Shown here in pieces: positions 1-54,621 of a stretch of 54,621 bases of DNA. The translations under genes were made by a program, and so were the position numbers. The DNA is taken from the IMG/VR virus record IMGVR_UViG_3300037455_000816; one strand, 5' to 3'. How positions within the stretch are numbered: the first letter of the stretch is position 1; each line of letters opens with the position of its first letter. This DNA comes from a virus (Duplodnaviria > Heunggongvirae > Uroviricota > Caudoviricetes). The notes under the pieces were generated by a model. It saw nothing but the letters and a program-made list of their open reading frames with translations, was not told the origin of the DNA and made no database searches.

Positions 1-12
1 TCCTTCTTCAAG

Positions 13-127
13 GCAAGTAAAAGGCTATACAGATAAAGGTCGTACCGATGACATAAAAAAAAGATCACATGGACACAATGAGACTCAGAATCAAAAGTAA
101 AAGCTTCCAGAACAGGAAACCCGATAA
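13..127 (+). repeat. ~115-bp non-coding direct repeat, copy 1 (copy 2 at 37806-37919)
   Basis: GCAAGTAAAAGGCTATACAG...AAACCCGATAA matches copy 2 with 1 substitution and 1 indel. Confidence 0.95.
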
Positions 128-340
128 ACTCAGACAAGCGCAGCGTGAAAATGTGACCGACAATGATAAAAGGTAACGGGAACTTAACCAACTCCCAAGC
201 AAAAAAACTTCGATTATGGAGCATCTGACAGACTTTGAGCTGGTATTGGTAGGAGCCAGCATCGCAACAATCTTCTTCGGGATCAATACCTTCGTCAAGG
301 AGATCTACCTTCCCATGTTTCACCGTAAGCACAAGGTAGC

Positions 341-604
341 ATGAGCCAGAGCCAGACAACAACGATCCAACAAGAGGTGAACACCATCCTGCGGGATGGC
401 CACCTCTTAGGAAACACCGACGTGAAGGTGTCAGGCTCCGAGGTGACGATCTGGCTTTTCTGGAGCGAGAGCAAAACCGGACACGAGACCCTGCAAAGGC
501 TGATGTTCCAGAACGGCTTTTTCTTCAAGGAGGCAGAGGTGACGGAATCGAACGACACCGAGCGGTTCAGCGCAAAGCACACCTTCATACGGATGGCAGC
601 ATAA
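341..604 (+). CDS. hypothetical protein
   Basis: 87 aa, first of a tightly packed + strand run with AT-rich 5' UTRs. Confidence 0.7.
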   Translation: MSQSQTTTIQQEVNTILRDGHLLGNTDVKVSGSEVTIWLFWSESKTGHETLQRLMFQNGFFFKEAEVTESNDTERFSAKHTFIRMAA

Positions 605-634
605 CAGTAATAATAATATAAAACAAGCAAGATT

Positions 635-823
635 ATGACAAAGAAATTCAACGTATCAGTGGACATCACCGTTTCGGCCACCGTAGAGGTGGAAGCCGAA
701 AACGCGGAAGAGGCAAAGACCATCGCCCGTAACTATGTCGGCGACGACTACCAGTATTATTGCCGCGAGGCCGAGAGCATGGCATCATGCGAGGTGACCG
801 GCGTAGAAGAAGCTAATCAGTAA
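635..823 (+). CDS. hypothetical protein (small, acidic)
   Basis: 62 aa, operon context, element-like codon usage. Confidence 0.7.
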   Translation: MTKKFNVSVDITVSATVEVEAENAEEAKTIARNYVGDDYQYYCREAESMASCEVTGVEEANQ

Positions 824-843
824 CCCCTTAACACCGTACAACT

Positions 844-1176
844 ATGGCAGTAACAGTATGGATCAGCTTCGCAGCAAACATCTACTCCAACCAGTACCTG
901 AACAACGCGGCAGCACAGATAGGCAAAACCCGCTGTCTGGTATCTGGCCGGAACGAGAAAGAGCTGCTGCTGAAGATCAAGGAAAAGATATGGGCTATGT
1001 CATCCGAGGCCACCATCGAGGACGAACAGATAGCCAGGACGTATAACCAGTGGATCGCCGACAACTGGCACTGGACGAAAGTCCCCACCGAGATCTCCAA
1101 CGCCTTCATACGGGATATGCGCTTCGCACTCCCCTACTCACAGGACTTTAAGGACTGGCTCAGAAAGAACAACTAA
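844..1176 (+). CDS. hypothetical protein
   Basis: 110 aa, operon context. Confidence 0.7.
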   Translation: MAVTVWISFAANIYSNQYLNNAAAQIGKTRCLVSGRNEKELLLKIKEKIWAMSSEATIEDEQIARTYNQWIADNWHWTKVPTEISNAFIRDMRFALPYSQDFKDWLRKNN

Positions 1177-1202
1177 TAAATAACTTAAATATCATTACGA
1201 AA

Positions 1203-1541
1203 ATGGCAACGACGAATGACATCAGGATCTCTGCTCCCCACACCTCCATCTGGGGACCGATCCAGCACCAGAAAAAACTCGCCAACGGCGTGTATAGCGT
1301 AGATACGGCCTCCCACGGCGGCATCATGGTACACGTCTCAGTGGCCGACCTCTACATCAGCCAGAAGGCGAAGGATATCATCAAATATCCCGAAAAAGGC
1401 TGGTGGCACTTCGAGGAAGACTGCGACTGGGCGATCTTCGCACACGAAAACCGCGACATCATCCCCGAAAAGTGGATCCCCTACATCGAGAACGCTTTGC
1501 GAAATTACTATCCTGAATTTCTTGAATCATCAAACAAATAG
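1203..1541 (+). CDS. DUF7007-like protein
   Basis: Motifs WGPIQ...DTASHGG...HFEEDCDWAI recalled from this MGE family. Confidence 0.6.
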   Translation: MATTNDIRISAPHTSIWGPIQHQKKLANGVYSVDTASHGGIMVHVSVADLYISQKAKDIIKYPEKGWWHFEEDCDWAIFAHENRDIIPEKWIPYIENALRNYYPEFLESSNK

Positions 1542-1546
1542 CAGCT

Positions 1547-1780
1547 ATGAAACAGACAAAGAAGGAGGTCTATCTGGCCACACTCCAGAACGGCAAACGC
1601 CTCATGGTCATCCCAGAGGAACGCCCCGAATGGGACACCACGCTCACCGAGAAGAAGCGCATCATCATCGATGACCTGAACAAGAAACTGGATAACAAGG
1701 TGGTCGCCCTGAAGTTCTACGGCATCGCCGAGATCGACAAGACAGGCCGCTACAACCACAAGAGAGAAGACAACCAATAG
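1547..1780 (+). CDS. hypothetical protein
   Basis: 77 aa, operon context. Confidence 0.7.
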   Translation: MKQTKKEVYLATLQNGKRLMVIPEERPEWDTTLTEKKRIIIDDLNKKLDNKVVALKFYGIAEIDKTGRYNHKREDNQ

Positions 1781-1808
1781 TAATAACATTTCAAAAAACG
1801 ACAGTGAT

Positions 1809-2141
1809 ATGAAAAAGTTCAGACTGTACCAGATCAAGCGCGACGCAAAAGGCTCGCATGACATCAAGTTTTCGTCCTTGGAGTTCCTGAAGAAGCATAA
1901 GCTCATGAAGAAGCTCACGCCAGACCTCTACGGCTTCGTCTATGAGGGAACGACGGCAGGCGAGGACACCGACGAAATGCTGGAGGATATTTTTATGCGG
2001 TTCCAGGGCATGAAGCCCGAAGGGTTCAACGGTCACAGCGTCAGCACCTCCGACGTGGTGGTGATGGACGGTAAGACCTACTACTGTGATGATTTCGGAT
2101 GGAAGGAAATAGATCTCGACCTTAGCAGCGTAGGACAATGA
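1809..2141 (+). CDS. YodL-like domain protein
   Basis: FRLYQIK...VYEG...LEDIFMRFQ..KPEGFNGHSVSTSDVVV...YYCDDFGW matches the YodL motif. Confidence 0.8.
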   Translation: MKKFRLYQIKRDAKGSHDIKFSSLEFLKKHKLMKKLTPDLYGFVYEGTTAGEDTDEMLEDIFMRFQGMKPEGFNGHSVSTSDVVVMDGKTYYCDDFGWKEIDLDLSSVGQ

Positions 2142-2443
2142 AACTGACACTCACAGACATCCACACAGGACGGCAGATGACCGTCCTCTACGAGAACACC
2201 TTACTCCCGGCACTGGGAGAGGACGGGCTGCAGTACTTCATCTTTTCGACCGTTACACACAATGGCCAGCCGCGCACGGACTGTACGGTGGTCGATATGA
2301 CCCATAAGCTGGCCATCAGTCCGGTGAAATACCCCTATAAGGGTATTGATCGCGTAGAGTTCATATTTGACAAGGAAACCTTCGAGAAAGCAGACTCCAT
2401 CCCTGAATATACCCGCCTGCTGCGCGAGAAGAAGATTATTTAA
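2138..2443 (+). CDS. hypothetical protein
   Basis: 101 aa, ATGA overlap with upstream stop. Confidence 0.7.
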   Translation: MKLTLTDIHTGRQMTVLYENTLLPALGEDGLQYFIFSTVTHNGQPRTDCTVVDMTHKLAISPVKYPYKGIDRVEFIFDKETFEKADSIPEYTRLLREKKII

Positions 2444-2469
2444 TATTGGATATATAAAAATACGATAAT

Positions 2470-2862
2470 ATGGAAGTGAAACTGTATAAGGTGATCCGTC
2501 TCTGCGACGGCATCATGGAAGAGCGGTACAAAGGTACATACAAGCAGTGCCAGAAGTGGATAGCACACCGTGGCGACACTGGCCGCGCCTACTATCAGAT
2601 CACCGACCCTGAGACGGTGGATGTGAACAAAGAAGCCAAGCGGCTGGGCAAGGAAATCCTTGGCTTCATCCGCGAGAACCAGAAGAAGGACGCTAAGGTC
2701 GCCGAGATCCGCAAGGTCATGCGCTGTCAGCGTCATATCATCAGCGACAAGAACACCACAGCGGAAGAGGAGCGCGAGGCACGTAAGGCCCTCAAAGACC
2801 TGAAGCGCCAGCTCTTCGCCCGCTTCCGCGAGATTGCACAAGAGACAGTAATGAAACTCTAA
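2470..2862 (+). CDS. hypothetical protein
   Basis: 130 aa, operon context. Confidence 0.7.
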   Translation: MEVKLYKVIRLCDGIMEERYKGTYKQCQKWIAHRGDTGRAYYQITDPETVDVNKEAKRLGKEILGFIRENQKKDAKVAEIRKVMRCQRHIISDKNTTAEEEREARKALKDLKRQLFARFREIAQETVMKL

Positions 2863-2875
2863 AAGATATTAGCCT

Positions 2876-3208
2876 ATGAAGAATGTAGTGAAAGATATGG
2901 AACGCTTCGCCGAGGCCGTGAACACCATCGAGGAGCTGCTGCCTAACGTCAGGGGCTATCTGGTGATGGCGATGGATAAGGAGAAGAACGGCGTACTGGC
3001 ACAGCGGATGTGGCAGTTCATCAGCTCGCAGAACGTTTCCACCCGCCTGAAGAACGTCGTGGGACTGCTGGCGACATCAGACATGACCGTCCTCGAATTT
3101 ATCGAGGCGTACCCTAAGATGAAGTTCGTGAAGTCGCGCAACTGCGGCAAAGAGACCGTGCGCGAGCTGGAACGGCTCTTCCAGAATAACCTCGTTCATT
3201 GGAAATAA
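2876..3208 (+). CDS. protein with RNA polymerase alpha-CTD-like (HhH) C-terminal domain
   Basis: VSTRLKNVV...MTVLEFI...KFVKSRNCGKETVRELERLF aligns with alpha-CTD LTVRSANCL...IGDLV...[20 protein letters not shown]. Confidence 0.65.
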   Translation: MKNVVKDMERFAEAVNTIEELLPNVRGYLVMAMDKEKNGVLAQRMWQFISSQNVSTRLKNVVGLLATSDMTVLEFIEAYPKMKFVKSRNCGKETVRELERLFQNNLVHWK

Positions 3209-3221
3209 AACCCTCACAGCC

Positions 3222-3380
3222 ATGACAGTCACATCTTGGACGGATCTCAATGCGCTGGAACAGGCTCTGGATATGTTTCTGGAGAAGGCCAGCCCGAAAA
3301 AAAACAGCTGCTACCCCGATGCCCGCCGCCTGCTGGCAGAGGTACGCAAGGAACTCATAAAGGCAACTGATAATCTGTAA
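3222..3380 (+). CDS. small hypothetical protein (52 aa; not in ORF track)
   Basis: ATG-TAA ORF MTVTSWTDLNALEQ... fills the operon gap. Confidence 0.6.
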   Translation: MTVTSWTDLNALEQALDMFLEKASPKKNSCYPDARRLLAEVRKELIKATDNL

Positions 3381-3386
3381 ACGAAT

Positions 3387-3665
3387 ATGACAAAGGTTAA
3401 CATCAACTCCCAGACCCAGCACACCGGCCTCGCCGGTCTCTGCTACGTGTACGCAAAGAACAAGTGGATGCGCCAGTTCAAGGCGTTTGACCTCGACGGC
3501 TTCTTCGTGGCCAACCTCATATTCTGCTCGATGATAGCAGACAACGAGGAGAACCGCCGCAAACTCCAGGAGGTAGCCGACGAGTACGCCGGAGCCGAAT
3601 GGCAGTTCCAGCTCCGTAACCCACAGACGAAGGGCATCCTCTACACAACGAGTCTGGCAGCATAA
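3387..3665 (+). CDS. hypothetical protein
   Basis: 92 aa, operon context. Confidence 0.7.
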   Translation: MTKVNINSQTQHTGLAGLCYVYAKNKWMRQFKAFDLDGFFVANLIFCSMIADNEENRRKLQEVADEYAGAEWQFQLRNPQTKGILYTTSLAA

Positions 3666-3681
3666 TAAAAATTCTACTGAT

Positions 3682-3930
3682 ATGGTAATCATCAACGGAC
3701 ATAAGTTCTACGAGGTGCCGCACTCCTGCGGAAGCTGCCCGTTCATGCTGACAGGCAACACCGACGTGCCGAAGGTCGGCCACCACTGTGACCGGGGGCT
3801 GTGCATCCAGTGGAACGAGTCACACCACACCTGGGCGAACATCCCGCGCCGCTGTGCAAAGCTCTTCAAACAGGCTTTCGCCCTGTATGACGACAGCGGA
3901 GAGAACCTTGTGATCACATCAAAAGATTAA
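3682..3930 (+). CDS. Cys/His-rich hypothetical protein
   Basis: CGSCPF...HHCDRGLC...RRC pattern. Confidence 0.7.
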   Translation: MVIINGHKFYEVPHSCGSCPFMLTGNTDVPKVGHHCDRGLCIQWNESHHTWANIPRRCAKLFKQAFALYDDSGENLVITSKD

Positions 3931-3963
3931 GAACAGTTTAAGAACCCTTTAAGAATAAACATT

Positions 3964-4500
3964 ATGGATTACGAACTTACAAACCCCGTGCCGCAAAGCG
4001 GTGACAAGATCCGTATCACGGCAGCAAAAAACACCTACACAGAGTGGAAGGTAGGTGACATCGTGGAGGTGGTGGCCGGTAAGCCCGACTACTGGGGGAA
4101 ACCCGGCTTCTGCGCCTACACAAACAAGGACAGAGGCTACCGCCAGCGCAGCCGTAAGATCTGGGCAGGCCAGAACTCCTACGACTGGGAGATTATCGAA
4201 CGTGAGGGCAAGCCCTACACCTCCCCGGCCAAGAGAGCCGTAGCACGTAGCCAAGCTTTAAACCCTGAGACACGCGAGAAATATATCAAGTTCGCGCTGT
4301 CTAACATCCTGAAGAACGAATCCCTGACCCGCGTGATGACCACCATCAAGGGTGATGGTGTCGCCGTCAAGCAGACGGCCAAGGACTTCGTGACCCTGGC
4401 AGCCGCCATCGCAGACGAGATGATCCGCGAGGTCAACGGCTTGCCCGAAGATGAAGAATCCGAATCGGATAACGATGAATCAGAGTTAAGTGATAACTAA
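3964..4500 (+). CDS. hypothetical protein
   Basis: 178 aa, acidic tail. Confidence 0.7.
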   Translation: MDYELTNPVPQSGDKIRITAAKNTYTEWKVGDIVEVVAGKPDYWGKPGFCAYTNKDRGYRQRSRKIWAGQNSYDWEIIEREGKPYTSPAKRAVARSQALNPETREKYIKFALSNILKNESLTRVMTTIKGDGVAVKQTAKDFVTLAAAIADEMIREVNGLPEDEESESDNDESELSDN

Positions 4501-5671
4501 ACCCCTTACCACTATGGCAAAGTTCCAACCCATCAGAGTGAACCACTCTACACGTCCGGAGGACATCATCGCAACCATGCGCGAGGAAATGCCCTCAGAA
4601 TACTATTTCTTCCGCAAGAATTTCGGCGGCAGACAGAAATACTACAAATACGAAGACCAGATGCTCGACAAGGCTCTGGAGGAGAAAAAAGACCAGTACA
4701 CCGATATTCACAGCCATATCTCGAAGGCCGGGAACCGATGGCTTGTATATACGCAGGCGCAGTATTTCCCCAAGGCCATCTACGCACAGGCGTTTCAGTA
4801 CTCCTTCATCTACTATGAGACAATGGCCTCCTGCGGGGCTTTCTTCCCCACCTTCGACCAGGTGGAGTATAAGAAGAAAGGCAAGGAGCGTCGTAAGCAC
4901 GAGGCGAAGCCGACGGGTGTGATCATCTTCACCGCCCATTTCTTCTACCAGATGTCCGAGCGGACGGGCAAAGCCTACCGCTCGAAGGAACTGATCAAGG
5001 AGTTCATATCCACCAAGTGCGAACACGCGATACAGGCCGACGAGGACGGCGAGGTGATCGCCAAGTTCAAGGGAGGGTACGGCTTCGGCGTACAGCTCAG
5101 TGAGAACCCAAGGGTCTTCGAGATACGCACCTTCCTGAAGGACACGCAGCTCAACGGCAAGCAGCGGCGCAAAGTGGAGCCGCTGGATGCCATGTACGAG
5201 CTGGGGCGTGACGGCACGTTCATGAGCGAGGTGGCCATACATACGGCCATCAACCAGTACGACAACGACAAGGAACAACTCATCAAGGACAATATGAGAA
5301 AGTTCGAGGCAATAAAGAAGCTGGGGCTGGAGAAACGGCTGATCCTTCACTCGCTCTGCTTCGTGACCTACGTGAAGATCCTGAAGCGTCTCATAACGGA
5401 GGATATCACCCCGTCGCAGGAAATGGTCATCAGCCACTTCATCGGCAACCACGCCAGAAGCTTCGTGGAGAAATACGAGGATGCCGACCTCCAGCACCTG
5501 AGCTTGGAGAATGATAAGGAAATGTGCAATGAGATCGTGGACGTGATGACCGCCGCCGCCAAGGAGATGAAGATTCGCTCGCTGACACGCGACCGGCTGC
5601 AGGCGGCCTTCAACGACATCCTGCGCGAGGCCCACGAGGAGAGTTTGCAGCAACAGCAGAAACTTAATTAA
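4490..5671 (+). CDS. hypothetical protein, paralog of 6348-7154 (start may be 4514)
   Basis: 393 aa; shares S-x-x-PE N-terminal motif, H-[FY]-F-x-[QR]-x-x-ER and TF-x5-L-x3-Q motifs with 6348-7154. Confidence 0.75.
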   Translation: MITKPLTTMAKFQPIRVNHSTRPEDIIATMREEMPSEYYFFRKNFGGRQKYYKYEDQMLDKALEEKKDQYTDIHSHISKAGNRWLVYTQAQYFPKAIYAQAFQYSFIYYETMASCGAFFPTFDQVEYKKKGKERRKHEAKPTGVIIFTAHFFYQMSERTGKAYRSKELIKEFISTKCEHAIQADEDGEVIAKFKGGYGFGVQLSENPRVFEIRTFLKDTQLNGKQRRKVEPLDAMYELGRDGTFMSEVAIHTAINQYDNDKEQLIKDNMRKFEAIKKLGLEKRLILHSLCFVTYVKILKRLITEDITPSQEMVISHFIGNHARSFVEKYEDADLQHLSLENDKEMCNEIVDVMTAAAKEMKIRSLTRDRLQAAFNDILREAHEESLQQQQKLN

Positions 5672-5683
5672 ATTCCATGTGCC

Positions 5684-6220
5684 ATGTACGAGAGACGAGA
5701 AGAGTTCGGATATATGACGGTGCTTTCGGCAGACTGGGAATCCCACAAGGTGATCCGTCTTTCCTTCCGCGAACGGCCTACGCCCAAGCAGATGGTACGC
5801 CATGCCGTCGCCATCGCCAAGCGGTATAACGCACCGATCACCAAGCCGCTGGAGTTCATTCCCGACGAAATGGGCGGGAAGTTCCTCTTCGAGGTGGACT
5901 GTCACAACCTCACCTATAAGTATTTCTTCGACGGCGGGCGGCTCCAGAACTGCAAGGACGAGAAGATCACGGCTGCTGACATCAAGCGGTACAAGGAGAA
6001 ATTCGGGACGGACAGGTGTATCGACAAGTCCTTCAAGAAAAAGTTCTGGTACACCGACAACTGGACGGGAAAGGTGAAGGAGTTCAAGACCGTCAAGGCC
6101 GCCGTGGAAGCCGCCAACCAGGAGGTGGGCTGGCTCATAGACATCTACACCAACTACCCCTGCGGCAAGCCGTCAGCCCTGCTGGTGAGGACGGAGGCCA
6201 TCGGCTTCATGCCTCCCTGA
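5684..6220 (+). CDS. hypothetical protein
   Basis: 178 aa, operon context. Confidence 0.7.
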   Translation: MYERREEFGYMTVLSADWESHKVIRLSFRERPTPKQMVRHAVAIAKRYNAPITKPLEFIPDEMGGKFLFEVDCHNLTYKYFFDGGRLQNCKDEKITAADIKRYKEKFGTDRCIDKSFKKKFWYTDNWTGKVKEFKTVKAAVEAANQEVGWLIDIYTNYPCGKPSALLVRTEAIGFMPP

Positions 6221-6300
6221 AATATCTAAGAAAACCTTGATATTGGCCAAATATCAGGTTTTTTGTCCAGTACGACGTACTTAATGGATATTTCTACTTT

Positions 6301-6325
6301 CATATTTTCATATATACGATAATAT
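6301..6325 (+). promoter_or_regulatory. conserved upstream motif CATATTTTCATATATACGATAATAT
   Basis: Identical 25-mer at 39188-39212; 15-nt core also at 36068-36082 and 38099-38113. Confidence 0.7.
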
Positions 6326-6347
6326 AATCATCTTAAAACATTCAAAT

Positions 6348-7154
6348 ATGATATTACAGTCAATGACACCCGAAGAGAAGATACGGCAGATGGAGAAGCT
6401 TCAGCCCTACGTGAAGACGCTCGCGGCACGGGCGGCCCAGAAGGACTTCAACGCCCTGAAACGGGCGACACGCTATCCTGCCTATCTCTTCCTGCCTGAG
6501 AAGGATATCACCGGCATGGGGAAATGGACGGTGGTAGTGGTGGCAGACACCCGGGGAAACGTGATGAAAGGACAGTACACCTATCTGGCCTTCCAGACCT
6601 TCCATGTGACACACTCCAAAAACCCGATCAACAACGGCAAGGGCATCTGGGTATGCCATCCGCAGATCGGCCTCGGTGTCTGGTGCAACGAGTACCCGCC
6701 GCACTATTTCAGCCGCCTGCGTGAACGGCTCATAGAGCCTCGCGGCATCGTACAGCCCGACTTTCTCCAGCTGGTGAGAGAACTGTTCCGGCTCCACCAT
6801 CATTCAATGAACGTCATCAACGAGGGAACGGCCATCAAGAAAGGCGAGGACGGCCTCTATGACGTGGTGAAGGACGAGAGCCTGCAACGGCAGCCGGGTT
6901 ACGATAACTTCGCGTCGTACCACAAGGAGGGTATCAGTCTGGGCGTGTGCTTCAAACGCAGGTACTACCTTCATACGACCTTCGTTTCCAACGATCTGCT
7001 GAAGCGGAGCCAGGTCGAAATGCAGAAGGAGAACCTTGCGGAAGCCAGCAACCATGACTTCCGGCTGAGATACGACAAGGAGGCTACCTTCATGGAAGAG
7101 AAGGCCGTAGATGGTCATGTGGAGTTTGGACTGGAGAGAAAACCCAAGAAATAG
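6348..7154 (+). CDS. hypothetical protein, paralog of 4490-5671, directly upstream of array locus A
   Basis: 268 aa; MILQSMTPEE..., EYPPHYFSRLRER, HTTFVSNDLLKRSQ. Confidence 0.75.
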   Translation: MILQSMTPEEKIRQMEKLQPYVKTLAARAAQKDFNALKRATRYPAYLFLPEKDITGMGKWTVVVVADTRGNVMKGQYTYLAFQTFHVTHSKNPINNGKGIWVCHPQIGLGVWCNEYPPHYFSRLRERLIEPRGIVQPDFLQLVRELFRLHHHSMNVINEGTAIKKGEDGLYDVVKDESLQRQPGYDNFASYHKEGISLGVCFKRRYYLHTTFVSNDLLKRSQVEMQKENLAEASNHDFRLRYDKEATFMEEKAVDGHVEFGLERKPKK

Positions 7155-7208
7155 CGGTTTTTTCGTGAAAAAATGCAAAAGGAAACGGGATAATTCAGAA
7201 TTTTTCCG

Positions 7209-7216
7209 TACCTTTG
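7209..7216 (+). promoter_or_regulatory. Bacteroidota -7 promoter element upstream of array locus A
   Basis: TACCTTTG fits TAnnTTTG, 28 nt before scaffold S1; no clear -33 TTTG. Confidence 0.6.
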
Positions 7217-7244
7217 CAGACAGAAACCATAATGATAAAAATAT

Positions 7245-7313
7245 CGGGTCGGCTGTACGACCTTATGGTGAGGGTACGACCACTCACTAAGATGCTTAAA
7301 GACATCACGCAGC
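7245..7313 (+). ncRNA. guide-RNA-like scaffold S1 (69 nt)
   Basis: CGGGTCG-GCTGTA-CGACC / TGGTGAG..CTCACTA / GATG..CATC / ACGCAGC; homologous to five other copies with compensatory changes. Confidence 0.8.
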
Positions 7314-7420
7314 ATACGAGGCAGTATTGTAATTTTTACGGCTAAGATGCTGAAAGTATCATGCAGCCCCAAGAGGCTATGCTTAATATGTAAGCATCAT
7401 GCAGCCACAGGAGGCCATGC
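7314..7420 (+). CRISPR. degenerate mini-array A1 (short GATGCT/AGCATC-type repeats)
   Basis: 27-nt spacer, repeats 7341-7367 and 7376-7405 ending ATGCAGC, separated by 8-nt intervals CCCAAGAG and CACAGGAG. Confidence 0.5.
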
Positions 7421-7473
7421 TTTATTTATAGAAATACAAATCGGGATCATCCCGAATGAACATAAATACAATT

Positions 7474-7542
7474 CGGGCGGGCTATACCGCCTCATGTGGA
7501 GGGTATCACCACTCCATAAGCCTTGAAAAAGGCCTATACAGC
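7474..7542 (+). ncRNA. guide-RNA-like scaffold S2 (69 nt)
   Basis: GGCGG-GCTATA-CCGCC / TGTGGAG..CTCCATA / GCCTT-GAAA-AAGGC / TATACAGC; preceded by hairpin TCGGGATCATCCCGA. Confidence 0.8.
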
Positions 7543-7793
7543 TCACGACTGTAGAAACCATCTTCTTCTGGGCTGTTAATCACCTTAATTTGAAAGGGTC
7601 ATACAGCACACAAAGGTCGGCTTTATTTCAAAAGTGCGCTGTTAATGACCTTAATCTGAAAGGATCATACAGCCAAGAGCACTTGTGAAGTACGTTGATG
7701 AAAGCTGTTAATGACCTTTAGTTGGAAGGAACATACAGCACAAGGAGAAAATGGAGGAGCCGTCAATAACCTTTTTATAAAGGCATATACAGC
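7543..7793 (+). CRISPR. CRISPR-like array A2, 36-nt type VI-B-like repeats
   Basis: Repeats 7572-7607, 7638-7673, 7704-7739 (GCTGTTAATGACCTTAATCTGAAAGGATCATACAGC consensus) and degenerate 35-nt 7759-7793; spacers 29, 30, 30, 19 nt. Confidence 0.9.
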
Positions 7794-7877
7794 TCAATCG
7801 CAAGAAGTTGAAAATACATGATGTGAATAAAGACGGCTGTTGTATTCACCTCAAATTAAACCAATTAAATATACGTT

Positions 7878-8129
7878 ATGCCAGAAAAGAAAATTTTCTT
7901 GCCCGACGCAGAAACAGCCGGGAAACTCATAGATAATGCCTGGAAGGAGTTCAACGAACAGATGAAAAAGGCTGGAATGAACTTCGAGGGTACGCAGGTG
8001 TTTGAACTTCTTCACGACATCTTTGTCGCTGGTTACTCCTTCGGTCATAATGACTGCCTGACTATCATCCGCGACCAGCTGGAGATAGATAACTGGATGC
8101 AGTACACCAAGACACTACGGAAGAACTGA
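7878..8129 (+). CDS. hypothetical protein between array loci
   Basis: 83 aa, AT-rich UTR, followed 4 nt later by next ORF. Confidence 0.7.
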   Translation: MPEKKIFLPDAETAGKLIDNAWKEFNEQMKKAGMNFEGTQVFELLHDIFVAGYSFGHNDCLTIIRDQLEIDNWMQYTKTLRKN

Positions 8130-8133
8130 CCTC

Positions 8134-8577
8134 ATGGCACAAGACGATAGCAACATCAGAGGATGGGGAAGAATCCTTGCGAATCCTGAAAGCCAAGACA
8201 GGCTTATGAGTGCCATGAAGCTGGCCGACGATATAAAACACGATCCAGAACGAGTCAGAATCCCCGACGGTATAGATATCCGGCATATCTTCTATTTCTA
8301 CGTCAAGGACAAAGAAAAAAGAGGAATGAAGGGCTGGGTGAACGGACAGGAGGTGTTTGGCGTTCTTTCAAAGAATGAAACCGCCGCACTGTTGAATGGC
8401 TTTATCACCAAGGAACAGGCGTTCATGGCCAACAAAGGCATCCATAATAAGGTACATGAGATTGCAGACAGTCTGGCATCCAACCGCCTACAGGAAGCAA
8501 AGCTTCTACAAGAGAACTACGATAGGCTGGAGAAGGAATCACAAGAACCTTCAAAAACCAGTCGATTAAAAATATAG
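8134..8577 (+). CDS. hypothetical protein between array loci
   Basis: 147 aa; stop lies 8 nt before scaffold S3. Confidence 0.7.
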   Translation: MAQDDSNIRGWGRILANPESQDRLMSAMKLADDIKHDPERVRIPDGIDIRHIFYFYVKDKEKRGMKGWVNGQEVFGVLSKNETAALLNGFITKEQAFMANKGIHNKVHEIADSLASNRLQEAKLLQENYDRLEKESQEPSKTSRLKI

Positions 8578-8585
8578 AATATCTA

Positions 8586-8654
8586 CGGGCCAGCTGATTG
8601 GCCTCATGTGGAGGGATCATCCACTCCGCAAGATGCTTTGAAGCGTCATACAGC
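8586..8654 (+). ncRNA. guide-RNA-like scaffold S3 (69 nt)
   Basis: GGCCA-GCTGAT-TGGCC / TGTGGAG..CTCCGCA / GATGCT..AGCGTC / ATACAGC. Confidence 0.8.
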
Positions 8655-8750
8655 TACGGAGTATGAGGACGAAATCAAGACTCTGGTGTTAAAGCACCAA
8701 AAATGTAAGCATCACACAGCTGAAGAGCGAGAAGGCTTAACAATACAACT
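8655..8750 (+). CRISPR. degenerate mini-array B1
   Basis: 30-nt spacer, degenerate 36-nt repeat 8685-8720 (GGTGTTAAAG...TGTAAGCATCACACAGC), then a further ~30-nt spacer. Confidence 0.55.
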
Positions 8751-8817
8751 GGTGCATATGCGCCAATACAAAGAAAGAACAAATCGGGAAACTCCCGTAT
8801 AGTAATAAAACTAATGT

Positions 8818-8886
8818 CGGGCGGGCTGTACCGCCTTATGGTGAGGGCCACGCCACTCACTAAGCCTTACAAAAGGTCAATACAGC
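8818..8886 (+). ncRNA. guide-RNA-like scaffold S4 (69 nt)
   Basis: First 31 nt identical to S5 (23933 minus); CCTT-ACAA-AAGG stem; ends AATACAGC; preceded by hairpin TCGGGAAACTCCCG. Confidence 0.85.
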
Positions 8887-9009
8887 TCAAGAAAGGTTAA
8901 TGGTTCTGCTGTTAATGGCCTTCATTTGAAAGGAACATACAGCGGTCTTAGGGGTCAGCAAGTGCCGCGCGCAGCTGTTAATGACCTTAATGTGAAAGGA
9001 TTATACAGC
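8887..9009 (+). CRISPR. CRISPR-like array B2, 36-nt type VI-B-like repeats
   Basis: Repeats 8908-8943 and 8974-9009; spacers 21 and 30 nt. Confidence 0.88.
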
Positions 9010-9037
9010 GTCGGAAGAAACTTTATTCCGAGCCTGT

Positions 9038-9060
9038 TTTTGGACGCAGTGAGTCCAAAA
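9038..9060. terminator. probable bidirectional terminator between array B and convergent operon
   Basis: TTTTGGAC-GCAGTGA-GTCCAAAA inverted repeat. Confidence 0.6.
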
Positions 9061-9113
9061 TCTTACTCACAACATTAAAGTAATACTGAAAAACTGACAC
9101 TTGTGCCAGAATT

Positions 9114-9872
9114 TCAGCGTATGGTAAGCATTTCACACCAACATTGGGAGTACATCTTCGGAATACGTCTGTAATCCGCATATCCGTACAGGCCGCAGGA
9201 GAAAAACCGATGGCACTCCAGTATAACCGTTTTGCCGTCGGTGGTCACAGCCACGTCGAGCGTCCAAGCCTTCGGAGCCGTTTTGCCGTATGCCTTAACC
9301 ATGTTCCTGATAGCTTCACCATCGGGGAACACCAGACAGTCGCCTGAGTAGTTCCCGACGTGCTGGATCTCGCCGTTAAAGACGATGACCCGCCACTCTG
9401 AAGCTATGTCTATCATTTCAGAAACCTGACAGCGCACGAAATCCTTGCTTTCGTACCAGTCTGAAATGGTTCCCGTCCTGGCATATTTCGGTCCATTGAA
9501 ATCATCCTTGATCTTATCAAGGCTCTTCACGTAAATGCTATCGAGCTGCTTGAACCGCTCAGAAAAATCCTCACGGCTGCAAATATTCTCAATCGCCCTG
9601 CCAGCAAAGGGAAACAGACAACGCGGAACATTCAGAGGTGTCAAAGCTGCCTGTGCCTGCGGATAGTAGGTCTTCAGGAACTTGCTGACAAACTCCACCG
9701 TGCCGATGGGAATGTATTCGTCAGGGTTCAGATCGTCCATGCAGTCGATGTCTGCATAGAGCAAGCCAAGCTGCTCCTCACCCCACCACTCGTAATAGCG
9801 TTTGGCTTCTCGCATGATCCAGACAAAATCAAGCTGGATCTGACCGTTTATCGTCTGTAACAGAAAATTCAT
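9114..9872 (-). CDS. ATP-grasp domain protein (DUF4343/R2K-like)
   Basis: PIGTVEFV, YVKS...K, SEWRVIVFNGEI, AWTLDVAV, ILECH-FFSCGLYG motifs. Confidence 0.8.
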   Translation of the reverse strand: MNFLLQTINGQIQLDFVWIMREAKRYYEWWGEEQLGLLYADIDCMDDLNPDEYIPIGTVEFVSKFLKTYYPQAQAALTPLNVPRCLFPFAGRAIENICSREDFSERFKQLDSIYVKSLDKIKDDFNGPKYARTGTISDWYESKDFVRCQVSEMIDIASEWRVIVFNGEIQHVGNYSGDCLVFPDGEAIRNMVKAYGKTAPKAWTLDVAVTTDGKTVILECHRFFSCGLYGYADYRRIPKMYSQCWCEMLTIR

Positions 9873-9875
9873 ATA

Positions 9876-10157
9876 CTATTCTTTTTCAAGTTCGTCCTTC
9901 AACTTCTCATAGCCAACGATGGCCGTGCCGTTTTTCAGATAGTCGGGGTTCTTAATGGTTCCGTTCATGGCTTCATCGGACAAAAGCATAAGCTTATGCC
10001 CAATGAGGAACTTCAACCGCTCTATACCGTCTGTCAGCCAGTCGAAAGGCTTCTGGCAGAGCCGGAAGACAAACCCTACTATCAGAAACGGAAAAGCCAG
10101 TAATGAAAGCAGAATCTCTGCGATACATTCCCACTGTGCTGCACTTTTCAATGTCAT
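9876..10157 (-). CDS. hypothetical membrane protein
   Basis: 93 aa with one hydrophobic segment. Confidence 0.65.
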   Translation of the reverse strand: MTLKSAAQWECIAEILLSLLAFPFLIVGFVFRLCQKPFDWLTDGIERLKFLIGHKLMLLSDEAMNGTIKNPDYLKNGTAIVGYEKLKDELEKE

Positions 10158-10318
10158 AGCCTATTCTCCTTCATATCTTTATAACGTCTCAAAACGTCCT
10201 CATAAACCTTCTTCTGACCTTCCATCGTCTGGAAGGCATACAGATACTTATTCATCGCATCCTTGATGCACTTGTGAATGAGCATCATATCTTCCCAAGT
10301 CAATTCCCTGTCCGGCAT
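10154..10318 (-). CDS. small hypothetical protein (54 aa; not in ORF track)
   Basis: MPDRELTWEDMMLIHKCI...; ATGA overlap with next gene. Confidence 0.6.
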   Translation of the reverse strand: MPDRELTWEDMMLIHKCIKDAMNKYLYAFQTMEGQKKVYEDVLRRYKDMKENRL

Positions 10319-10322
10319 AGTA

Positions 10323-10757
10323 TTATAATCCCATATTAGTTCTTAACTGGCCAAGGAGATTATCAAATCTCTCCACAGCCTTCGTCCTGTCAACAAAACG
10401 ACCTTTCAGATATTCGTCGATGTCAACATTCGGATTGAATGTGATGTTATCATAGTGGATATAGACCCCGATAAGGGTTTTGCAGTCAGTGCCGCTACAG
10501 GTTGTACCCAAGCAGCTGCAACAAAGCACTACATCCACCTGATCAGACATAACATAATTGGCTCTGGTGACCACCTTGTCTATGCAATAGACACTATCAG
10601 GATCGTTCTCTTTGGTGAAGAACTTTCCTATCAGATGGGCATACCGTTTGGCGGTAATCTTCTCTATTGCCGCCGCACGTTTCTTTTTGCCAGCGAACAA
10701 ACGACGGATAAGCGTTTGCTCATGCTCAATGGCCTTGATGTATTCCTGATGATTCAT
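10323..10757 (-). CDS. hypothetical protein
   Basis: 144 aa, operon context. Confidence 0.7.
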   Translation of the reverse strand: MNHQEYIKAIEHEQTLIRRLFAGKKKRAAAIEKITAKRYAHLIGKFFTKENDPDSVYCIDKVVTRANYVMSDQVDVVLCCSCLGTTCSGTDCKTLIGVYIHYDNITFNPNVDIDEYLKGRFVDRTKAVERFDNLLGQLRTNMGL

Positions 10758-10777
10758 AACTCATTATAATTCGTTAA

Positions 10778-11122
10778 TCACTCGTTATTATATTCGTAGT
10801 CGATGGTATCTGAGTCTATCAGATCCTTCATCTTCTGGTTGATGTCTATGCCATTGTGCATATAGTACAGAAAGATGCTGTTCGTCAACGCCAGAAGACT
10901 TTCCTCCGTGAGGTGCATCTGGTTCAGGGTGTTCCTCCCCGTTGACTTCGGGTTTTCGATGGCCAGCACAAAGGTATTCTCCTCCGTTCTGGCGACGGTA
11001 CACATCCTGTGATCCTTGAAAACCGACCGCACCATGTCCGTGATGGCAAGTTCCTTCATAACCTCGCCGCTATCAGCGTCGGTGAGGGTTACTTTCCCAA
11101 TTTTCAAACAATCCTTTTCCAT
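10778..11122 (-). CDS. hypothetical protein
   Basis: 114 aa, operon context. Confidence 0.7.
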   Translation of the reverse strand: MEKDCLKIGKVTLTDADSGEVMKELAITDMVRSVFKDHRMCTVARTEENTFVLAIENPKSTGRNTLNQMHLTEESLLALTNSIFLYYMHNGIDINQKMKDLIDSDTIDYEYNNE

Positions 11123-11133
11123 TGATATCAGTC

Positions 11134-11544
11134 TTAAATGAGATACTTCAACACATGAACGATGCTTTTCTCCTTGCAGTCCTCCGGGGATTCCTTGCTG
11201 GTAACGGAGAAAGCCCTGCGAAAGGCGTTATATTTATCGTTCATCCATTCGCCTGATCCAATCCAGAGCCAGTACAGGACTCCGCAGGTCTTCTTTCCGT
11301 CCGCGCCCTTAATCTTACCGACAATCGGGGAAACGGAAATCTCGATGTGAAGCTGATGCTTCTGACGGATCCACTGGCAGACCACCTCCTGCGTCGGGGC
11401 TGGGATAAACTGCTCCCTGTTGTCGGAAGACAGTTCAAGGAGGTTGCCAGAGCGCAAGGAATAGACCTTACGCCACTGGCCCTCAAAACCTTTCTCCTGA
11501 AGGAGCTTGGCCGTCTCGAAAGTGACAATCTGCTCTTCTGCCAT
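11134..11544 (-). CDS. Bacteroidota phage-type hypothetical protein (start revised to MAEEQ)
   Basis: IVTFETAKLLQEKGF...APTQEVVCQWIRQKH motif recalled from Bacteroides phage proteins. Confidence 0.7.
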   Translation of the reverse strand: MAEEQIVTFETAKLLQEKGFEGQWRKVYSLRSGNLLELSSDNREQFIPAPTQEVVCQWIRQKHQLHIEISVSPIVGKIKGADGKKTCGVLYWLWIGSGEWMNDKYNAFRRAFSVTSKESPEDCKEKSIVHVLKYLI

Positions 11545-11545
11545 A

Positions 11546-11845
11546 TCACTTGCTCTCATCGGGATAGAACTCATCGGCATACGCCCAAGAGATCATCCTG
11601 ACCGTGTTGCAGAAGAAAGTCCAGGACTGCTTACCGTTGGCGGGGTTGGGATAGACCTTCAGGCCGCCACGCTCACTGCGTACCAGCAGCTCCTTGTGAT
11701 TGTCAATACCCGGTTTCGGCTCCTCGGCGGGGTCAAACCATAACTGTTTGATGGCACAGATGCCACCTCTGACGAAATCGTCCTTACTGTTCTTTGCGTC
11801 GCGTTTCGCATTGTCCAGCAGCAGATCCAAAAATTCCTTTGTCAT
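11546..11845 (-). CDS. hypothetical protein (DUF551-like W..P motif)
   Basis: LWFDPAEEPKP...ELLV...ISWAY. Confidence 0.65.
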   Translation of the reverse strand: MTKEFLDLLLDNAKRDAKNSKDDFVRGGICAIKQLWFDPAEEPKPGIDNHKELLVRSERGGLKVYPNPANGKQSWTFFCNTVRMISWAYADEFYPDESK

Positions 11846-11867
11846 AATAACCTATTTTTGATGAATA

Positions 11868-12194
11868 CTAATGTGAAATCGCTCCAATGGCCAGAGACTC
11901 CTTACGTGCCTCACGAATGAGGCGCTTCAAGGCGCATCGGGCAAAGTGATTATTGCCCGATCCTCTGGTATAATAGCGGTACTGGGTGCGTCCCATGCCA
12001 CTCCACATCCTGTAATAGCTGTGATGACGGTGGCAGGTCAGGGACTTTCCGAAATAGGCAAACCAGAGATTGCCGAACGACGGGCAAATGGTGGTACTCC
12101 AGAGTTCCATCAAGGCCACGCCTACTACGGTGAGAACCATCATACCGATGACACACCAGACAACTACACCCGTATAGAAGAAAAATTCTCTCAT
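11868..12194 (-). CDS. hypothetical membrane protein
   Basis: N-terminal TM segment, 108 aa. Confidence 0.65.
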   Translation of the reverse strand: MREFFFYTGVVVWCVIGMMVLTVVGVALMELWSTTICPSFGNLWFAYFGKSLTCHRHHSYYRMWSGMGRTQYRYYTRGSGNNHFARCALKRLIREARKESLAIGAISH

Positions 12195-12205
12195 ATCTGA
12201 TCGAT

Positions 12206-12598
12206 TTAAAAATAAAAACCCTTTTCAGCTTTCTTGGCCAAATTACGGCCAATCATATCCCTGTAGTCAAGGAAACGCGAGTTGAGATAAGTTACCTTCT
12301 TTGCCATGATCCTGCCTACGGTGTCGTGGTCGAAGGATCTGTACTTCTCGTTTTCCTCCGGCGTAGCGTCGGACATCGGGCGCAGAATCGGCTTGAAATG
12401 CTCAACATTGATAAAATCCCCGTCGCCGAAGAAATCAATGGCTGCATCCACCTCCTGCACCGTATCGGTGCCGTTATAAAGGTGTGTGACATAGAGGTTA
12501 TTGAGCTTTCCGGCCATGCCGTTAAGGTCTATCCAAACGCCGTGCGGCAGATAGCCGCCCAACGCCTCTATAAGCTCCTGTTTGTCTTCCTTACTCAT
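12206..12598 (-). CDS. phage-type hypothetical protein
   Basis: YLPHGV...FKPILRPMSD...YLNSRFLDYRDMIGRNLA motif. Confidence 0.7.
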   Translation of the reverse strand: MSKEDKQELIEALGGYLPHGVWIDLNGMAGKLNNLYVTHLYNGTDTVQEVDAAIDFFGDGDFINVEHFKPILRPMSDATPEENEKYRSFDHDTVGRIMAKKVTYLNSRFLDYRDMIGRNLAKKAEKGFYF

Positions 12599-12612
12599 CT
12601 TCTACTTTCGTT

Positions 12613-12849
12613 TTATTCATCCTTACTCTCCAGTTTCTCCAGTCCGTGACGGAGAAGGATCAGAAGATCCACTGGCTTTATATCCTCACTGGCAAAGGCT
12701 TCTACCACCTCAATGGCTTTCTTGAAGCCTCTGATATACTCATTCCTGCAGAGCTTTTCAAGCCTGCGCCTGCGCTCAATCTGCTGGCTCTCGTACCAGA
12801 CCTTATGAATGGCGTAATCATCGAATATCTTCTGTAGCTTACTGTCCAT
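12613..12849 (-). CDS. hypothetical protein
   Basis: 78 aa, overlaps recD2 stop. Confidence 0.6.
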   Translation of the reverse strand: MDSKLQKIFDDYAIHKVWYESQQIERRRRLEKLCRNEYIRGFKKAIEVVEAFASEDIKPVDLLILLRHGLEKLESKDE

Positions 12850-15067
12850 AGATATTTGTGGTCATGTTACTGCACTTCAAGATACGCTCCTTCAGGTAGG
12901 TGTGACGGGGCTTGATATGATAGTTCGAGACAGCCGTCCAGAGTGCCTGCTTGTTACCGATGATGATACAACGCTCCTTGGCCCTCGTAATGGCGGTATA
13001 GATAAGGTTGCGCTGCAACATCTTATAAGCGGAGTACATCACGGGTACGATGACCGTGGGGTACTCGCTGCCCTGGCTCTTGTGGATCGTGCTGGCATAG
13101 CTCAGCTGGAGTTCGTCAAGGTCGCTCTCCTCATACTTCACCACATGGTCATCGGAATAGTCCACCATGAGGTAGCCCATATCTTCGTTGACCTCGCTGA
13201 CGAGTCCCACATCGCCGTTGAAGACGGCCTTGTCATAGTTATTCTTCATCTGCATCACCCTGTCACCCTTGCGGAAATGGGTATCGCCGTAGCTCAACGC
13301 CTCTCCCTCGGGGTTCACCTTCTCCTGAATCTGCTTATTCAGGTTATTGCAGCTGGTAAGGCCACGCTGACGCATGGGGCAGAGTACCTGGATCTCCACG
13401 GGTTTCACACCGTAAGCCTTCGGCAGTCGTTCGCTCACAAGCTCCACGATCTGATCCGCTACAGGCTGTTCCTCCTTACCCTCGATGAAAAAGAAGTCCT
13501 TGCTGCCTCGGTTAGTCAGGTTAGGCATCCTCCCCTCAATGACCGCCTTGGCGTTCCAGGGAATACGGCTGGAGAAGTCCTGACGGTGGATAGTGGTGAG
13601 CCTGACAACCGGCACGAGGCCGCTGGTGATCAAGTCACTCAGGACGTTTCCGGCTCCCACACTCGGCAGCTGGTCAACATCACCCACAAGGATAAGGCGC
13701 TTATAGGGAGGAATGGCCTTCAGGAGTGAATGAAAAAGCAGGATATCCACCATCGAAGACTCATCCACGATAATCACGTCATCCTCCAAGGGGTTTTCCT
13801 CCCCACGCTGGAAACCGCCCGTTTCAGGGCTGAACTCCAGCGTTCTGTGGATGGTCTTTGCGTCATAGCCCGTACTCTCCTTGGCACGTTTGGCTGCGCG
13901 TCCGGTGGGGGCGCAGACGGCAATAGAGAGGTCTTTGCGTCTCAGGGCATGGAGGATGCCCTTCAATACGGTAGTCTTTCCCGTGCCAGGACCGCCGGTG
14001 AGAATCATCACACGGCTACGCAGGGCCTGACGGATGGCTTCTACCTGTATGGCATCGTACTGCATATTCTCAGTACGCAGGATATAGGCCACGGTACCAC
14101 GCACAATCTCCTCATCGCTATGACTGAGCCGCGTTTCGCTGCCTGCGCCAAGTCTGGCGATACGGCGGGCGCAGAAACATTCGGCATCATAGTATTCAGG
14201 CAGATACATCATCGGACCGTCCTCAATGAGGTCTTCGGTACGCAGACGGGCTGCAATAGCCGTCTCTATCTGCTCTGAATCAGCATGAAGGATATCCTCT
14301 GCCTCCTTGACAAGGCTTTCGTGTAGGATATACACATGACCTTCCTTGATCAGCTGGCTCATCACAAAGATGATGCCACTCTGCAATCGGCGGGGGTCAT
14401 CGTCGGCATAGCCCATGTGCTTGGCAATCTCGTCGGCCTTGGCAAAGCTAATGCCGTCGATACGCTCAATGAGGCAGTAGGGATTCTCCCTCACACGCCT
14501 CACACTCTCGGCACCGAAAGCCTTGATGATCTTCTTGACGAAGACATAGGAGATGCCGAAGCCGGAGAGAAACACCATCACGTCGCGCTCCAAGTTCTGC
14601 TGAAGCATGAAGTCAGAGGCGCGTTTGATGCGTTTGTCACCCAGCCCCTTAATGTCACGCAGGGCGTAAGGGGTATTCTGGATGACCTCAAACGTGCGGT
14701 GACCGAAACGCTCCACGATGGCATGGGCAAAAGCCTTACCGATACCCTTGATCTTTCCGCTGGCGAGGTATTTTTCAATACCTTCCAGCGTCTCAGGGCG
14801 AATCTCCATCCATGAAACGGCCTCGAACTGGCGGCCATAGGTGGCGTGTTCCTTCCAGGAGCCTTCCACGTCCAGATGGATGCCCTCACTGACCTCAAAG
14901 GAAGTACCGTTGATAGTGATCGTCTGCTGGTTGTCGTCACGAACGGCAGTGAAGACACTATACCCGCTGTCAGGTGCAAAGAAAACCTTGCGTCTGACAA
15001 TGCAGCAGATATGCTCCAATGCGGAATCCTGCGCTTCCTGCTTCAACGGTATCTCTGGCAGATTCAT
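12839..15067 (-). CDS. recD2: ATP-dependent RecD2-like SF1B DNA helicase
   Basis: N-terminal OB/HhH (IKGIGK, ENPY), Walker A GGPGTGKT, DESSM, GDVDQLPSV, YASTIHKSQGSEY, YTAITRAK. Confidence 0.95.
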   Translation of the reverse strand: MNLPEIPLKQEAQDSALEHICCIVRRKVFFAPDSGYSVFTAVRDDNQQTITINGTSFEVSEGIHLDVEGSWKEHATYGRQFEAVSWMEIRPETLEGIEKYLASGKIKGIGKAFAHAIVERFGHRTFEVIQNTPYALRDIKGLGDKRIKRASDFMLQQNLERDVMVFLSGFGISYVFVKKIIKAFGAESVRRVRENPYCLIERIDGISFAKADEIAKHMGYADDDPRRLQSGIIFVMSQLIKEGHVYILHESLVKEAEDILHADSEQIETAIAARLRTEDLIEDGPMMYLPEYYDAECFCARRIARLGAGSETRLSHSDEEIVRGTVAYILRTENMQYDAIQVEAIRQALRSRVMILTGGPGTGKTTVLKGILHALRRKDLSIAVCAPTGRAAKRAKESTGYDAKTIHRTLEFSPETGGFQRGEENPLEDDVIIVDESSMVDILLFHSLLKAIPPYKRLILVGDVDQLPSVGAGNVLSDLITSGLVPVVRLTTIHRQDFSSRIPWNAKAVIEGRMPNLTNRGSKDFFFIEGKEEQPVADQIVELVSERLPKAYGVKPVEIQVLCPMRQRGLTSCNNLNKQIQEKVNPEGEALSYGDTHFRKGDRVMQMKNNYDKAVFNGDVGLVSEVNEDMGYLMVDYSDDHVVKYEESDLDELQLSYASTIHKSQGSEYPTVIVPVMYSAYKMLQRNLIYTAITRAKERCIIIGNKQALWTAVSNYHIKPRHTYLKERILKCSNMTTNIYGQ

Positions 15068-15068
15068 C

Positions 15069-15995
15069 TTAGATTCCTTCCTTTTTCTTCACCCATTCAA
15101 AGCCGCTGCCGATAAACTGCGGATGATTCAGGTGTTCGTCGATATGGGTGCCTGCAAGTTCCTTGCGGACACTCTCTTTCCAGTAAACTGTCACGTCAGG
15201 GTATTCGGCAATGGCCTTGCGGACATTCAGGATAAACCGTGTCAGCTTCGACAAAGAACCGTAGTAGCCCTTGCATACACCAGACTGCAAACCGATCTTA
15301 TAGTGGTCACAGTAGGGCAGACTCTCACGGATCATCTCAAAGCTGCTGTCAAGGTCAATGACGGGTTCGATGCTCGCCCAGACGTTATAGCCAAGCTCCT
15401 TGAGCTGGCTCATGGCCTTGATACGGTCGCTATTGGCAGAGAAATGCCTTGCGGCTCCCTCTTCCAAGTCATCACGGCCAGTCAGGGTGAAGCCGAAAGA
15501 GACATATTTCTGGAGTCCCTGGTGGTAGTCCAGATTCTTTCCGAACCAGTCATTATGCAGCTCAAAGGTGAAGGCACACTTGGTGAGAACGGTCACGGGG
15601 ACCTGCTTCTGCACGGCATAGTTCACAGCCCGCCACGTCAGCGGATGGGTCTCATCCAGCATCGGGTCGGTGGAGAAGGAGAAGAAAATACCCGTCTGAC
15701 GGCAATAGTCAAGATGACGCTCCAGCTCGCGCTTGAAGACAATCATCGCGTATGTCTCGGCAGAAATATCGCGGTATTTCTTCGGGCGGTTCTTTTCCTT
15801 GGTGAAACAGTCCTCCAGAACGGCGTGATCCACGCCCAGCACGGGAGCCGTGAGACCCCTGCGGTTGTAGCAGTAGGTACACTGGAAGGGACAGCCGCGA
15901 TAGAAATTGCAGCCCACAGGCCCGTATTCACGGGCGGCTCCCTTGGAGGAATAGAGGCATTTGCCATTGATGATGATCTCTTCCATAGCCTTCAA
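15069..15995 (-). CDS. radical SAM protein
   Basis: GCPFQCTYCY (CxxxCxxC), FSFSTDP, VLTK, WASIEP. Confidence 0.9.
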   Translation of the reverse strand: MKAMEEIIINGKCLYSSKGAAREYGPVGCNFYRGCPFQCTYCYNRRGLTAPVLGVDHAVLEDCFTKEKNRPKKYRDISAETYAMIVFKRELERHLDYCRQTGIFFSFSTDPMLDETHPLTWRAVNYAVQKQVPVTVLTKCAFTFELHNDWFGKNLDYHQGLQKYVSFGFTLTGRDDLEEGAARHFSANSDRIKAMSQLKELGYNVWASIEPVIDLDSSFEMIRESLPYCDHYKIGLQSGVCKGYYGSLSKLTRFILNVRKAIAEYPDVTVYWKESVRKELAGTHIDEHLNHPQFIGSGFEWVKKKEGI

Positions 15996-16370
15996 TCAGT
16001 TGGTATAGTTCTTCTTTTCGTCGGTGGCAGGCATCATCGCAGAATGGATCTTCTTTCCCATCTTGAAGACCATGGTCAGGAACTCGCTCACGAAATCCTG
16101 ATGCTCCTTACTGCGACTGCAAACGCCAAAGAGGATGGCGGGCAGCACAGGGAACTTCGACTTCTGCACAATGGCACTGAAGCCTCCCAAGCCCTTCTCC
16201 GACGGTTGGCGGCCTTCCACCAGACGCTCTCCAATGATCATCATGGAGTCATAACCCTTCTTGTCAAGGTAGTCCTGGAGGTCGGCAATGCGCTCGGCCA
16301 CCTCCTTATCGAAAACATTCTGCCACTCTTCCTGAGTGATACGGTCGAAAATCTCTTCTTTCTTAGCCAT
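15996..16370 (-). CDS. hypothetical protein
   Basis: 124 aa, abuts neighbour. Confidence 0.7.
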   Translation of the reverse strand: MAKKEEIFDRITQEEWQNVFDKEVAERIADLQDYLDKKGYDSMMIIGERLVEGRQPSEKGLGGFSAIVQKSKFPVLPAILFGVCSRSKEHQDFVSEFLTMVFKMGKKIHSAMMPATDEKKNYTN

Positions 16371-16400
16371 AAAAAATCGGTTTTTAAGTTCATACTCGGA

Positions 16401-16613
16401 TTACTGCAGTCGCTGGTCGATAAAGTCCAGCTCCTCATCGTGATACCACCTGTCACCGGCTTCGTCGTAATGCCAGGGGTTATAGAACACCAAGAGACCA
16501 AGCTGACCGTGACGGTCATCAACCATCACCTGCTGGCCGGTCTTCTTCACTCTGGCAGCAATCAGCTGCTTGTCAATGCCGCCGTTAGCGGCTGTCCTTA
16601 CACTCGTATTCAT
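16401..16613 (-). CDS. hypothetical protein (start revised to MNTSV)
   Basis: 70 aa, operon context. Confidence 0.6.
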   Translation of the reverse strand: MNTSVRTAANGGIDKQLIAARVKKTGQQVMVDDRHGQLGLLVFYNPWHYDEAGDRWYHDEELDFIDQRLQ

Positions 16614-16627
16614 AGAAAATCGTATTA

Positions 16628-16924
16628 TCAGTTGCACATCATATTTCCGCTGGCAGGCATCGGAATATTCCGCAGGCGGCTGGCAAGGGCTTCCTCGGCC
16701 AAAGCATGGATGAAAGCAACGGCGGCTTCGCCTTTCTCGCTCATAGCCTGCTCCAGAAGCAGATGGGCGGCTGACTCGAAACCGTCACCCGTGCGCAGTC
16801 CGATGCTACCGTCGATATTCTCGTTATCCAAACGCCTCGTAGCCAGCAGCACGTAGTCGTAGTCACTCTGGTCAAGCAGTTTGTGAACCTGCTCAATGAG
16901 CTTCAAATTCTCTTCATCGGTCAT
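16628..16924 (-). CDS. hypothetical protein
   Basis: 98 aa, operon context. Confidence 0.7.
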   Translation of the reverse strand: MTDEENLKLIEQVHKLLDQSDYDYVLLATRRLDNENIDGSIGLRTGDGFESAAHLLLEQAMSEKGEAAVAFIHALAEEALASRLRNIPMPASGNMMCN

Positions 16925-16925
16925 A

Positions 16926-17429
16926 TCAGTAACTTTTTTCGTTTAACTTCACATACTTGCCTTCAATGCCGCTGTTACGCAGCACCTCGTCATTATGCCG
17001 TCCCCAAGCCACAAGGCAGTTGCCGAAAAACGGGTTACTCTTCATCGGTGAGCCTTCCGGAGTCAGGAACTTCACCCGCTTACGCATGAAGAGCATACTG
17101 TCGGCAGTCGGGAAGATGACTTCCTGGAACAGCACGTTATCGGTACGGTTCACCAGCAGGGCAATGCCGTTGTCATGCCGTGCCAGTTTCTCCACAAACT
17201 GACGGAGCAACACCCTCGAATAGGGAGGATTGAGCCACACGCGGCTGTGATCCCAGTCCTGTTGCAGACCGTCATCCTCCTTGGTATAGTGCAAGGCGGC
17301 GGTGTCGAAAGGGCGAACCTGCGGACTGCACGGATCCAAATCGAATGGCCCAAGGGCTTCGATGATCCAGCGGGGCGTGTACCACTCATCGCTCGATACG
17401 ATGCGGTTCCTTTGCTGTCTTGTGTCCAT
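16926..17429 (-). CDS. phage-type DNA N6-adenine methyltransferase (Dam family)
   Basis: SDEWYTP, FDLDPCS, DDGL.QDW, WLNPPYS catalytic motif. Confidence 0.9.
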   Translation of the reverse strand: MDTRQQRNRIVSSDEWYTPRWIIEALGPFDLDPCSPQVRPFDTAALHYTKEDDGLQQDWDHSRVWLNPPYSRVLLRQFVEKLARHDNGIALLVNRTDNVLFQEVIFPTADSMLFMRKRVKFLTPEGSPMKSNPFFGNCLVAWGRHNDEVLRNSGIEGKYVKLNEKSY

Positions 17430-17431
17430 AA

Positions 17432-18475
17432 TCAGAACGGCGTAAAATCATTATCGTCTTCTTTCGGCTCGGCCTTCTTCGGTTCAGGCTTACAACCGAA
17501 CTTAGCCACATAGTCCTCCGGAGAGAGCTTGTATTTCAACTTGAAGCCATACTTGGCCGACTCAATAGTGTCCTTATCCCAGCCCTGCTCATTGGCAATG
17601 AGACGGCGGGCAGAATTAAGCGTCTCAGAGATCTGCTTCTGAAGCTTCTCCTTCTCCTTGTCAACCTTCGGGGGTTCCGGCTTACGCATCCGATAGTTGA
17701 GCTTGACATTCGGATAGAAGCGACGGATGACAGGAGAGAAAACCTGAATGAAGCGTTTCTCAATCATGGTATATTCCTCCGGTAATACTTGCAGGATCAG
17801 AACGGTATCGTTCTCGTAAAGGTCTTCATAAACGATATTCTTGAAGACCTTGCGCATCTCATCGCCGATGGCAGCCTGACAGAGCGCAGTCTGGCAGTCG
17901 CGCCAACGCTGGCGGTCATCCTCACGCTTCTGCTTGATGCGAGTCTCCTTTTCTTCGTATTCCTGATTGATGTACTTCTGCTTCATCATGTAGATCTCAT
18001 TCTTGAAATCCTTCAAGGCACAGGTAATGACCATCGGGTCAACCTTTCCCCAGAATTTTCCGAAATGACCAATCTTGAAGCGATAGAAGAAAAGCATAAT
18101 CTCAGAGAGCTTCATGTCCTTATACTCGGCAGCGATCATACGGGCAAGGTTTTTAACCTGCTCATCATCCATATTCTTGGAACCAGAGAAAGTGTTAAGT
18201 TCGCCAATATGCTCAGCAAGCCAAGAGGCAGAGGAACCAGGGCCATAGGCAGCGTCAAGAATTGACACGGCTGACGATTCCTGCATCAATGCTGCACGTT
18301 CATCAGCACCGAAGTTAATCTGACGTACTGGGTTATACGTCACACAGAACTTCTCATAGGATGGGCAAAGGTTCCTGAAGTTGGCTGCCTTCTGCTCTAA
18401 GCTCTGACATAACTCGGACTGTTCCTTTAAGCATGTCTTCGCGGCTACGATAGCCGTTATTATTGTCTGCTCCAT
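17432..18475 (-). CDS. DUF6633-like replication accessory (putative helicase loader)
   Basis: LSEIMLFFYRFKIGHFGKFWGKVDPMVITCAL motif; follows DUF4373 initiator; 122-nt overlap makes start uncertain. Confidence 0.65.
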   Translation of the reverse strand: MEQTIITAIVAAKTCLKEQSELCQSLEQKAANFRNLCPSYEKFCVTYNPVRQINFGADERAALMQESSAVSILDAAYGPGSSASWLAEHIGELNTFSGSKNMDDEQVKNLARMIAAEYKDMKLSEIMLFFYRFKIGHFGKFWGKVDPMVITCALKDFKNEIYMMKQKYINQEYEEKETRIKQKREDDRQRWRDCQTALCQAAIGDEMRKVFKNIVYEDLYENDTVLILQVLPEEYTMIEKRFIQVFSPVIRRFYPNVKLNYRMRKPEPPKVDKEKEKLQKQISETLNSARRLIANEQGWDKDTIESAKYGFKLKYKLSPEDYVAKFGCKPEPKKAEPKEDDNDFTPF

Positions 18476-19328
18476 TGCTTCTACTGTTTTTGTTCAACAT
18501 ATTTTCCTGAATGATCATCCAATTACAAAAGTGATGCTTCGCGTCACCAAGGTTATCATGGTGCTTACAGGAAATCTTCGCTTCACCAGCCCAACGGTCA
18601 AGATATTCGTTCAGCATCTGTTCGCTGGTGCCAAGAAACTTAAAACGCATAAAGACGTGTTCCTTCCATATAGGGCTACGCCTCATTTCAGAAACTTCCG
18701 TATCGATGTCGGCGCACACCTTCGCATCGTCAGCTCCAATCTCCGGGGCTTCTTCTTCGTGTGTGTGTGGGCGCGGATAACCACACGAAGTGGGGTTATC
18801 TTTACTTTTCTTTACTTTACTTTGTGTACTTTTCGCGGAGTTTATCGGGGTTTCCTCCGAACTATCATCCGTTTCTTCTGGAAAAACTATGGTTTCTTCC
18901 GTAATAACGTGGGTTTTTTCCGAAATAACCTTATTTCCCTTTCCGTCCACAAGCAAGTAAGGCATATCTCCAGATAAACGGCGCTTGGCAGCAGTACAGA
19001 CAGCGAAGAATCGCTCCTGAATACCGTGCGAGGTAAGCACCTTATTATCGTCATACATCGTCTTGTCAAAGAGTCCGATACTGATACAGTAATTGATGAT
19101 GTCTTTTACCGTAACTTCCTCAATGCCAGTGGCTTCGAATACAACAAAGGGTATCTCTTCATCCCATTCAAGATAATAGCCAGAGGCGTATATCTGACAC
19201 AACAGATAGTGGTACACCGGTACTGCCTGAATACCCTTATAGCGTATCAGCTTACGGATCTTAATGTCCTGATAGAAATTCACATCATTGGTGAAATAAT
19301 CAAGCCCTTGCTTCTTTGGTCGTGCCAT
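18354..19328 (-). CDS. DUF4373 (Lin1244/Lin1753-like) replication initiator
   Basis: MARPKKQGLDYF...DIKIRKLIR...YLLCQIY..GYY...GLFD...VLTSHGIQERF; central 7-aa repeats. Confidence 0.85.
   Translation of the reverse strand: MARPKKQGLDYFTNDVNFYQDIKIRKLIRYKGIQAVPVYHYLLCQIYASGYYLEWDEEIPFVVFEATGIEEVTVKDIINYCISIGLFDKTMYDDNKVLTSHGIQERFFAVCTAAKRRLSGDMPYLLVDGKGNKVISEKTHVITEETIVFPEETDDSSEETPINSAKSTQSKVKKSKDNPTSCGYPRPHTHEEEAPEIGADDAKVCADIDTEVSEMRRSPIWKEHVFMRFKFLGTSEQMLNEYLDRWAGEAKISCKHHDNLGDAKHHFCNWMIIQENMLNKNSRSNGADNNNGYRSREDMLKGTVRVMSELRAEGSQLQEPLPIL
18851..18929. repeat. 21-bp-period iteron-like repeats inside the initiator gene
   Basis: Units start at 18851, 18872, 18893, 18914 (TTTCTTCCG[AT]AATAAC-like). 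Confidence 0.7.
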
Positions 19329-19821
19329 AATGGGTATTATTTAGGAATAAATGTCCGGTATTTGTAGTTTCTTCCGTAATAACGTGGGTTTCTTCCGAAA
19401 TAACTGCCGTTATTTCCGAAATAACTCCCGAAACACTATCCTTAACGAAACAGTAAGGTGCCGAAATAGCGGCACTGCAGTCAGAGTAGTCACCACCAGA
19501 GGTAACGATATAGCGGGCGGGAGGTGTCAGCACACTCCGCTCGTTAAATACCTTCCTATCCAAGAAATCAGCGTCCGTCATGCGACGGATGACCATCTTA
19601 ATGAGGTTGTCGCTGAACTCCGGGTACTCCTGGGTGATAGCAGCACGGAACTTCCGATTATACTTAGCCTCCATACCATGGGAACGGATATGCTCTAAGA
19701 TAATCAGCGATAAGCCATAACCCTTTATGCCAAATTCCTCCCTTAATGACTTAATGAGAGGGAAATTCCTGTAATTCGTGCTATGTAAGAAGCACTCATC
19801 GGCCTTCAAAGTTGTATTCAT
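19300..19821 (-). CDS. second DUF4373-like protein
   Basis: LREEFGIKGYGLSLIILEHI...FLDRKVFNERSVLT; same VISEETHVITEET repeat. Confidence 0.7.
   Translation of the reverse strand: MNTTLKADECFLHSTNYRNFPLIKSLREEFGIKGYGLSLIILEHIRSHGMEAKYNRKFRAAITQEYPEFSDNLIKMVIRRMTDADFLDRKVFNERSVLTPPARYIVTSGGDYSDCSAAISAPYCFVKDSVSGVISEITAVISEETHVITEETTNTGHLFLNNTHYGTTKEARA
19368..19425. repeat. second 21-bp-period iteron-like repeat set
   Basis: Units at 19368, 19389, 19410; 19368-19404 matches 18893-18929 at 36/37 nt. Confidence 0.7.
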
Positions 19822-19845
19822 ACCAAATCTGTTAAGAGGTTAGAC

Positions 19846-20067
19846 TTATTCCTGATCAAAGCCCTCCATGAGAACCTTCATGGCGCTTTCCTGGGCCGCG
19901 AACACGGTAGCACCGTTACGTCGCGCCTGCTCAAAGGCTTCGGCGGCATCGTCGGCCCGCTGGTCAATAAACTCCACGTCATGCTGACGCTCGTCACCAA
20001 TGTCCTGAAGATGATTCAGGAGGTACATCCCGTAATAGGATCCTTCAATACGTTTCTTTTCTTCCAT
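19846..20067 (-). CDS. DUF1896-like protein (Bacteroides conjugative-element family)
   Basis: SYYGMYLLNHL...FIDQRADDAAEAFEQARRNG...AQESAMKVLMEG. Confidence 0.7.
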   Translation of the reverse strand: MEEKKRIEGSYYGMYLLNHLQDIGDERQHDVEFIDQRADDAAEAFEQARRNGATVFAAQESAMKVLMEGFDQE

Positions 20068-20091
20068 AATGATAAAACTTAAAATGTTACA

Positions 20092-20328
20092 CTACGCAAA
20101 CTTGCTCTTACGCTCATCCTTGCTGCGGAACACAACGCTCCAGCCGACAGCCGTAAAGGCCACGAGAGCGAAGATGATCGCACCTGCGAGGATGTTGTAA
20201 TAGGGCTGGTCACCCTCCTCAGTCTCGACGAAGTTGAACAACGCCCAGGAGAGGAACAGGGTCATCAACGTGCCAATAACGGCATAAAAAAGATCTTCTT
20301 TCTTCATATCGTAAATATTATAGGTCAC
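20092..20328 (-). CDS. small membrane protein (2 TM)
   Basis: Two hydrophobic helices. Confidence 0.65.
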   Translation of the reverse strand: MTYNIYDMKKEDLFYAVIGTLMTLFLSWALFNFVETEEGDQPYYNILAGAIIFALVAFTAVGWSVVFRSKDERKSKFA

Positions 20329-20602
20329 TCACATATTTAATCTCATAGGTGAAATACGCATTAGGGTCATCCACAAAGGAGGCAGCCTGCTCCTCCTCAG
20401 TGTGCTTCACCTGCTCATCCTTGATGCAGATAAACGAGAACATCAGCGCAAGCAGCAGCACCTCTATGATATAGATGGTAAGGCGTAGCTTGTCGCTTCT
20501 GCCGTAACGGCGCAGGAGCATACCACAGGCGCACATGGTGGCCAGTATAGCCGCCATCATCCATCCGAAATGCTCACTGGCAAGATAACTGATCATGCTC
20601 AT
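20318..20602 (-). CDS. small membrane protein (2 TM; start revised to MSMISY)
   Basis: Two hydrophobic helices; start 1 nt after upstream stop. Confidence 0.65.
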   Translation of the reverse strand: MSMISYLASEHFGWMMAAILATMCACGMLLRRYGRSDKLRLTIYIIEVLLLALMFSFICIKDEQVKHTEEEQAASFVDDPNAYFTYEIKYVSDL

Positions 20603-20603
20603 G

Positions 20604-20972
20604 CTATTTCTCCTTTTCTTCCTTGTCTTCTTCGATGATACGCGGAACGAAGTGCTTCCTGCAGACACAGTTAGGATCGTGCATGAAAGACGTGCTGTAG
20701 AGCAAGTAGGTATGACCCTCATACTCATACTTGGTGAAGTGCTTATCCTGCTCCTTCGGCTCAGGAGTGATCTCACGGCTAACCTCACTGGCGATATCAT
20801 CGGAGTTGTTGATGATATAAATGAGGTTGATGATAGCTGCAAAACCGAAGACGATACTCAGGAATATCATCACGGTACCACGACCGCCAAGGCTGACAAC
20901 CTTCTTACGCCAGCCGTAACAGATGACGGCAGCGATAATCAGCAGAACGGTGAAGAGAATCTGGTGTATCAT
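20604..20972 (-). CDS. membrane protein (2 TM)
   Basis: Hydrophobic N-half; C-terminal HDPNCVC. Confidence 0.65.
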   Translation of the reverse strand: MIHQILFTVLLIIAAVICYGWRKKVVSLGGRGTVMIFLSIVFGFAAIINLIYIINNSDDIASEVSREITPEPKEQDKHFTKYEYEGHTYLLYSTSFMHDPNCVCRKHFVPRIIEEDKEEKEK

Positions 20973-21637
20973 ACGCCCCTCCTTTCCTTGAAAGCGGTTC
21001 CAACATCATTGATGCAATGCGCCGTCTGAGGATCGTCCTTGATACCAAAGCCGCCCTCTTCCTTGGTGGCGCAGTGGGAACAGAGGGTACAGCTGTCATC
21101 CACCCAGTGACACGTTCCGTGGTCGGGATGGTAGCAGGCGTTAAGCTCCGTACAGCCGCAGACACGGCAGACACCCGGTATCGGCTCTTCGAGGGCCTTG
21201 AAAAGGTCTTCCTCCTTATAGAAATAGCCGTCAAAGGCGAGGTACATCAGCTCCGGACGCACGGTGGAACCGTAGTCCATCACGAAGACACGCTTTCCCG
21301 CACCTTCCATATAGCCCGCCTCTACGTGGGAGCTATGACCGCATGGCAAGCAGAGGATGCAGGTGTCGGCATCGGACATGGCCATGAAATGATCGTCGAA
21401 ACGCTCATTGGCCTTCTTGTCCTGTAGCAGTTTGGAAAACTCCTCCGGGGTGAGCGTACCGCTCATATAAGCATCCTTGACATTATGGATGCGCGAGACG
21501 CTATCCCAGACATTCTTGTCATTACGGCCATGAGGGTGACGGAAATCGTACACCTTGTGGCCGCGCTTGCGCAGTTCCTTGACTAACGCGGGCTGGCTGC
21601 CGTTGCGCCAGCTGCTTGATACATAGATTCTTGACAT
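20969..21637 (-). CDS. nucleoside 2-deoxyribosyltransferase-like fold protein with Cys-rich C-terminal domain
   Basis: RIYVSSSWRN...GHKVYDFR...AMSDADTCILCLPCGHSSHVEAGY; C-term CRVCGC...C...C.W...LCSHC. Confidence 0.7.
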   Translation of the reverse strand: MSRIYVSSSWRNGSQPALVKELRKRGHKVYDFRHPHGRNDKNVWDSVSRIHNVKDAYMSGTLTPEEFSKLLQDKKANERFDDHFMAMSDADTCILCLPCGHSSHVEAGYMEGAGKRVFVMDYGSTVRPELMYLAFDGYFYKEEDLFKALEEPIPGVCRVCGCTELNACYHPDHGTCHWVDDSCTLCSHCATKEEGGFGIKDDPQTAHCINDVGTAFKERRGV

Positions 21638-21642
21638 ATCCT

Positions 21643-21786
21643 TTATTCTTTATCGTTATTCACATTGTCGGTGTGGAAGCGCCTGTCATTCATGTCTATC
21701 AGACGAAGAATGAGGTAGTCAACCGTGAAGGTGATGACAACCACCGCCGCGAAAGCTCCAATGATATCTATTACAGACAGCTCCAT
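21643..21786 (-). CDS. small single-TM protein (start revised to MELSV)
   Basis: 47 aa, one hydrophobic helix. Confidence 0.55.
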   Translation of the reverse strand: MELSVIDIIGAFAAVVVITFTVDYLILRLIDMNDRRFHTDNVNNDKE

Positions 21787-21799
21787 AGTCGCATGTAGT

Positions 21800-21949
21800 T
21801 TACTTATACTTCTTACGGGAATATCCGGGACTGAAATCCTCGTCACAGTGGTCAATCACATTGTGTTTGGCAGGGTCAGCCGTGCTGCAATACAGATCGC
21901 AGCTCGGTCGAAGACCACATCCGTTGCCAAGGCATCGTAAACCAGCCAT
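21800..21949 (-). CDS. small 4-Cys protein (start revised to MAGLR)
   Basis: CLGNGCGLRPSCDLY...HC; paralog of 21957-22112. Confidence 0.6.
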   Translation of the reverse strand: MAGLRCLGNGCGLRPSCDLYCSTADPAKHNVIDHCDEDFSPGYSRKKYK

Positions 21950-21956
21950 AAGCAGA

Positions 21957-22112
21957 TCACTTAGAGGGAAGGAAATCCCGATGTTCATCACCGCAGTCAT
22001 ACTGCCAGAGCCAGTTACCTTCGGGAAGGGTATTACCTTCCACGTATCTGGCACAACGCTCTCTCAGGGGGCAGCCAACGCCCTTGCAATAGTAGAAATT
22101 CTTGTTAGGCAT
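21957..22112 (-). CDS. small 4-Cys protein (51 aa; not in ORF track)
   Basis: MPNKNFYYCKGVGCPLRERCARY...YDCGDEH. Confidence 0.65.
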   Translation of the reverse strand: MPNKNFYYCKGVGCPLRERCARYVEGNTLPEGNWLWQYDCGDEHRDFLPSK

Positions 22113-22116
22113 ATCG

Positions 22117-22623
22117 TCATTTGTTTGTCGTTAGGAATAATCGGTGTACGTGATACTGCAAGGTCTCGCCGTCATAGCTCTGATCGGCATGGATGACGAA
22201 ACAGACAGTAGTGTCGAGAAAAGAGTCCTGGCGGGCTTCCGTCTTCTGCTGCTCCTTCCAGAGTCCCGGAAGGTAGCCTGTGGTAAGCTCCGTGAAGTAT
22301 TCGAGCAAGTCACCCTTCGGAACATTGGGCGACACAAAGATGATATCGTTCTGGAGGTTCTTCAGGGGTGTGTCCTTGATAAAGTCCAGCACCATCTGCT
22401 TGAGTTGGACGCGCTGGCCCACCTCCACCACATTGCAGAAGAACTCCAGTTCCTTGTCACTGTTACGCAGCAGATAGATGTTGCCGCGAGTGAGTGGGCC
22501 GGTCCACTTCTGGGTGATGTCCGTGCGGAACAGGTAATTGAGAAAATTCTTCAGGTGGTTCATATCGTTGAACCCTTTGGAATTGTCAGCCTCGTAAGTG
22601 ACCTTGTAATCATTGAAATTCAT
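22117..22623 (-). CDS. hypothetical protein
   Basis: 168 aa, operon context. Confidence 0.7.
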   Translation of the reverse strand: MNFNDYKVTYEADNSKGFNDMNHLKNFLNYLFRTDITQKWTGPLTRGNIYLLRNSDKELEFFCNVVEVGQRVQLKQMVLDFIKDTPLKNLQNDIIFVSPNVPKGDLLEYFTELTTGYLPGLWKEQQKTEARQDSFLDTTVCFVIHADQSYDGETLQYHVHRLFLTTNK

Positions 22624-22627
22624 AGGC

Positions 22628-23128
22628 TCATTCGTTATTTTTATCGGATTTGAAATCTATAAACCAGAAATACATCCCGGCGGCACAGATAACCAGCGTG
22701 ACAGTAACGGCCAGCCATGTGAGCCAGAAGAAGAGAGTGAACAACGCCATGAGCCAAGAGGCGAAGGTGGCGTAGATCAGGATGGCGTTCATGCCCTGCG
22801 GCATCCTCTTATAGAGGTATGTGCAGTTATTCGTCAGGTCGAAGACACCGCCGAAGCAGACCGCCATCAGGAACACGACGGAGAAATACTGGAACTCCGC
22901 AGGGTGCCATCCGTCACGGTGCAGGGAAATAGCGCACATCGTCAGGATGGCCACAGAGAACAAGATGAAGGAACACTTGTAGTTGCGCCGTTTGATACGA
23001 CGGATGACGGACAGGCTGTAACGACCCTTGGAACGGTCATTCTCCCTGTCAAGGACTGCGTTCAACGCGAGATAGGCAGCGCCTATCAGCGAAAGCAGCA
23101 ATACGAAAAGATAATAAACTGTAATCAT
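22628..23128 (-). CDS. integral membrane protein (~5 TM)
   Basis: Multiple hydrophobic segments. Confidence 0.7.
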   Translation of the reverse strand: MITVYYLFVLLLSLIGAAYLALNAVLDRENDRSKGRYSLSVIRRIKRRNYKCSFILFSVAILTMCAISLHRDGWHPAEFQYFSVVFLMAVCFGGVFDLTNNCTYLYKRMPQGMNAILIYATFASWLMALFTLFFWLTWLAVTVTLVICAAGMYFWFIDFKSDKNNE

Positions 23129-23274
23129 TCCTCATCGAGTTTTTCAGGATGGAAAGAGTAACAGGAAAGGTTGCCGCCACCGACACGCCACGCGATATAC
23201 TTCTCGCAGAGCTTTACGATGGTCGCATCGTCGGGAATCCGACTGACTATCTGTTTGAACTTCTTTCCGTCCAT
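23125..23274 (-). CDS. small hypothetical protein (start revised to MDGKK)
   Basis: 49 aa, ATGA overlap downstream. Confidence 0.55.
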   Translation of the reverse strand: MDGKKFKQIVSRIPDDATIVKLCEKYIAWRVGGGNLSCYSFHPEKLDEE

Positions 23275-23301
23275 TGTTACACTATGTTTAAAATTCTCTG
23301 T

Positions 23302-23376
23302 TGGTATCCCCACCGGGAATCGAACCCAGATCTACGGCTTAGGAGGCCATTGTTCTATCCATTGAACTATGAGGAC
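23302..23376 (-). tRNA. tRNA-Arg(CCT)
   Basis: Minus strand GTCCTCA..TGGATAGAAC..ATGGC-CTCCTAA-GCCGT..GGTTCGATTCC..TGGGGAT-A-CCA; full cloverleaf, encoded CCA. Confidence 0.95.
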
Positions 23377-23388
23377 AGGCAGGCCCCG

Positions 23389-23778
23389 TTAGACGGGAGC
23401 CTCCGAAAGTTCTGTTATCTGGTCACAAGCCTTCAGGATGGCAAGGGTGCTTTCGTCATCCTTGGGCAGCAAACCTACCATCACCTTGGAAATGGTGCGC
23501 TTGACCTTCTCGTTCTTACTCATGAGATCCTTTGCCGTCGAGACAACAAAGTTGCGCTCTTCGAGGGTCACACGGCGCATCTCAAGCATTACCTTCTGCT
23601 CTTCGAGCTTCACCTTCTGCCGTTCGGTCTCGGCACGGTAGAGGTTTGCCTTGGCATTGACGATCTTCAGCTGGAGGTCAACCTTGCGGAGGTCGAAATC
23701 ATTCTCCATCTTCTCGGTCTTCAGGAAATCAAGATCCTCTTCGAGGGTCTGATGCCTAACAGTTACGTCTTGATTCAT
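23389..23778 (-). CDS. coiled-coil hypothetical protein
   Basis: 129 aa, charged helical. Confidence 0.7.
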   Translation of the reverse strand: MNQDVTVRHQTLEEDLDFLKTEKMENDFDLRKVDLQLKIVNAKANLYRAETERQKVKLEEQKVMLEMRRVTLEERNFVVSTAKDLMSKNEKVKRTISKVMVGLLPKDDESTLAILKACDQITELSEAPV

Positions 23779-23870
23779 ATCTAATGAAATTTAATTATTA
23801 ATCCTATATCGATGATTCACTATGTGAGTGATGTTTAGCTGTATGGAAGCAGTTATGCAGTTATGCAGCA

Positions 23871-23933
23871 GCTGTATGATTTGCACCTTGGCGAGTAGCC
23901 TCGCCCTCACCATAAGGCGGTACAGCCCGCCCG
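23871..23933 (-). ncRNA. guide-RNA-like scaffold S5 (63 nt), 9 nt after the dCas12f-like stop
   Basis: CGGGCGGGCTGTACCGCCTTATGGTGAGGGC...CTCGCCAAGGTGCAAATCATACAGC; followed 25 nt later by a second CATACAGC (23838-23845). Confidence 0.85.
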
Positions 23934-23942
23934 GTAAAAACA

Positions 23943-25199
23943 TTATGCGTCATCTTCGTCTTCGTCTTCAGAGTTACCCTTCTTTTTCTTCTTAGGCGGG
24001 TCCTGAACCTTGATATTGTACTTATCAGCCTTGTAGTGAATCTTGTCCTTCAGGGAGTAGTACGACCAGTTGCGCAGGATGGTATGCTCTCCGCGCTCGT
24101 CGGCCTCCTTGGCCAGCTTCTCGCGGCGCTCCTGGTCAACAAGGACAATCTGGCCGCACTTGTGGCTGATGGCGATATCCACCAGCTGCTTGGCATAGGT
24201 GTGGAGCTTCGTGTCAACATAGTTGATCTCCGCATCCTCGAAACGCTTGATGGCCTGCATCTTCTTCTTGCGGCCCTTGCCGCCCTTATTATAGCGGCAG
24301 TTGGTCTGGCAGCGGCGCAAAGCCTCCTGAATCTGGCGGCGGCGGTAAAGGAACTCCTCGGCGGTGCCGATCTCAAACCACTTGATGCCGCTGTCATACT
24401 CCTTGGCCGCACGGACATCGCAGGCACAGATGATGGGGTTGGCAATACCCAGACGGGCGTAGAGAACCTTATCGGGGTCAAGCTCCACCTCCTTCTTGGG
24501 GATATCCACACAGAGATAGAGGAAGATCTTCGTGACCTTCTTGTCCTTCTTCGGGTCAAACTTCTTCTCAAAGGCAAGGGATGACGTACACATCCTGTAG
24601 CCGGTGGCCTCGCCTTCCTTACCGTCGGTGGCATCGTACTTCATCTGATTGATGATACGCTCCACGATCAGGCGGTTGCCGCTACGGTCATAGCCGAAGC
24701 GCATCTGGAATGGCACTCCCACCAGTGAGAAGAAACAACCGGTGCGCTTCTCGCCCTCGCCGTTGACATACTCGGCGAAACGGAGATTCACGAAACGCTT
24801 AGTGGCGTAGGGAACGGGCAGGGATGCCTTATAAGAACGTAAGCTGCGGTCGAACATTCCACCGTTCTTACGGTCATCCTTATACATCTTCTGCACGTTC
24901 TGGATTACAGCGGAAACCATACCCATGTCAGCCTTACCCTTGAAAAGGCGGCTGGCTAAGGCATAGACCGCGTTCTGACGGCTCACCTTATTGTCCTTGG
25001 CACCGATGAAGGTAATAACCTCACGGCTGGGCTTGTCAAGGACGGCCATAAGGTGGTCGAGACTAAACTCCGAACTGGCGCAGAGGTTGGCTACCTGCCA
25101 GGCATAGTAGCGATTCTCGTACAACTTATCGTAGTACGCCTTGCGCTGTGCCTCGTCGTTTTCGGTGACGAATACCTGAATCTTTCTTGTGATAATCAT
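23943..25199 (-). CDS. nuclease-dead TnpB/Cas12f-like RNA-guided DNA-binding protein
   Basis: MIITRKIQV N-terminus, CTSSL..KIFLYLCVDIP, RuvC-I VLYARLGI (Asp->R249), bridge helix RRRQIQ..KGGKGRKKK, RuvC-II IVLVDQ (Glu->V354), LRNWSYYSL...YKA, then ends without Zn finger or RuvC-III. Confidence 0.85.
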   Translation of the reverse strand: MIITRKIQVFVTENDEAQRKAYYDKLYENRYYAWQVANLCASSEFSLDHLMAVLDKPSREVITFIGAKDNKVSRQNAVYALASRLFKGKADMGMVSAVIQNVQKMYKDDRKNGGMFDRSLRSYKASLPVPYATKRFVNLRFAEYVNGEGEKRTGCFFSLVGVPFQMRFGYDRSGNRLIVERIINQMKYDATDGKEGEATGYRMCTSSLAFEKKFDPKKDKKVTKIFLYLCVDIPKKEVELDPDKVLYARLGIANPIICACDVRAAKEYDSGIKWFEIGTAEEFLYRRRQIQEALRRCQTNCRYNKGGKGRKKKMQAIKRFEDAEINYVDTKLHTYAKQLVDIAISHKCGQIVLVDQERREKLAKEADERGEHTILRNWSYYSLKDKIHYKADKYNIKVQDPPKKKKKGNSEDEDEDDA

Positions 25200-25247
25200 A
25201 CTTGAATGGTTTTAAAATTGTTGATACTGATGTAATTTCCTGCCGGT

Positions 25248-25354
25248 GCTGTATATCCCGTCCTGACCATAATCTGCTTTGCCAAACGGAAGAAGGCAAG
25301 GGCGGGACTCTGCGAGTGGATTCCCTCTCGCATCAAGGCCGAACAGCCGACCCG
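25248..25354 (-). ncRNA. extended scaffold S6 (107 nt) in the 5' leader of the dCas12f-like gene
   Basis: GGTCG-GCTGTT-CGGCC / TGCGAG..CTCGCA / long TCCCG..CTTGCC..GGCAAAG..CGGGA stem / TATACAGC; ends 48 nt before ATG; preceded by GCGGGAA..TTCCCGC hairpin. Confidence 0.8.
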
Positions 25355-25496
25355 GTTCTGTATGTTGAAATGCTTCATCATAACTTTCGTTGTGCAAGGC
25401 GGGAAGAGCCTCACGGATGTTCCCGCTTGTGTTGTAGTAAACAACTCTTAATTTTTTTATTAATCTAAGTTCTATTTATATGAAAAAGAAAATACT

Positions 25497-26033
25497 TCAA
25501 TCACTTAACTTGCCTGTCAGGGTGTCAAGGTGCTGGCGAATGATGCCGAACCTCTCAACTACCCTACCGGCGGCACGGAAATCTCCGATGCCAGAGACAA
25601 GACCCTCCAACTTCGTGAGGTCTTCCTTGAGGTCTTTGACGCTGCCCCGTGCGCCCTTCAGCTTCTCGTGGTAGAACTGGGCATTGTTCTTATAGGTGTA
25701 CCACTTGGCATACAACTTGACCATCGTGCGGTAGTCCTGGTCATCCAGCTCACCATCGGCGTAGATCTCTTTCAGCTCCTCGGCGAAGGATTCAACAAAA
25801 TTCTTCATCTCATTGTACTCCTCCAGAAGATTCTCGCAATATTTCTTGCGCTCCTCGTCGTACTTCTTGAAGGCTTCTATCGCAGCATTTTTCTGCTCTA
25901 CCACCTTCTGGAGCCGTTTAATCTCCGTATCGCCGACGAAGGGAGGCATCCCCTTATTCAGGACATAGCCCTGCGCAGGTTCCTCCTCTGCCTTCGGCGG
26001 CAACGGTACTTGCGTCTTCTTGTCGTGTGCCAT
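25497..26033 (-). CDS. coiled-coil hypothetical protein
   Basis: 178 aa. Confidence 0.7.
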   Translation of the reverse strand: MAHDKKTQVPLPPKAEEEPAQGYVLNKGMPPFVGDTEIKRLQKVVEQKNAAIEAFKKYDEERKKYCENLLEEYNEMKNFVESFAEELKEIYADGELDDQDYRTMVKLYAKWYTYKNNAQFYHEKLKGARGSVKDLKEDLTKLEGLVSGIGDFRAAGRVVERFGIIRQHLDTLTGKLSD

Positions 26034-26045
26034 ATCAAGTACCGC

Positions 26046-26300
26046 CTATACGTTATCGAGGTCTTCCAACACCTTCACACAATTCTGTACGTCTTCCAGA
26101 CGCTGATACAGCTCGTGGGCGAGGCTGTTCTTGGCGGCCTCCTTGGTAGAGGCAGGATCGCCTACCAGCGTCTTCTTCTCCCCGTTGGGGCGTACAACAG
26201 TCACCTGGGCCTGGAACTTCAAAGGTGTCTCACCATTGTCAGTCCATGATACCGGCTTTACCTCAAAGACCGGCTTTTCAAATACTCCTTGATTCTTCAT
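26046..26300 (-). CDS. hypothetical protein, possible dsRBD-like fold
   Basis: PVFEV...FQAQVTV...LVGDPASTKEAAKNSLAHELYQRL resembles the dsRBM beta-beta-beta-alpha pattern. Confidence 0.55.
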   Translation of the reverse strand: MKNQGVFEKPVFEVKPVSWTDNGETPLKFQAQVTVVRPNGEKKTLVGDPASTKEAAKNSLAHELYQRLEDVQNCVKVLEDLDNV

Positions 26301-26340
26301 AAATGATAAATATTATAAATATTATTTACTTAATAATTAC

Positions 26341-26838
26341 TTAATAACGGAAATCGGTGAAATGCAGAAGCACACCGTGGAAAGCCTTGGCAGTACGCTC
26401 ACGGGAGGCGAACCAATAACGGAAATTGTCAAGACTTAATCCGTCATTTGCGGCCAGCTTATCCATTTCAATCACCTTGTCATGGTAGCGACCTCCCTCT
26501 ACCTCTGCGCAGTATGGCAGGTAAACACCATCCTTGCTATAGCGGCGGTAGCTCAGAGTAGCCCTCTGGGTGCCTAACTTCGTGATGCGGGCAATCTCAA
26601 TCTGATGGCTGCCCTTCTCGTAAGGCTTACCCGACCACTGCCTGATGGAAAGCTCTGCCTCCCCGGCATTGATCTTCCTGGCGCGTTTCTCCCACAGGTC
26701 CGCATTGCCACGGAAGGTGTGGATCTTCTCTTTGAGAAGCTTATCCTTGAAGCCCGTAGGCTTCCCCTCTGAGGGGTGTCCCTTCGGGAACACCGCCGAC
26801 AGCATCAGGAAATAAGTCACCTTCTTCTTCATCGTCAT
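26341..26838 (-). CDS. Bacteroidota phage-type protein, possibly ASCH/PUA-like
   Basis: KIHTFR...LSIRQWSGKPY...LAANDGLSLDNFRYWF...HFTDFRY. Confidence 0.65.
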   Translation of the reverse strand: MTMKKKVTYFLMLSAVFPKGHPSEGKPTGFKDKLLKEKIHTFRGNADLWEKRARKINAGEAELSIRQWSGKPYEKGSHQIEIARITKLGTQRATLSYRRYSKDGVYLPYCAEVEGGRYHDKVIEMDKLAANDGLSLDNFRYWFASRERTAKAFHGVLLHFTDFRY

Positions 26839-27473
26839 GCCTCCTTATCCTGGGTTTCACCTTCTTTCTTCGTCTTGCGGATATAAATCTTATCGCTATT
26901 ATTATAGCCAAAGACACATCTGACGAAGGTGTACTCTGCCTCTCCGCTGGTCATAAATTTCTGACCATCGGCAAGCGTAAGTTCGGCACAGGATTCGTCA
27001 TCAACCTGATACCACTTGATCAACTTAACATCGTCAAACGGGAATGAATGTGCGCCGATATTCACCATACGCTTACGGGTGAAGCTGGCGAACATTTCAA
27101 AAAGGTTCTCGTAAAGATCCTTACGGCTTCTGAGGTAAGTAGGATCATAGTTATGACCACTCAGAATATCGTCCAGATCGACACCGACGGCCTCTGATGC
27201 GGCAGAACACAGCTCGTCGTACTCTTTGAGGACTTCCTTGATCTCCAGCAGCTTTGCACGGAGATAAGCCTGACGCTCCTCCACATAGGTGTGAGCCTCC
27301 TTGTCGGTCTCGAAGAAATGCTCGTTTTCATCAACACGACACCAATCATTAATGTCTTCGGAATAGTAAGCGACGGGACGCGGCTTGTTGTCCTCGAAAA
27401 GGACATCAACCGGCTCAATGTAATGGCTCGAATGAACCATGAAAAGCTTTCTTTTCTCCATATCGGTATTCAC
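26835..27473 (-). CDS. hypothetical protein
   Basis: 212 aa, ATGA overlap. Confidence 0.7.
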   Translation of the reverse strand: MNTDMEKRKLFMVHSSHYIEPVDVLFEDNKPRPVAYYSEDINDWCRVDENEHFFETDKEAHTYVEERQAYLRAKLLEIKEVLKEYDELCSAASEAVGVDLDDILSGHNYDPTYLRSRKDLYENLFEMFASFTRKRMVNIGAHSFPFDDVKLIKWYQVDDESCAELTLADGQKFMTSGEAEYTFVRCVFGYNNSDKIYIRKTKKEGETQDKEA

Positions 27474-27480
27474 TTATAAG

Positions 27481-28059
27481 TTAATATCTCTGTGAGGCAC
27501 AGACCTTCTTCGAGTGCATAAGCGCCAAGGTCATGTACTGATGCAGGGCCTTGCGGTACTTGGAGTGCGCAACTGTGTCAAGACACATTTCCGCAATGTC
27601 GGGAATCTCGCGTGAGAGCTGGGTCATATAATGAACCACCCACACGTCGGAAAGCAGCTGCATGGGAATGTCCAGCACACGCAGAATCAGAACAGAGAGG
27701 CTGATCTGCTTCGACTTATAGAGGTGGTAAGCCTTCACGTTGTTACGGTCATACCAGTCGAAGAGCATGTGACATTCATTCTTCTCGCGGTCGATGGCAA
27801 TCTGGAAGCAGTCAATCACACAGCTTTCCTTGATGCGGGCTGCAAGTTCACGCAGCTCTTCCATCGTCGTATCAGGCTTGATGCCGAACACACCCTCACG
27901 GATATACTTCATATTGGGCGACGGCGGGAAGCCTGTCAGGTCAACAATCGTACTGACGATGGCCTCAGAACGCTCCTGGTAGCTTTCCTGCTGCCAGTAC
28001 TCAGGTGTCTGCTGGAGATCACCTGCGGGTTCGGTAAATCTGATAACATCCTCTATCAT
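27481..28059 (-). CDS. degenerate Bacteroides Mob/relaxase-like domain protein
   Basis: IREGVFGIKPDTTMEELRELA...CFQIAIDREKNECHMLFDW; recalled family consensus is IREGVIVIKEDTTME...FQIHIHKDEGH...HAHVVFDW. Confidence 0.6.
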   Translation of the reverse strand: MIEDVIRFTEPAGDLQQTPEYWQQESYQERSEAIVSTIVDLTGFPPSPNMKYIREGVFGIKPDTTMEELRELAARIKESCVIDCFQIAIDREKNECHMLFDWYDRNNVKAYHLYKSKQISLSVLILRVLDIPMQLLSDVWVVHYMTQLSREIPDIAEMCLDTVAHSKYRKALHQYMTLALMHSKKVCASQRY

Positions 28060-28187
28060 TGCTGTACCTCCTTCTGTTTAGGGTTTGTGAAGACAATCAT
28101 GCCTACGGCGATGACTGCTACGGTGAGCAGAATGGCCACGTCCACGGCGATAACTGCCTTGCTGATGTCGATAATTGTCTGAATCAT
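28056..28187 (-). CDS. small single-TM peptide (43 aa; not in ORF track)
   Basis: MIQTIIDISKAVIAVDVAILLTVAVIAVGMIVF...; ATGA overlap. Confidence 0.55.
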   Translation of the reverse strand: MIQTIIDISKAVIAVDVAILLTVAVIAVGMIVFTNPKQKEVQQ

Positions 28188-28206
28188 ATACTACTGGTTT
28201 TAAGTG

Positions 28207-28317
28207 TTATAAATGCTGTACGTGATCATCACTGGGTGAATTTCTCACTTCATACACGATGGCTGCCACGACCGCCAGCACAACGGCAATGCCGATAACT
28301 ATGGCTGTAGTACTCAT
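28207..28317 (-). CDS. small single-TM peptide (36 aa; not in ORF track)
   Basis: MSTTAIVIGIAVVLAVVAAIVYEV...; overlaps upstream stop. Confidence 0.5.
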   Translation of the reverse strand: MSTTAIVIGIAVVLAVVAAIVYEVRNSPSDDHVQHL

Positions 28318-28796
28318 AGGCGGTCGAGCTGTTTGTTCATCTCACGGCAGACGGCACAGGCTGAGAACTCATCCAAATACACGTTCTGATGCACAAGACG
28401 GCAGCGGTCAAAGAAACTGTTCGTCCACGAATCCTGAAGTACATCGAAACGCTCCGGACCGAAGCAGGAACGGATATACCAATACGGAGTACCCTTCTTA
28501 GGTTTCTCGATAGTCTCAGGGAGTGCCAGAGTTGCCTTAGCATCCTTCAGTTCGTCTTTCAGATCCTCCATATTCTTGGAGGAATCCTGAAGCTGGCGTT
28601 TAAGGGACTTAACCTCCTCCGTCAGCTTTTCTGTGCGAAGCTTCTCGGCGGTCAGCTGGTCGAGAGCCTTTTCAAGGGTCATCTCATGACGTGTGCGGCG
28701 ACCGTCGGCAATAGTGGTGACGGGGCGTTCCTCCGTCTTCTTGGCCTTCTTTGCTTTCTCTGCCTTGGGGGCAGCATTTTCTTTCTTCTTTACCAT
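28314..28796 (-). CDS. hypothetical protein with coiled coil (start revised to MVKKK)
   Basis: Lys-rich N-terminus, coiled coil, C-terminal KKGTPYWYI domain. Confidence 0.7.
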   Translation of the reverse strand: MVKKKENAAPKAEKAKKAKKTEERPVTTIADGRRTRHEMTLEKALDQLTAEKLRTEKLTEEVKSLKRQLQDSSKNMEDLKDELKDAKATLALPETIEKPKKGTPYWYIRSCFGPERFDVLQDSWTNSFFDRCRLVHQNVYLDEFSACAVCREMNKQLDRL

Positions 28797-28798
28797 AA

Positions 28799-29842
28799 CT
28801 ATGCTGTTGTATTTTCGTCGTAGATCCATAATCCTGCCTCTGCGAAAGAAGAGACAAATGCGTAAAGGGTCACATCATCCTCGTAGAACTCGTAGTGATC
28901 GACGGCATGGGGATTGCACGACTTCATGGTCTCGCACATCACACGCCCGGCAACGGTCGATGGGAACATACAGTGAACCTTATCGTAGGGTGCGGCCTCC
29001 AACAGCAGCTCAATGAAATTGCTGGGGTTGTTCAGCACGATGCAGTCACACATGATGTGTTCCTCACCCATGAGAGAGATATCCTCGCGGCAGATGGTCT
29101 TGTAGGCCATATAGTCGAGGAAGGATGTAAAAAGGCAGCACTCCAAGGTCGGAATCTCCTTGAACTTCGGGAAAAGGGAGATACCCATCTGGTCGATGGT
29201 GATGGTACGCTCGGCCTTCATAGACACCTCACGCTCCTGGATCTTCGCCTCCAGCTCTTCGAGAACCAAGCGCTCATAAGGGAGCTGCTTCTTCTTGTTG
29301 ATGGTCACGTCGATGTCACTCTCCAGAGCCGTAATGTCATTCTCCAGCCTGCGGCTCTCGGCAATGAGGCGGTTACGGCGCAGAATGGCATCCTTGGAAC
29401 AGACCTCTCCCTGACGGTGGCGGGCTTTCAGCGCTTCCAGCTCGTCAAGGGTGCTTTCCAGCTGCCCTTCGAGCGTCTGGAAACGGAGGTTCTGATTCTC
29501 CAAAATAACGTTACCCTCGGCAATCTCCTGTTCCTGGGCCTCAATGTCGGCCCTCATGCCGGCCTCACGCTCACGGTAGGCTTCCAGATCAAGGGAAGAC
29601 TGCTCGGAGAGCTGCTTGCGGTAGTCCTCGTTGAAGAACTCCAGACCACCGAACTTGTTGCGGAAGCCAAGGCCCTTATATACCTTATTCAGGCAAAGAA
29701 CCTCTACGAGCCGTGCGCTTGACGGCAGAAAAAGCGAGGAGAAGCCGTTGTTGCGCAGGAACTTACGTCCTGTGCTGTCTATACTGCGTTCATGCTTGAT
29801 ATTGGAGGCAGTAATCCTCTTTGAAGGAGCTAACTGTAACAT
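28799..29842 (-). CDS. degenerate Toprim primase-like protein with coiled-coil insertion
   Basis: LGFRNKFGGLEF, CCLFTSFLDYMAY (cf. FEGFMDYLS), CIVLNNPSN, CMFPSTVAGR (cf. LDNDxAG); acidic catalytic residues missing. Confidence 0.6.
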   Translation of the reverse strand: MLQLAPSKRITASNIKHERSIDSTGRKFLRNNGFSSLFLPSSARLVEVLCLNKVYKGLGFRNKFGGLEFFNEDYRKQLSEQSSLDLEAYREREAGMRADIEAQEQEIAEGNVILENQNLRFQTLEGQLESTLDELEALKARHRQGEVCSKDAILRRNRLIAESRRLENDITALESDIDVTINKKKQLPYERLVLEELEAKIQEREVSMKAERTITIDQMGISLFPKFKEIPTLECCLFTSFLDYMAYKTICREDISLMGEEHIMCDCIVLNNPSNFIELLLEAAPYDKVHCMFPSTVAGRVMCETMKSCNPHAVDHYEFYEDDVTLYAFVSSFAEAGLWIYDENTTA

Positions 29843-29855
29843 AGGCCGATAAGGA

Positions 29856-30626
29856 TTAAAGCGTTACACGTACCACCTTTTCGATGTCACCATGCCAGCC
29901 GCGAGCCTTCAGCTCGTCATACAGCTGCTGATCGGTGAAATCGTCCAGAGTGACTTTCCTTGCTACAGAGGCTGTCCGATGCACGGCAGGCGCAGGATCG
30001 GCAGCATCCTCGCCCTTCTCCTTGGAAGAGGTGCGGGATGCCTTGGGAGCCTTCTTCTTTGGGGTGTCCTTCTTGACGGAAGGCCGTCCTGTCTGCTTGC
30101 GCACGGCAGGTTTAAAGTCCTTCTCGTCGCCGGGGTAGCACCAGTAGAAGCCGCCACAGATACTGCGGTTCTGGATGCCGCGCTGCACATTAGAGATGCC
30201 AAGCTCGGTCTTCACACTGTTGGCACTGGGCCACTGCTTCACTACTTTGAGTGTGTCAGCGTCGAGCTGGATAACAGGCTTCGCCTCGGGCGTAACCTTC
30301 TTGGCAGCAGCCTGGGAGGTTTCTGACTTTCCTTCTGTAACATCGGTCACGATGCTGTAGGTATAGGCAGGCTTCTTGCACTCGCCCTTCTCGGCACAAA
30401 ACTCCAGCGTATGTACGAGGGCGGCAGTCGCCTTGATCTTTACGTCTTTTCCTTCTTTACTCTCAGAAAGAATCTTCTTGACTAAGGTAGCATCGAACTC
30501 ATTGATATCACGGCTTCCATACTTCTTCAGGAAGATACGCTCCGTGATGGTGCGGCTCTTGGCAGCCAGTACCTGGAACTGCGCATCATTAGCCCATTCT
30601 TCAAATGCCTTCTTCAATGTCTTCAT
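29856..30626 (-). CDS. protein with integrase core-binding-like N-domain and NUMOD1-like DNA-binding motif
   Basis: AFEEWA...FLKKYGSRDINEF...ALVHTLEFCAEKGEC; PVIQLDA..VVKQWPSA...CGGFYWCY. Confidence 0.55.
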   Translation of the reverse strand: MKTLKKAFEEWANDAQFQVLAAKSRTITERIFLKKYGSRDINEFDATLVKKILSESKEGKDVKIKATAALVHTLEFCAEKGECKKPAYTYSIVTDVTEGKSETSQAAAKKVTPEAKPVIQLDADTLKVVKQWPSANSVKTELGISNVQRGIQNRSICGGFYWCYPGDEKDFKPAVRKQTGRPSVKKDTPKKKAPKASRTSSKEKGEDAADPAPAVHRTASVARKVTLDDFTDQQLYDELKARGWHGDIEKVVRVTL

Positions 30627-30645
30627 AAATCGTATCTTTGTATCT

Positions 30646-31674
30646 TTAAATGTTAATAGCCTCTGCGGTTAGTGCGGACAACTCAGCGGCAGTATGTCCC
30701 ATACTGAAGAAATCGCTGATATCCTTCTCCTGCTTCGTGCCTGCCAAAGGCAAGGTCACGCTGTGAACGGAGTATCTATCTCGTAGTTCCTCGACGCGAA
30801 GGGCAGACTCACGCTTGCCCGTCTCATCACTGTCATATAGGAAAACAATATTCTTGAAACGCTGTGATAAAGGAGTGAGGACGGTCTCTGAGAGCCGGGC
30901 CGTCTCACTGTTGAGTGAAATGGCATTGAAGCCACGCGCTGCCAATGACATGACATCCTTCTCGCCGCCGGTGATGTAAAGCACATCGCCGTTAGCTGGC
31001 AGCTGCTCCAATCCAAAGATGTAGGGTCTTGGGAGGCTTCCCGAATACAGGAAACGCACCTGTGCGCCCGGACGGTAGAACTTCTGACCCCGGCCATCAT
31101 TGAAAAGATAGGCAAACATCGGCAGATAGTTCGTGCTTCTGATGGAGAAGGTCGTGCCGTCCTCACGGCTGAACTTACAGGAAAGAACGCTCTTTACGTG
31201 ATACTTGGTAAGTAGTTCCTGGTGGATGCCGTAGCGGTGCCAATAGGTCAGATCCGCTCTGGTCATCATCTGGTACACGGGCTTCGCCGTTATCTGACCG
31301 CTCTTCTTCGGTTCATCGGGTGTCTGAACGTGCTGCATCATCTGATGGCTCCCATCAAGCTTGTCATCAAGGATGAAGAGATTCAGATCCTTGTCGATGA
31401 TACGCAGCACTTCCATGAAATCGCTGGTGAGATCCAGACTCGACAACTTTGCAACCAGCCAGAAACAGTCACCATACCACTGGCTGTCACCATAATCCTT
31501 CATGACATACTTCTCACCGTCGGCAGTCTCTTTCTTGTAGAGCTTGCATGACGGGGAGCCGTCCTGGCGGTACGGATTGCGGAACAGGCCGTTCTTGCAG
31601 CCTTCGCCCAAATAATGGGTGAAGACATCAAGGCCGCCTGCGGTACGCTGTAATATCCTGTTCCGATCTGTCAT
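30646..31674 (-). CDS. Toprim-domain DNA primase
   Basis: FRNPYRQDGSPSC, KDYG..GDCF, ITGGEKDVMSL (catalytic E), FLYDSDETG (DxD), KDISDFF. Confidence 0.85.
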   Translation of the reverse strand: MTDRNRILQRTAGGLDVFTHYLGEGCKNGLFRNPYRQDGSPSCKLYKKETADGEKYVMKDYGDSQWYGDCFWLVAKLSSLDLTSDFMEVLRIIDKDLNLFILDDKLDGSHQMMQHVQTPDEPKKSGQITAKPVYQMMTRADLTYWHRYGIHQELLTKYHVKSVLSCKFSREDGTTFSIRSTNYLPMFAYLFNDGRGQKFYRPGAQVRFLYSGSLPRPYIFGLEQLPANGDVLYITGGEKDVMSLAARGFNAISLNSETARLSETVLTPLSQRFKNIVFLYDSDETGKRESALRVEELRDRYSVHSVTLPLAGTKQEKDISDFFSMGHTAAELSALTAEAINI

Positions 31675-31706
31675 ATCAGATTGTTGCTTATATTGTAAAT
31701 ACTATG

Positions 31707-31982
31707 TTATTTCCTTTCAACCCTGAAGCGGAGAAGTTTCTTTCCGCTCATATTGGCTATGATGACGGCGTTCTGCGTCTCTAAGACCTGCAAACGCCCC
31801 TTGTAGCCGTCAAGTCCGAAATCCCTGATCTTCTGCTTGACCTCCTCCAACACCTTGAAGGCTTCGTCCTTCTTGCGGTGTCCCTCGTAGATAACGGGGC
31901 TGAGAGTCAGCTGGAAGCGTGTCATCCACTCAGGACGTTTCTTGACATATTCCTTACGCCACACCCTATACTCCATCGCCAC
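31707..31982 (-). CDS. hypothetical protein
   Basis: 91 aa. Confidence 0.65.
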   Translation of the reverse strand: MAMEYRVWRKEYVKKRPEWMTRFQLTLSPVIYEGHRKKDEAFKVLEEVKQKIRDFGLDGYKGRLQVLETQNAVIIANMSGKKLLRFRVERK

Positions 31983-32319
31983 CTCCTTCCTTGAGGAAAT
32001 CCTGCGGGAAAAGGCTCGTGCCGTCCCGTGAGACGTGGACGTGTCCCTTGATGCGTATCAGGGTCATCGTAATGAGCGGCGTAAGACTGCCAATAGTAAT
32101 CTCAATGGATGTGCCTTTATCGTCCATCGTCAGAACGACCTTGGAGGACTTGCGGCGTGAGAGCATCTTCAGACGCTCAGAGGTTCCATCAACGAAGCGG
32201 TTGAGGACGGATTCATCCTCAAAGGCATAGCAGAGCGCCTTCTTCACCTCCTCGCCTATCGGCGAGAGGTAACCCGGAAGACGCGGGCTGACGAATATGT
32301 TGGAAACTACGCTTGTCAT
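31966..32319 (-). CDS. hypothetical protein
   Basis: 117 aa. Confidence 0.65.
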   Translation of the reverse strand: MTSVVSNIFVSPRLPGYLSPIGEEVKKALCYAFEDESVLNRFVDGTSERLKMLSRRKSSKVVLTMDDKGTSIEITIGSLTPLITMTLIRIKGHVHVSRDGTSLFPQDFLKEGGGDGV

Positions 32320-32342
32320 CGTTAATGGGTTATGTGGGGTTA

Positions 32343-32543
32343 TTATATTCTGCTGTTCCAGAATCGTGTCAGCTCAGCGGCCTCGAATACCTTACGGCCT
32401 GTGACCTTATCCAGTCTCGGATGGATCTTGCCGGTCTTCACATATCTGAGAAGATGGTTGCGGTGAACACCCAAGAGGCCAGCGGCCTGTGTGGAGTTGT
32501 AGAGCGCACCTTGCTCAACCTGCGGTGGAGTAGATCTAATCAT
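32343..32543 (-). CDS. MerR-like HTH (excisionase-type) DNA-binding protein
   Basis: YNSTQAAGLLGVHRNHLLRYVKTGKIHP...RKVFEAAEL. Confidence 0.75.
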   Translation of the reverse strand: MIRSTPPQVEQGALYNSTQAAGLLGVHRNHLLRYVKTGKIHPRLDKVTGRKVFEAAELTRFWNSRI

Positions 32544-32554
32544 AGCCGTAACAG

Positions 32555-32776
32555 TTAAAGGTTACTCGTATAGACAATCGGGTCAATACACTGCTGGAAG
32601 GAATCGCTCTTCCACTGTGACTGCACGATCGCCCTATGAAAGTTACCGCATCCCAAGGAGAGCAACACCTTGGCATAGTCGCGGGCGGCATCGGCATCGC
32701 GGCAGGTATGAATGAAGCTGCGCTGCTTGCACTCGCTGTTCTCAGACGGCTCTAAGCTGATGATGAATTTTTCCAT
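32555..32776 (-). CDS. hypothetical protein
   Basis: 73 aa. Confidence 0.6.
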   Translation of the reverse strand: MEKFIISLEPSENSECKQRSFIHTCRDADAARDYAKVLLSLGCGNFHRAIVQSQWKSDSFQQCIDPIVYTSNL

Positions 32777-32835
32777 AAATTTATGTTGTTAATGAGTTTA
32801 ATCAGATTGAATCTACGGTGGTAGTAGCTGGCAGC

Positions 32836-33105
32836 TCAGAACCCTATTGTCATCTGCGTCGGCTGAGTATTAGTCAACACAACGGGATCCTTCGCACTTT
32901 TGTAGATGCCAGCCTGCTTGAGAATACCCTTCACGCCCATCACGGAACGTCCGTACTTGTTCGCAAGGTAGGAAATAACACGGTGCGGAGCCACTTCACC
33001 AGACAAAATCACACTGGACCGATCCAGATACTCACGACGGATATTGCTGTGCAATTCCCGACGCTCGCGCTCCGCTTCTGTTTCGTAGATGTTAATTTTT
33101 GCCAT
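32836..33105 (-). CDS. putative Cro-like HTH protein
   Basis: First gene of the leftward operon, divergent from the XRE repressor; ISYLANKYGRSVMGVKGIL HTH-like. Confidence 0.55.
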   Translation of the reverse strand: MAKINIYETEAERERRELHSNIRREYLDRSSVILSGEVAPHRVISYLANKYGRSVMGVKGILKQAGIYKSAKDPVVLTNTQPTQMTIGF

Positions 33106-33110
33106 TTTAT

Positions 33111-33141
33111 TTTGTCGTTAGAGAAATAATTAGTAATTTTG
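33111..33141 (+). promoter_or_regulatory. rightward Bacteroidota promoter (repressor/PRTase operon)
   Basis: TTTG 33111-33114, 19 nt, TAATTTTG 33134-33141. Confidence 0.65.
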
Positions 33142-33202
33142 CACCCAGATTTTGCAAGTTATTTTGCATTAGGTTTTGCATCCGAGTTGCATAAAATCTG
33201 TG

Positions 33203-33234
33203 CAAAGATAAGGCTTAATTTTGATAAAAACAAA
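33203..33234 (-). promoter_or_regulatory. leftward Bacteroidota promoter (Cro-like operon)
   Basis: Minus strand TTTG (33231-33234), 20 nt, TATCTTTG (33203-33210). Confidence 0.65.
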
Positions 33235-33345
33235 TCCAAGCCTTATTTTATAACTTTTTTTAACGCAAAAATCAAAGTTAAGCCTTTGCGAAGGCAAAAT
33301 GAGAGTGTAAACGAGATTTTTAACAAGTAAAAAGATAACATCATC

Positions 33346-33756
33346 ATGAATGGTCAACATATTGACAAGAAATTGAAAGCCCTCCAGGTGACCAAGAAAG
33401 ACCTGGCAGAAAAAATGGGTGTGGCACCCCAATCAGTATCAAGTTTCGTTAATTCCAAGGCTGTTGGAACTGACACACTGGAGAAAATCTGTGCGGCAGT
33501 TGGTCAGCCGATCACCTTCTTCTACGAAGGTTATCAGGATAACGAATTTCTTCCTAAGACCGGTTTTGAGGAGTATGTTCTCATTACCGGCGAGGAAGAT
33601 GACAAGCAGCTCAGCCATAAGCTCGTCACCGTCATCGACAAAATGCGCGAAGAGCTGAAGGAGAAGGATGAGACGATCCAGAGCCTCTATAGGCAGCTTC
33701 TCAAAAAGGAAAACGACCGGTTCGAGAAGGATGGCCTGCAGAGAGTGAGCGGATGA
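33346..33756 (+). CDS. XRE-family HTH repressor (CI-like)
   Basis: LKALQVTKKDLAEKMGVAPQSVSSF...GTDTLEKICAAVGQPITFF; C-terminal coiled coil. Confidence 0.85.
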   Translation: MNGQHIDKKLKALQVTKKDLAEKMGVAPQSVSSFVNSKAVGTDTLEKICAAVGQPITFFYEGYQDNEFLPKTGFEEYVLITGEEDDKQLSHKLVTVIDKMREELKEKDETIQSLYRQLLKKENDRFEKDGLQRVSG

Positions 33757-33806
33757 CGGCTCTGATCATCCCGATAGACATCTTCAAGCCTAAGAAATAG
33801 GGCCAG

Positions 33807-34394
33807 ATGGCTACATTCAGCTCAAAATACCCCTTTTTGTGCGTCTTGAAGTATATTCCTTCAAGGTATTGTAGCCTGAGAGGTTGGCAAATTGCCAACC
33901 GAAAGGCCGTATTACGCTTCAAAAAAGGCGAATTGAGCAAGAATCACATGGATAATATATTAAGTAAGGTACGCGCGATAACGAAAGATGATGCATCCCG
34001 CTGGGTCATCACCTTCGTTCCTGCGTCCACAGACGAGAAGACCTTGCTTCGTTTTGCCTTACTGGCACAGCAGCTGTCAGAACAGCAACCGTGTCCTGTA
34101 CTGTTGGAGTCCATTCACAACCACGAAAACTATCTTCCCCACCACCAAGGCGGCGGGAAGAAGTTCAAAGTCCACAGGATCGTGTTTGAGGACTTCAAGG
34201 ACAAAAACGTCGTTCTCATTGATGACGTAATAACGTCAGGTCGCACATTCAGGGAAATGGGCAATAAACTCATGAGAACAGGCGCAAAATCTATCTACGG
34301 GGTCATCTTCGCAATGACCATACACCCGAACTTGCCAGTCAAGTCCAGGAAGTACTATTTTAAGTCCAAAAAGAAATTTCTTTACACGAAATGA
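33807..34394 (+). CDS. ComF-like phosphoribosyltransferase
   Basis: FVPAS, PRPP-binding VVLIDDVITSGRTF. Confidence 0.85.
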   Translation: MATFSSKYPFLCVLKYIPSRYCSLRGWQIANRKAVLRFKKGELSKNHMDNILSKVRAITKDDASRWVITFVPASTDEKTLLRFALLAQQLSEQQPCPVLLESIHNHENYLPHHQGGGKKFKVHRIVFEDFKDKNVVLIDDVITSGRTFREMGNKLMRTGAKSIYGVIFAMTIHPNLPVKSRKYYFKSKKKFLYTK

Positions 34395-34516
34395 GAAAAG
34401 TTTGCAAATTTATGAAAATTCATTGAAATAGCGTTTTTAAAACTGAGTTTAAGAGAAACGTAACTTATTGATTTTTAGCGTAAAAAGGCTACTTTTTAAT
34501 GATTCGAGGGCATCCC

Positions 34517-34559
34517 CTGGGGGGCGCGAGGTCGCTGGTTCGAGTCCAGTAATCCCGAC
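34517..34559 (+). other. att core: 3' half of a tRNA-Pro (attP-like)
   Basis: CTGGGGGGCGCGAGGTCGCTGGTTCGAGTCCAGTAATCCCGAC = anticodon loop remnant, T-arm and acceptor 3' strand; no 5' acceptor or D-arm upstream; ~230 nt before the integrase. Confidence 0.8.
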
Positions 34560-34577
34560 ACAATGAAAACCAAGATC

Positions 34578-34609
34578 AAGGAGAAGCCGGAAAACACGCG
34601 CTTCTCCTT
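34578..34609 (+). terminator. rho-independent terminator after the att/tRNA fragment
   Basis: AAGGAGAAGC...GCTTCTCCTT followed by TATTTAT. Confidence 0.65.
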
Positions 34610-34790
34610 TATTTATCGGGGTTTTGGAACTCTAAGAAATCTCTATGTTACTTATAAAATCAGTTATAAAAAAAACGGTGAAAGTGCAACATTTTGCACT
34701 ATTTCATAACATTTTCACACATTCCGCAACGGTAAGTATGAAAGAAGAATGAAGTAAAATTGTTTTACACGTTTTAAATATAATGGTAAT

Positions 34791-35993
34791 ATGAGTAAGC
34801 TAAGTTATTATCTGGATTGCCGCACACAGCGTAGCGACGGCACATCCGCACTGAAATTAATGGTGAACTCCAAGGCTGGAAACATCATGGTATCAACTGG
34901 TATCTACCTCACTCCCCAGCAATGGAGTCCACAGGGTAAAATCATCGTCAAGCACCCTAATCGGGTGCAGCTCAACTCGCACATCACAAATTTATTGTGC
35001 CAGGCTGAAGACGCTCTGATGAAGGCAAGGGCAGCCAATGGCCGTGCGCTCACACGGGAGGAGATGAAGCAGGTTATCTTTCCTTTATACAAGGAAGATT
35101 ATGTCAACTACACATCCGTCCGTACCGTTTTTGAGCGAACCATTGAGGATCCGCTTCTAAAAAAGCGCACTCACGAACTGTATTCGTGTACCCTATCAAA
35201 GATAGAGTCATTCATCGGCCATAATGCCGATAAACTGCGATTCGAAGAAATCACAGTCGGATGGCTCGAAAAGTTCGACAAGTGGCTGGCTCCATCCTGC
35301 CCTTCAGCAAACGCCCGTGCCATTCACATGAGGAACTTGCGTAAGGTGTTCAACTCAGCCATTGATGATGATATCACCTCGAATTATCCTTTCAGGAAGT
35401 TCAGGATCAAAAAGGAGGCTACAAGAAAGCGCTCCTTGACAGTTGAACAGATCAGAAGTCTTATGACAATGGAATTGAAGCCCTACCAGAAGCGTTATGT
35501 AGATACATTCATACTGATGTTCTATCTGTTAGGTATCAATGCTGTTGATCTCCTAACTGCAACGCCGAATCTGGTAATCAATGGCAGACTTGACTATACA
35601 AGAAGTAAAACAAAACGCCCCTACTCTGTCAAGATAGAGCCGGAAGCACAGGAGATTATAGACAGATACAAAGGCAGAAGCCATCTGCTGAGTTTCTGTG
35701 ATAATGGCCGGAAATATAAGAATTATCTCAAACGTATGAATATATGTTTGAAAAAACTTATTCCCGGTTGTTCATCCTATTATGCACGTCACTCCTGCGC
35801 CACTATTGCGGCAGAGATCGACATTCCTCTCGATACTATTGCCAATATGCTTGGTCATACCGATACATCCCGCCGTGTTACGCTGGTCTATGTAGATTTC
35901 AACCTGGCAAAAGTTGATGAAGCGAACCGTCGGGTCATCGACTATGTTCTGGGTAAGGGTAAGTACAGGAAAAATAAGGTGAAAAGCAAATAA
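34791..35993 (+). CDS. int: tyrosine recombinase/integrase (Bacteroidota type)
   Basis: Arm domain YYLDCRTQRSDG, SAM-like core-binding region, GINAVDL, YTRSKT, YARHS, LGH, C-terminal Y (VTLVY). Confidence 0.92.
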   Translation: MSKLSYYLDCRTQRSDGTSALKLMVNSKAGNIMVSTGIYLTPQQWSPQGKIIVKHPNRVQLNSHITNLLCQAEDALMKARAANGRALTREEMKQVIFPLYKEDYVNYTSVRTVFERTIEDPLLKKRTHELYSCTLSKIESFIGHNADKLRFEEITVGWLEKFDKWLAPSCPSANARAIHMRNLRKVFNSAIDDDITSNYPFRKFRIKKEATRKRSLTVEQIRSLMTMELKPYQKRYVDTFILMFYLLGINAVDLLTATPNLVINGRLDYTRSKTKRPYSVKIEPEAQEIIDRYKGRSHLLSFCDNGRKYKNYLKRMNICLKKLIPGCSSYYARHSCATIAAEIDIPLDTIANMLGHTDTSRRVTLVYVDFNLAKVDEANRRVIDYVLGKGKYRKNKVKSK

Positions 35994-36100
35994 TCCTCAC
36001 CTTATATATAATATATGGAGTCCAGACATTCTGCTGGACTTCATATATTTGCATTATCGTATTTTTATATATACGATAATATAAAATATTTACTGAAATA

Positions 36101-36132
36101 TTTGGTGGTTTCAGATTATTTTCGTACCTTTG
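36101..36132 (+). promoter_or_regulatory. Bacteroidota promoter for the PAPS-reductase-like gene
   Basis: TTTG-N20-TACCTTTG. Confidence 0.7.
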
Positions 36133-36173
36133 CACCATAGATAACATATATATGATAATATAATAATATAAAT

Positions 36174-37160
36174 ATGGGTATTTCTGATATTGACCTCCAC
36201 AGCTATGACAAATACATTGTCAGTTTCTCAGGCGGGAAGGACTCTACGGCCCTTATGCTGTACTTGTTGGATAACGGCGTACCCCGCGAGAAAATTGAGC
36301 TGTGGCATCAGGAAATCGACGGCAGAGGCAGAAGCCTCTTTGACTGGGAAGTCACGCCCGACTATTGCCGTAAACTGGGTGCCGCCTTCGGTGTTCCAGT
36401 CTATTTCCAATGGAAAATAGGCGGCTTCGAGCGTGAAATGACGCGCACAGAAAGCCTGACGGCTCCCATCTGTTTCGAGCTGCCAGACGGAACAGTCTGC
36501 CAGACTGGCGGCGACCGGGGCAAACCGGCCACAAGAAACAAGTTCCCTCAACCGTCGCCCGACCTGCGCGTCCGCTGGTGCAGCGCCTATCTGAAGATCG
36601 ACGTGTGCGCTACGGCCCTGCGTCATCAGCAGCGGTTCCAGAATATCCGCACCCTCGTTCTCTCCGGTGAACGTGGGGAGGAAAGCAAACAGCGAGCCGG
36701 TTATGCTATCCTGGAACCTGACAAGGCTGACCTTCGGAACGGCAGGAATCCCCGTCATATCGACCGCTTCCGTCCAATCCGGGACTGGAAAGAGCGCGAC
36801 ATCTGGGATCTGCTGGAAAAATACCGGGTACGTCCCCACCCCTGCTATTTCATGGGCTTCGGTCGCTGCAGCTGTAAATTCTGCGTGTTCGGGAACTGTC
36901 ATCAGTTTGCCTCCGCTGCCTGCGTCAGCCGTACACAAGCCGATGACCTGATACGCTTCGAGAAGGATTTCGGGTACACCCTGAAGCGTGATACCGACCT
37001 TCCGACGCTAATCAGTAAGGGTGAACCATACGATACCATCACGGACGAACTGCGACAAATCGCAACGTCCTATGAATACAAAACGCCAATCCTCGTTGGC
37101 GAAAACGAAACCTGGCAGCTTCCGGCAGGAGCCTTCCGCAAATGCGGCGGCCCGTCCTGA
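36174..37160 (+). CDS. phosphoadenosine phosphosulfate reductase family protein
   Basis: IVSFSGGKDS PP-loop, RWCSAYLKI, GERGEES..R, RPI.DW, HPCYF.GFGRCSC.FC. Confidence 0.88.
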   Translation: MGISDIDLHSYDKYIVSFSGGKDSTALMLYLLDNGVPREKIELWHQEIDGRGRSLFDWEVTPDYCRKLGAAFGVPVYFQWKIGGFEREMTRTESLTAPICFELPDGTVCQTGGDRGKPATRNKFPQPSPDLRVRWCSAYLKIDVCATALRHQQRFQNIRTLVLSGERGEESKQRAGYAILEPDKADLRNGRNPRHIDRFRPIRDWKERDIWDLLEKYRVRPHPCYFMGFGRCSCKFCVFGNCHQFASAACVSRTQADDLIRFEKDFGYTLKRDTDLPTLISKGEPYDTITDELRQIATSYEYKTPILVGENETWQLPAGAFRKCGGPS

Positions 37161-37179
37161 AGCAATTACCCTACCCTTC

Positions 37180-37455
37180 TCATTGTTTCTGGTTCAGTCC
37201 CTTCGGTGACTGTATCAGATGCGAACGGTAGAAATATGCCTCCGGCGTGATATGACTACTGCCGTCGTGCGTCAGTATGTGATTCAACGTCTGCTTGGTA
37301 CAACCAATCTGCCTTTCCCCGAACTTCTTGAAGATGGCAGCCACGCTGCCGAAGAAGTAATTCTTACGTCCATGTATAAAATGGACTAAGATAACCTTTG
37401 TTCGATAATCCTTACTCATGGCCACAAAATATTTATTTTGGTGCAAAATTACCAA
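37180..37455 (-). CDS. hypothetical protein (Bacteroides MGE-type, HTH-like)
   Basis: KVILVHF...NYFFGSVAAIF...IGCT..TL; TAATTTTG element on minus strand at 37444-37451. Confidence 0.65.
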   Translation of the reverse strand: MVILHQNKYFVAMSKDYRTKVILVHFIHGRKNYFFGSVAAIFKKFGERQIGCTKQTLNHILTHDGSSHITPEAYFYRSHLIQSPKGLNQKQ

Positions 37456-37805
37456 ATAAACCGTATTTGGAAATATTCAGGCCAATATTTTTATGTTTTT
37501 ATAACAGAAAACGAGTTTATTCAAGATGGTATTGATCCAGAATTGCTCATTGTTATAGTTCATGTTCTCCTTTTCTATCGGTAATGCTGCATGGCAGCCG
37601 ACCTATCTGTACTTGACCCCTTTTACCTTGCAAAGGTAGGGTGAACGCTGGAACCTCAAAGCACAGGTATGCCCTACGGGTTCAGAGGAAAAATTGTCAC
37701 AGCAGCCTTCCACAGATAGCTCATCACTATCTGGGTATTCCGTGAAATTTTTCCTCCTCATCGCTTTGTTTGTTCCCCTCTTCTTTCGTTCCCTCCTTTC
37801 GGTAA

Positions 37806-37919
37806 GCAAGTAAAAGGCTATACAGATAAAGGTCGTACCGATGACATAAAAAAAAGATCACATGGACACAATGAGACTCAAAATCAAAAGTAAAGCTTCC
37901 AGAACAGGAAACCCGATAA
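37806..37919 (+). repeat. ~115-bp non-coding direct repeat, copy 2
   Basis: Near-identical to 13-127. Confidence 0.95.
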
Positions 37920-38135
37920 CTTCAAGACAAGAGCGCATGAAAGTCCATTTAAAGATAGGAGGTCAATCAAGTATCAGATCAGTTGGAGCGCATCTACAAG
38001 CTCTACTGCAAGGGTTTCGGCACACGTAAGATGCTGGAAAGAGCTGAGAACTTTTTCTTTGGCATCCAGAACATCGGTCTTTGTTTTTAATATTTCCATA
38101 TATACGATAATATAATAATATAATAGTTTTATAAT

Positions 38136-38432
38136 ATGATTACCATCACGAAAGAGCATAAGGTTGGCGAGAGATTCATCGACGGACAATCCGGCAAGGA
38201 GGTCATCGTTATCGCCGATACCTGTAAGACAGGGTGCAAGCTCTGTGCCTTCTCCACCTTTGCCGGTGGTGCCTGCCCTGGGGCTGTCTATGACCGTCAT
38301 CCATGCTGCGCATCAGATCGTGAGGATGGCCGCGAGGTGTATTTCAGGTTTATCCGCTACGTGCCGGAAGCACAGGAACCGCCCCTGATCCTTTCTGGCT
38401 TGGGTAACCTCCATATCGGCAAGATTTTTTAG
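38136..38432 (+). CDS. Cys-rich hypothetical protein
   Basis: CKTGCKLCAF...C...CC pattern; motif at 38099-38113 upstream. Confidence 0.7.
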   Translation: MITITKEHKVGERFIDGQSGKEVIVIADTCKTGCKLCAFSTFAGGACPGAVYDRHPCCASDREDGREVYFRFIRYVPEAQEPPLILSGLGNLHIGKIF

Positions 38433-38457
38433 TATTCACTTTTAAATATTAAATATT

Positions 38458-38751
38458 ATGGCAGTTAATAATTTTGGCTTCATTCAGAAGAAATATCGCC
38501 AGCCCGACTATGAGCGTGAGGTGTTTTGTAAGTGTCGCGCCTACTATAAGGCCGAAAATAAGAAGATGTTTGTCGTGGTGGCCTGCCCGCATTTCCTTTG
38601 CGGTGAACAGTGGAACGCACGTATCGACCACTACGAGGTGTTGCGTCAGGACGAGGACTGCTGCCGCGTAATAGCCGCAGAGGTCAAGACTCAGAAACGT
38701 ACAATGGAAATCATCGAGCGACTTCTGGAGAAAAATAAGATGGCTGCATAA
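38458..38751 (+). CDS. hypothetical protein
   Basis: 97 aa. Confidence 0.7.
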   Translation: MAVNNFGFIQKKYRQPDYEREVFCKCRAYYKAENKKMFVVVACPHFLCGEQWNARIDHYEVLRQDEDCCRVIAAEVKTQKRTMEIIERLLEKNKMAA

Positions 38752-38772
38752 TAACTTAAAAATTCAAGATCT

Positions 38773-39006
38773 ATGATTATCTGTTACGTTCATTGGACCG
38801 ACGAGAAGGGCGAAGCCCAGAATGAAGAGGTGTATTCTGTGACCGCCGCCAAGAAACTCATGAAAGAGCATCCCGGCGCACGAGCCAGCAAGACCAAGGT
38901 ATACTCTAACGGTGATTGGGTGAACTGCGGAGAGATCCACCTGAAAGGCTCCAACAAGAGCTTTATCGCCAACTCCCCACGGAACATGAAGAAGGCTAAC
39001 TATTAA
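38773..39006 (+). CDS. hypothetical protein
   Basis: 77 aa. Confidence 0.7.
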   Translation: MIICYVHWTDEKGEAQNEEVYSVTAAKKLMKEHPGARASKTKVYSNGDWVNCGEIHLKGSNKSFIANSPRNMKKANY

Positions 39007-39011
39007 ACAAT

Positions 39012-39182
39012 ATGGTTATGGCTAAGAAATGGTGTGTTTATGATGTGGAGCTTCAGGAAGCATTTCTGAGGGAACACCGGGGCAGGGGATTCTCCTACCA
39101 GTACGCAAGAGGTCTGGCTGTTACCGCCACCAAGCGGTACGGCAGAAAGTTCGAGCCGAGGGTAGAAGAGGAAGATGAATAA
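39012..39182 (+). CDS. small hypothetical protein (56 aa; not in ORF track)
   Basis: MVMAKKWCVYDVELQEAFL... fills the operon gap. Confidence 0.55.
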   Translation: MVMAKKWCVYDVELQEAFLREHRGRGFSYQYARGLAVTATKRYGRKFEPRVEEEDE

Positions 39183-39227
39183 CTAATCATATTTTCATAT
39201 ATACGATAATATTAAAATACAATCAAT

Positions 39228-39845
39228 ATGAATATCAAGAAATTCAAACGTACCATCCAGCAGTTCCTTAACGATGGCCATGCCTATACGGAGCTGCAAG
39301 GCAAACGGATCAATCAGGACGGCGAGATCCTGTATATCAGCAACCGCCTGTTTTCGTCCAAGGAGGTGAAGGACTTCCAGAAATACGCTGAAATGCTCAT
39401 GCAGTATCTCAAGGAAGACAAGTTCAAGGAGTCACGTTTCATCATCCGTCTCTACGGTGCCGCCGACGCGGACGCAAGGATGGTGACGTGGATTTACTCT
39501 CAGGTAGCCCTCGTGGAAGAGACCTTCGAGATCCCCGACGATCTGGAGGTTACCAAGCTGTTCGAATACCAGGGCTATTCATTCATCCCTGCCGGAACAT
39601 GGAAAAGCCGGGGTATAGACGGCAACTTCTTTGAGTGCCAGCGCCGCCTCACGTCGGACTACTCACTGAAGATGACTAACTACATGGGTGCTGATTTCCA
39701 CTGGAATCATCAGGACTTCTACGAGGCCGCCGGAGGCTATGACAAATGCCTCGATGACTTCTTCTTCTGTGTGGAGAAAAATTCCTACTATTGCCCCTGT
39801 CCGAACGAGATTTTCCGCTTAAAATCAAGTTTTTCAGGCGTTTAG
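39228..39845 (+). CDS. hypothetical protein
   Basis: 205 aa; motif at 39188-39212 upstream. Confidence 0.7.
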   Translation: MNIKKFKRTIQQFLNDGHAYTELQGKRINQDGEILYISNRLFSSKEVKDFQKYAEMLMQYLKEDKFKESRFIIRLYGAADADARMVTWIYSQVALVEETFEIPDDLEVTKLFEYQGYSFIPAGTWKSRGIDGNFFECQRRLTSDYSLKMTNYMGADFHWNHQDFYEAAGGYDKCLDDFFFCVEKNSYYCPCPNEIFRLKSSFSGV

Positions 39846-39947
39846 GGTCTTGAATTTGTTAAATCAAGAGATTGTTAAGATACAATTAGGAACCTACGAA
39901 GGGTTTTAATACTTTTGCAAAATATAAACAACTAAATAGTTTTTGTT

Positions 39948-40385
39948 ATGATTAGAGCGTTTTTTATTGGCCGCGTCGGTAAGGATGGCGCAAAGGTCAT
40001 CGAAGGTGCCAACGGCAACTTCATGTCAGTGGATGTCGCAACCGATATCTATAGTAAGGGACAAAACAAACCCATGTGGATAAGACTGCGCAGCAGCCGC
40101 CCGAACCATATCAAACTGGCTCAGTATCTCACGAAGGGTAAGCTCATTGAGGTCATCGGTTCACAGGTAGAGCCGAATGTCTGGATCGACAAGGACGGCA
40201 ACCCGCGCTCGCAGGTGGTGATCGTGGTGGATAACATCAACTTCATCAGCACCGGGCAGCGTAAGAACCAGGAGGAGAGCGCACCGAACGTACCGACGGT
40301 GAACGTTGCAGCTCCCGCAGAACAGCCGGAGGGTGGCGTACCGTTCGATGCTCCGAATGACAAGGCCGACGATCTGCCATTCTAA
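39948..40385 (+). CDS. ssb: single-stranded DNA-binding protein
   Basis: FIGRVGKD, YLTKGKLIEVIG, acidic tail ending DDLPF; TACTTTTG element at 39910-39917. Confidence 0.9.
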   Translation: MIRAFFIGRVGKDGAKVIEGANGNFMSVDVATDIYSKGQNKPMWIRLRSSRPNHIKLAQYLTKGKLIEVIGSQVEPNVWIDKDGNPRSQVVIVVDNINFISTGQRKNQEESAPNVPTVNVAAPAEQPEGGVPFDAPNDKADDLPF

Positions 40386-40467
40386 CAGTCTGCTGATAGC
40401 AGGATGTCTATAGAGGCTTCGGACGCTGAGCCAGCAGATCAGCGTCCTTCTTTTCATTCAAAGGTAT

Positions 40468-40908
40468 ATGGTAAGGAAGATTGTTTTTGTCTTGGCCCTG
40501 ATGATGGCGGCAATGACCGCCTGCGGCCAGTCCTTCGTCTGGTTTACGGAACCCGACGAGATATATGCCGACCATCTTTTCAAGGTAAGGCAGATATGGT
40601 CTGACAAATACGCCCTGGCAGTGGGGAAGGGTGACGCGAAGCGCACATCCAAGGATTTCAACGGGAATCTGGTACTGCTGGTGGCCGCCGACGGCAGCGT
40701 CTTCTACGATGACCAGACAGTGGATATCAAACGTGACAAGATACCCCTCGTGGTGGGTGTGTTCAGATACACGTCAGGGAAACAGAAAAAGACCATTCCC
40801 GTAGTGGCCATCAAGAAGAAGGAAAAGAAACCGACCGCCAAGGCCGCGCCGAAGAGAAAGCCACAGCAGAAGCAGGTGACGACGGCTGACGGCCTGATAG
40901 CAGATTAG
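40468..40908 (+). CDS. exported hypothetical protein (signal peptide or lipobox)
   Basis: MVRKIVFVLALMMAAMTACGQS. Confidence 0.7.
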   Translation: MVRKIVFVLALMMAAMTACGQSFVWFTEPDEIYADHLFKVRQIWSDKYALAVGKGDAKRTSKDFNGNLVLLVAADGSVFYDDQTVDIKRDKIPLVVGVFRYTSGKQKKTIPVVAIKKKEKKPTAKAAPKRKPQQKQVTTADGLIAD

Positions 40909-40931
40909 CATATAAACACAAAAATACTAAA

Positions 40932-41060
40932 ATGAAAAAGAAACTTCTCATTTTCGGTGTGGCGGTGATGGCTATAGCGGCCATCGTTTCCGTCAAATAC
41001 ACCAACGATGCGTTTAAGAGTCTCAAAACATTTAAGTTCGACGAGGATGAATGTGAGTGA
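40932..41060 (+). CDS. small signal-peptide-bearing peptide (42 aa; not in ORF track)
   Basis: MKKKLLIFGVAVMAIAAIVSV... Confidence 0.55.
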   Translation: MKKKLLIFGVAVMAIAAIVSVKYTNDAFKSLKTFKFDEDECE

Positions 41061-41463
41061 TTTCCGTCTGGGAAACTTCGTAATATACGAAGCCTGCGAC
41101 CATGTGATCCGGGGTATCAACCTGAAAAAGAACGATAGGGGAGAGGAGGTTGCGGTGTTCACCGTCTCAGCCATCAACCATGACTGGGGTGAGGACACCT
41201 GCGGCATAGAAGAGCTGAAAGGGCTGGATCTGGAGCCGGAGCTGCTGAAGAAACTCGGTTTCGTCCCCCTGAACAAGGGACTGCCCGACCTCTGGATAAA
41301 ACCGCTGGAGGGCTACCGCTATATCCGCTACCACTCAAAGGTTCACTACATGGAGTTTGAGACTACGCACACCTTCCACCGTGTTCCCTGGGCCGTCAAG
41401 TATCTGCACCAGATGCAGAACGCCGTGACGGACTACGGACTGACATTAGACCTCCGGCCATAA
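41047..41463 (+). CDS. Bacteroidota phage-type protein, paralog of 47338-47769 (start revised)
   Basis: DFRLGNFV...LDLEPELLKKLGF...KYLHQMQN. Confidence 0.7.
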   Translation: MNVSDFRLGNFVIYEACDHVIRGINLKKNDRGEEVAVFTVSAINHDWGEDTCGIEELKGLDLEPELLKKLGFVPLNKGLPDLWIKPLEGYRYIRYHSKVHYMEFETTHTFHRVPWAVKYLHQMQNAVTDYGLTLDLRP

Positions 41464-41469
41464 CACAGC

Positions 41470-41503
41470 AATCCCCTGTTACTTCTGACGGTAGCAGGGG
41501 ATT
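41470..41503. terminator. bidirectional terminator between convergent genes
   Basis: AATCCCCTGTTAC-N8-GTAGCAGGGGATT. Confidence 0.7.
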
Positions 41504-41511
41504 ATTGTATC

Positions 41512-41886
41512 TTAGTCTTCGTCGAAGATCTTCGTCAAGTCCTGTTTGGATGTCCGCTGGACACGGACAACGCCGTGCTTCTTCTCGTAGGTCTCGATGA
41601 AATGCCCCCAAGCAATATCATTCACCTCCTTGATGGTGGTGCCTGACTTGGCGGCAATGGCACGGATCTTCGCATATTTCTCCTTGTTGACAACGAGATA
41701 GGCAGTCTCTTCCTGAGAACTGCGGGGAGGACGGCCACGCTTACCCTTTGCCCTGACCTGTGCGGCAGGAGAGGTAGCGGCAGCCGGTTCCTGAATCTGC
41801 TCTTCCTGGGCGACGGACTGGCCGGGCATGGTAAGCCCGTTGAGCAGGTTATCCATCGCCTCCTTCTTTTTCTGTTTGTCGCTCAT
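41512..41886 (-). CDS. ParA partner (type Ib-like small DNA-binding partition protein; start revised to MSDKQ)
   Basis: Downstream of parA; disordered N-terminus, GRPP, RHH-like C-terminus. Confidence 0.6.
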   Translation of the reverse strand: MSDKQKKKEAMDNLLNGLTMPGQSVAQEEQIQEPAAATSPAAQVRAKGKRGRPPRSSQEETAYLVVNKEKYAKIRAIAAKSGTTIKEVNDIAWGHFIETYEKKHGVVRVQRTSKQDLTKIFDED

Positions 41887-41993
41887 ATCGGATCTATTTA
41901 ATGTTATCGTATTTCTGTATTTACATATATTTCGCTGCAAAGATATCACTTTTTTCTGAGACAAAGGCCATCTTCGGCGAAAAAATGCGAGAG

Positions 41994-42749
41994 TCAGGCC
42001 AAAATAGCCAGTAATTCGTCCACAAACGCCTTGTAATCCAGTGCGCCGTTGCTCTTAGGAGCATACTTCATGATGTTCTCGCTGACCATCGGGGCCTCGG
42101 CGACGCGGATATTCTTGCGTATCTTCGTCTTGAAGACAAGACTGCCAAGCTGGGAACGCAAGCCTTCCTCAATCTTCTGGGAGAGCTTGGAATTTTCCCA
42201 TCGGGTGAGAAGGATGCCAGTCACATGAGCCTCCGGATTGAGCTTCGTGCGGACAGTCTCAATGAAATCATTGATCATCGTCAGACCCTTGAAAGGCAGC
42301 ACTTCGGCCAACAGCGGAATGACAATCTCGTTGGAGGCGGTGATGGCATTGAGGGTAAGAAGGGCCAGACTGGGAGCGCAGTCAATGAGGATGAAATCAT
42401 ACTTATCCTTCAGCGGCTCAATCAGCCCGGCAAGGATCTTCTCACGGGAGATAGCGGATGACATCTCCAGCTCGGCCATAGCCAGCGCGAGCGAAGAGGG
42501 AACAAGGTCGAGATTCTTCGATATATGGATGACCGGCAGCTCCTTGGCTTTTCCCGTCAGGGCGTAATAGATACTCTCCTCGGTCTCTTCCTCCAGAAGA
42601 CTGGCGGTAAGGTTGGCCTGAGCATCCACATCAATAGCCATCACGACATAGCCCATTTCAGCAAGGATGCTGGCAACGGTGGCCGTCGTGGTGGTCTTAC
42701 CAACGCCTCCCTTATGGTTGGCGAATGAAATAATTCTTGGTTTCTTCAT
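41994..42749 (-). CDS. parA: ParA/Soj family ATPase (start revised to MKKPR)
   Basis: FANHKGGVGKTTT, IDVDAQANLT, YDFILIDCAP, IRKNIRVAEAP. Confidence 0.92.
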   Translation of the reverse strand: MKKPRIISFANHKGGVGKTTTTATVASILAEMGYVVMAIDVDAQANLTASLLEEETEESIYYALTGKAKELPVIHISKNLDLVPSSLALAMAELEMSSAISREKILAGLIEPLKDKYDFILIDCAPSLALLTLNAITASNEIVIPLLAEVLPFKGLTMINDFIETVRTKLNPEAHVTGILLTRWENSKLSQKIEEGLRSQLGSLVFKTKIRKNIRVAEAPMVSENIMKYAPKSNGALDYKAFVDELLAILA

Positions 42750-42780
42750 ATCAATAATACATTTAGTGTTTAATATACAT

Positions 42781-42987
42781 TTAATCCCCAAAACCTCCTT
42801 CACCGACAATTTCCAGCTCGTCGAGCAGGGCATTGTACTGGCGATCGGTAAGCTTATAGCCCGTGCCGCCGATGGTGTCACGGTTCGTCCAGACGTAATG
42901 AGAGCTGTCTTCGCCCGCAATAGCGGCGATATTCCGGATTGGCAGGATAGTGCCGTTCTCTGTTCTGATACATTTCATCTTTGCCAT
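42781..42987 (-). CDS. hypothetical protein
   Basis: 68 aa. Confidence 0.65.
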   Translation of the reverse strand: MAKMKCIRTENGTILPIRNIAAIAGEDSSHYVWTNRDTIGGTGYKLTDRQYNALLDELEIVGEGGFGD

Positions 42988-43008
42988 AATATAATAACGT
43001 ATTTATGT

Positions 43009-43230
43009 TCAGATTATTACAACGCCGTGCTTTTTGGTGATAGGTTCCAAATCGGAGGCATCGGCCAAAACATTCTCAATCTTAGTGGCTACACCCTTGG
43101 GTGTGATATCCATACGGGCGACCTTGATCAGGAAACGCCCGTCACTGCGGCCTGTCTCTACCACCTCGCCGCCGATGGCCTGCGAGCGGATAATGACGGC
43201 CTGACCGACCTTAATATCCTCCGGTTTCAT
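43009..43230 (-). CDS. hypothetical SH3-like small protein (start revised to MKPED)
   Basis: IKVGQAVII...GEVVE...beta-rich. Confidence 0.55.
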   Translation of the reverse strand: MKPEDIKVGQAVIIRSQAIGGEVVETGRSDGRFLIKVARMDITPKGVATKIENVLADASDLEPITKKHGVVII

Positions 43231-43528
43231 CCTCTTCCTCCTTTCTCTTGTCATAGATAGCCTGGAAGGCATTGCCCATCCAGTCGAAGAGCATCTGTCT
43301 GACCTTGCCGTTTTCCTGATCCGTCAGGAGGTCATACAACATCCCTACGGGAATACTTACAGACTGTACGACAAAACAGCGTCCGTCATCCATCTTACGG
43401 TAGAGAACGGGGTGGCGGTCAATGTCGTTTGGAACCTTATCCAGTATGGCAAAGGTCTTCAGGCGGGCAACACTTTCGTCTGCCGTCACCTTCAGAAGCA
43501 TGAAGTTATTCTTGAAAATCATTTTCAT
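43211..43528 (-). CDS. hypothetical protein
   Basis: 105 aa. Confidence 0.65.
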   Translation of the reverse strand: MKMIFKNNFMLLKVTADESVARLKTFAILDKVPNDIDRHPVLYRKMDDGRCFVVQSVSIPVGMLYDLLTDQENGKVRQMLFDWMGNAFQAIYDKRKEEEDETGGY

Positions 43529-43539
43529 AACAGTAGCAT

Positions 43540-44025
43540 TTAGAGTTTTGACGATCCGACCTTCACGGGAGAGGCGGCAATCCTGACACGCGCCCTTTTG
43601 GGCTTGGCAGGTGCCTCCGGTGCTGTCTCGGCTGGCTTATCCTCGCCCATAACCTCCTGAAGGAACTTATGGGTACGGTTACGGCGGTGGCGAAGCATCT
43701 TACGCAGGCCAGGGGAAAGCTGGGAAGGATCCTTCTTCTGTCTCAGACAACGTTTCTTGTTGTTCTTGGCCTTCTGGATGGTGTTCACCACCTTCTCAAT
43801 CACAAAGTCGGCTGTGTCAGCCTCGCGGATGAAGACCGGGTGAAGATAACGCTTCACCTGATTGAACCATTCCGGGCTGTCGCCGATATGCACCCCGATC
43901 AGGTATTTCGGGATGAAAAGCTCGATAAGGATATTCTTGGAGGTGTGCCTTGCATCCTCCTTGAACTTGATACCCTTCTCTGATAAGTAGGCTTTCAAAG
44001 CCTCCAGTTTCTCTTTGTCGTTCAT
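43540..44025 (-). CDS. hypothetical protein
   Basis: 161 aa, basic C-terminus. Confidence 0.7.
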   Translation of the reverse strand: MNDKEKLEALKAYLSEKGIKFKEDARHTSKNILIELFIPKYLIGVHIGDSPEWFNQVKRYLHPVFIREADTADFVIEKVVNTIQKAKNNKKRCLRQKKDPSQLSPGLRKMLRHRRNRTHKFLQEVMGEDKPAETAPEAPAKPKRARVRIAASPVKVGSSKL

Positions 44026-44028
44026 ATT

Positions 44029-44223
44029 CTATTCCTCCTTGATTGTTAATTCCTTCGGTGAGTTCTCCCAAGTGACTTTAGGGTAGAGGGCTTCGTCGAG
44101 GTTGCCGATCCAACCCTTGTAGAGTCCGCTCTGGCTTTCCTCGAAACAGGTCTTCTTGCGGACGGGCTTCTCCACATACACCTCCAGCGTACCGTCCTTG
44201 TTGCGGGCTATCCATATTCCCAT
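44029..44223 (-). CDS. phage-type hypothetical protein
   Basis: WIARNKDGTL...KP...YPKVTWENSP motif. Confidence 0.7.
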   Translation of the reverse strand: MGIWIARNKDGTLEVYVEKPVRKKTCFEESQSGLYKGWIGNLDEALYPKVTWENSPKELTIKEE

Positions 44224-44225
44224 AG

Positions 44226-44495
44226 TCAGCCCTCCTGAGTATCTTCGTCCTTATCAAGTAGCGTCGCCTCGAAAATCTTCTTGCCGTCGCTGTTGGTAAT
44301 CACTACGGTGTCTTCGCCGGGGTGATCCTCCACCCACTTACGGAGATAAAACTCAAAGAGTCCAATCATTTCGCCCTCCGTGATAGGACGGCGATCCTGG
44401 CTCATCGTCTGCGGCCCCTTCTTCGTGGGCTTTTTCTTCTTCGTAAGGTAGGCGTTCTGCCAACCTGTTACGATTACATAATCTTTTGCTGCCAT
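44226..44495 (-). CDS. hypothetical protein
   Basis: 89 aa. Confidence 0.7.
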   Translation of the reverse strand: MAAKDYVIVTGWQNAYLTKKKKPTKKGPQTMSQDRRPITEGEMIGLFEFYLRKWVEDHPGEDTVVITNSDGKKIFEATLLDKDEDTQEG

Positions 44496-44500
44496 AATAA

Positions 44501-45058
44501 TTATTTTTTGGTTTCTTCTTCGGTATTCTTCAGATAGACCCTACGGGCCTTGTTCTTCATCATCTCATACATATCATCGACACGCTCACGCCAGATAGGA
44601 GTATCTGTAAAGCCGGAGTCCTTCTTGAACATCTCAATCTTCTCGCGGGCAATCTTCACCATACGTTTCAGATCATTGAATGTCTCGAAGCTCAAGGATG
44701 GATCGTGCTTTTTCAGCAGATCGTTCATATCAATGACCGTCCAGTCGATGATATCACACGCCATGAAGGCGGTGGTGTAGAGGATGTGCATCATCTCAAT
44801 AGCCTCCTGCGGCAGTCCTGACTTCTTAACGTCAATCCTGCGGCCTTCGCCCTCGATGCTCTCCATATAATAGTCATAAGCCAGCTCGCGCTTACGCTGG
44901 AGCTTGTTTTCAAGCGTGATGACAGTGGCGAGCTTCAGATGACGCTTGGCATCCTCAATCTCTCGCTGGATCTGTTTCACAGACTCGTTCTGAGCGAACT
45001 TCTCCAAGAACTTTTGGTAGAGTTCAGGAGAAGCCTGGTTGATGTCGTACTTACCCAT
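44501..45058 (-). CDS. hypothetical protein
   Basis: 185 aa helical. Confidence 0.7.
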   Translation of the reverse strand: MGKYDINQASPELYQKFLEKFAQNESVKQIQREIEDAKRHLKLATVITLENKLQRKRELAYDYYMESIEGEGRRIDVKKSGLPQEAIEMMHILYTTAFMACDIIDWTVIDMNDLLKKHDPSLSFETFNDLKRMVKIAREKIEMFKKDSGFTDTPIWRERVDDMYEMMKNKARRVYLKNTEEETKK

Positions 45059-45070
45059 AGTCTTGTCGGT

Positions 45071-45226
45071 TTAAAGGGCTACAGGCTTCAGGACGGTGTC
45101 AGTCCAAGGAAAATCGGCATCGTTCCAATGCTGATCAATGACCTCGTTGACCTCCTCGCTGGCAACGCCGCGAATATAGTCCAGATAGTCATCTACTGAC
45201 AGTCCCAAGTCCTTCAATGTAGCCAT
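45071..45226 (-). CDS. small acidic protein (51 aa; not in ORF track)
   Basis: MATLKDLGLSVDDYLDYI... fills the operon gap. Confidence 0.55.
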   Translation of the reverse strand: MATLKDLGLSVDDYLDYIRGVASEEVNEVIDQHWNDADFPWTDTVLKPVAL

Positions 45227-45228
45227 AG

Positions 45229-45834
45229 TTATTCTGTTTTACTCTCTTTCTTCTTCTCGGCCTCCTTCTCTTGTGCGAGCCGTCCGGCCTCCTTGCAGTG
45301 TTCATCCAGTGCCTTGATAGTCACGGCACGGAAATTACGGTAGGTGCAGGTGTAGAAATCATCGGTGAACTTCTGACGGATGGGAATGTCAATACTCCCG
45401 TCCTCGTGGAAGGTAGGGTTTCCGACCACAAACCAATAGTTATTCTTCGCCACACGCTTCTCGATGGTGTCGATCATATCAAACTCCCTGTCAGAGTAAT
45501 GGTAGATGGGACTGTCGAAGACCTTCAGATTATCCAAATAGAGATAGCCTGTGTTTCCAAACCTGCAGATCTGGTGTGTCTCTACGCTCTCAATGAGGTC
45601 GTAACCTTCCTCATTCTTTCCGCGATACCATCCAAGCCACCACTCACGGGCATCCGTGATGGCAAATGGAACCACCAAAGCCCCTTCGGGAACAGGCTCG
45701 CCAATGGCCATCTTCCAATTACCGTCCTTCTTCGAGGTAAAATCATGCTCCTTACGGAGATACTTAAACAGAAGATGGCTCATGAGCTGGCTCATGGCTC
45801 TTCTGTAGGTGTCTTGTTGTTTGTCTTTTGCCAT
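45229..45834 (-). CDS. hypothetical protein (start revised to MAKDK)
   Basis: 201 aa. Confidence 0.7.
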   Translation of the reverse strand: MAKDKQQDTYRRAMSQLMSHLLFKYLRKEHDFTSKKDGNWKMAIGEPVPEGALVVPFAITDAREWWLGWYRGKNEEGYDLIESVETHQICRFGNTGYLYLDNLKVFDSPIYHYSDREFDMIDTIEKRVAKNNYWFVVGNPTFHEDGSIDIPIRQKFTDDFYTCTYRNFRAVTIKALDEHCKEAGRLAQEKEAEKKKESKTE

Positions 45835-45854
45835 ATATATAATATAAATAGGTG

Positions 45855-46730
45855 TTACTTCAATCCATAGCACTTTTCACATTGCTGCTCCAGTGCGTCG
45901 TAGTCAAAATCAGGGTTAAACTGCTTCAACTCGTGGCGCAGCTTACGGATAATCATGCGGTCGATGTTCTGATCACGGCAGACCTCGTAGTATTTCGTCT
46001 GGTAGTCTTCGGCGTTTTTCATTCTCGCCTCCATCTGCTTATAGGTCATTTCCTGACCCCGTGATTCCAGCTCCTCGCGCATCTGCTGGCGAACGACCTC
46101 CAACTCCTTCTGAGCCTCACGTCTCAGACGACGGTCTGTCTGCCAGTTGAAATAGAACTTCTGGGCAAGGTCAAACTCGTGATCCTTGTATTTCTGCTTA
46201 TGCAGCACCGGTGCCTGCTTGGGTATGGTGTAGGCTGACCTTACATTCCGGTATTCCTTCTTTATCCAGATGAGACCTGCATATTCTGGAACCTCTTCGG
46301 GCTGGATCAGCCCTTCGGGAACGGCGTAATAGAAATAGTTTGGCCTGCGGTGGTTGACAATCAGATATCTGCTGTCTTTCTCAGCCCGTGCCACATAGTC
46401 CTCGAAGCTCTTGTAGAGGTGCTTGTTATACTGGTAGTTCTCATAGAAATACGGCATAAACCGCTCTTCCTCGGTAGGGCCTTTCAAGATAAGATGCTTC
46501 TCTTTCTTATTCTTGAAGTCATTCTTGAAGTCGGCACGGCTGATCTTAATCTCAAACTCGTAGATATAGCCGCTTTTAGTCCAGATGAGCTTGTCGCTTT
46601 CCCACTCGAAAACATACAGTCCATCGACATTGTATTTCCAAGAGGCAAAGAAATGGTTGAGCCGCCGCTGGATAGACTGCTCCGTCAGCGGTTCACTCAA
46701 CATCTTCGTGCTTACACTCATTCTACCCAT
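45855..46730 (-). CDS. MmcB-like PD-(D/E)XK nuclease-fold protein
   Basis: ESDKL...YEFEIKISRADFKNDF...PNYFYYAVPEGLI..EEVPEYAGLI. Confidence 0.7.
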   Translation of the reverse strand: MGRMSVSTKMLSEPLTEQSIQRRLNHFFASWKYNVDGLYVFEWESDKLIWTKSGYIYEFEIKISRADFKNDFKNKKEKHLILKGPTEEERFMPYFYENYQYNKHLYKSFEDYVARAEKDSRYLIVNHRRPNYFYYAVPEGLIQPEEVPEYAGLIWIKKEYRNVRSAYTIPKQAPVLHKQKYKDHEFDLAQKFYFNWQTDRRLRREAQKELEVVRQQMREELESRGQEMTYKQMEARMKNAEDYQTKYYEVCRDQNIDRMIIRKLRHELKQFNPDFDYDALEQQCEKCYGLK

Positions 46731-46742
46731 AGCTATAGTATA

Positions 46743-47333
46743 TTATTCCTCTTTAGTCTCTTCGGCAGGTATTTCCTGCTGCTGATCCTTCTCGTGGAGT
46801 TGTTTCATCATCTTCACATACCAAACATTGCTGATATCATCATCGGTGATCTCCTTCAGCTGTTCCTCGCTTTCGATTTCTCCCCACCATGATTCACAGC
46901 CCCAGATGATTTTCCTGAGTTCAGGAACGAAGATTGCAGGGTTATTGAAGGTTCCTACTTTGAGGATTCCTTTCTCCTCATTGAAACTGATGGTATTCTG
47001 AAGAGGCAGGTCACCAAGATAGAAACCCAGATAGGTCTTGTCACCATATTCCTTACCGCACGGGCGTATCTTTACAAGACATCCCTGCTGGTGACCAAGG
47101 CCCCGGAAGTCAATCGGTCGGTCTTCGATCTCATTGACGGTGATAGGAAACTCGATATACCGTGACTTGAAATGCTCGCATTTCTCGCAACGGGCTTCAT
47201 CCGTTGGCTCCCATTCCTTTTTCTCCTCTTCCTGGCGGGCGCACTTGTGCTTCACATTCTCGTTGGTAGAGTTCTTCCAGTCGAGGTGAGAGAAACGGCA
47301 GCGGTCAATCTTCTTTTTCTTATCTTCACTCAT
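46743..47333 (-). CDS. hypothetical protein
   Basis: Cys motifs; NNPAIFVPELRKIIWGCESWWG. Confidence 0.7.
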   Translation of the reverse strand: MSEDKKKKIDRCRFSHLDWKNSTNENVKHKCARQEEEKKEWEPTDEARCEKCEHFKSRYIEFPITVNEIEDRPIDFRGLGHQQGCLVKIRPCGKEYGDKTYLGFYLGDLPLQNTISFNEEKGILKVGTFNNPAIFVPELRKIIWGCESWWGEIESEEQLKEITDDDISNVWYVKMMKQLHEKDQQQEIPAEETKEE

Positions 47334-47337
47334 ATTC

Positions 47338-47769
47338 TTATAATGTTATGTTCAGTCTGATCTTAAAGGCTTTCAAAGCCTGCTGGAGTTCGTGGATGTT
47401 ATAGACCGTAAGGTCATAAAGCATCCACCGGAAACCGTGAGCGGATGTAGTGACAGGAATATTGATAGACAGGTGATAGTCGGTCACACCATATATCTCA
47501 ATCATCGTACTGCCAACGTCCATACGCCAAGAGGTACATCCTTTTTCCGTCACCTTGAAGCCGTTCTTTTCAAGCATGGGCTTGGTGATGGGGATGGGGT
47601 GGACGATACGGTAAAGCGGACTGTCTTCTTTGACAAGTCCGTTTTCCTGACGTTCAAGGAGCTTCAGGATGTCGGCAGTCACCTGCACAGACTCCGGCTT
47701 GTGCGACGGGTGATGAATCGTGATCCAGTTGCCGATCATCAAATCCTCGGAAGTAAGGTTCCATCCCAT
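47338..47769 (-). CDS. Bacteroidota phage-type protein, paralog of 41047-41463
   Basis: DLMIGNWI...PIPITKPMLEKNGF...YNIHELQQAL. Confidence 0.7.
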   Translation of the reverse strand: MGWNLTSEDLMIGNWITIHHPSHKPESVQVTADILKLLERQENGLVKEDSPLYRIVHPIPITKPMLEKNGFKVTEKGCTSWRMDVGSTMIEIYGVTDYHLSINIPVTTSAHGFRWMLYDLTVYNIHELQQALKAFKIRLNITL

Positions 47770-47790
47770 ATCTTTACTGTTTTGATAATT

Positions 47791-48192
47791 TTATACCTTC
47801 TCTTCTTCCTTTGGTGGAAAAAGATCCTTCTGTAAAGCCCACTTGCTGGTGGAACTGAGATAGAGACGCAGATGTGCGTAAGTGGCGGTGTAGAAACCGG
47901 AATCGTTATACTGTCCGAAGCCCACAATCTTATTATTGTGGTCGGCGACAACAATATCATCGCCACTGGCGGGCATTTCATCCGATGCGTTATGCCACAC
48001 GTCAGGCTGATGGCGCAGTCCCTCTACGAAACCTCTGTCATGGGCTTCTTCGAGGTCATAGCCGTCGAAACGGGTGAGCGTCATACGGCGGTGCATATCG
48101 CAAGCCGGATATTCGTTACGCTCATTCACCCTGTTCTCCGCATACTTGCGGGAAAGTTCATCCTTCACTTCGTTGATAGTCTTATTTTCCAT
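47791..48192 (-). CDS. hypothetical protein (DUF551-like C-terminus)
   Basis: VWHNASDEMP...DIVV. Confidence 0.65.
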   Translation of the reverse strand: MENKTINEVKDELSRKYAENRVNERNEYPACDMHRRMTLTRFDGYDLEEAHDRGFVEGLRHQPDVWHNASDEMPASGDDIVVADHNNKIVGFGQYNDSGFYTATYAHLRLYLSSTSKWALQKDLFPPKEEEKV

Positions 48193-48206
48193 AAATGTAT
48201 TGGTTA

Positions 48207-48590
48207 TTATTTCTTTTTCCTGTTACTGAATCTCATGCGTAGCTTCATCTGTTCGCGCTGGTCACGTCGCTGCTGACGACGCGGATCATCGACAGGGTAG
48301 ATTGGCGGTAATTTTGCTTCTTCCAGTCCTCTGCTGATGACGTGTGCGGGTGGCAGGTCTTCGAGAAAGGCTTCCGCATTGATATGCTCTGCCAGTTTCT
48401 CCCTCAAAGTCTTCTCCATGTCAGCATGGGATTCCTTGATGACTTTGAGACCTGCTTCCTGGGCGCATCTGAAGATGAAGTCTATCTGCTCCGTAGTCTT
48501 ACCATCGGTGATGATGACAATACGGGTGTCGGGCTTCTCTGCGGCGATCTTTGCAATACTCGCCTTGACCTGCTCCTTATAGTCTTCCAT
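48207..48590 (-). CDS. hypothetical protein
   Basis: 127 aa. Confidence 0.7.
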   Translation of the reverse strand: MEDYKEQVKASIAKIAAEKPDTRIVIITDGKTTEQIDFIFRCAQEAGLKVIKESHADMEKTLREKLAEHINAEAFLEDLPPAHVISRGLEEAKLPPIYPVDDPRRQQRRDQREQMKLRMRFSNRKKK

Positions 48591-48592
48591 CG

Positions 48593-49294
48593 TTACAGCT
48601 GATTATGTTCTTTAAGCAGTCTCTCGCAGATAACAAGTACCTGCTCGACCTTATTCAGATCGAGCCATTCCTCCGTGCGTACACGGGTTTCCATGTCTAT
48701 CCAGAACTTTTCCTTGGAATCGTATTCAAGGAGTGTGCGCAGCTTTCCCTCTACATTGTCGGGGCCGATACCTCCGGCATAACCGATATGTGCGCCGGGA
48801 GAGGTGAGAATCTGGATGGGGGTGTCAATACCTGCACCACCAGAAGCATCCAGAAGGAAAGAGAGGTGTTTGGGACGCTCACCCGCCAGGAACTGCTCGC
48901 ACAGCTCCGGAGTGTGCATCTGTACGATGACCTCGTTGATATACGGGATGGGCGACAGCTTTCTCAGATTGGAGAAAAGGCCGTTTGCCCGAAGGTTGAG
49001 CTGGCAGCGACGGAACAGTCTGATATGCGAGCTTAACTGCTCCAGAACCTTGAAGCGTTTGCCGATGGCAAGGTCTATCGCGGCCTGTCCGCAGAAATGC
49101 GCTGAGAGGTTGAGACCTTGCTTCTCCAATCGGGCAAGGATTTCCGGGTTAGGGAACCGCTGGCCGTTTTCCTTCCAGTCGTAGGACAGCAGGACTCCGA
49201 ACTCTGCAAAAGGATATTTCTTCTGCAACTGCTTGACGCGCTTCAAGTCCGTGCGCTCGTCAATGCCTGTGAATGTTACCTTGGTAAGTATCAT
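48593..49294 (-). CDS. phage-type TrpF/PRAI-like TIM-barrel protein
   Basis: TFTGIDE, EFGVL, LSAHFCG, LLDASGGAG, GYAGGIGPDNV, WIDMETRVR. Confidence 0.7.
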   Translation of the reverse strand: MILTKVTFTGIDERTDLKRVKQLQKKYPFAEFGVLLSYDWKENGQRFPNPEILARLEKQGLNLSAHFCGQAAIDLAIGKRFKVLEQLSSHIRLFRRCQLNLRANGLFSNLRKLSPIPYINEVIVQMHTPELCEQFLAGERPKHLSFLLDASGGAGIDTPIQILTSPGAHIGYAGGIGPDNVEGKLRTLLEYDSKEKFWIDMETRVRTEEWLDLNKVEQVLVICERLLKEHNQL

Positions 49295-49306
49295 AATCGT
49301 CAGTAA

Positions 49307-49663
49307 TTAAAGATCAATCTCCTTTGTTTCAAATTCCAGATAGTCATCGCCAATCTCCTTGATGGTGATGCCCTTGCAGTAAGGTGACTTGTCCTGGTCA
49401 GACATCTTCACCTGATAATCGTTACCCTCGTGGGCGATATGCCCGTAAGGCTCCATGCGGTCGCCGTCGCCTCCCGACTGGAGATACATACCGGCCACAT
49501 CCTCCACAAGCGCCTCTATCGCGGGCTTGTCTTCGTCGTACTCTACTTCGTGGAAGCTGCTGGAGATTCCATTAGCCAGTTCTTCGTTGAAAATCTCGTC
49601 ATCAACCACCATCTCGTAGGTAGCGGTGAGGGTTACATCTACTTTGAATCTTCTCTTTGCCAT
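49307..49663 (-). CDS. acidic hypothetical protein
   Basis: 118 aa, first gene of the leftward operon. Confidence 0.7.
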   Translation of the reverse strand: MAKRRFKVDVTLTATYEMVVDDEIFNEELANGISSSFHEVEYDEDKPAIEALVEDVAGMYLQSGGDGDRMEPYGHIAHEGNDYQVKMSDQDKSPYCKGITIKEIGDDYLEFETKEIDL

Positions 49664-49903
49664 ATTAATATATTTTTTTTTGTTATATATGTCCGCGAGC
49701 GTACATTTTTTAATATATAGTTAATGTAACTTTTCTAAATTGTTTTCTTTTCAGATGTATAAGGGGTGTCAATGGTCTTGTTCGCCATGCGGATTGATGA
49801 TCTGGTGTTAGCCACTTCGGGGTATGCCCCGAACCCCTCTCGCCTTACGGCAATTTTTCTATTTTCGTATATCCGTATATATAATCAGATGTATTTTCGC
49901 TTG

Positions 49904-49981
49904 CAAAGATATATAAAAATATGGAAATACAAAAATATTTTGGGAAAAATTTGGTGGTTTCGAGAAAAATTTGTAATTTTG
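49904..49981. promoter_or_regulatory. back-to-back Bacteroidota promoters
   Basis: Minus: TATCTTTG 49904-49911 with TTTG 49930-49933; plus: TTTG 49950-49953, N20, TAATTTTG 49974-49981. Confidence 0.65.
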
Positions 49982-50155
49982 CAGCAGAAAAGAGCGTGTA
50001 TAAGGCCGTTTTTGAGTCAATTTGCGCGAAAGTTAAACAATAGGGTTTTCCCTACCATAGAATAGGGTTTTTCCCTTGATATAGTGCAGAAAAATGAGTA
50101 TATTTGCAGTAGAAAACAAGAGATAAAATATATAATTAATTTAAAGGATTTGAAT

Positions 50156-50866
50156 ATGAAAAAGTTAGTTTTGAATATCGTGATGTTGCTGGCAGCCGTT
50201 AGCGGTTATGCACAGGTGACAGTCCAGGAGCCGGAGTTTATCAACAGCTACTGCATCCTGACAAGTGAATCGACGTATGATGTGTTGCCGAAGGAGAACG
50301 GTGACATCCAGAAGCACCAGAACAAGGTGAGCAAGTTCGCCAAGATCGCGGGAGCCGCTTCCCGGATCGGTGGAGCCGCTGGTATGCTCGGCGTGGCATC
50401 GGCAGGATCCGTTTCGGGAGTGATGACGGGTGTGCGCGTGATGGGAACCGCCTCCAGCATCGGCAGTGTGGCAAGTGCGGCAGACGTGCTGGCTGGTGTG
50501 GAAGGAATGGATATCGTGTTTGACGGTGGAAGTTCTTCTTATCAGGTGAAGACATCTGGAGATATAAGGCTTCTGATCAAGGGTGAGAATAACGAGGCTG
50601 ATCCGATGGAGATGTACCGCATCGTCCGCTTTGTGAAGTCGAAGAAGGATAGGCGCATCCAGTGGACGCAGTTTGAACCGGCACTGTTAGGCAGCGAGAA
50701 AGCACAGAAGGCGGGCTATGTGGCCTTTGAGGGTCATAAGTACGGGGATCAGTCCTACCTGCTGACCATCCCGGCCTCTGAGGTGAAGAGCGGCGAATAC
50801 GGTATCTTTTATATGAGTATTATCAGTGCCTCTTTGATTCCCGTTGGCACGTTTAGCGTGAAGTGA
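50156..50866 (+). CDS. secreted protein with Gly/Ala-rich amphipathic segment (start revised to MKKLV)
   Basis: Signal peptide MKKLVLNIVMLLAAVSGYA-Q. Confidence 0.75.
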   Translation: MKKLVLNIVMLLAAVSGYAQVTVQEPEFINSYCILTSESTYDVLPKENGDIQKHQNKVSKFAKIAGAASRIGGAAGMLGVASAGSVSGVMTGVRVMGTASSIGSVASAADVLAGVEGMDIVFDGGSSSYQVKTSGDIRLLIKGENNEADPMEMYRIVRFVKSKKDRRIQWTQFEPALLGSEKAQKAGYVAFEGHKYGDQSYLLTIPASEVKSGEYGIFYMSIISASLIPVGTFSVK

Positions 50867-51098
50867 ACTATAATCTCTCAATAACATTAAAAAAGTGTAA
50901 GTTATGTATTATCTAAAGTATCATTTAATTCAATTACGACTATGACTATTCTGTTTTATCTTTTCATGGCGATTCTGGGTAAGGCTACCCTGACTGGCTG
51001 GGCACACGACGCGGACACCTACCGCCGTGACCGTTAAAGAGGTCTTGAACCTTGTGCAATTCGGTAGAAAGTTTATAACCAATTAAATATAGGCGCAT

Positions 51099-51599
51099 AT
51101 GAAGACGTTTATGAAATGGCCGATTCTGCTTTTGATGGCCGTAGTGACAATGTGTTTCTTTACTGCCTGTGGTGGTGATGACAAGGATGATGATCCGAAG
51201 TACGAGAAGACCGAGGTAGGTATTCATCGTATCACGGTGGAGTTTGGCGAGAATATTGCCGGACTGGATGCAGACATCTGGGTTACAGCCGTAGAGGGAG
51301 TGGATGGATATAGTGACATCTTTATGGATGGCGTGAAGGTCAACGAAATGCCAGGCGCATGGAGTAATGCCGACGAGAGTCCGAAGATTCAGAACTATGA
51401 CCTGACCTCTTCTGCTGACTGTAACCTGATGACTGCAACGATTTCCTTATATGGTAAATATGTGGAAGATGTTGTTACCGTCACCTTAAAAGGCTATGTG
51501 AACGGTGTGCAGAAGAATATGAAGGTAATCGAATATAAACCCGGTGAGAGCCGTAAGACGATTTCCTTTGCTGCTGACGGTATAGATTTTGAATATTGA
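51099..51599 (+). CDS. lipoprotein
   Basis: Lipobox FTA-C followed by the Bacteroidota acidic export signal GGDDKDDD. Confidence 0.8.
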   Translation: MKTFMKWPILLLMAVVTMCFFTACGGDDKDDDPKYEKTEVGIHRITVEFGENIAGLDADIWVTAVEGVDGYSDIFMDGVKVNEMPGAWSNADESPKIQNYDLTSSADCNLMTATISLYGKYVEDVVTVTLKGYVNGVQKNMKVIEYKPGESRKTISFAADGIDFEY

Positions 51600-51602
51600 C
51601 GG

Positions 51603-51782
51603 ATGCCCGTACCTGTTATTAATAACGCGGTGGCTCTTACTCTGGAGAACTTTCAAGGTTCATGGGAGAATATGGAGCGTTTCTGCCTGTCTTTACAGCG
51701 CAGACAAAAGTCGTTTATAGACTGTAACCGTAGGTTGATGAAGGCTGGTAAGATTGATTTTGACGAATACGAAGAGATATGA
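51603..51782 (+). CDS. small hypothetical protein (59 aa; not in ORF track)
   Basis: ATGA overlap with the next gene. Confidence 0.55.
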   Translation: MPVPVINNAVALTLENFQGSWENMERFCLSLQRRQKSFIDCNRRLMKAGKIDFDEYEEI

Positions 51783-52186
51783 GAAAAGACGTTGATCCGA
51801 AAATTCTGGAGGCGGCTAACGCCTATGTCGGCTTTTCGCAGGAGGTGGACGAGGATATTGCCACCACTATGAAGCGTAACGGCTTCGTGGACGGTGCCGT
51901 CTGGCGGCAGGAAAGTCTCTGGAAAGATGCCCAGGGTGATGATCTCCCGGATATTGACCGTGAGGTGATTGTGCTGGCGCGAGCGGTTCCAAAGGATAAT
52001 TCCTCTTTGAGGGTGTGCTTCGGCCATCGTCCTGATCCGAGAGGTTGGGACGGGAAGGATATCCTTACGGGAAAGAAACACCATCATGACGTGCAGACCT
52101 ATGATAAGGGTGGCTGGAATATGCCTGATATTATGTATTGGCTGGACTTGAATCTCCCAAAGGACTATGACGGTAACAAAACATAA
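51779..52186 (+). CDS. hypothetical protein (DUF551-like)
   Basis: LWKDAQGDDLPDIDREVIVL...YWLDLNLP. Confidence 0.7.
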   Translation: MRKDVDPKILEAANAYVGFSQEVDEDIATTMKRNGFVDGAVWRQESLWKDAQGDDLPDIDREVIVLARAVPKDNSSLRVCFGHRPDPRGWDGKDILTGKKHHHDVQTYDKGGWNMPDIMYWLDLNLPKDYDGNKT

Positions 52187-52661
52187 GCTGACGGTTTGTA
52201 AGGCGAAGCCGGAAGAGTTCAAGAGGGTGAGGGGTTTTGTCAACGCAATGGAAAACCTGCTCGATACCCGTAGCTTCTTCGATGCCGAAGAAGACTGGAA
52301 GGACTGGCCGAAAGGTGATCCTGACAGAAAACTGATGGATAAGATCGTTAAGGAGCTGGATGATGAAGCGAGTGATAACCGTCTGGTGGTCTATGAGTTT
52401 ATGAAGCGTAAATTCAAGGAAGCTAACTACGGCGGCAGTATCGGACGCATCCTGTTCAACTGTGAGACGCTGATACAAAACTGCTGTGATCCGAAACTGG
52501 ATTATCTGGAGTTTAAACCCTCTATCATGTATGCACAGCGCGACGCGCTGCTGAAGGTACAGAAACAGATTTTCTCTGGCGAGAAAAGAGGACGCTCTTC
52601 TGAGAGTATTCTTAACTCGTTGAAAAAATGGATTGACAAACAGATATCGGAGGATGATTAA
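52167..52661 (+). CDS. hypothetical protein
   Basis: 164 aa. Confidence 0.7.
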   Translation: MTVTKHKLTVCKAKPEEFKRVRGFVNAMENLLDTRSFFDAEEDWKDWPKGDPDRKLMDKIVKELDDEASDNRLVVYEFMKRKFKEANYGGSIGRILFNCETLIQNCCDPKLDYLEFKPSIMYAQRDALLKVQKQIFSGEKRGRSSESILNSLKKWIDKQISEDD

Positions 52662-52693
52662 GTTCTTCCGGTGATAACACAAAGTAATATGGT

Positions 52694-53014
52694 ATGATAA
52701 AGCAGGATATATATCTGAAGAACGGGACACTGTTTGCAACGGGCTACAACCGCATCGTCCACGGTGGACGTGGCGATTATGTGGAGTTCGAGCGTGACCA
52801 GATAGTGCCGAAACTCAGGTCAAAGTTCGGAAACAAGCCGACCGATGACCTTGATGTATATTACTGGTGGCTCGTACCTGAGACTAACCCTGAGATAAAG
52901 GTATATTTCCAGAAGAAAACGGTCAAGTATGCCGACTATAAGGTTGGTAAGTATTATGTTGATCCGTATCTTCTGAAGGATTTCAAAGACCCCGAACAAC
53001 TGTTTAACTATTGA
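52694..53014 (+). CDS. phage-type hypothetical protein
   Basis: ATGYNRIVHGGRGDYVEF...YFQKKTVKYADYKVGKYY. Confidence 0.7.
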   Translation: MIKQDIYLKNGTLFATGYNRIVHGGRGDYVEFERDQIVPKLRSKFGNKPTDDLDVYYWWLVPETNPEIKVYFQKKTVKYADYKVGKYYVDPYLLKDFKDPEQLFNY

Positions 53015-53019
53015 AGGGT

Positions 53020-53208
53020 ATGACTGATAAGGAATATATTGACAAGGCGTTTGATTTTATCGTCGAACAGCTTGAGGCCGATCCCGGACCTGTGTGCGAG
53101 GTGTTGCACCAGATACCTGAAGAGGCAGATGTCTGTGCGCGTGACTGTCAGAACCTTGATCATTTCTGTCTTCTCAGATTCTTCAAGTATTACAAGAAGA
53201 AGGATTGA
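53020..53208 (+). CDS. small Cys-containing protein
   Basis: 62 aa from ATG 53020. Confidence 0.6.
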   Translation: MTDKEYIDKAFDFIVEQLEADPGPVCEVLHQIPEEADVCARDCQNLDHFCLLRFFKYYKKKD

Positions 53209-53210
53209 AT

Positions 53211-53447
53211 ATGGCTAAGAGTTTGGAACAGATGGCGAAGGAGGTTGCTGTCGAGAAATTCAGAACCTCCCGCGACCAGGAGGCCGCGAAGATCGCCGAG
53301 AACTATTTCAAGTATGGCGGCAAGGCCGTCATCCGTGAGATCGAGCGTGTCATTAACACGAGGGTGTTCCCTGAAGGTGATGACACCATTCCCCGTTTTG
53401 ATCGTATCGTGGCTTTGATTGCAGAACTTAAAAAGACTGAGGCATGA
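53211..53447 (+). CDS. hypothetical protein
   Basis: 78 aa, ATGA overlap with the next gene. Confidence 0.65.
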   Translation: MAKSLEQMAKEVAVEKFRTSRDQEAAKIAENYFKYGGKAVIREIERVINTRVFPEGDDTIPRFDRIVALIAELKKTEA

Positions 53448-53755
53448 CCGAGACGACTTATAAGATTCTGAAAGCCATCGAGAAGGGGACGTATGACCGG
53501 GGAATAGGTGCCAAGGCCATCGCTCTGACACTCTGGCGTGATGACCCGGAACATAACTACCTCTTTACCGCTTGCAGCAATCAAGGCAACGGTGCTTGCA
53601 GGGGAAAGAAAGCCTGGCTGTGTGCCGGTAGTCTGGTGGGTAAGCTGCGTAAGCGGGATCTGGTAACGTATGACCGTCATTGTACGGGCTACGTTCTGAA
53701 GCAGGCCGGGCGTAATGCTCTGGCCGAGTATGAGAAAGAACATCCTAAAAACTAA
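53444..53755 (+). CDS. winged-helix-like hypothetical protein
   Basis: GSLVGKLRKRDLVTY...GYVLKQAGRNAL wHTH wing pattern. Confidence 0.6.
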   Translation: MTETTYKILKAIEKGTYDRGIGAKAIALTLWRDDPEHNYLFTACSNQGNGACRGKKAWLCAGSLVGKLRKRDLVTYDRHCTGYVLKQAGRNALAEYEKEHPKN

Positions 53756-53760
53756 GATAT

Positions 53761-54060
53761 ATGGATAAGAAAGAATATCTGGAGAATTTCAATTCCCTGA
53801 ATGAACAAATTGCGGCCTTGAAGAAGGCTTATCTGGAGGCTCACCAGCCTCTCCCTGTGGGAAAGCTGGTGACGGTGATGGAGGGCGACCAGGTTCACCT
53901 GAAAGGTCTGCTGAAAGGCTACCACCTCTATGATAAGGGCGGTGTCATCAGCTATGTGATTGCTCCGTTGACAAAGAACGGTACGCCTCATAAGTCGTGG
54001 GAGCGTCATTACAGTATTGACGATCCTTATTACAAGGTGAAGCTTGGTGTAACAATGTAG
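53761..54060 (+). CDS. hypothetical protein
   Basis: 99 aa. Confidence 0.7.
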   Translation: MDKKEYLENFNSLNEQIAALKKAYLEAHQPLPVGKLVTVMEGDQVHLKGLLKGYHLYDKGGVISYVIAPLTKNGTPHKSWERHYSIDDPYYKVKLGVTM

Positions 54061-54063
54061 TCT

Positions 54064-54510
54064 ATGGCACTTCTGAGAATCATAAAGTTCAGGGGAAGAC
54101 ATATCGAGACTGGCGTGTGGCTTTACGGCAGCCTCTATGATGATGACGGGGAAATGTATATTCTCCCGAACTTCCCCGGCTCTGCCATCGACTATGAGGA
54201 CTATCAGGTCGATCCGAACACGGTGGGCGAATACCTTGGGCGTGATGATGCCGACGGCAAGCCCCTCTACGAGGGTGATGTCTTTACCGTTGGCGGCAAG
54301 TACCCGAAGGTGATACGCTATATTCCTGAATGGCACTCCTTCTGTGTGGCTAACCTCGATACAATTACCGATCCTCTTACCGCACGGTGGTCCGATGTCT
54401 GCAAGTATCAGCAGCCAGCCCCGAACTGGTGGAATGACTTCAAGGATGAAATCAGGATTATCGGTAACGAATACGACAATCCGGAACTGGTGAAGGTTAA
54501 GCAACTTTAG
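54064..54510 (+). CDS. YopX family protein
   Basis: IKFRG...WLYGSL...VDPNTVGEYLG..D..G.PLYEGD...IIGNEYDNPEL. Confidence 0.88.
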   Translation: MALLRIIKFRGRHIETGVWLYGSLYDDDGEMYILPNFPGSAIDYEDYQVDPNTVGEYLGRDDADGKPLYEGDVFTVGGKYPKVIRYIPEWHSFCVANLDTITDPLTARWSDVCKYQQPAPNWWNDFKDEIRIIGNEYDNPELVKVKQL

Positions 54511-54512
54511 CT

Positions 54513-54621
54513 ATGCGGTGCCACTATGAGAACGTCGAAGGTGTGGGAAGGGTGCTGATACCCGGCTGTTGGCCTGTTGCAATATCAAATGACATGGATA
54601 TGTGTATTTGTCATCCTACAA
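54513..54621 (+). CDS. hypothetical protein, truncated by window end
   Basis: MRCHYENVEGVGRVLIPGCW... open to the window edge. Confidence 0.55.
   Translation, partial: MRCHYENVEGVGRVLIPGCWPVAISNDMDMCICHPT

Follow-up and report, generated by a model that had tools for sequence, protein, structure and literature searches.

What does a miniature Cas12f-like protein that has apparently lost its catalytic site do on a mobile element, with one structured RNA repeated on both sides of its gene and again at the head of small arrays some 15 kb away? The carrier is an integrative mobile DNA element of rumen Prevotella-type bacteria, read as a 54.6-kb stretch (the whole of which is called the window below). 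On it are a predicted nuclease-dead miniature Cas12f (dCas12f), six scaffold copies and small CRISPR-like arrays; two of the scaffolds flank the gene for the 418-aa protein, and the other four head the distant arrays (Table 1). The reading we prefer, with a probability of roughly 60%, is that dCas12f and its guides, of which the element has at least 16, silence rival elements by RNA-guided binding without cutting. The lost catalytic site, the guide arrays and the targets of related systems all favor it, and in this the original prediction of a multi-guide, non-cutting DNA binder has fared well.

Table 1. Positions of the scaffolds, guide cassettes and neighboring genes in the window
Feature	Position	Strand	Description
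Scaffold S1	7245-7313	+	69 nt; ends ACGCAGC
Cassette A1	7245..7426	+	S1, then two short repeats (ends at 7367 and 7405, 38-nt period) with a short guide after each
Scaffold S2	7474-7542	+	69 nt; ends ATACAGC
Cassette A2	7474..7830	+	S2, guide, 36-nt repeats at 7572, 7638 and 7704, 30-nt spacers; a degenerate repeat with its end at 7793
Two ORFs, 83 and 147 aa	7878..8577	+	between the array cassettes
Scaffold S3	8586-8654	+	69 nt; ends ATACAGC
Cassette B1	8586..8760	+	S3, guide, one short repeat ending at 8720, further guide
Scaffold S4	8818-8886	+	69 nt; ends ATACAGC
Cassette B2	8818..9039	+	S4, 21-nt guide, 36-nt repeats at 8908 and 8974, 30-nt spacers
S5 guides	23870 down to ~23845	-	then short repeat ending at 23838 and second guide
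Scaffold S5	23933-23871	-	covariance model 76 bits, E 5e-20; ends ATACAGC
dCas12f gene (P0001)	23943..25199	-	418 aa; Arg249 at the RuvC-I Asp position
S6 guide cassette	25224..25248	-	~25 nt; segment swapped in L006 and L007
Scaffold S6	25354 to about 25248	-	covariance model 64 bits, E 2e-16; ends ATACAGC
178-aa coiled-coil protein	25497..26033	-	directly upstream of dCas12f

The 418-aa protein

Judged by its sequence and predicted fold, the 418-aa protein is a natural nuclease-dead Cas12f, in keeping with its first description as a RuvC-dead Cas12f/TnpB-like protein. Its best solved relative in a phmmer search of the PDB is 9n9c, “Nuclease-deactivated Cas12f” (E 4.5e-39), with active Cas12f chains scoring 3e-31 to 1e-13 and TnpB 4e-14; for the AlphaFold2 model (pLDDT 67) the best Foldseek match is again 9n9c_A (E 3.6e-19), and 9n9m_A is also among the top matches. 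The RuvC-I Asp is replaced by Arg249, and family alignments (mean column identity 69%) have R, F, Y or S at this position across the clade. HMMER aligns E357 with the RuvC-II Glu, where relatives carry K, H, S or T. Ending about 20 residues past its YKADKYNIKV motif, the protein lacks the zinc ribbon and RuvC-III: alignments to active Cas12f chains end at residues 415-427 of their 497-508, and those chains extend 80-90 residues past the last shared motif. The truncation is common to the whole clade in the family alignments. At E<1e-5 there are at least 870 homologues, most of them without annotation. A TnpB or TldR protein with an omegaRNA was also considered and rejected: the match to TnpB is far weaker than those to Cas12f and dCas12f chains, and the scaffolds are separate from the ORF, also standing alone 15 kb off.

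Scaffold RNA and arrays

All six scaffold copies score well (E 1e-15 to 1e-23) with the covariance model built on them. S1-S4 align gap-free, the first 31 bases of S4 and S5 are identical, S5 begins 9 nt past the TAA stop of the 418-aa ORF, and S6, with a third arm about 40 nt longer, lies in the 5' leader of the dCas12f gene; the number of copies and these details had been described correctly from the outset. The six copies are no product of chance, given the covariance-model scores and the co-oriented copies beside homologous genes elsewhere. Outside the window, among 44 sources totaling 807 kb, 34 of 34 model hits lie no more than about 1.5 kb from a dCas12f gene and have its orientation, and none goes with another gene; the same scaffold family flanks sigma-linked dCas12f genes (L017, L037). 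The co-occurrence supports the view, proposed originally, that the six scaffolds are the guide-RNA scaffold of the dCas12f, with the guide on the 3' side.

In the predicted fold, two hairpins that covary are joined by a third, variable one, and the hairpin-1 loop forms a pseudoknot with the 3' ACAG(C). In the alignment 92.5% of cells are paired, with double changes in 15 of 22 pairs; the pseudoknot helix, which lies outside the covariance model, is 89% paired, with 4 of its 6 pairs covarying, as against 31-48% pairing in slid controls. Protospacer matches of relatives and a swap of the S6 cassette place the boundary between scaffold and guide after ...ACAG, one base earlier than first drawn; the positions, ends and 3' guide of the earlier layout stand.

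Guide units take two forms, a full single-guide scaffold or a repeat of 36 nt or less, with the guide 3' in both. The 36-nt repeats (66-nt period) and the shorter ones end like the scaffolds, and correspond to the scaffold's third (last) hairpin and pseudoknot strands only. From locus to locus the repeat 3' ends change along with the scaffold loop and 3' end (ACAGC, GCAAC and ACAAC types), and in every related locus the array starts directly from a scaffold beside dCas12f. The proposed link between the remote arrays and the 418-aa protein is thus borne out by the shared scaffold and by repeats that co-vary with it. The window's 36-nt repeats, 30-nt spacers and palindromic ends have a look that we take to be that of type VI-B, as had been suggested, but the likeness is superficial, because the repeat derives from the scaffold and co-varies with it. 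A type VI-B (Cas13b) array was rejected on the same ground and for want of a cas13b in the window, only the 36/30-nt geometry fitting.

Could these nevertheless be orphan or hijacking arrays that serve a host effector such as Cas13b, or decoys against host CRISPR, with dCas12f nearby by accident? The VI-B look and an element that carries no adaptation genes would suit such arrays. The co-varying repeat ends and the scaffold-led arrays of related loci do not, and besides, an array with the same repeat was found nowhere else in host bins G001-G006 and the window has no ORF of Cas13 size (its longest, of 742 aa, encodes a RecD-like helicase), making this a very improbable explanation.

Guide exchange between element copies

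Guide cassettes are swapped among element copies that are about 96% identical. In L006 and L007, which are 96-97% identical to the window, the S6 guide segment alone is replaced, with both flanks identical, and S5 is 100% conserved. Strain variants of the A2 array with replaced spacers occur in runs X20, X2 and X1, which include RNA and DNA runs, and L012 and L049 have a scaffold in common (96% identity) and no spacers in common. S6 is unlikely to serve autoregulation: its guide is a 25-nt cassette that can be swapped and that matches nothing in the window. These loci make guide-cassette exchange without an adaptation module testable.

Gene neighborhood and the question of a sigma factor

The families of cas1, cas2, cas4 and cas13 are absent from the window ORFs in a Pfam survey, as the original prediction held. 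The Sigma70 family is likewise absent from the 54.6 kb, although Pfam would miss a sigma factor that had diverged very far, and no sigma factor lies within 10 kb of the dCas12f gene in L001-L007. In the control loci L017 and L037, which carry distant homologues, a Sigma70_r4 gene is directly upstream of dCas12f.

These observations bear on a second reading, that dCas12f activates transcription, recruiting a host ECF sigma factor or one undetected on the element and switching on matched genes. Among solved structures, the dCas12f of the dCas12f-sigmaE system is the nearest relative, the same scaffold family stands beside the sigma-linked genes of the control loci, and many ECF sigma factors are present in Bacteroidota (PMC13472631). 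The conserved 178-aa neighbor could be an adaptor, or may be no more than shared backbone; it has no match in Pfam or PHROG, and its pairing with dCas12f is kept in L003/L004 (46% identity) and L016 (36%) by tblastn. Activation is nonetheless quite unlikely in our view: Pfam finds no Sigma70 domain in the window or near the relatives' genes, the spacers measure 30 nt, not 14-16 nt, and the relatives' protospacers, inside coding regions or over a start codon of foreign islands, fit blocking better.

Targets of the guides

What do the guides recognize? For the window guides, the window itself, 534 Bacteroidaceae-type genomes and the phage and plasmid collections yielded no target, and neither did IMG/VR, searched with six spacers, nor JGI metagenome contigs, searched with two guides. 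Targets come from three relatives, phage-like elements in Prevotellaceae and Bacteroides genome bins whose proteins are 52-57% identical. Six of their 30-nt spacers match small integrative islands of their own genome bin at 27-30 of 30 positions: G002:C122 is matched twice at 30/30 (E 9e-10 and 4e-8), G002:C15 at 28/30, G001:C440 at 27/30 and 28/30, and G004:C15 at 29/30. As these matches come from metagenome bins, carrier and target could belong to different cells. Each of the islands has genes for an integrase, for an HTH_17 excisionase-like protein, and for either a rolling-circle Rep or a primase-helicase.

A TTC/TCC-type 5' flank is present at four of the six protospacers (TCC three times in L049, TTC(A) in L013). 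The L012 flanks are CTC and CCCA, and in both L012 matches the mismatches adjoin the flank. At each of the four protospacers inside genes, the guide runs antisense to the mRNA; one relative's protospacer spans the start codon and 5' UTR of an HTH_17 gene, and one protospacer is intergenic.

The antisense orientation, with one guide lying over a start codon, is what would be expected if array transcripts, with or without dCas12f, paired with target-element mRNAs to block translation or stability. The four cases count as two independent observations, though, because each island's genes share one strand; the intergenic protospacer is on the sense strand, the solved relatives bind double-stranded DNA, and the TTC/TCC flanks point to type V-like recognition of the same, so that action at the RNA level seems improbable.

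Another possibility is that the guides regulate genes of the carrier or host (lysogeny, transfer control, host reprogramming) and not rivals. The S3 guide matches a glycogen-debranching-type gene of about 18 genomes at 23 of 23 bases, and the self-match search covered the 54.6-kb window, with about 45 kb of the element lying beyond. On the other hand, the first six bases of the S3 guide are unmatched there and the site has no TTC flank, no self-match occurs within the window, and all six well-supported protospacers of relatives are in foreign islands. This too we consider unlikely, if the least unlikely of the alternatives.

Under the preferred reading, silencing of rival elements, transcripts would be cut into guide RNAs, and dCas12f, probably a dimer like Cas12f, would find the 5' flanking motif, form an R-loop and stay on its target without cleavage. 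There it would block transcription of rival mobile elements, which may be satellites of the carrier, and might also hinder their replication or excision; a sigma factor would take no part. A wider and more tentative proposal, to which we give slightly less than even odds, is that the large phage and mobile-element dCas12f clade as a whole is a multiplexed weapon that works without cleavage and is aimed at small integrative islands, which may be satellites exploiting the carrier. In this view cassettes would be renewed without Cas1-Cas2 on the element, and arrays could be placed anywhere on it and act in trans.

Relation to known systems

Protein and scaffold belong to a published natural dCas12f family (PDB 9n9c; PMC13472631), so the locus is not the new kind of RNA-guided system for which it was initially a candidate. 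The dCas12f-sigmaE systems of this family direct RNA-guided transcription (Hoffmann, Wiegand et al., Nature 2026, PMC13472631; PDB 9n9c/9n9m). They share with the window the protein family (at about 30-35% identity), the RuvC-I loss, the C-terminal truncation, and the scaffold family, encoded beside the gene with a 3' guide. The window system, in contrast, is on a mobile element, has no rpoE or HTH partner, and has many guides, including 30-nt spacer arrays, some about 15 kb from the gene; the targets found for its relatives lie in foreign islands and not at susCD-type promoters. A dCas12f-sigmaE system proper was rejected, since rpoE with its C-terminal extension is absent by Pfam, with L017 and L037 positive as controls.

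rpoE-less dCas12f genes beside CRISPR arrays have already been noted (PMC13472631, Extended Data Figs 1a,b and 3d), as has a Sphingobacterium locus in which full guide RNAs coexist with arrays of scaffold-like repeats; repression was proposed for this group, with an RND efflux promoter as target in a Chitinophagaceae bin (PMC13472631). The window system likewise has a structured guide RNA that precedes the array, and scaffold-like repeats, and the present clade may or may not be that cluster. The published cases differ in their chromosomal contexts and are briefly mentioned; that paper names no phage or mobile-element carriage, remote arrays or rival-element targets for the rpoE-less cluster (PMC13472631).

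Type V-F Cas12f (Al3Cas12f 9nzo/9nzr, CnCas12f1 8hr5, AsCas12f 8j12) has the same fold and domain order, a guide 3' of the repeat, and a T-rich, C-ending 5' flank comparable to that at four of the six protospacers of relatives. The window protein differs in having no catalytic site and no zinc ribbon or RuvC-III, and its scaffold is fused to the first guide in place of a separate tracrRNA. An active type V-F CRISPR-Cas12f was rejected, the catalytic residues being absent and the Cas1, Cas2 and Cas4 families missing from the window. Taken as a whole, the locus differs from published systems in its mobile carriage, remote arrays and swapped cassettes, and in having no sigma factor, cas1, cas2 or cas13 in the window.

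Non-cutting interference in conflicts between mobile elements is also the business of type V-M Cas12m and plasmid type IV-A CRISPR, and the phage ICP1 uses a cutting type I-F CRISPR against PLE satellites. If rivals are silenced as we propose, the likeness lies in element-borne arrays directed at rivals and, for Cas12m and type IV, in silencing by binding, whereas the effectors are unrelated or only distantly related to dCas12f. The locus widens the newly described natural dCas12f family beyond chromosomal sigma-linked activators: phages and integrative elements in Bacteroidales of the gut and rumen carry a large clade of it, one that kept or regained CRISPR-like arrays. If the relatives' targets are typical, mobile elements hold down rival islands by programmable binding without cutting, in parallel with type IV and Cas12m, and the protein that they use for it has just 370-420 residues. 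The compact protein, the scaffold of about 70 nt, the natural multi-guide layout and the defined pseudoknot may be of interest for small CRISPR-interference tools.

RNA libraries

In rumen RNA libraries from three studies, the array locus stands at 4-10 times the depth of the remaining element. RNA contigs over 7337-8777 have depths of 36, 14 and 17 in the three studies, with most other element contigs at 4 or less; depth in a DNA run is flat at about 29 across the element. These are assembled contigs from runs chosen for holding this stretch, and they speak to the presence of RNA rather than to its processing or ends. The 83-aa and 147-aa ORFs, which belong to no known family and have no homologue in related loci, share a highly covered RNA contig with the array cassettes.

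The dCas12f protein and its family

A Pfam search with the 418-aa protein was without any match, and PHROGs gave a weak "transposase" match alone. Among solved structures, its best match was 9n9c, "Nuclease-deactivated Cas12f" (E 4.5e-39), followed by active Cas12f chains (3e-31 and weaker) and then TnpB (4e-14); the top two Foldseek matches to an AlphaFold2 model (pLDDT 67) were 9n9c_A and 9n9m_A. The RuvC-I aspartate position is occupied by Arg249, and by F, Y or S in relatives. HMMER aligned E357 to the RuvC-II glutamate, where relatives carry K, H, S or T instead. The protein ends ~20 residues past the last motif common with Cas12f: active chains extend 80-90 residues past it, and the zinc ribbon and RuvC-III missing here are found in that extension. 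The RuvC-dead, Cas12f-like character originally predicted is supported. One alternative, that the protein is a decayed relic, was dropped in view of strong family conservation, the presence of the locus in RNA libraries, and the perfect-match spacers of relatives: the family comprises 870 proteins at E<1e-5 with a mean column identity of 69% (21 members), and is therefore under selection rather than decaying.

PMC13472631 describes dCas12f systems with sigmaE, in which each single guide RNA carries a 3' guide of 14-16 nt and the flank is a 5' G. The paper also notes a cluster that lacks rpoE and adjoins CRISPR arrays, with repression as its proposed role, and one locus where full guide RNAs occur together with repeats resembling the scaffold. 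The suggestion of a candidate new RNA-guided system is accordingly not supported, since protein and RNA both belong to this known family (9n9c; PMC13472631). What is new is the setting: no sigma factor, carriage by a mobile element, and multiple arrays, partly in trans. PMC13472631 makes no mention of phages, mobile elements, Bacteroidales or a pseudoknot, and full-text literature searches found no paper on a natural phage- or element-borne dCas12f.

Scaffold structure and linkage to dCas12f

Six structured scaffold copies, S1-S6, lie where they had been noted, those flanking the dCas12f gene included.

Guide-RNA scaffold copies in the window
Copy	Position	Strand	Length, evidence or remarks
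S1	7245-7313	+	69 nt; repeat finder, raw sequence, alignment
S2	7474-7542	+	69 nt; repeat finder, raw sequence, alignment
S3	8586-8654	+	69 nt; repeat finder, raw sequence, alignment
S4	8818-8886	+	69 nt; repeat finder, raw sequence, alignment
S5	begins 9 nt past stop codon of 418-aa ORF 23943-25199	-	sequence, alignment
S6	5' leader of 418-aa ORF 23943-25199	-	third arm longer than in other copies

With all six as its training set, a covariance model recovered them at E 1e-15 to 1e-23; S4 and S5 have their first 31 bases in common, again as noted. The scaffolds end in ACAGC (S2-S6) or GCAGC (S1), and ACAGC also closes five repeats of 36 nt, spaced at a 66-nt period, and a number of shorter ones.

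Hairpins 1 and 2 covary among the window copies. Across 40 scaffold copies (44 sources), 92.5% of cells were paired, with both-sided changes in 15 of 22 pairs. The loop of hairpin 1 forms a pseudoknot with the last six bases (89% paired, both-sided changes in 4/6 pairs); this helix was left out of the covariance model, and slid controls gave 31-48% pairing. Loop and 3'-end types go together: GCTGTA with TACAGC, GTTGCA with TGCAAC, and GTTGTA with TACAAC.

Co-occurrence of scaffold and gene could have pointed to another gene as the partner. Because all 34 covariance-model matches outside the window (807 kb searched) share the orientation of a dCas12f homologue at most ~1.5 kb away, the test favours dCas12f; some of these homologues are distant ones, from Parapedobacter-type, Leadbetterella, Olivibacter and Chitinophagaceae genomes. 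In all related loci the layout is the same, with a scaffold ahead of repeats that copy its 3' module.

Immediately past the last spacer of the window arrays is a 23-nt palindromic element (9038-9060) of the TTTTGGAC...GTCCAAAA hairpin type, resembling a REP-like or terminator hairpin. Identical copies (23/23) occur in several genomes of the genus to which G002, a genome bin of a relative, belongs, in some of them in tandem 60 nt apart; this sequence recurrence hints at the host genus.

Guide exchange

Two contigs with 96-97% identity to the window have unrelated sequence in place of the 25 nt that immediately follow ...ACAG of S6, with the S6 scaffold and downstream leader unaltered and the S5 region 100% identical. 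Autoregulation through S6 was considered and dropped, the guide there being an exchangeable cassette that lacks a self-match. Contigs from rumen runs include arrays with other sequence in place of a single spacer or of a guide-repeat-spacer block, as well as deletions between scaffolds. Two more distant carriers, L012 and L049, have scaffolds 96% identical and zero spacers in common.

Targets of the guides

The search for spacer matches gave a divided answer: nothing for the window's own guides, and six protospacers for the arrays of relatives when these were compared by BLAST with their own genome bins. Carrier L049 has two 30/30 matches 650 bp apart on contig G002:C122 (E 9e-10 and 4e-8), one within a 163-aa gene and the other spanning the 5' UTR and start codon of an HTH_17-like gene (97 aa), and a third (28/30) on G002:C15. 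L012 matches the 6.6-kb contig G001:C440 at 27/30 and 28/30, in a 238-aa gene and an AAA_25 helicase gene, and L013 has a 29/30 match (G004:C15) just past the HTH_17 gene of a 5.5-kb island flanked by the host's nrd and feoB genes. All annotated targets are small islands with an integrase and an HTH_17 gene; their further cargo is either a rolling-circle Rep of G2P type or a DUF6371 primase-like protein with a helicase. A 209/238-aa protein is common to two of them, and one has a 197-aa protein in common with its carrier. On the 5' side the protospacers are flanked by TCC (three times), TTC(A), CTC and CCCA; the matches with CTC and CCCA have mismatches beside the flank. In all four protospacers that lie within genes, the guide has antisense orientation relative to the mRNA. 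The array of L010, a Mu-like phage, was set aside: its only matches in its own bin were of 17-19 nt, to a common coding repeat.

The multi-guide, non-cutting DNA binder of the original prediction is supported as the best reading; its role, judging from these relatives, would most likely be binding-only interference with rival elements.

For the window's own guides, at least 16 in number, no target was found in the window itself (10-22 nt, 0-5 mismatches) or, with the top two candidates scored in each, in 401 genomes at family level and 133 at genus level, and matches to INPHARED phages and PLSDB plasmids were at chance level only. Exact scans of IMG/VR with six spacers gave no target, nor did JGI metagenome contigs with the S3 and S6 guides; the arrays themselves were likewise not recovered from the latter, so that the relevant samples are probably outside those collections. 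Part of the S3 guide (8661-8683) matches, at 23/23 bases, a glycogen-debranching-type gene in ~18 Prevotella-type genomes, in a conserved stretch encoding the peptide YEDEIKT; this candidate was judged unreliable or a chance match, as the first six guide bases are mismatched and the TTC flank is missing.

Expression

Metatranscriptomes from three studies yielded contigs over 7337-8777, 7392-8514 and 7463-7747 at depths of 36, 14 and 17. Most other RNA contigs of the 20-kb stretch, including those over the dCas12f gene, were at depth <=4 (one at the array edge, 7.8), and a DNA run had even depth of ~29. These figures, from assembled contigs of runs found through this very stretch, argue for much stronger transcription of the array locus than of the element's other parts. 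The high-depth RNA contig over 7337-8777 covers two ORFs (83 and 147 aa; 7878-8577, +) between the array cassettes, which belong to no known family and have no homologues in the related loci.

Element and gene neighborhoods

By gene content, the window is an integrative mobile element (integrase, cI-type HTH, Toprim primase, RecD-like helicase, Lin1244-type initiator, Dam, ParA, SSB, YopX). A family search of it found no Sigma70 and, as had been noted, no Cas1, Cas2, Cas4 or Cas13. Close homologues of its dCas12f (52-62% identity) are carried, without a sigma factor, by a Mu-like phage and other replicative elements in rumen/gut Prevotellaceae bins. More diverged homologues (29-36% identity) either have a Sigma70_r4 gene as their immediate upstream neighbour or adjoin AcrB or SusC/D genes, in agreement with the published dCas12f loci. 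A protein-pattern scan of IMG/VR for relatives found none.

Directly upstream of dCas12f is a 178-aa coiled-coil protein (25497-26033, -), a pairing kept in three diverged elements (36-46% identity; L003 3307-3816 and L016 9234-9758 are the others): it could be a dCas12f partner or merely shared backbone. A tRNA-Arg(CCT) gene (23302-23376, -) follows the dCas12f/S5 unit downstream at a distance of about 500 nt, and a 94%-identical tRNA adjoins the arrays of the distantly related L016 (12105-12171). Two clusters of 21-nt direct repeats (18850-18950 and 19346-19425; five overlapping 59-nt copies in family D1), inside and at the junction of Lin1244_N-type replication-initiator ORFs (18354-19328, 19300-19821), are probably iterons of the element's origin.

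In the Mu-like phage of L001/L002, an Acb2/Tad1-hairpin family protein (anti-CBASS/Thoeris sponge type; 710-955) is encoded ~9 kb upstream of a 61%-identical dCas12f. In a Prevotellaceae bin, a 55%-identical dCas12f (L011, 10001-11233) with a single downstream scaffold has a WbsX glycosyltransferase gene on one side and a GH20 hexosaminidase gene on the other, and may be a chromosomal, domesticated copy.

Follow-up and report, generated by a model that had tools for sequence, protein, structure and literature searches.

Guide RNAs of nuclease-dead Cas12f (dCas12f) have been described in Bacteroidota as single guide RNAs (Hoffmann, Wiegand et al., Nature 2026, PMC13472631), and cryo-EM structures are available (9n9c/9n9m; bioRxiv 10.1101/2025.06.10.658880). 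The Leadbetterella byssophila guide RNA was identified by RIP-seq (Hoffmann et al., PMC13472631). In the published Fta guide RNA, four paired regions precede a 3' guide that begins near nt 77, and the published dCas12f systems have one conserved guide of 14-16 nt and a 5'-G target-adjacent motif. A 'Sigma-TnpB' or inactivated Cas12f lineage with omega-RNA-like arrays was reported by Altae-Tran et al. (PNAS 2023, PMC10691335), who listed Prevotellaceae and remarked on its association with relaxases, MobC and integrases of phages. They proposed that RuvC-III was lost from Cas12f and that the tracrRNA was fused to half of a direct repeat, with the 3' end of the repeat kept.

Here we describe a 54,621-nt stretch of DNA (the window; IMG/VR record IMGVR_UViG_3300037455_000816), which is a rumen Prevotella-type, conjugative-type mobile element. 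It carries a dcas12f gene and a repeated 70-base element, a genuine structured RNA that contains a pseudoknot. The six copies of this element are, in all likelihood, guide-RNA scaffolds of the element's own nuclease-dead Cas12f. This class of guide RNA was first described in 2023-2026, and the window is a good new example of it rather than a new kind of RNA. The scaffolds, the gene and a nearby promoter motif are as follows.

7209..7216, plus strand: Bacteroidetes-type -7 promoter motif TAccTTTG, about 28 nt upstream of S1; putative promoter
7244..7313, plus strand: scaffold S1, flavour A; stem 3 GATG/CATC; 3' end CACGCAGC; 80.8 bits
7473..7542, plus strand: scaffold S2, flavour B; stem 3 CCTT/AAGG; loop GCTATA; 81.6 bits
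8585..8654, plus strand: scaffold S3, flavour A; 79.5 bits
8817..8886, plus strand: scaffold S4, flavour B; 84.7 bits
23871..23934, minus strand: scaffold S5, starting 9 nt past the stop codon of dcas12f, where guide RNAs canonically lie; 73.2 bits
23943..25199, minus strand: dcas12f (P0001, 418 aa), encoding a nuclease-dead Cas12f homologue
25248..25355, minus strand: scaffold S6, with a long stem-3 arm, in the dcas12f 5' leader and ending 48 nt upstream of the ATG; 63.1 bits

A covariance model run over the whole window with filters off returned these six full copies, at 63-85 bits, and no further copy. The initial annotation had given the range 7245-8886. S1-S4 do lie there, 15-17 kb from dcas12f, while S5 and S6 fall outside it (23871-23934 and 25248-25355) and bracket the dcas12f ORF (23943-25199, minus strand). 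The TAccTTTG at 7209 is the only TAnnTTTG on the plus strand from 7000 to 9100. In a further sample the S2 loop reads GCTGTA, where the window has GCTATA.

Judged from its sequence, ORF 23943-25199 is a Cas12f homologue with an inactivated RuvC. The best PDB sequence match of the 418-aa protein is 9n9c, 'Nuclease-deactivated Cas12f' (E 4.5e-39), followed by active Cas12f (9nzo, E 3e-31). The best fold matches of the predicted structure (pLDDT 75) are 9n9c and 9n9m, with a Foldseek E of 1.2e-25 to 9n9c; the NCBIfam model guided_TnpB matches at 1.9e-17, under the family cut-off. The alignment to 9n9c stops at query residue 397 of 418 and target residue 361 of 365, the same C-terminal point at which dCas12f ends. 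Active Cas12f proteins extend to about 500 aa, and the window protein lacks the Zn-finger/RuvC-III region. The RuvC-I Asp (DLGIN) of active 9nzo aligns to Arg249, and both the truncation and the Asp replacement are likewise present in the family alignment. The window dCas12f has 870 homologues; in IMG/VR, a single-protein query returned nothing and an alignment query gave matches.

Minimum-free-energy folds form all three stems of the scaffold and leave the stem-1 loop and 3' tail unpaired, with z = -2.9 to -3.6 for S1-S4. A degenerate stem-1 motif had eight matches, six of which are the scaffolds, against 0.72 expected. Stem 1 is just as first read: GGTCG/CGACC in S1, GGCGG/CCGCC in S2, S4 and S5, GGCCA/TGGCC in S3 and GGTCG/CGGCC in S6. 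All five variants quoted for stem 2 are also present, as are the bulged A and its inner GG..CC, and stem 3 varies as described, reaching an arm of about 50 nt in S6. In the six window copies, stem 1 is 100% paired, with both sides changed at 3/5 pairs, and stem 2 is 96% paired, with both sides changed at 3/9 pairs. Among 93 distinct homologues, pairing is 99.4% for stem 1 and 89.5% for stem 2. The claim that six paralogues demonstrate covariation holds for stems 1 and 2. It does not extend to the pseudoknot, for which a wider alignment was needed.

Within the window the pseudoknot is 86% paired with 0 compensatory changes, which is complementarity only. In the 93 distinct homologues it is 93.4% paired and both sides change at 4/6 pairs; C-G (73) exchanges with U-A (10) at one pair, and U-A (55) with C-G (11) and U-G (17) at another. 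The covariation score is 0.546 compared to 0.160 in shuffles, 0 of 500 shuffles reach it, and sliding the partners gives at most 0.097. Because the search model (R1) was built from the six window copies only and did not include the pseudoknot, this support is independent of the model. These data indicate that the predicted contact between the stem-1 loop and the 3' end does covary in the wider alignment, as does every other helix. The published Fta architecture, with four paired regions and a guide from about nt 77, is consistent with a 70-nt scaffold of three stems and a pseudoknot, and we infer that the four helices of the window correspond to the published P1-P4.

We next consider how the scaffold is tied to the gene. 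R1 located a further 96 copies, spread over 49 related loci and all on the dcas12f strand. Of these, 78 lie within 600 nt of dcas12f (34 upstream, 44 downstream), and 48/49 loci have at least one copy that close. The dcas12f flanking and the covariation together support the earlier proposal of a functional RNA whose pseudoknot immediately precedes a guide, in the manner of a TnpB omega-RNA or Cas12 handle. Nearly all of the relatives' copies are less than 5 kb from dcas12f, unlike S1-S4, and this counts against the guide-RNA reading. R1 also matches weakly (24-40 bits) directly downstream of sigma-E-linked dcas12f in L071, L085, L051 and L048; L071 is a Leadbetterella byssophila MAG. The carriers of the window's own clade are gut and rumen Bacteroidales mobile elements and phages, with relatives on IMG/VR viral contigs; the clade is known here only from metagenome assemblies.

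The same complex could activate transcription in the manner of dCas12f-sigma-E, through a partner that recruits RNA polymerase, but we consider this unlikely. It is true that the closest solved relative activates transcription (PMC13472631) and that three related viral contigs (L021, L010 and L047) encode, near dcas12f, an HTH protein carrying a domain like the alpha-CTD of RNA polymerase. However, tblastn with four Sigma70_r4 proteins as queries detected no sigma-E-type gene in the window or in L001-L047, and Sigma70_r4 proteins occur only upstream of distant homologues. The arrangement that identifies a dCas12f-sigma-E system, an rpoE gene (sigma-E with a C-terminal extension) in an operon with dcas12f, is absent from the window. 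Further, the mobile-element clade shows no conserved protein neighbour, the window has no homologue of the alpha-CTD-like protein, and the window protein belongs to a separate clade of 377-418-aa proteins with 100/100 support.

The scaffolds on the plus strand are followed by arrays. The following features were read downstream of the scaffolds and between them.

7314..7343, plus strand: S1 guide, as read from the letters, followed by degenerate half-repeats 7344-7367 and 7378-7405 and then a hairpin with a T-run
7543..7823, plus strand: array B, after S2; spacers 7543-7571, 7608-7637, 7674-7703, 7740-7761 and 7794-~7823
7572, 7638 and 7704, plus strand: starts of the 36-nt repeats of array B; degenerate repeat at 7762-7793
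7878..8577, plus strand: two small ORFs (83 and 147 aa) that separate the two scaffold/array cassettes; neither has a match in Pfam or PHROG
8655..8750, plus strand: array C, after S3; spacer 8655-8684, variant repeat 8685-8720, spacer 8721-8750
8887..9039, plus strand: array D, after S4; spacer 8887-8907, repeat 8908-8943, spacer 8944-8973, repeat 8974-9009, trailing guide from 9010
23838..23870, minus strand: S5 guide of 26 nt, then residual repeat end ATACAGC

S2-S4 thus each head a CRISPR-like array, and S1 leads into a single guide and two remnants of degenerate repeats. Unique spacers lie between five 36-nt repeats that differ by no more than 3 mismatches and recur at a period of 66, in addition to the variant repeats, and unique sequence starts after the conserved ACAGC end of the scaffold. 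S1-S4 are tracr-plus-half-repeat fusions. Across scaffold hits, the last 36 nt recur downstream in 41/102, at a period of 65-67 nt and mostly 34-36/36 identical, and long-form relatives fold into anti-repeat:repeat hairpins. Both observations match the tracrRNA and half-repeat fusion scenario of PMC10691335. Two properties of the arrays count against the guide-RNA reading: the plain repeats lack stems 1 and 2, and the arrays are identical in three samples, with no spacer turnover seen there. The near-identical viral contigs L012, L013 and L018 differ by one scaffold-proximal spacer. A Pfam scan of about 37 window ORFs found no Cas1 or Cas2. The 83- and 147-aa ORFs, for which atlas leads scored at most 0.82, are identical in two other samples.

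Type VI-B (Cas13b) arrays have 36-nt repeats and 30-nt spacers, and the 36/30 geometry and hairpin repeat of the window resemble them. Orphan mini-arrays and RNA anti-CRISPRs occur on mobile elements, and S1-S4 are distant from dcas12f. The scaffolds and arrays might then serve a host effector, either Cas13b or an active Cas12f, or act as decoys against host CRISPR, but we judge this very improbable. The repeat shares its 3' end with the scaffold, and in 48/49 loci the scaffold accompanies dcas12f on the gene's own strand. The largest window ORFs, a 742-aa RecD2 helicase and a 671-aa ORF without a Pfam or PHROG hit, are not Cas13-like. We rejected identity with a type VI-B array on the basis that the window has no candidate ORF and that no Rfam CRISPR repeat family matches, even at E up to 1.

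No Rfam family was found for the scaffold itself, either at the gathering score or at E up to 1. The initial annotation had expected such a result if the RNA were novel, but novelty does not follow from it: the class is published (PMC10691335, PMC13472631) and is absent from Rfam 15.

The scaffolds that flank the gene raise another possibility. Some copies, chiefly S6, may be cis-acting, protein-binding sites in mRNA through which dCas12f would limit its own synthesis. S6 ends 48 nt upstream of the ATG, so that its 'guide' is the gene's own 5' UTR, and a scaffold sits just upstream of dcas12f in 33/49 related loci. There is precedent in TnpB, which processes its own mRNA into omega-RNA. Set against this, upstream scaffolds head arrays of unique 30-nt spacers in several relatives, and position does not exclude a guide function. 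We regard cis-acting copies as possible but somewhat doubtful; they would be compatible with the guide-RNA reading. TnpB omega-RNA overlaps the 3' end of tnpB and the right end of the transposon, and the insertion site sets its guide. We rejected such an identity for the scaffold, which starts past the stop codon and occurs in multiple copies with arrays, with no IS200/IS605 context seen.

In the guide-RNA reading, the scaffold's 5' module comprises stem 1, with its 6-nt loop GCUGUA, and stem 2, with its bulged A. A short stem 3 fuses this module to a half-repeat, the 3' portion of the CRISPR-like repeat with its AUACAGC terminus, and the stem-1 loop pairs with this 3' end, so that the resulting pseudoknot immediately precedes the guide. 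Each of S2, S3 and S4 acts as the first unit of a short array whose later units are plain: 36-nt repeats with spacers of about 30 nt after S2 and S4, and a single variant repeat after S3. The plain repeat self-closes through the same GCUGU/ACAGC helix. The protein presumably binds these RNAs; guide length, target-adjacent motif, use of the later units and target identity are likewise presumptive. With no working RuvC site, the complex is expected to bind DNA that matches its guide and leave it uncut, and binding would silence the target or control its transcription or replication in some other way. S6, in the dcas12f 5' leader, could also exert feedback on dCas12f expression.

No target was found for any of the window's 13 guides or three downstream remnant stretches, and this is counted against the guide-RNA reading. 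Within the window there was no guide target at up to 2 mismatches in 16 nt, and reference phages and plasmids gave chance-level guide matches only. Exact 22-mers of three spacers had zero matches in IMG/VR, and spacer C1 had zero in JGI metagenomes. There, the S5 guide matched the same element in another sample (L106) and otherwise tandem repeats only; these lie on the short contig L105 and on L104 and L107, contigs without long ORFs. Window guides matched nothing in 87 related loci and had no target in five Bacteroidales MAGs that carry related elements. The same was true for 401 genomes of one Prevotella MAG's family, a search of low sensitivity in which two candidates per genome were scored. 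Self-targeting was not seen in near-complete related viral genomes (85-100% complete).

One real protospacer was identified in the relatives. One spacer from L009 agrees at 27/30 positions with a coding gene on L011, a related element, and the 5' flank of this protospacer, TTTTG, is compatible with the published 5'-G motif. A second lead was rejected. Spacer 7740-7761 matches a Tiamat TmtA-like defence gene of MAG G001 at 19/19 nt from its first base, and in the same MAG lead the neighbouring spacer matches 14/18 nt, 59 nt off. A pattern scan of the 401 genomes found matches of up to 20/20 in unrelated ...KEKMEE... genes. Equal matches in unrelated genes indicate that the 7740-7761 match is a chance hit of a purine-rich spacer, and an anti-defence reading is not supported.

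More tentatively, the 5' module may be a built-in tracrRNA. Its loop would clamp the ACAGC end of any repeat that stands before a guide, in cis in the first unit and possibly in trans in later, plain ones, so that few scaffolds service many spacers and the conjugative element silences rival mobile elements or host genes through a sigma-less, non-cutting Cas12f. If true, this would be a natural CRISPRi borne by a mobile element, and would represent a living intermediate on the way from CRISPR arrays to single guide RNAs. Apart from this, the analysis gives the guide RNAs of a large dCas12f clade (870 homologues) a secondary structure that is well supported and includes a covarying pseudoknot; the clade lacks the sigma-E partner of the studied systems. 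In practical terms, its members are predicted to be programmable DNA binders of 377-418 aa with scaffolds of about 70 nt.

Cas12m (type V-M) and TldR are RNA-guided repressors that bind without cutting; they belong to other TnpB/Cas12 branches and use other RNAs. The proposed likeness to the window system is one of function, silencing by RNA-guided DNA binding without cleavage. With type V-F Cas12f (AsCas12f, Un1Cas12f1, CnCas12f1) the window system has in common the protein fold and arrays without cas1/cas2 nearby, and the folds of long-form relatives combine an anti-repeat:repeat duplex with a short helix to the repeat 3' end. In contrast to type V-F, the window nuclease is inactive and truncated, and a covalent fusion joins the tracr-like part to the first repeat.

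The dCas12f systems of Hoffmann et al. share with the window a truncated, RuvC-dead Cas12f homologue, a same-strand guide RNA adjoining the gene, and a scaffold of about 70-90 nt with four paired regions, a 3' guide and no separate tracrRNA. The window-derived model matches the guide-RNA position in sigma-E-type loci, if weakly (24-40 bits). However, the window system has no sigma-E partner and resides on a conjugative-type element, and its protein is about 30-35% identical to the related sigma-E-linked clade and 26-27% to the solved Fta dCas12f. It also has six scaffolds, three of them heading arrays and S1-S4 remote from the gene, and uses diverse 30-nt spacers as putative guides. In agreement with the proposal of Altae-Tran et al., the short scaffolds of the window are exactly tracr plus half-repeat; the rpoE link that defines their clade is missing. 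A further difference is that in the window complete 36-nt repeats still follow the fused scaffold in arrays, an intermediate in the re-emergence of single guide RNAs that was inferred, not shown, in PMC10691335.

The window holds exactly six full copies of the guide-RNA scaffold, scoring 63-85 bits in covariance-model searches with filters off. S1-S4 were seen in region 7244-9040, and S5 and S6 were recovered by motif search:

7244-7313, + strand, scaffold copy S1, ~70 nt
7473-7542, + strand, scaffold copy S2, ~70 nt
8585-8654, + strand, scaffold copy S3, ~70 nt
8817-8886, + strand, scaffold copy S4, ~70 nt
23871-23934, - strand, scaffold copy S5
25248-25355, - strand, scaffold copy S6

Thermodynamic folds agree across all six copies and give stems 1-3 as drawn in the initial annotation, whose quoted helices are all present in the sequence. 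Stem 1 has 5-6 bp and leaves its 6-nt loop free, stem 2 has 7 bp plus a bulged A and an inner GG/CC, and stem 3 varies among copies, with a ~50-nt arm in S6. The 7-9-nt 3' tail, which ends in ACAGC, is unpaired in these folds. Conserved hairpins, CGGGATCATCCCG (7441-7455) and CGGGAAACTCCCG (8785-8797), lie ~20 nt upstream of S2 and S4 and read on the minus strand as terminator-like sites. They may represent a processing site, a terminator or part of the unit.

The initial annotation had claimed covariation across the six paralogs and a pseudoknot between the stem-1 loop and the 3' tail. In the six paralogs alone, stems 1 and 2 are 96-100% paired with three pairs changed on both sides in each, so the claim of covariation holds for these stems, but the pseudoknot (86% paired) has no compensatory changes. 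Inside the window, support for the pseudoknot is complementarity only. We built a covariance model, R1, on the six copies; it contained stems 1 and 2 and left the pseudoknot out. R1 was searched against 52 sources: the window, plus IMG/VR viral contigs and GTDB genome contigs chosen for encoding relatives of dCas12f, the protein neighboring the scaffold. There were 102 matches, 93 of them distinct. In this wider alignment, pairing reaches 99.4% in stem 1 (double changes at 4 of 5 pairs), 89.5% in stem 2 (8 of 9) and 93.4% in the pseudoknot (compensatory double changes at 4 of 6). Several separate lineages combine loop GUUGUA with tail UACAAC, or loop GCUGCA with tail UGCAGC. The pseudoknot scored 0.546 for covariation, compared to 0.160 when shuffled (0 of 500 reached 0.546) and no more than 0.097 when partners were slid. 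A natural variant provides further support, as the S2 loop is GCTGTA in another sample rather than GCTATA as in the window, which restores the single mismatched pseudoknot pair. These data indicate that the initial observation was correct, and covariation among homologues strengthens it.

S6 ends 48 nt upstream of dcas12f (ORF 23943-25199, - strand), and S5 starts 9 nt downstream of the same ORF. The 418-aa product has no Pfam match. Its top solved-structure match is 9n9c, "Nuclease-deactivated Cas12f" (E 4.5e-39), followed by active Cas12f proteins, and an AlphaFold model (pLDDT 75) gives 9n9c and 9n9m as best fold matches. The alignment ends at the same C-terminal point as dCas12f, indicating that the Zn finger and RuvC-III are absent, and Arg249 aligns with the RuvC-I Asp of active Cas12f. 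Metagenomes contain 870 homologues, mostly of 377 aa.

All 96 external scaffold matches are on the dcas12f strand; 34 fall within 600 nt upstream of the gene and 44 within 600 nt downstream, 78 in all. Of the 49 loci with matches, 48 carry at least one scaffold within that distance. Reading the scaffold as a structured, pseudoknotted guide handle was essentially right. No other conserved protein neighbor of dcas12f was found in related loci. Because the scaffold tracks dcas12f and nothing else is conserved beside it, the gene, flanking scaffolds and arrays form a self-contained cassette. S6, in the 5' leader, may autoregulate dcas12f.

Arrays of 36-nt repeats and ~30-nt spacers (period 66) follow S2 and S4. 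After S3 come a single variant repeat and two spacers; S1 has a lone guide, then two degenerate half-repeats. Each scaffold ends in ~22-25 nt that look like the 3' part of the repeat, and its stem-1 loop shares the sequence of the repeat's 5' end, GCTGT. The plain repeat folds as a hairpin closed by GCUGU/ACAGC. In relatives, scaffolds are mostly ~125 nt, with the final 36 nt serving as first repeat of the downstream array; for 41 of the 102 matches, the downstream unit mostly agrees with these 36 nt at 34-36 positions, with a period of 65-67. The long arm of these scaffolds folds as an anti-repeat:repeat duplex. By the repeat likeness and this fold, the scaffold is a tracr-like module covalently fused to a repeat, which is a full repeat in the long form and a half repeat in the short form of the window. 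Plain repeats within arrays may act as mini-scaffolds, or the 5' module may act in trans. The arrays are identical across three samples. Separately, three near-identical viral contigs (L012, L013 and L018, ~11390-11680) differ in one scaffold-proximal spacer, which is not present in all of them, with no cas1/cas2 nearby; this points to polarised spacer gain or loss by repeat recombination.

The window encodes replication initiators, a primase, a tyrosine integrase, ParA, a RecD2 helicase and a Dam methylase, and from this gene content it looks like a mobile element. Features placed on it, among them its cargo and replication genes, include:

844-7154, + strand, operon upstream of S1, 12 proteins with no family matches
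9114-9872, - strand, R2K ATP-grasp protein
12839-15067, - strand, RecD2-type helicase
15069-15995, - strand, radical-SAM-like protein
16926-17429, - strand, Dam methylase
18354-19821, - strand, two Lin1244_N replication initiators
23305-23376, - strand, tRNA gene (64 bits)

The tRNA gene is ~460 nt from the S5 guide locus on its downstream side, behind a 129-aa coiled-coil ORF.

A maximum-likelihood tree places the window protein among IMG/VR and Prevotella/Bacteroidales MAG contigs in a clade with 100/100 support, separate from both a sigma-E clade and a SusCD-adjacent clade. Only the distant clade, at ~30-35% identity, has a sigma-E-type gene directly upstream of dcas12f, and no sigma-E-type gene was detectable in the window or related loci L001-L047. 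In one sigma-E-linked locus, from Olivibacter sp. (L085:9986-11081), dcas12f reads as two ORFs (238 and 135 aa), which may reflect a frameshift or assembly error; a scaffold and an array of 7 spacers still follow it. In the separate 100/100-supported clade of Muribaculaceae and other Bacteroidales, dcas12f sits directly behind susC/susD-like genes, with no sigma-E gene detected in these loci. Seven of them (L054, L055, L056, L057, L060, L062 and L080) have a scaffold ~70-170 nt upstream of dcas12f followed by a common guide, GGTTAGTAATTAAGTAC..., with a close variant in L046 and L069.

We propose that dCas12f would bind the scaffold, that the pseudoknot would position the guide, and that the complex would form an R-loop on matching DNA beside a short 5' motif and stay there without cutting. 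Since no sigma partner was detected, its most economical role would be that of a silencer or roadblock, in the manner of Cas12m or TldR. Related viral and MAG contigs (L021:8200-9162, L010:7519-8388 and L047:14641-15498) code for a protein of 320 aa that combines an N-terminal HTH with a domain resembling the RNA polymerase alpha-CTD (PF03118, 1.1e-14); in L021 its gene lies just upstream of the scaffold and dcas12f. This protein could serve the sigma-less clade as an alternative partner for recruiting polymerase. No homologue of it is present in the window.

Targets are likely other mobile elements or host genes. The direct evidence on this is a single protospacer: 27 of 30 positions of a spacer from the related contig L009 agree with a coding gene in the related element L011, and TTTTG flanks the match on its 5' side. 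The window's own guides had no credible target in the window, reference phages/plasmids, related loci or five Bacteroidales MAGs, nor did exact 22-mers of three spacers in IMG/VR or two of the guides in JGI metagenomes. A 19-nt guide match in a Tiamat-like defence gene was dismissed as a chance hit of a purine-rich spacer. A Bacteroidia MAG carrying a related dcas12f element (G001, contig C2) has a defence island (L125:4304-12698) with a 1601-aa Tiamat TmtA-like protein (PADLOC 5.6e-42) beside a 1193-aa PDC-S68 protein (1166 bits).

Rather than a new class, the scaffold RNA belongs to the dCas12f guide-RNA family described in 2023-2026; Rfam has no entry for this family. Fusion of a tracr and a half-repeat was proposed for an inactivated Cas12f lineage (Altae-Tran et al. 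2023, PMC10691335), and this scenario corresponds to the window's tracr-like module fused to a repeat. Hoffmann et al. 2026 (PMC13472631) touch on fusion both in a Sphingobacterium locus and in a "distinct cluster" of dCas12f linked to arrays. Guide RNAs of the published system span 85-105 nt with 14-16-nt guides, do without a tracrRNA and sit immediately downstream of dcas12f (PMC13472631). In loci linked to sigma-E, among them one from a Leadbetterella byssophila MAG, R1 matches this position weakly (24-40 bits). In the cryo-EM structure, the guide RNA shows four paired regions, and its guide starts near nt 77. The system of the window departs from the published one in having no detectable sigma-E gene and in its separate protein clade. 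Set against these systems, the window contributes a clean example with six copies and two flavours of scaffold, arrays 15-17 kb away from the effector gene, and a short tracr-half-repeat scaffold still at the head of full-repeat arrays.

Follow-up and report, generated by a model that had tools for sequence, protein, structure and literature searches.

Two short arrays of 36-nt repeats stand in the window analysed here (the whole stretch of 54,621 nt, part of a mobile element with genes for an integrase, a ParA-like protein, a replication initiator and a primase). Their repeats look like those of type VI-B CRISPR systems, yet no Cas13 accompanies them. Which effector, then, do these arrays serve? 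We consider it likely that both mini-arrays provide guide RNAs for a nuclease-dead Cas12f (dCas12f) that the element itself encodes; the window contains no other gene of this type. This dCas12f is of the CRISPR-linked kind lacking a sigma factor that was already reported in 2026 (PMC13472631). The VI-B look is a general property of Cas12f/dCas12f-linked repeats in Bacteroidota and not the sign of a missing Cas13b; with the most likely user of the arrays named, the puzzle of the absent effector disappears.

Repeat search and reading of the sequence gave five full repeats, arranged in two blocks with a period of 66 nt (Table 1). The spacers measure 29, 30, 30, 22, 21 and 30 nt, and the format of 36-nt repeats with mostly 30-nt spacers given in the preliminary description of this DNA holds. 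No two of the five repeats are identical (mean pairwise score 0.88). A 5-bp terminal stem (GCUGU/ACAGC) and an inner CCUU/AAGG stem, the design that had been called VI-B-like, are predicted in every full copy, with folding energies of −8.6 to −10.8 kcal/mol (z −1.7 to −3.6). In the tail of array A, a degenerate copy at about 7759–7793 retains only the 3' hairpin and ATACAGC (11.2 bits with the Cas12f-type repeat model described below). Since the stretch 3' of R6 is conserved in sibling elements, we regard it as flank and not as a free spacer. Compared with Rfam, the array region matched neither CRISPR-DR nor any other family, even at E ≤ 10.

Table 1. Guide-RNA cassettes, repeats and associated genes in the window.
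Feature	Position	Strand	Remarks
Scaffold S1	7245–7313	+	Variant copy ending CACGCAGC; from repeat families and sequence
Short units after S1, 38 nt	7351–7426	+	Keep the 3' hairpin module only
Scaffold S2	7474–7542	+	Heads array A; three hairpins; 3' end ATACAGC; fold −30 kcal/mol, z −4.35
Guide behind S2, 29 nt	7543–7571	+	One change relative to siblings L137 and L151
Array A	7572–7739	+	R1 7572–7607, R2 7638–7673, R3 7704–7739; Cas12f-type repeat model 30.3–35.6 bits, VI-B model 13.0–18.9 bits
Array A spacers, 30 nt each	7608–7637, 7674–7703	+	
Tail of array A	7740–7823	+	22-nt spacer, degenerate repeat, trailing guide-like sequence
Two ORFs, 83 and 147 aa	7878–8577	+	Between guide cassettes; no family match
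Scaffold S3, guide and diverged repeat	8586–8720	+	ATACAGC end at 8654; 30-nt guide 8655–8684
Diverged repeat	8685–8720	+	18.8 bits, Cas12f-type repeat model
Scaffold S4	8818–8886	+	Heads array B; fold −28.6 kcal/mol, z −3.3
Array B	8887–9009	+	21-nt guide, R5 8908–8943, 30-nt spacer 8944–8973, R6 8974–9009; R5 and R6: Cas12f-type model 34.1 and 32.0 bits, VI-B model 26.3 and 12.4 bits
Scaffold S5 region	23838–23934	−	Begins 9 nt past the dcas12f stop codon; ATACAGC 23871–23877, 26-nt guide, second ATACAGC 23838–23844
Nuclease-dead Cas12f, 418 aa	23943–25199	−	Likely array user; sole such gene in the window
Scaffold-like copy S6	25248–25354	−	In the dcas12f leader; 3' end ATACAGC

The repeats are related to the 69-nt scaffolds. 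As had been noticed earlier, the last ~26 nt of the repeat correspond to the scaffold's 3' module (stem 3 plus ATACAGC), and the hairpin with ATACAGC forms the 3' end of all repeats and of scaffolds S2, S4, S5 and S6; GCTGT, with which the repeat begins, is found in the scaffold in the loop of stem 1. A working model could be built on this anatomy. Each cassette would be transcribed from the plus strand into an RNA that starts with the 69-nt scaffold and its guide, in effect a natural single-guide RNA, and the 36-nt repeats next in the cassette would be cut-down scaffolds, the 3' 26 nt copying stem 3 and AUACAGC and the 5' GCUGU providing in cis the strand able to pair with ACAGC, a strand located in the scaffold within the stem 1 loop. 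If the repeat is indeed a cut-down scaffold, its guide would be the spacer 3' of it, in a type V-like manner, and not the one 5' of it as in VI-B; only the order of scaffold and guide points to this position. Once processed and loaded, the array RNA would direct dCas12f to matching DNA, and the protein, having neither a RuvC site nor a sigma partner, might silence its target by blocking transcription or replication instead of cutting. The preliminary description had also considered that the scaffolds correspond to the long composite repeats of some VI-B arrays, in which an insert splits the 36-nt repeat into a 5' and a 3' piece (88 nt in a Cas13b array; PMC8209922). We reject this because the scaffold is the guide-RNA scaffold of dCas12f, although it does contain GCTGT in a loop and the 3' module of the repeat; in this element as in relatives it directly follows the dcas12f gene, and Cas13b arrays play no part.

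The best match of the 418-aa protein among solved structures is 9n9c, 'Nuclease-deactivated Cas12f' (E 4.5e-39). Aligned with a Cas12f-like protein of active size, it has Arg in place of the RuvC-I Asp and Val in place of the RuvC-II Glu, and it lacks the C-terminal ~56 residues. The linkage of such genes to such arrays is family-wide: in most of the 50 loci with genes for related proteins, arrays with a 66-nt period directly adjoin the gene, and a metagenome scan that started from the repeats found dcas12f beside such arrays in eight loci (L121, L122, L127, L150, L157, L165, L183 and L195). In close relatives from Prevotellaceae and Bacteroidales (L001, L004–L008 and L010) a scaffold is followed by two to four 36-nt repeats, most of which end in ATACAGC, and L004, L006, L008 and L010 also have the layout in which scaffold and repeat share their 3' end. 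A search of IMG/VR found neither a relative of the dCas12f protein nor a copy of the repeat pattern. Published dCas12f proteins use single-guide RNAs encoded downstream of dcas12f, and a cluster without sigma factors lies beside CRISPR arrays, with scaffolds like the array repeats at one locus (PMC13472631; 10.1101/2025.06.10.658880). Our locus resembles these sigma-independent loci (Hoffmann et al., Nature 2026, PMC13472631, Extended Data Fig. 1a,b, 3d) in the nuclease-dead, C-terminally truncated protein, the scaffold near the gene, the scaffold-like array repeats and the absence of an adjacent rpoE; repression was proposed as the role of these array-associated proteins. It differs in belonging to a mobile element, in arrays that are separated from the gene by 15 kb and run on the opposite strand, where relatives have them next to it, and in the four scaffold-headed cassettes placed around two ORFs without family match. 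In contrast to those of the Sphingobacteriia clade, the window repeats self-fold as a two-stem hairpin (MFE −9.3 versus −3.0 kcal/mol). Type V-F (Cas12f) arrays of Bacteroidota that adjoin genes for Cas12f-like proteins of 475–516 aa (L102–L108) provide a further comparison: their repeats align with ours over 36 nt without gaps, share the G.TGT start and the TTTGAA.GG core, and adjoin the guide with their 3' end; unlike the window repeats, they end in TCCAAC and mostly have no self-fold, and their effectors retain the RuvC residues. Canonical Cas12f works with a separate tracrRNA, as known from V-F1 systems.

A first alternative, which we think unlikely, keeps dCas12f as the effector and sees in the repeats the decaying relics of an ancestral active V-F array, with only the full scaffolds and their guides still at work. 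Such decay would fit repeat copies that all differ, two of them degenerate (7759–7793 and 8685–8720), the tiny arrays of the close clade (two to four repeats) and the exclusive use of single guides by the published dCas12f-sigmaE systems. Against it, both stems are kept in all five copies despite their differences, and the layout of scaffold plus repeats is maintained by relatives in many genomes. The siblings argue in the same direction: in elements that differ by 3–6% elsewhere, cassette A is preserved letter for letter save a few changes, and the cassette B spacer is a different one in each near-identical sibling. The differences among copies had earlier been taken to suggest that no Cas1–Cas2 homogenisation is active; the copies do differ, but near-identical siblings have different spacers in their second cassette, so that this conclusion is half right.

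How far does the resemblance to VI-B go? Like the repeats of Prevotella buccae (6DTD) and Bergeyella zoohelcum (6AAY), those of the window are 36 nt long, alternate with spacers of ~30 nt and have a terminal stem of 4–5 bp, an inner stem, a U-rich loop and GAAAGG, in a locus without cas1-cas2. The P. buccae Cas13b repeat that the preliminary description had cited proved to be, verbatim, the repeat of an array adjoining a Cas13b gene (L087). Compared with 11 bona fide VI-B repeats from arrays adjoining cas13b genes, the window repeats reach an identity of 0.58 (shuffles 0.31; z 5.8), and the best VI-B repeat found, from a metagenomic Cas13b array with GCTGT...ATACAGC repeat ends (L141), is identical at 24 of 36 positions. 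The likeness in size, ends, two-stem fold and TTTGAAAGG core is therefore real; its specificity is not, as the covariance models reveal. With a VI-B model made from repeats flanking cas13b, the window copies score 12.4–26.3 bits, below every member (31–47) and equal to dcas12f-linked repeats from elsewhere (16–26). With a Cas12f-type model made from 26 Cas12f/dCas12f-linked repeats, this element left out, the five window copies are the top five matches in the 54.6 kb and fall among the members (30.3–35.6 versus 29–42 bits). A leave-one-out position-weight comparison over all columns places them 5.6–13 bits toward the Cas12f-type class; over the interior columns 6–29 they are weakly nearer to it (−0.1 to +7.3 bits). 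In an earlier version of this comparison the two classes were told apart 33/33 and the window repeats came out as Cas12f-type by +11 to +20 bits; it was discounted because ~6 of these bits came from the ends, which the Cas13b array L141 shares. Both classes in Bacteroidota have one format (36 nt, ~30-nt spacers, G.TGT...TTTGAAAGG...ACA(A/G)C) and pick each other up with covariance models, so that a VI-B assignment of an orphan array needs more than its repeat sequence, which would likewise not settle who uses the present one; repeat look-ups should take this mutual detection into account. Of the four explanations offered before, the first, a type V-like effector that had captured VI-B repeats, was probably right about the effector. 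Capture from VI-B is unnecessary because the most similar repeats (0.67) belong to distant dCas12f relatives.

Cross-talk with a Cas13b of the host, which would mature the transcript and use spacer plus repeat as RNA-targeting guides, alone or beside dCas12f, appears to us very unlikely. Format, ends and two-stem fold agree with VI-B, down to the ends and 24 identical positions of L141; the VI-B model finds two of the window copies at E < 0.05 (26.3 and 18.9 bits); and recognition of the repeat by Cas13b is mainly structure-specific according to reviews (PMC8209922). Set against this are the bit scores, which no VI-B member shares and other dcas12f-linked repeats do, the scaffolds, for which Cas13b biology has no counterpart, and the distribution of the genes. 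A Cas13b profile search of the window returned nothing at E ≤ 10 (longest open frame 749 aa), in agreement with the absence of Cas13 reported earlier, and cas13b (NF038190) is lacking both nearby and in the five genomes that contain the closest relatives. The same search finds Cas13b in 13 of the 401 genomes of a family sample, and these do not overlap with the 10 genomes that have Cas12f-like proteins; no locus encodes both cas13b and dcas12f. In the window and these genomes, neither the use of the arrays by a host Cas13b nor their action as decoys, as suggested before, finds support.

We rate lower still a scheme of dual use, in which host Cas1–Cas2 would add spacers in trans to repeats of VI-B/II-C format, dCas12f reading repeat and downstream spacer for DNA binding and a host Cas13b the upstream spacer and repeat for RNA cleavage.

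Why the two repeat classes share a format is a separate matter. Filling in trans has been shown by experiment for VI-B only, by a II-C Cas1 in F. columnare (Hoikkala et al., mBio 2021, PMC8092290). The two cases resemble each other: adaptation genes are missing from the array loci, the repeats have a GTTGT end in common with II-C repeats from their phylum, and near-identical elements differ in spacer content. Three of the five host genomes of close relatives contain Cas1, and in two of these the II-C repeats measure 47 nt (GTTGT...ACAAC) instead of 36 nt with ATACAGC; Cas9 arrays ending in ATACAGC do occur (L175 and L156). The repeat ends might track the II-C system of the host, although the closest relatives' II-C arrays are of the 47-nt kind. 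On this mixed support, the shared repeat format probably reflects arrays that, without cas1-cas2, draw on one type of host integrase. Shared integrases would explain how mobile systems consisting of an effector only keep their guide sets current, and the differing spacers of near-identical siblings are an entry point to this question. 

Finally, that the repeats are RNA anti-CRISPR decoys, sequestering the host's Cas13b by imitation of its repeats, would suit a mobile element carrying units with a VI-B-like fold but is highly improbable: such decoys nearly copy the host repeat, and the best VI-B repeat found is identical at only 24 of 36 positions; the repeats come with their own effector and scaffolds; the same arrays also accompany dcas12f on chromosomal contigs of MAGs, up to 134 kb long; and unique spacers that vary among siblings are needless in a decoy.

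Targets of the guides were searched in plasmid and phage records, in the window, in the fetched loci and in 381 family and five further genomes, and none was found; an IMG/VR search with three guides also gave no match. A 19/19 match of spacer 7740–7758 within a large ORF of one genome (G001) is taken to be a chance match (E 0.02 per genome, with hundreds of genomes). Near the arrays, the complete Bacteroidetes −33/−7 promoter pattern was looked for and not found; reading of the sequence upstream of scaffold S1 shows a Bacteroidetes −7-like motif, TAccTTTG, at 7209–7216.

Two plus-strand mini-arrays lie within 7572-9009 of the window, each headed by a 69-nt three-hairpin guide-RNA scaffold that ends in ATACAGC. 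Every full repeat copy has a terminal stem of five pairs (GCUGU/ACAGC) and an inner CCUU/AAGG stem (-8.6 to -10.8 kcal/mol), and its last ~26 nt are a variant of stem 3 of the scaffold with ATACAGC. Spacers are 29, 30, 30, 22, 21 and 30 nt long. Given the repeats, folds and scaffolds as measured here, the preliminary description of 36-nt repeats with mostly 30-nt spacers, a two-stem fold and a scaffold-like 3' part was accurate; it also rightly stated that every copy differs, as no pair is identical and pairwise scores average 0.88. Behind scaffold S1, two to three 38-nt tandem units (7351-7426) hold only a short hairpin and ATGCAGC; they are ~11-21 nt apart, less than ordinary spacers would take up. 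A Bacteroidetes -7-like promoter motif, TAccTTTG (7209-7216), stands 29 nt before S1; the full -33/-7 pattern was not found near the arrays. Between the guide cassettes are two small ORFs of 83 and 147 aa (7878-8577), which have no family match and are kept in the sibling elements L137 and L151.

Repeats, scaffolds and effector gene in the window
Feature	Position	Strand	Remarks
Full 36-nt repeats (n=5)	starts 7572, 7638, 7704, 8908, 8974	+	66-nt period
Degenerate repeat copy	~7759-7793	+	only 3' hairpin and ATACAGC kept
Diverged repeat copy	8685-8720	+	
Scaffold S2 (heads cassette A)	end 7542	+	fold z-score -4.35; ATACAGC end
Scaffold S4 (heads cassette B)	end 8886	+	fold z-score -3.3; ATACAGC end
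Scaffold S5	starts 9 nt after dcas12f stop codon		ends ATACAGC
Scaffold S6	in dcas12f leader		ends ATACAGC
Cas12f-family protein, 418 aa	23943-25199	-	sole one encoded in the window

True VI-B repeats were collected from 401 genomes of the same GTDB family, screened for GTTG...CAAC arrays and then for Cas13b (NCBIfam NF038190), which 13 of them encode; the arrays obtained adjoin proteins with Cas13b scores of E 1e-163 to 1e-283. The PbuCas13b repeat named earlier as a likeness is real, and occurs letter for letter beside Cas13b at locus L087. All Cas12f-type and VI-B repeats, bar one 35-nt VI-B repeat, align without gaps in a common frame, G.TGT...TTTGAA.GG...ACA(A/G)C. The window copies have mean identity-like scores of 0.67 to the distant dCas12f clade, 0.60 to both the close clade and active-size Cas12f-like repeats, 0.58 to VI-B (shuffles 0.31, z 5.8) and 0.44 to Cas9-type 36-nt repeats. 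With a VI-B covariance model (R1; 12 repeats, two stems) the five window copies score 12.4-26.3 bits, dcas12f-linked repeats elsewhere 16-26 and the model's own members 31-47. The Cas12f-type model (R2; 26 repeats, this element and its siblings left out) gives the window copies 30.3-35.6 bits, its members 29-42 and true VI-B repeats 22-31.5; neither model detects Cas9-type repeats. Because each model scores the other class, Cas12f-type and VI-B repeats form one look-alike group. Within it the window repeats fall in the Cas12f-type class, and their VI-B likeness is exactly equal to that of their relatives: it is real against shuffles but not specific, being below member level in R1 and at member level in R2.

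Mean self-fold energies are about equal in the close dCas12f clade, the window and VI-B (-8.7, -9.3 and -10.0 kcal/mol), whereas the distant clade (-3.0) and active-size Cas12f-like repeats (-5.3) fold poorly. Since the latter two do not self-fold as well, the two-stem design is common specifically to the close dCas12f/window clade and VI-B. In the close clade the two-stem repeat mirrors the scaffold's 3' module and loop-to-tail pairing, which fits a role as a cut-down scaffold that would work without a separate helper RNA.

When interior columns are scored by themselves, the window repeats lean only weakly towards the Cas12f class (-0.1 to +7.3 bits); the repeat ends give part of the class separation, and a Cas13b array can have the same ends. 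The arrays are therefore assigned to dCas12f mainly by context and not by the sequence of their repeats. The best solved relative of the window protein is 9n9c, 'Nuclease-deactivated Cas12f' (E 4.5e-39). Aligned to an active-size Cas12f-like protein of the same bacterial family, it has Arg for the RuvC-I Asp and Val for the RuvC-II Glu, and lacks the last ~56 residues. Databases hold hundreds of homologues at ~60% identity. A scan with one genome per species gave 50 loci with relatives, and in most of them 66-nt-period arrays directly adjoin the gene. In close relatives (41-61% identity; MAGs of Prevotella, Prevotellaceae, Bacteroidales and Paludibacter), a scaffold trailed by 2-4 36-nt repeats lies after or before dcas12f; these repeats open with G.TGT and in most cases close with ATACAGC. 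Arrays are longer in the distant clade (Parapedobacter, Olivibacter and others; ~30-43% identity), where the repeat end is TTTGAAAGGTATATACAAC. A metagenome scan keyed solely on repeat ends found dcas12f adjoining such arrays in eight loci; it yielded the near-identical siblings L137 and L151 (94-97% identity over >7 kb) and the further relatives L139, L161, L172 and L185. The window arrays are thus most likely dCas12f guide arrays.

The element encodes an integrase, a ParA-like protein, a replication initiator and a primase, and is therefore mobile. In cassette A, spacers are the same in the window, L137 and L151, bar a few single-base changes; in cassette B the spacer behind S4 (window 8887-8973) differs in each of these and L139, so the arrays of this family are not frozen. 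Decay, which the divergent copies might suggest, is accordingly unlikely. Either spacer turnover or acquisition, or an exchange of cassettes, lies behind the cassette B difference; the mobile element itself lacks cas1-cas2. Among the five genomes that carry close relatives, three encode Cas1, and II-C arrays with 47-nt GTTGT...ACAAC repeats stand beside two of these genes; their mismatch in length with the 36-nt repeats is the one that Hoikkala et al. noted in most species for II-C against VI-B arrays (PMC8092290). Cas9 arrays with 36-nt ATACAGC-ending repeats do exist in metagenomes (L175, L156). In one host genome of a close relative, a Cas1-linked array of 36-nt Cas12a-style repeats lies beside a 1243-aa ORF (L238:6977-13493; G005:C3), and repeats of 37 nt occur at a second Cas1 locus (L237). 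As no guide had a protospacer in plasmid and phage records, 381+5 genomes, all fetched loci or, for three guides, IMG/VR, the arrays' biological role, DNA targeting and a TAM are putative and deduced from the protein family. One 19/19-nt match, of spacer 7740-7758 to G001:C2:118802-118820 (L230), is probably chance (E 0.02 per genome); the site, which has a G immediately 5' of it, lies within a >1330-aa ORF of the genome from which relative L001 comes.

Use of the arrays by Cas13b would suit their VI-B likeness, and at metagenome locus L141 a Cas13b (E 1.7e-245) has repeats with the GCTGT start and ATACAGC end; we nonetheless consider it very improbable. A profile of seven Cas13b proteins matches nothing in the window at E<=10, in agreement with the earlier claim that Cas13 is absent; no open frame exceeds that of a RecD-like helicase (749 aa). 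The five genomes that carry the closest relatives contain neither Cas13b nor GTTG...CAAC arrays, but they are mostly MAGs, in which absence is not proof. Among the 401 genomes (again mostly MAGs), the 13 with Cas13b and the 10 with a Cas12f-family match do not overlap, and the two genes occur together in none of the fetched loci. That the VI-B-like arrays are decoys is scarcely credible, with no Cas13b in the window or in the five genomes of the closest relatives. The preliminary observation, VI-B-like repeats with no Cas13b, is thus confirmed; its interpretation holds in part only, dCas12f being the likeliest user. Repeats of 36 nt with a G[CT]TGT start and ATACAGC end stand beside Cas13b (L141:8399-12162), Cas9 (L175:198-5696; L156:489-5150) and dcas12f, so these ends are common to three effector types. 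At L115:572-3943 (G208:C131) a 979-aa protein directly precedes a six-repeat array whose repeat is at member level in both covariance models (38 and 34.8 bits). Searches of this protein against NCBIfam, Pfam and PDB sequences gave nothing, and BLASTP gave only a weak 71-aa match to a Cas13b (E 4e-5); it could be an effector of an unknown kind or a highly diverged one.

A literature search requiring all topics jointly found no paper that states how V-F-type and VI-B repeats of Bacteroidota are related. The 2026 dCas12f papers describe single-guide RNAs whose genes lie downstream of dcas12f, a distinct cluster of dCas12f proteins without rpoE, near CRISPR arrays, for which gene repression is proposed, and one locus whose guide scaffolds resemble the array repeats (PMC13472631; 10.1101/2025.06.10.658880). 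The window arrays fit this rpoE-less, array-linked cluster, and a domain search found no sigma-factor domain in the ORFs flanking dcas12f. Unlike that cluster, the window system is on a mobile element, its arrays are distant from the gene, it has four scaffold-headed cassettes and its repeat is self-folding.

What the first reader, a model, noticed from the sequence alone, without database searches (positions are those of the whole stretch)
23943..25199. RuvC triad destroyed and Zn-finger/RuvC-III truncated: an exapted, not decayed, Cas12f-like gene
The RuvC-I Asp is replaced by Arg249 (VLYARLGI versus the usual xGvDlGi). The RuvC-II Glu is replaced by Val354 (IVLVDQ versus IvmEdL). The ORF ends after YKADKYNIKV with a PPKKKKK-EDEDEDDA tail instead of the CxxC...CxxC/RuvC-III region. 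The REC/WED, bridge helix (RRRQIQ...KGGKGRKKK) and LRNWSYY motifs are intact, the frame is unbroken, and no IS200/IS605 tnpA or IS ends are evident. Inference: selected loss of cleavage with RNA-guided binding retained. The charged tail could be a partner-binding surface.
Basis: partly seen in the sequence, partly recalled or inferred. Interest (0 to 1): 0.85.

Follow-up and report, generated by a model that had tools for sequence, protein, structure and literature searches.

The report
Dead Cas12f on a mobile element
This gene encodes a naturally nuclease-dead, shortened Cas12f protein, a family already described in 2023-2026; this copy has no sigma-factor partner, sits on a mobile element of rumen Prevotella-like bacteria with its own guide RNAs and CRISPR-like arrays, and one spacer exactly matches a rival plasmid-like element, so it probably silences genes rather than cutting DNA.

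Summary
ORF 23943-25199(-) encodes a 418-aa Cas12f-like protein. R249 and V354 occupy the RuvC-I Asp and RuvC-II Glu columns. The chain stops where intact relatives continue with the zinc finger and RuvC-III motif, and it ends in a disordered K/E/D tail. The gene is not decaying: dN/dS is 0.02-0.13 in informative pairs of the clade, the model has pLDDT 90.7, and the best structural match is the solved nuclease-dead dCas12f (9n9c).

The family is known (Altae-Tran 2023 PNAS; Hoffmann 2026 Nature). This copy belongs to a Bacteroidales clade, sister to the sigmaE-linked one at moderate support, that lacks the sigmaE partner. No sigmaE gene lies within 10 kb in about 50 loci, against 55 Sphingobacteriia loci where it sits directly upstream. 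The clade is carried by prophages, viral contigs and integrative elements.

A covarying guide-RNA scaffold follows the stop codon. Five more copies lie in the window, four of them heading repeat-spacer arrays. Spacers turn over between near-identical elements.

Window spacer 7674-7703 matches 30/30 a TTTG-flanked site in the first gene of the partition-primase-relaxase operon of an unrelated mobilisable element. My best reading is RNA-guided, cleavage-free silencing of competing mobile elements, like Cas12m or type IV-A3.

The parts
23943..25199 (-). dCas12f-like gene, 418 aa (P0001). It is nuclease-dead and C-terminally truncated. The R249 codon is at 24453-24455 and the V354 codon at 24138-24140.
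23946..24005 (-). Charged C-terminal tail, residues 399-418 (QDPPKKKKKGNSEDEDEDDA). It is predicted disordered and replaces the zinc finger and RuvC-III region.
23871..23934 (-). Guide-RNA scaffold S5. It starts 9 nt after the stop codon, has stems P1 and P2, and ends in ATACAGC.
23845..23870 (-). Putative guide of S5 (TGCTGCATAACTGCATAACTGCTTCC). It is identical in the element variants L163 and L164. Its target is unknown.
25248..25355 (-). Scaffold S6 in the gene's 5' leader, with a long P3 insert. It was not in the training set of the covariance model, which found it at E 7e-11.
25218..25247 (-). Guide-like 30 nt after S6. It is completely replaced in L163/L164 while both flanks are conserved.
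7244..7435 (+). Scaffold S1 followed by degenerate repeat units.
7473..7793 (+). Scaffold S2 followed by an array of 36-nt repeats and 30-nt spacers (array A).
7674..7703 (+). Spacer R2b. It matches a protospacer 30/30 in four unrelated metagenome contigs. The site has a 5' TTTG flank and lies in the HTH_17 gene that heads a ParA-primase-relaxase operon.
8585..8720 (+). Scaffold S3 followed by one degenerate repeat unit.
8817..9009 (+). Scaffold S4 followed by array B. The spacer at 8944-8973 differs in the window, L165 and L167.

Best explanation
The gene encodes a dCas12f: a Cas12f derivative that has lost the RuvC-I Asp, the RuvC-II Glu, the zinc finger and RuvC-III, but keeps the REC/WED/RuvC fold and the lid motif.

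It belongs to a Bacteroidales branch that appears as sister to the published sigmaE-coupled dCas12f. This branch has no sigma partner and is carried by prophages, viral contigs and integrative elements. Here the gene lies in the long operon that runs away from the integrase and CI-like switch of a temperate element of rumen Prevotella-like bacteria.

Shown here:
- the fold, the substitutions and the truncation;
- purifying selection;
- a covarying scaffold RNA gene directly downstream;
- five further scaffold copies, four of them heading repeat-spacer arrays;
- spacer turnover between near-identical elements;
- one spacer that matches, 30/30 and next to a 5'-TTTG flank, the first gene of the partition/primase/relaxase operon of an unrelated mobilisable element.

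Inferred. The protein, probably as a dimer as in solved Cas12f and dCas12f, loads scaffold-guide RNAs and recognises a TTTG-type motif. It forms an R-loop on the template strand and stays bound without cutting. That blocks RNA polymerase and silences replication and transfer genes of competing mobile elements. Some guides may also regulate the carrier element itself. The acidic tail is a flexible appendage of unknown role.
For: Identity:
- NCBIfam guided_TnpB at E 1.9e-17, with the match ending at model position 337 of 389.
- PDB sequence search: 9n9c 'Nuclease-deactivated Cas12f' at E 4.5e-39, ahead of active Cas12f at 3e-31.
- AF2 model with pLDDT 90.7; Foldseek top hits 9n9c and 9n9m at E 1e-26 to 1e-25.

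Dead site: intact relatives carry D/E plus the zinc finger and RuvC-III, while about 80 truncated representatives carry variable residues at both columns.

Selection: dN/dS 0.02-0.13 in informative pairs.

Clade and context:
- All truncated proteins form one clade (SH-aLRT 100). SigmaE linkage needs only one change on the tree. The window falls in a 20-row clade (100) that mixes 11 viral contigs with Prevotellaceae MAGs.
- A sigmaE gene lies 2-19 nt upstream in 55 loci, nearly all Sphingobacteriia. None is found in the window or in about 50 Bacteroidales and viral loci.
- Homologs lie in a Mu-like prophage.
- The exact protein occurs on 9 contigs with the same gene order, next to integrase, HTH, primase and helicase genes.

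RNA:
- The scaffold is 98.6% paired against 40-49% in slid controls, and 11 of 13 pairs show compensatory changes.
- The covariance model finds exactly 6 copies in the window, and 75 copies, all on the gene's strand, in 38 other loci.

Targeting:
- Spacer R2b matches 30/30 in L166, L168, L169 and L170, with a TTTG flank and the guide in the sense of the coding strand.
- The target element encodes HTH_17, ParA, a DnaG-type primase, a Mob_Pre relaxase and an AbiE pair.
- A spacer of phage L093 matches phage L095 at about 27/30, with a TTTTG flank. A spacer of L098 matches its own HTH ORF 30/30.
- Spacers are replaced between elements that are 94-97% identical.

Precedent: Cas12m and type IV-A3 silence plasmids without cleavage (PMC11013384, PMC10442227, 10.1101/2023.06.23.546257). 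A repressor role was proposed for sigmaE-less dCas12f (PMC13472631).
Against: - Only one of about 13 window guides has an identified target.
- The guide next to the gene (S5) has no known target.
- No binding, repression or cleavage assay exists for any member of this sigmaE-less clade.
- The strand-bias argument rests on three protospacers.
- The L098 self-target has a CTGC flank rather than TTTG.
- No adaptation genes were seen that would explain spacer turnover.
- D355 and E357 lie near the dead site, so residual chemistry cannot be excluded by sequence alone.
- The viral assignment rests on IMG/VR predictions and one Mu-like context. There were no hits in deposited phage genomes or PLSDB plasmids.
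Confidence: 0.6

Rival explanations
1. RNA-guided transcription activator. Like its sigmaE-coupled cousins, the protein recruits RNA polymerase to guide-specified sites, using a host sigma factor or an unlinked adaptor. The exposed truncated RuvC face or the acidic tail would be the docking site.
For: The neighbouring clade does exactly this (PMC13472631). The sigmaE C-terminal domain docks on the truncated RuvC domain, and the lid motif contacts sigma region 4 (10.1101/2025.06.10.658880). The lid motif, including WSYY, is conserved here. A 311-aa protein with HTH_17, weak Sigma70_r4 and RNA_pol_A_CTD hits lies 3 kb from one homolog.
Against: No sigmaE-type gene lies within 10 kb in any of about 50 loci of this clade or anywhere in the 54-kb window, although the same profile detects ordinary ECF sigma factors. 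All three protospacers lie inside coding sequences rather than upstream of genes. The residue equivalent to Fta F337, which contacts sigma region 4, is T373 here.
Confidence: 0.12
2. Self-regulator of the carrier element, in the manner of TldR. The guides mainly control the element's own genes, for example the lysogeny or excision switch or host genes. The plasmid match would be incidental.
For: L098-type phages carry a spacer 30/30 identical to their own small XRE/HigA-like ORF, which only a dead effector could tolerate. The S5 guide is conserved among element variants while other guides vary. TldR is a phage-encoded precedent (PMC13418256). SigmaE-linked systems also target sites near hth genes.
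Against: No window guide matches the 54-kb window beyond chance. No host protospacer was found in the Prevotella sp. P2-180 genome for its arrays. Rapid spacer turnover fits variable external targets better than fixed regulatory sites.
Confidence: 0.15
3. RNA-guided homing or transposition module, like a CAST. The dead effector would mark insertion sites for the carrier element.
For: Some homologs lie in Mu-like prophages. A review reports V-F CASTs in Mu-like transposons (PMC11656645).
Against: No transposase, TnsC/MuB or TniQ gene lies next to the gene in the window or in the loci with precomputed Pfam. The window's element has a tyrosine integrase. The protospacer lies inside a gene of a different element, not beside an element end.
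Confidence: 0.04
4. Anti-CRISPR decoy. The dead protein and the repeat-like RNAs soak up host crRNAs or host Cas proteins, protecting the element from host CRISPR immunity.
For: A review describes a phage-encoded dead Cas9 proposed to sequester crRNAs (PMC11656645), and RNA anti-CRISPRs that mimic repeats are known (PMC10651486).
Against: The window's repeat was not found, at up to 3 mismatches, in 401 Prevotellaceae genomes searched. The arrays carry real spacers, one with a motif-flanked protospacer. The scaffolds covary and are tied to the gene in 38 loci.
Confidence: 0.04
5. Decaying remnant of a Cas12f or TnpB gene with no function.
For: The catalytic triad and the C-terminal domain are lost.
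Against: dN/dS is 0.02-0.13 in informative pairs. There are hundreds of intact homologs of the same length. The predicted fold is confident. The guide RNA is conserved.
Confidence: 0.01

Closest known systems
dCas12f of the dCas12f-sigmaE RNA-guided transcription systems (Flagellimonas taeanensis; PDB 9n9c/9n9m; Hoffmann et al. 2026, PMC13472631; Xiao et al., 10.1101/2025.06.10.658880)
   Same: Same fold and the same truncation point: both end a few residues after the '...YKAxKxxI' strand. Both have lost the RuvC-I Asp and the RuvC-II Glu (Fta has S and M; this protein has R and V). The lid motif with WSYY is conserved. A single-guide scaffold is encoded immediately downstream with the guide at its 3' end. 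Both are from Bacteroidota. Both sit in one well-supported clade of truncated proteins.
   Different: There is no rpoE or sigmaE-CTD gene. Identity is only about 25-37%. The scaffolds head repeat-spacer arrays with 30-nt spacers, rather than single 14-16-nt guides. The flank at the protospacer is TTTG, not 5'-G. The carrier is a mobile element or phage. The protein has a 20-aa charged tail. The protospacers lie inside genes of mobile elements, not upstream of susCD operons.
SigmaE-less dCas12f next to CRISPR arrays (Hoffmann 2026, Extended Data Fig. 1a,b), and the 'inactivated Cas12f with half-DR/tracrRNA fusion' intermediate of Altae-Tran et al. 2023 (PMC10691335)
   Same: The architecture matches: a dead, truncated Cas12f, putative gRNAs at the head of CRISPR arrays, and a scaffold whose 3' end equals the repeat's 3' end. 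A repressor role was proposed. Links to integrases, relaxases and Prevotellaceae were noted.
   Different: These were described only by bioinformatics. The published example is a Chitinophagaceae MAG with a guide match upstream of an efflux operon. Here the carrier is a temperate mobile element, the clade includes more than 30 viral contigs, spacers turn over, and a spacer targets a rival mobilisable element. I found no description of these points in the papers I read.
Cas12m (type V-M) and type IV-A3 CRISPR-Cas
   Same: They work alike. They are enriched on plasmids and prophages, lack a working effector nuclease, and interfere by binding DNA and blocking transcription of essential genes of competing plasmids. 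Type IV-A3 lacks its own adaptation genes and acquires spacers in trans (PMC11013384, PMC10442227, 10.1101/2023.06.23.546257, PMC11656645).
   Different: They are different protein lineages. Cas12m matches the model only weakly (Foldseek E about 1e-8, TMq 0.44). Type IV is a multi-subunit class 1 complex with DinG. Function is demonstrated for them and only inferred here.
TldR (TnpB-like nuclease-dead repressors; PMC13622181, PMC13418256)
   Same: These are small, nuclease-dead, RNA-guided repressors. Some are encoded by temperate phages. The guide is encoded 3' of the gene.
   Different: TldRs derive directly from transposon TnpB, use one omega-RNA guide and have no arrays. This protein is nested among Cas12f and uses arrays.
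Active Cas12f (type V-F1; e.g. 9nzo, 8hr5, 8j12, 7c7l)
   Same: Same REC/WED/RuvC fold, with sequence E-values down to 3e-31. The flank is of the TTTR type. The unit order is repeat then spacer.
   Different: Active Cas12f keeps the D-E-D triad, the zinc finger and RuvC-III, which are 56-125 aa missing here. It uses a separate tracrRNA and it cleaves DNA.

Membership tests
dCas12f clade (nuclease-dead, truncated Cas12f) | Cas12f-like REC/WED/RuvC fold | tested here: met
   AF2 model with pLDDT 90.7 and pTM 0.83. Foldseek finds 9n9c at 1.5e-26 and active Cas12f structures at about 1e-18.
dCas12f clade (nuclease-dead, truncated Cas12f) | C-terminal truncation that removes the zinc finger and RuvC-III | tested here: met
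   20 aa follow the last shared strand, against 56-125 aa with CxxC..CxxC and ADxNAAxNI in intact relatives. The NCBIfam match ends at model position 337 of 389.
dCas12f clade (nuclease-dead, truncated Cas12f) | Substitution of the RuvC-I Asp and the RuvC-II Glu | tested here: met
   R249 and V354 fall in the D and E columns of 26 intact relatives.
dCas12f clade (nuclease-dead, truncated Cas12f) | Phylogenetic placement inside the truncated clade | tested here: met
   The clade of 70 truncated rows has SH-aLRT 100 and the window lies inside it (quick search, LG+G4).
dCas12f clade (nuclease-dead, truncated Cas12f) | Structured guide RNA encoded immediately downstream, with the guide at its 3' end | tested here: met
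   S5 starts 9 nt after the stop codon. Covariation: 98.6% paired and 11 of 13 pairs compensatory. Covariance-model E 6e-15. Binding of the RNA by the protein was not tested.
dCas12f-sigmaE RNA-guided transcription system | Operonic rpoE gene encoding a sigmaE with a C-terminal extension | tested here: not met
   There is no sigmaE-like ORF in the 54-kb window, nor within 10 kb in about 50 loci of the clade. It is present 2-19 nt upstream in 55 loci, nearly all Sphingobacteriia.
dCas12f-sigmaE RNA-guided transcription system | Single gRNAs with 14-16-nt guides and a 5'-G TAM | tested here: not met
   The units have 30-nt spacers, the protospacer matches 30/30, and the flank is TTTG. The mature RNA ends were not measured.
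dCas12f-sigmaE RNA-guided transcription system | Recruitment of RNA polymerase and promoter-independent initiation | not testable with these tools
   This needs ChIP-seq, in vitro transcription or reporter assays.
Type V-F CRISPR-Cas (active Cas12f) | Intact RuvC D-E-D triad and zinc finger | tested here: not met
Type V-F CRISPR-Cas (active Cas12f) | Associated CRISPR array | tested here: met
   36-nt repeats with 30-nt spacers at 7573-7793 and 8908-9009, each headed by a scaffold.
Type V-F CRISPR-Cas (active Cas12f) | Adaptation genes (cas1, cas2, cas4) | tested here: inconclusive
   None were found among about 40 ORFs scanned or in the precomputed Pfam of the syntenic contigs. Not every ORF of the window was scanned.
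TldR | Nuclease-dead relative derived directly from transposon TnpB, with a single omega-RNA | tested here: not met
   The nearest active relatives are Cas12f, not TnpB, and arrays are present. The protein may work like a TldR but is not a member by descent.
IS200/IS605 TnpB | An adjacent tnpA or IS ends, with an active triad | tested here: not met
   No tnpA was found in the neighbours. The gene order is fixed on 9 contigs. The triad is lost. IS ends were not searched for explicitly.
Cas12m (type V-M) | Membership of the Cas12m lineage | tested here: not met
   Only weak structural similarity (8hhm at E 1.4e-8, TMq 0.44), far behind Cas12f.

The most novel reading that the evidence does not exclude
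Temperate phages and integrative elements of gut and rumen Bacteroidales carry a self-contained, cleavage-free CRISPR-interference weapon built on dCas12f. Fusions of tracrRNA and a half repeat head short arrays that renew their spacers. The effector silences replication and transfer operons of rival mobile elements, and in some phages their own regulators. On this reading the system is the free-standing ancestor-like state from which the sigmaE-coupled RNA-guided transcription systems arose. It would have accessory features not yet described: a conserved ~75-aa helical neighbour, or instead an acidic tail, that may occupy the truncated RuvC face where sigmaE docks in the other clade.
Probability: 0.4. 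Interest if true: 0.7.

Novelty: new variant of a known kind. Interest (0 to 1): 0.5.

Why it matters
What this locus adds is evidence about the uncharacterised branch that lacks sigmaE.

- The branch is largely carried by prophages, viral contigs and integrative elements.
- It keeps dynamic arrays.
- At least one spacer targets the maintenance and transfer operon of a rival element.

That would make dCas12f a third, independent case, after type IV and Cas12m, of mobile elements using binding-only CRISPR effectors against each other. It would also give a functional context for the evolutionary step that preceded RNA-guided transcription. In practical terms these are compact effectors of about 375-420 aa that are naturally dead, use single-guide scaffolds and have a simple TTTG-type motif.

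Tried and rejected
- **Self-targets in the window:** all 16 putative guides give only chance-level matches (16 nt, up to 3 mismatches) within the 54 kb.
- **Viral contigs:** exact scans of IMG/VR with the S5 guide and with spacers R2a, R2b and R4a found nothing.
- **Databases:** the array region gave no match in PLSDB plasmids or deposited phages. The protein gave no match in deposited phages by tblastn. The window region gave no match in phages by megablast.
- **Host targets:** the arrays of the cultured Prevotella sp. P2-180 homolog gave no convincing protospacer in its own genome. Array A against 401 Prevotellaceae genomes gave one weak, repeat-like hit, and only two candidates per genome were scored.
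- **Host repeats:** the window's repeat was not found in 401 Prevotellaceae genomes at up to 3 mismatches.
- **Small neighbour:** the ~75-aa protein conserved in relatives has no homolog in the window by hmmsearch, and hhalign against both flanking ORFs was negative. It has no Pfam family.
- **Complex prediction** of a relative's dCas12f with that small protein returned no verdict (after two failed submissions). It counts neither for nor against binding.
- **Whole genome:** none is held for this window, so the rest of the element could not be searched.
- **Alpha-CTD-like ORF at 2876-3208:** no support.
- **Pseudoknot statistic:** it supports covariation between the loop and the 3' end, but my search picked the first pairing hexamer, so it is biased. 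I use it only as a supporting observation.
- **Rfam:** it finds only the tRNA.
Full report
**Observation.** The ORF at 23943-25199 on the minus strand is real, unbroken and 418 aa long. It is a TnpB/Cas12-family protein. NCBIfam guided_TnpB matches at E 1.9e-17, below the curated cut-off, and the match ends at model position 337 of 389. PHROG 506 'transposase' matches at 4.8e-10. Pfam finds nothing.

Against solved structures the best sequence match is 9n9c, 'Nuclease-deactivated Cas12f' (365 aa, E 4.5e-39). Active Cas12f enzymes follow at 3e-31 and weaker.

I aligned the protein with 118 representatives from an exhaustive HMMER search (730 hits at E<=1e-3). The 26 relatives with D and E at the two catalytic columns continue for 56-125 aa after the query's 'YNIKV', with CxxC...CxxC and an 'ADxNAAxNI' RuvC-III motif. 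About 80 representatives stop within 0-33 aa of that point and carry variable, non-acidic residues at both columns. The query has R249 and V354 there.

One pairwise alignment placed E357 opposite the Cas12f Glu. The deep alignment and the predicted strand 348-353 favour V354. Either way, two of the three carboxylates and the zinc finger are gone.

The GGKGRKKK and LRNWSYY motifs are among the most conserved columns. The last 20 residues are K/E/D-rich and have low model confidence. Short K/E-rich tails recur among truncated relatives but are not conserved in sequence.

**Not decayed.** The family is large: 870 hits in the 90%-identity collection, many at about 60% identity and 377-418 aa. Nei-Gojobori dN/dS for the pairs with unsaturated dS is 0.02-0.13 (median 0.10). 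For the window against its least saturated relatives it is at most 0.22. AlphaFold2 with a 77-sequence alignment gives pLDDT 90.7 and pTM 0.83. Foldseek ranks the dCas12f cryo-EM structures first (9n9c at 1.5e-26, 9n9m at 7e-25), then active Cas12f, and then Cas12k, Cas12m and TnpB far behind.

**Which dCas12f?** The published systems pair dCas12f with an operonic sigmaE whose C-terminal domain docks on the truncated RuvC domain. They use 85-105-nt single guides encoded just downstream (PMC13472631; 10.1101/2025.06.10.658880).

I fetched 80 loci from named genomes and 78 from IMG/VR. I built a sigmaE profile from a Sphingobacterium control locus, whose upstream ORF is a Sigma70_r4 protein and whose downstream gene is a SusC-type receptor. 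A sigmaE-type ORF lies 2-19 nt upstream, on the same strand, in 55 loci. Nearly all of these are from Sphingobacterium, Pedobacter, Parapedobacter or Mucilaginibacter. None lies within 10 kb in the window, in the Bacteroidales MAG loci or in the related viral loci. The same profile also picked up ordinary ECF sigma factors.

In a tree of 93 proteins all truncated forms make one clade (SH-aLRT 100). SigmaE linkage maps to a single sub-clade. The window sits in a Bacteroidales clade without sigmaE; that clade has support of only 80, so its sister relation to the sigmaE-linked group is moderate. Inside it, a 20-row clade (support 100) interleaves 11 viral contigs with Prevotellaceae and Bacteroides MAGs (quick search, LG+G4).

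Homologs lie in a Mu-like prophage, with a Mu-type portal, a protease, a DUF2586 protein and an Acb2/Tad1-like gene, and in other phage-like contexts.

The exact protein occurs on nine contigs from several rumen samples in the same gene order. It lies in a long operon that runs away from a tyrosine integrase (34791-35993) and a CI-like HTH gene. Also nearby are HTH_17, Toprim primase, Dam, a RecD2-like helicase, YodL, DUF7007 and ParA genes. The carrier is therefore a temperate integrative element. I saw no phage structural genes in the ORFs I scanned. Earlier notes of this scan describe conjugative-element features further along the same record, which I did not test.

**Guide RNAs.** It shares 31 identical nt with a copy at 8817-8886. 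Almost every unique locus of the clade has the same module right after the stop codon, followed by spacer-repeat units.

On 28 aligned copies the two 5' helices are 98.6% paired, against 40-49% in slid controls. Eleven of the 13 pairs show compensatory changes. A covariance model finds exactly six copies in the window: four on the plus strand at 7.2-8.9 kb, S5, and S6 in the gene's 5' leader. S6 was not in the training set and scores E 7e-11. The model finds 75 copies in 38 other loci, all on the gene's strand and usually one just upstream and one just downstream of the gene. Weaker hits occur in more distant sigmaE-less loci and in a sigmaE-linked locus.

The stem-1 loop covaries with the 3' terminus of the scaffold and repeat (GCTGTA/TACAGC, GTTGTA/TACAAC, GCTGCA/TGCAGC, GTTGCA/TGCAAC). 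This fits a pseudoknot, but my test of it is biased.

S2 and S4 head arrays of 36-nt repeats with 30-nt spacers, and the repeat's 3' half equals the scaffold's 3' end. This is the architecture that Altae-Tran et al. proposed as the intermediate between Cas12f and the sigma-linked proteins: activity lost together with RuvC-III, and a half repeat fused to the tracrRNA (PMC10691335). Hoffmann et al. drew the same architecture for sigmaE-less dCas12f.

**Targets.** Spacers turn over quickly.
- Near-identical scaffolds in L090, L091, L093 and L095 carry entirely different spacers.
- The position at window 8944-8973 holds three different spacers in the window and in two variants of the array region that are 94-97% identical.
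- The 30 nt after S6 is swapped between conserved flanks in contigs L163 and L164, while the S5 guide is identical there.

No window guide matches the window itself beyond chance. The single metagenome scan with spacer R2b (7674-7703) found two copies of the array and four contigs with no other similarity to the window. In those four the full 30 nt match and the 5' flank is TTTG.

The site lies 166-195 nt into a 129-aa HTH_17 gene. That gene heads an operon with ParA, a DnaG-type primase and a Mob_Pre relaxase. Next to it lie an XRE repressor gene and an AbiEii/DUF6577 pair, so this is a mobilisable plasmid-like element.

Two more protospacers came from relatives. A spacer of phage L093 matches a nuclease-like gene of the related phage L095 at about 27/30, with a TTTTG flank. 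The first spacer of L098-type phages matches 30/30 a small XRE/HigA-like ORF of the same phage. In all three cases the guide has the sense of the coding strand, so it would pair with the template strand. No host protospacers were found for the arrays of the cultured Prevotella sp. P2-180.

**Mechanism.** Shown: the dead site, the retained fold, purifying selection, the cognate structured RNAs, dynamic arrays, and a motif-flanked protospacer on a rival element.

Inferred: guide-dependent R-loop formation without cleavage, which blocks transcription of the targeted operon. This is the mode demonstrated for Cas12m and type IV-A3 on plasmids (PMC11013384, PMC10442227, 10.1101/2023.06.23.546257; review PMC11656645). 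It was also proposed, untested, for sigmaE-less dCas12f (PMC13472631). I put this reading at about 0.6.

The rivals are activation through an unlinked sigma factor (0.12), mainly self-regulation (0.15, and not exclusive of the main reading), CAST-like homing (0.04), an anti-CRISPR decoy (0.04) and decay (0.01).

**Comparison and novelty.** By fold, truncation, substitutions, phylogeny and guide position the protein is a member of the dCas12f clade. It fails the defining feature of the dCas12f-sigmaE system, because no rpoE is present. It is not a TldR by descent. It is not an active V-F effector.

The kind is known and the evolutionary scenario is published. The following points were not described in the papers I read:
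- the predominance of carriage by mobile elements and phages in this branch;
- spacer turnover;
- the spacer that targets a plasmid-like element;
- self-targeting in one group of phages;
- a conserved ~75-aa helical neighbour in 39 loci, which the window lacks.

The forms with long acidic tails (window, L003, L007, L016) are the ones without that neighbour. That rests on only about two independent events. A complex prediction gave no verdict.

I rate the finding as a new variant of a known kind, with moderate interest.

Noticed in passing
L098:11139-11378, L001:9398-9634 and 37 other loci (alignments A4 and A7); absent from the window: A conserved helical protein of about 75 aa, with the motif '...YMAdLlEkNe..IEiERGKL..LKQMNNrSRLlLDAAKyELK', has no Pfam family. 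It sits next to the dCas12f gene on the same strand in 39 sigmaE-less loci. The window, L003, L007 and L016 lack it and instead have long acidic C-terminal tails.
   Followed up: partly
window 25218-25247 (-) compared with L163:5361-5390 and L164:8723-8752: The 30 nt after scaffold S6, in the gene's 5' leader, is completely different in elements about 96-97% identical to the window, while both flanks are conserved. This looks like a swapped guide. The S5 guide is identical in all three.
   Followed up: partly
window 8944-8973 compared with L165 and L167: The first spacer of array B differs in three variants of the array region that are 94-97% identical. The terminal spacer and array A are conserved. 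No cas1 or cas2 was seen, and the repeat was not found in 401 Prevotellaceae genomes.
   Followed up: partly
L098:11516-11545 and L098:16874-16903 (also L104 and L106): Viral contigs of this group (IMG/VR UViG 3300045988 series) carry a spacer 30/30 identical to a small XRE/HigA-like ORF of the same phage. The flank is CTGC. This is tolerated self-targeting, possibly a regulatory circuit.
   Followed up: partly
window 7244-9009 (+) compared with the gene at 23943-25199 (-): Four scaffolds with their arrays lie 15 kb from the gene on the opposite strand. They flank two ORFs of unknown family (7878-8129 and 8134-8577). In 38 other loci every scaffold is on the gene's strand and adjacent to the gene.
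   Followed up: no
L121-L162 (IMG/VR contigs of about 30-380 kb): Many IMG/VR contigs, mostly large, encode full-length Cas12f-like proteins of mostly 433-565 aa. These form a separate clade with an intact-looking C-terminus and may be active phage-borne Cas12f.
   Followed up: no
window 23302-23376 (-): A tRNA-Arg(CCT) gene lies inside the element, two genes downstream of the dCas12f gene.
   Followed up: no
window 24081-24083 (-), residue T373: The lid residue equivalent to Fta dCas12f F337, which contacts sigma region 4 and whose mutation impairs transcription activity, is Thr in the window. It is Phe in most sigmaE-less relatives.
   Followed up: no
contig of P0009 (GCA_016648615.1), 3 kb downstream of the homolog: A 311-aa protein has HTH_17, weak Sigma70_r4 and RNA_pol_A_CTD Pfam hits. 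It is the only sigma- or alpha-like neighbour seen in the clade.
   Followed up: no
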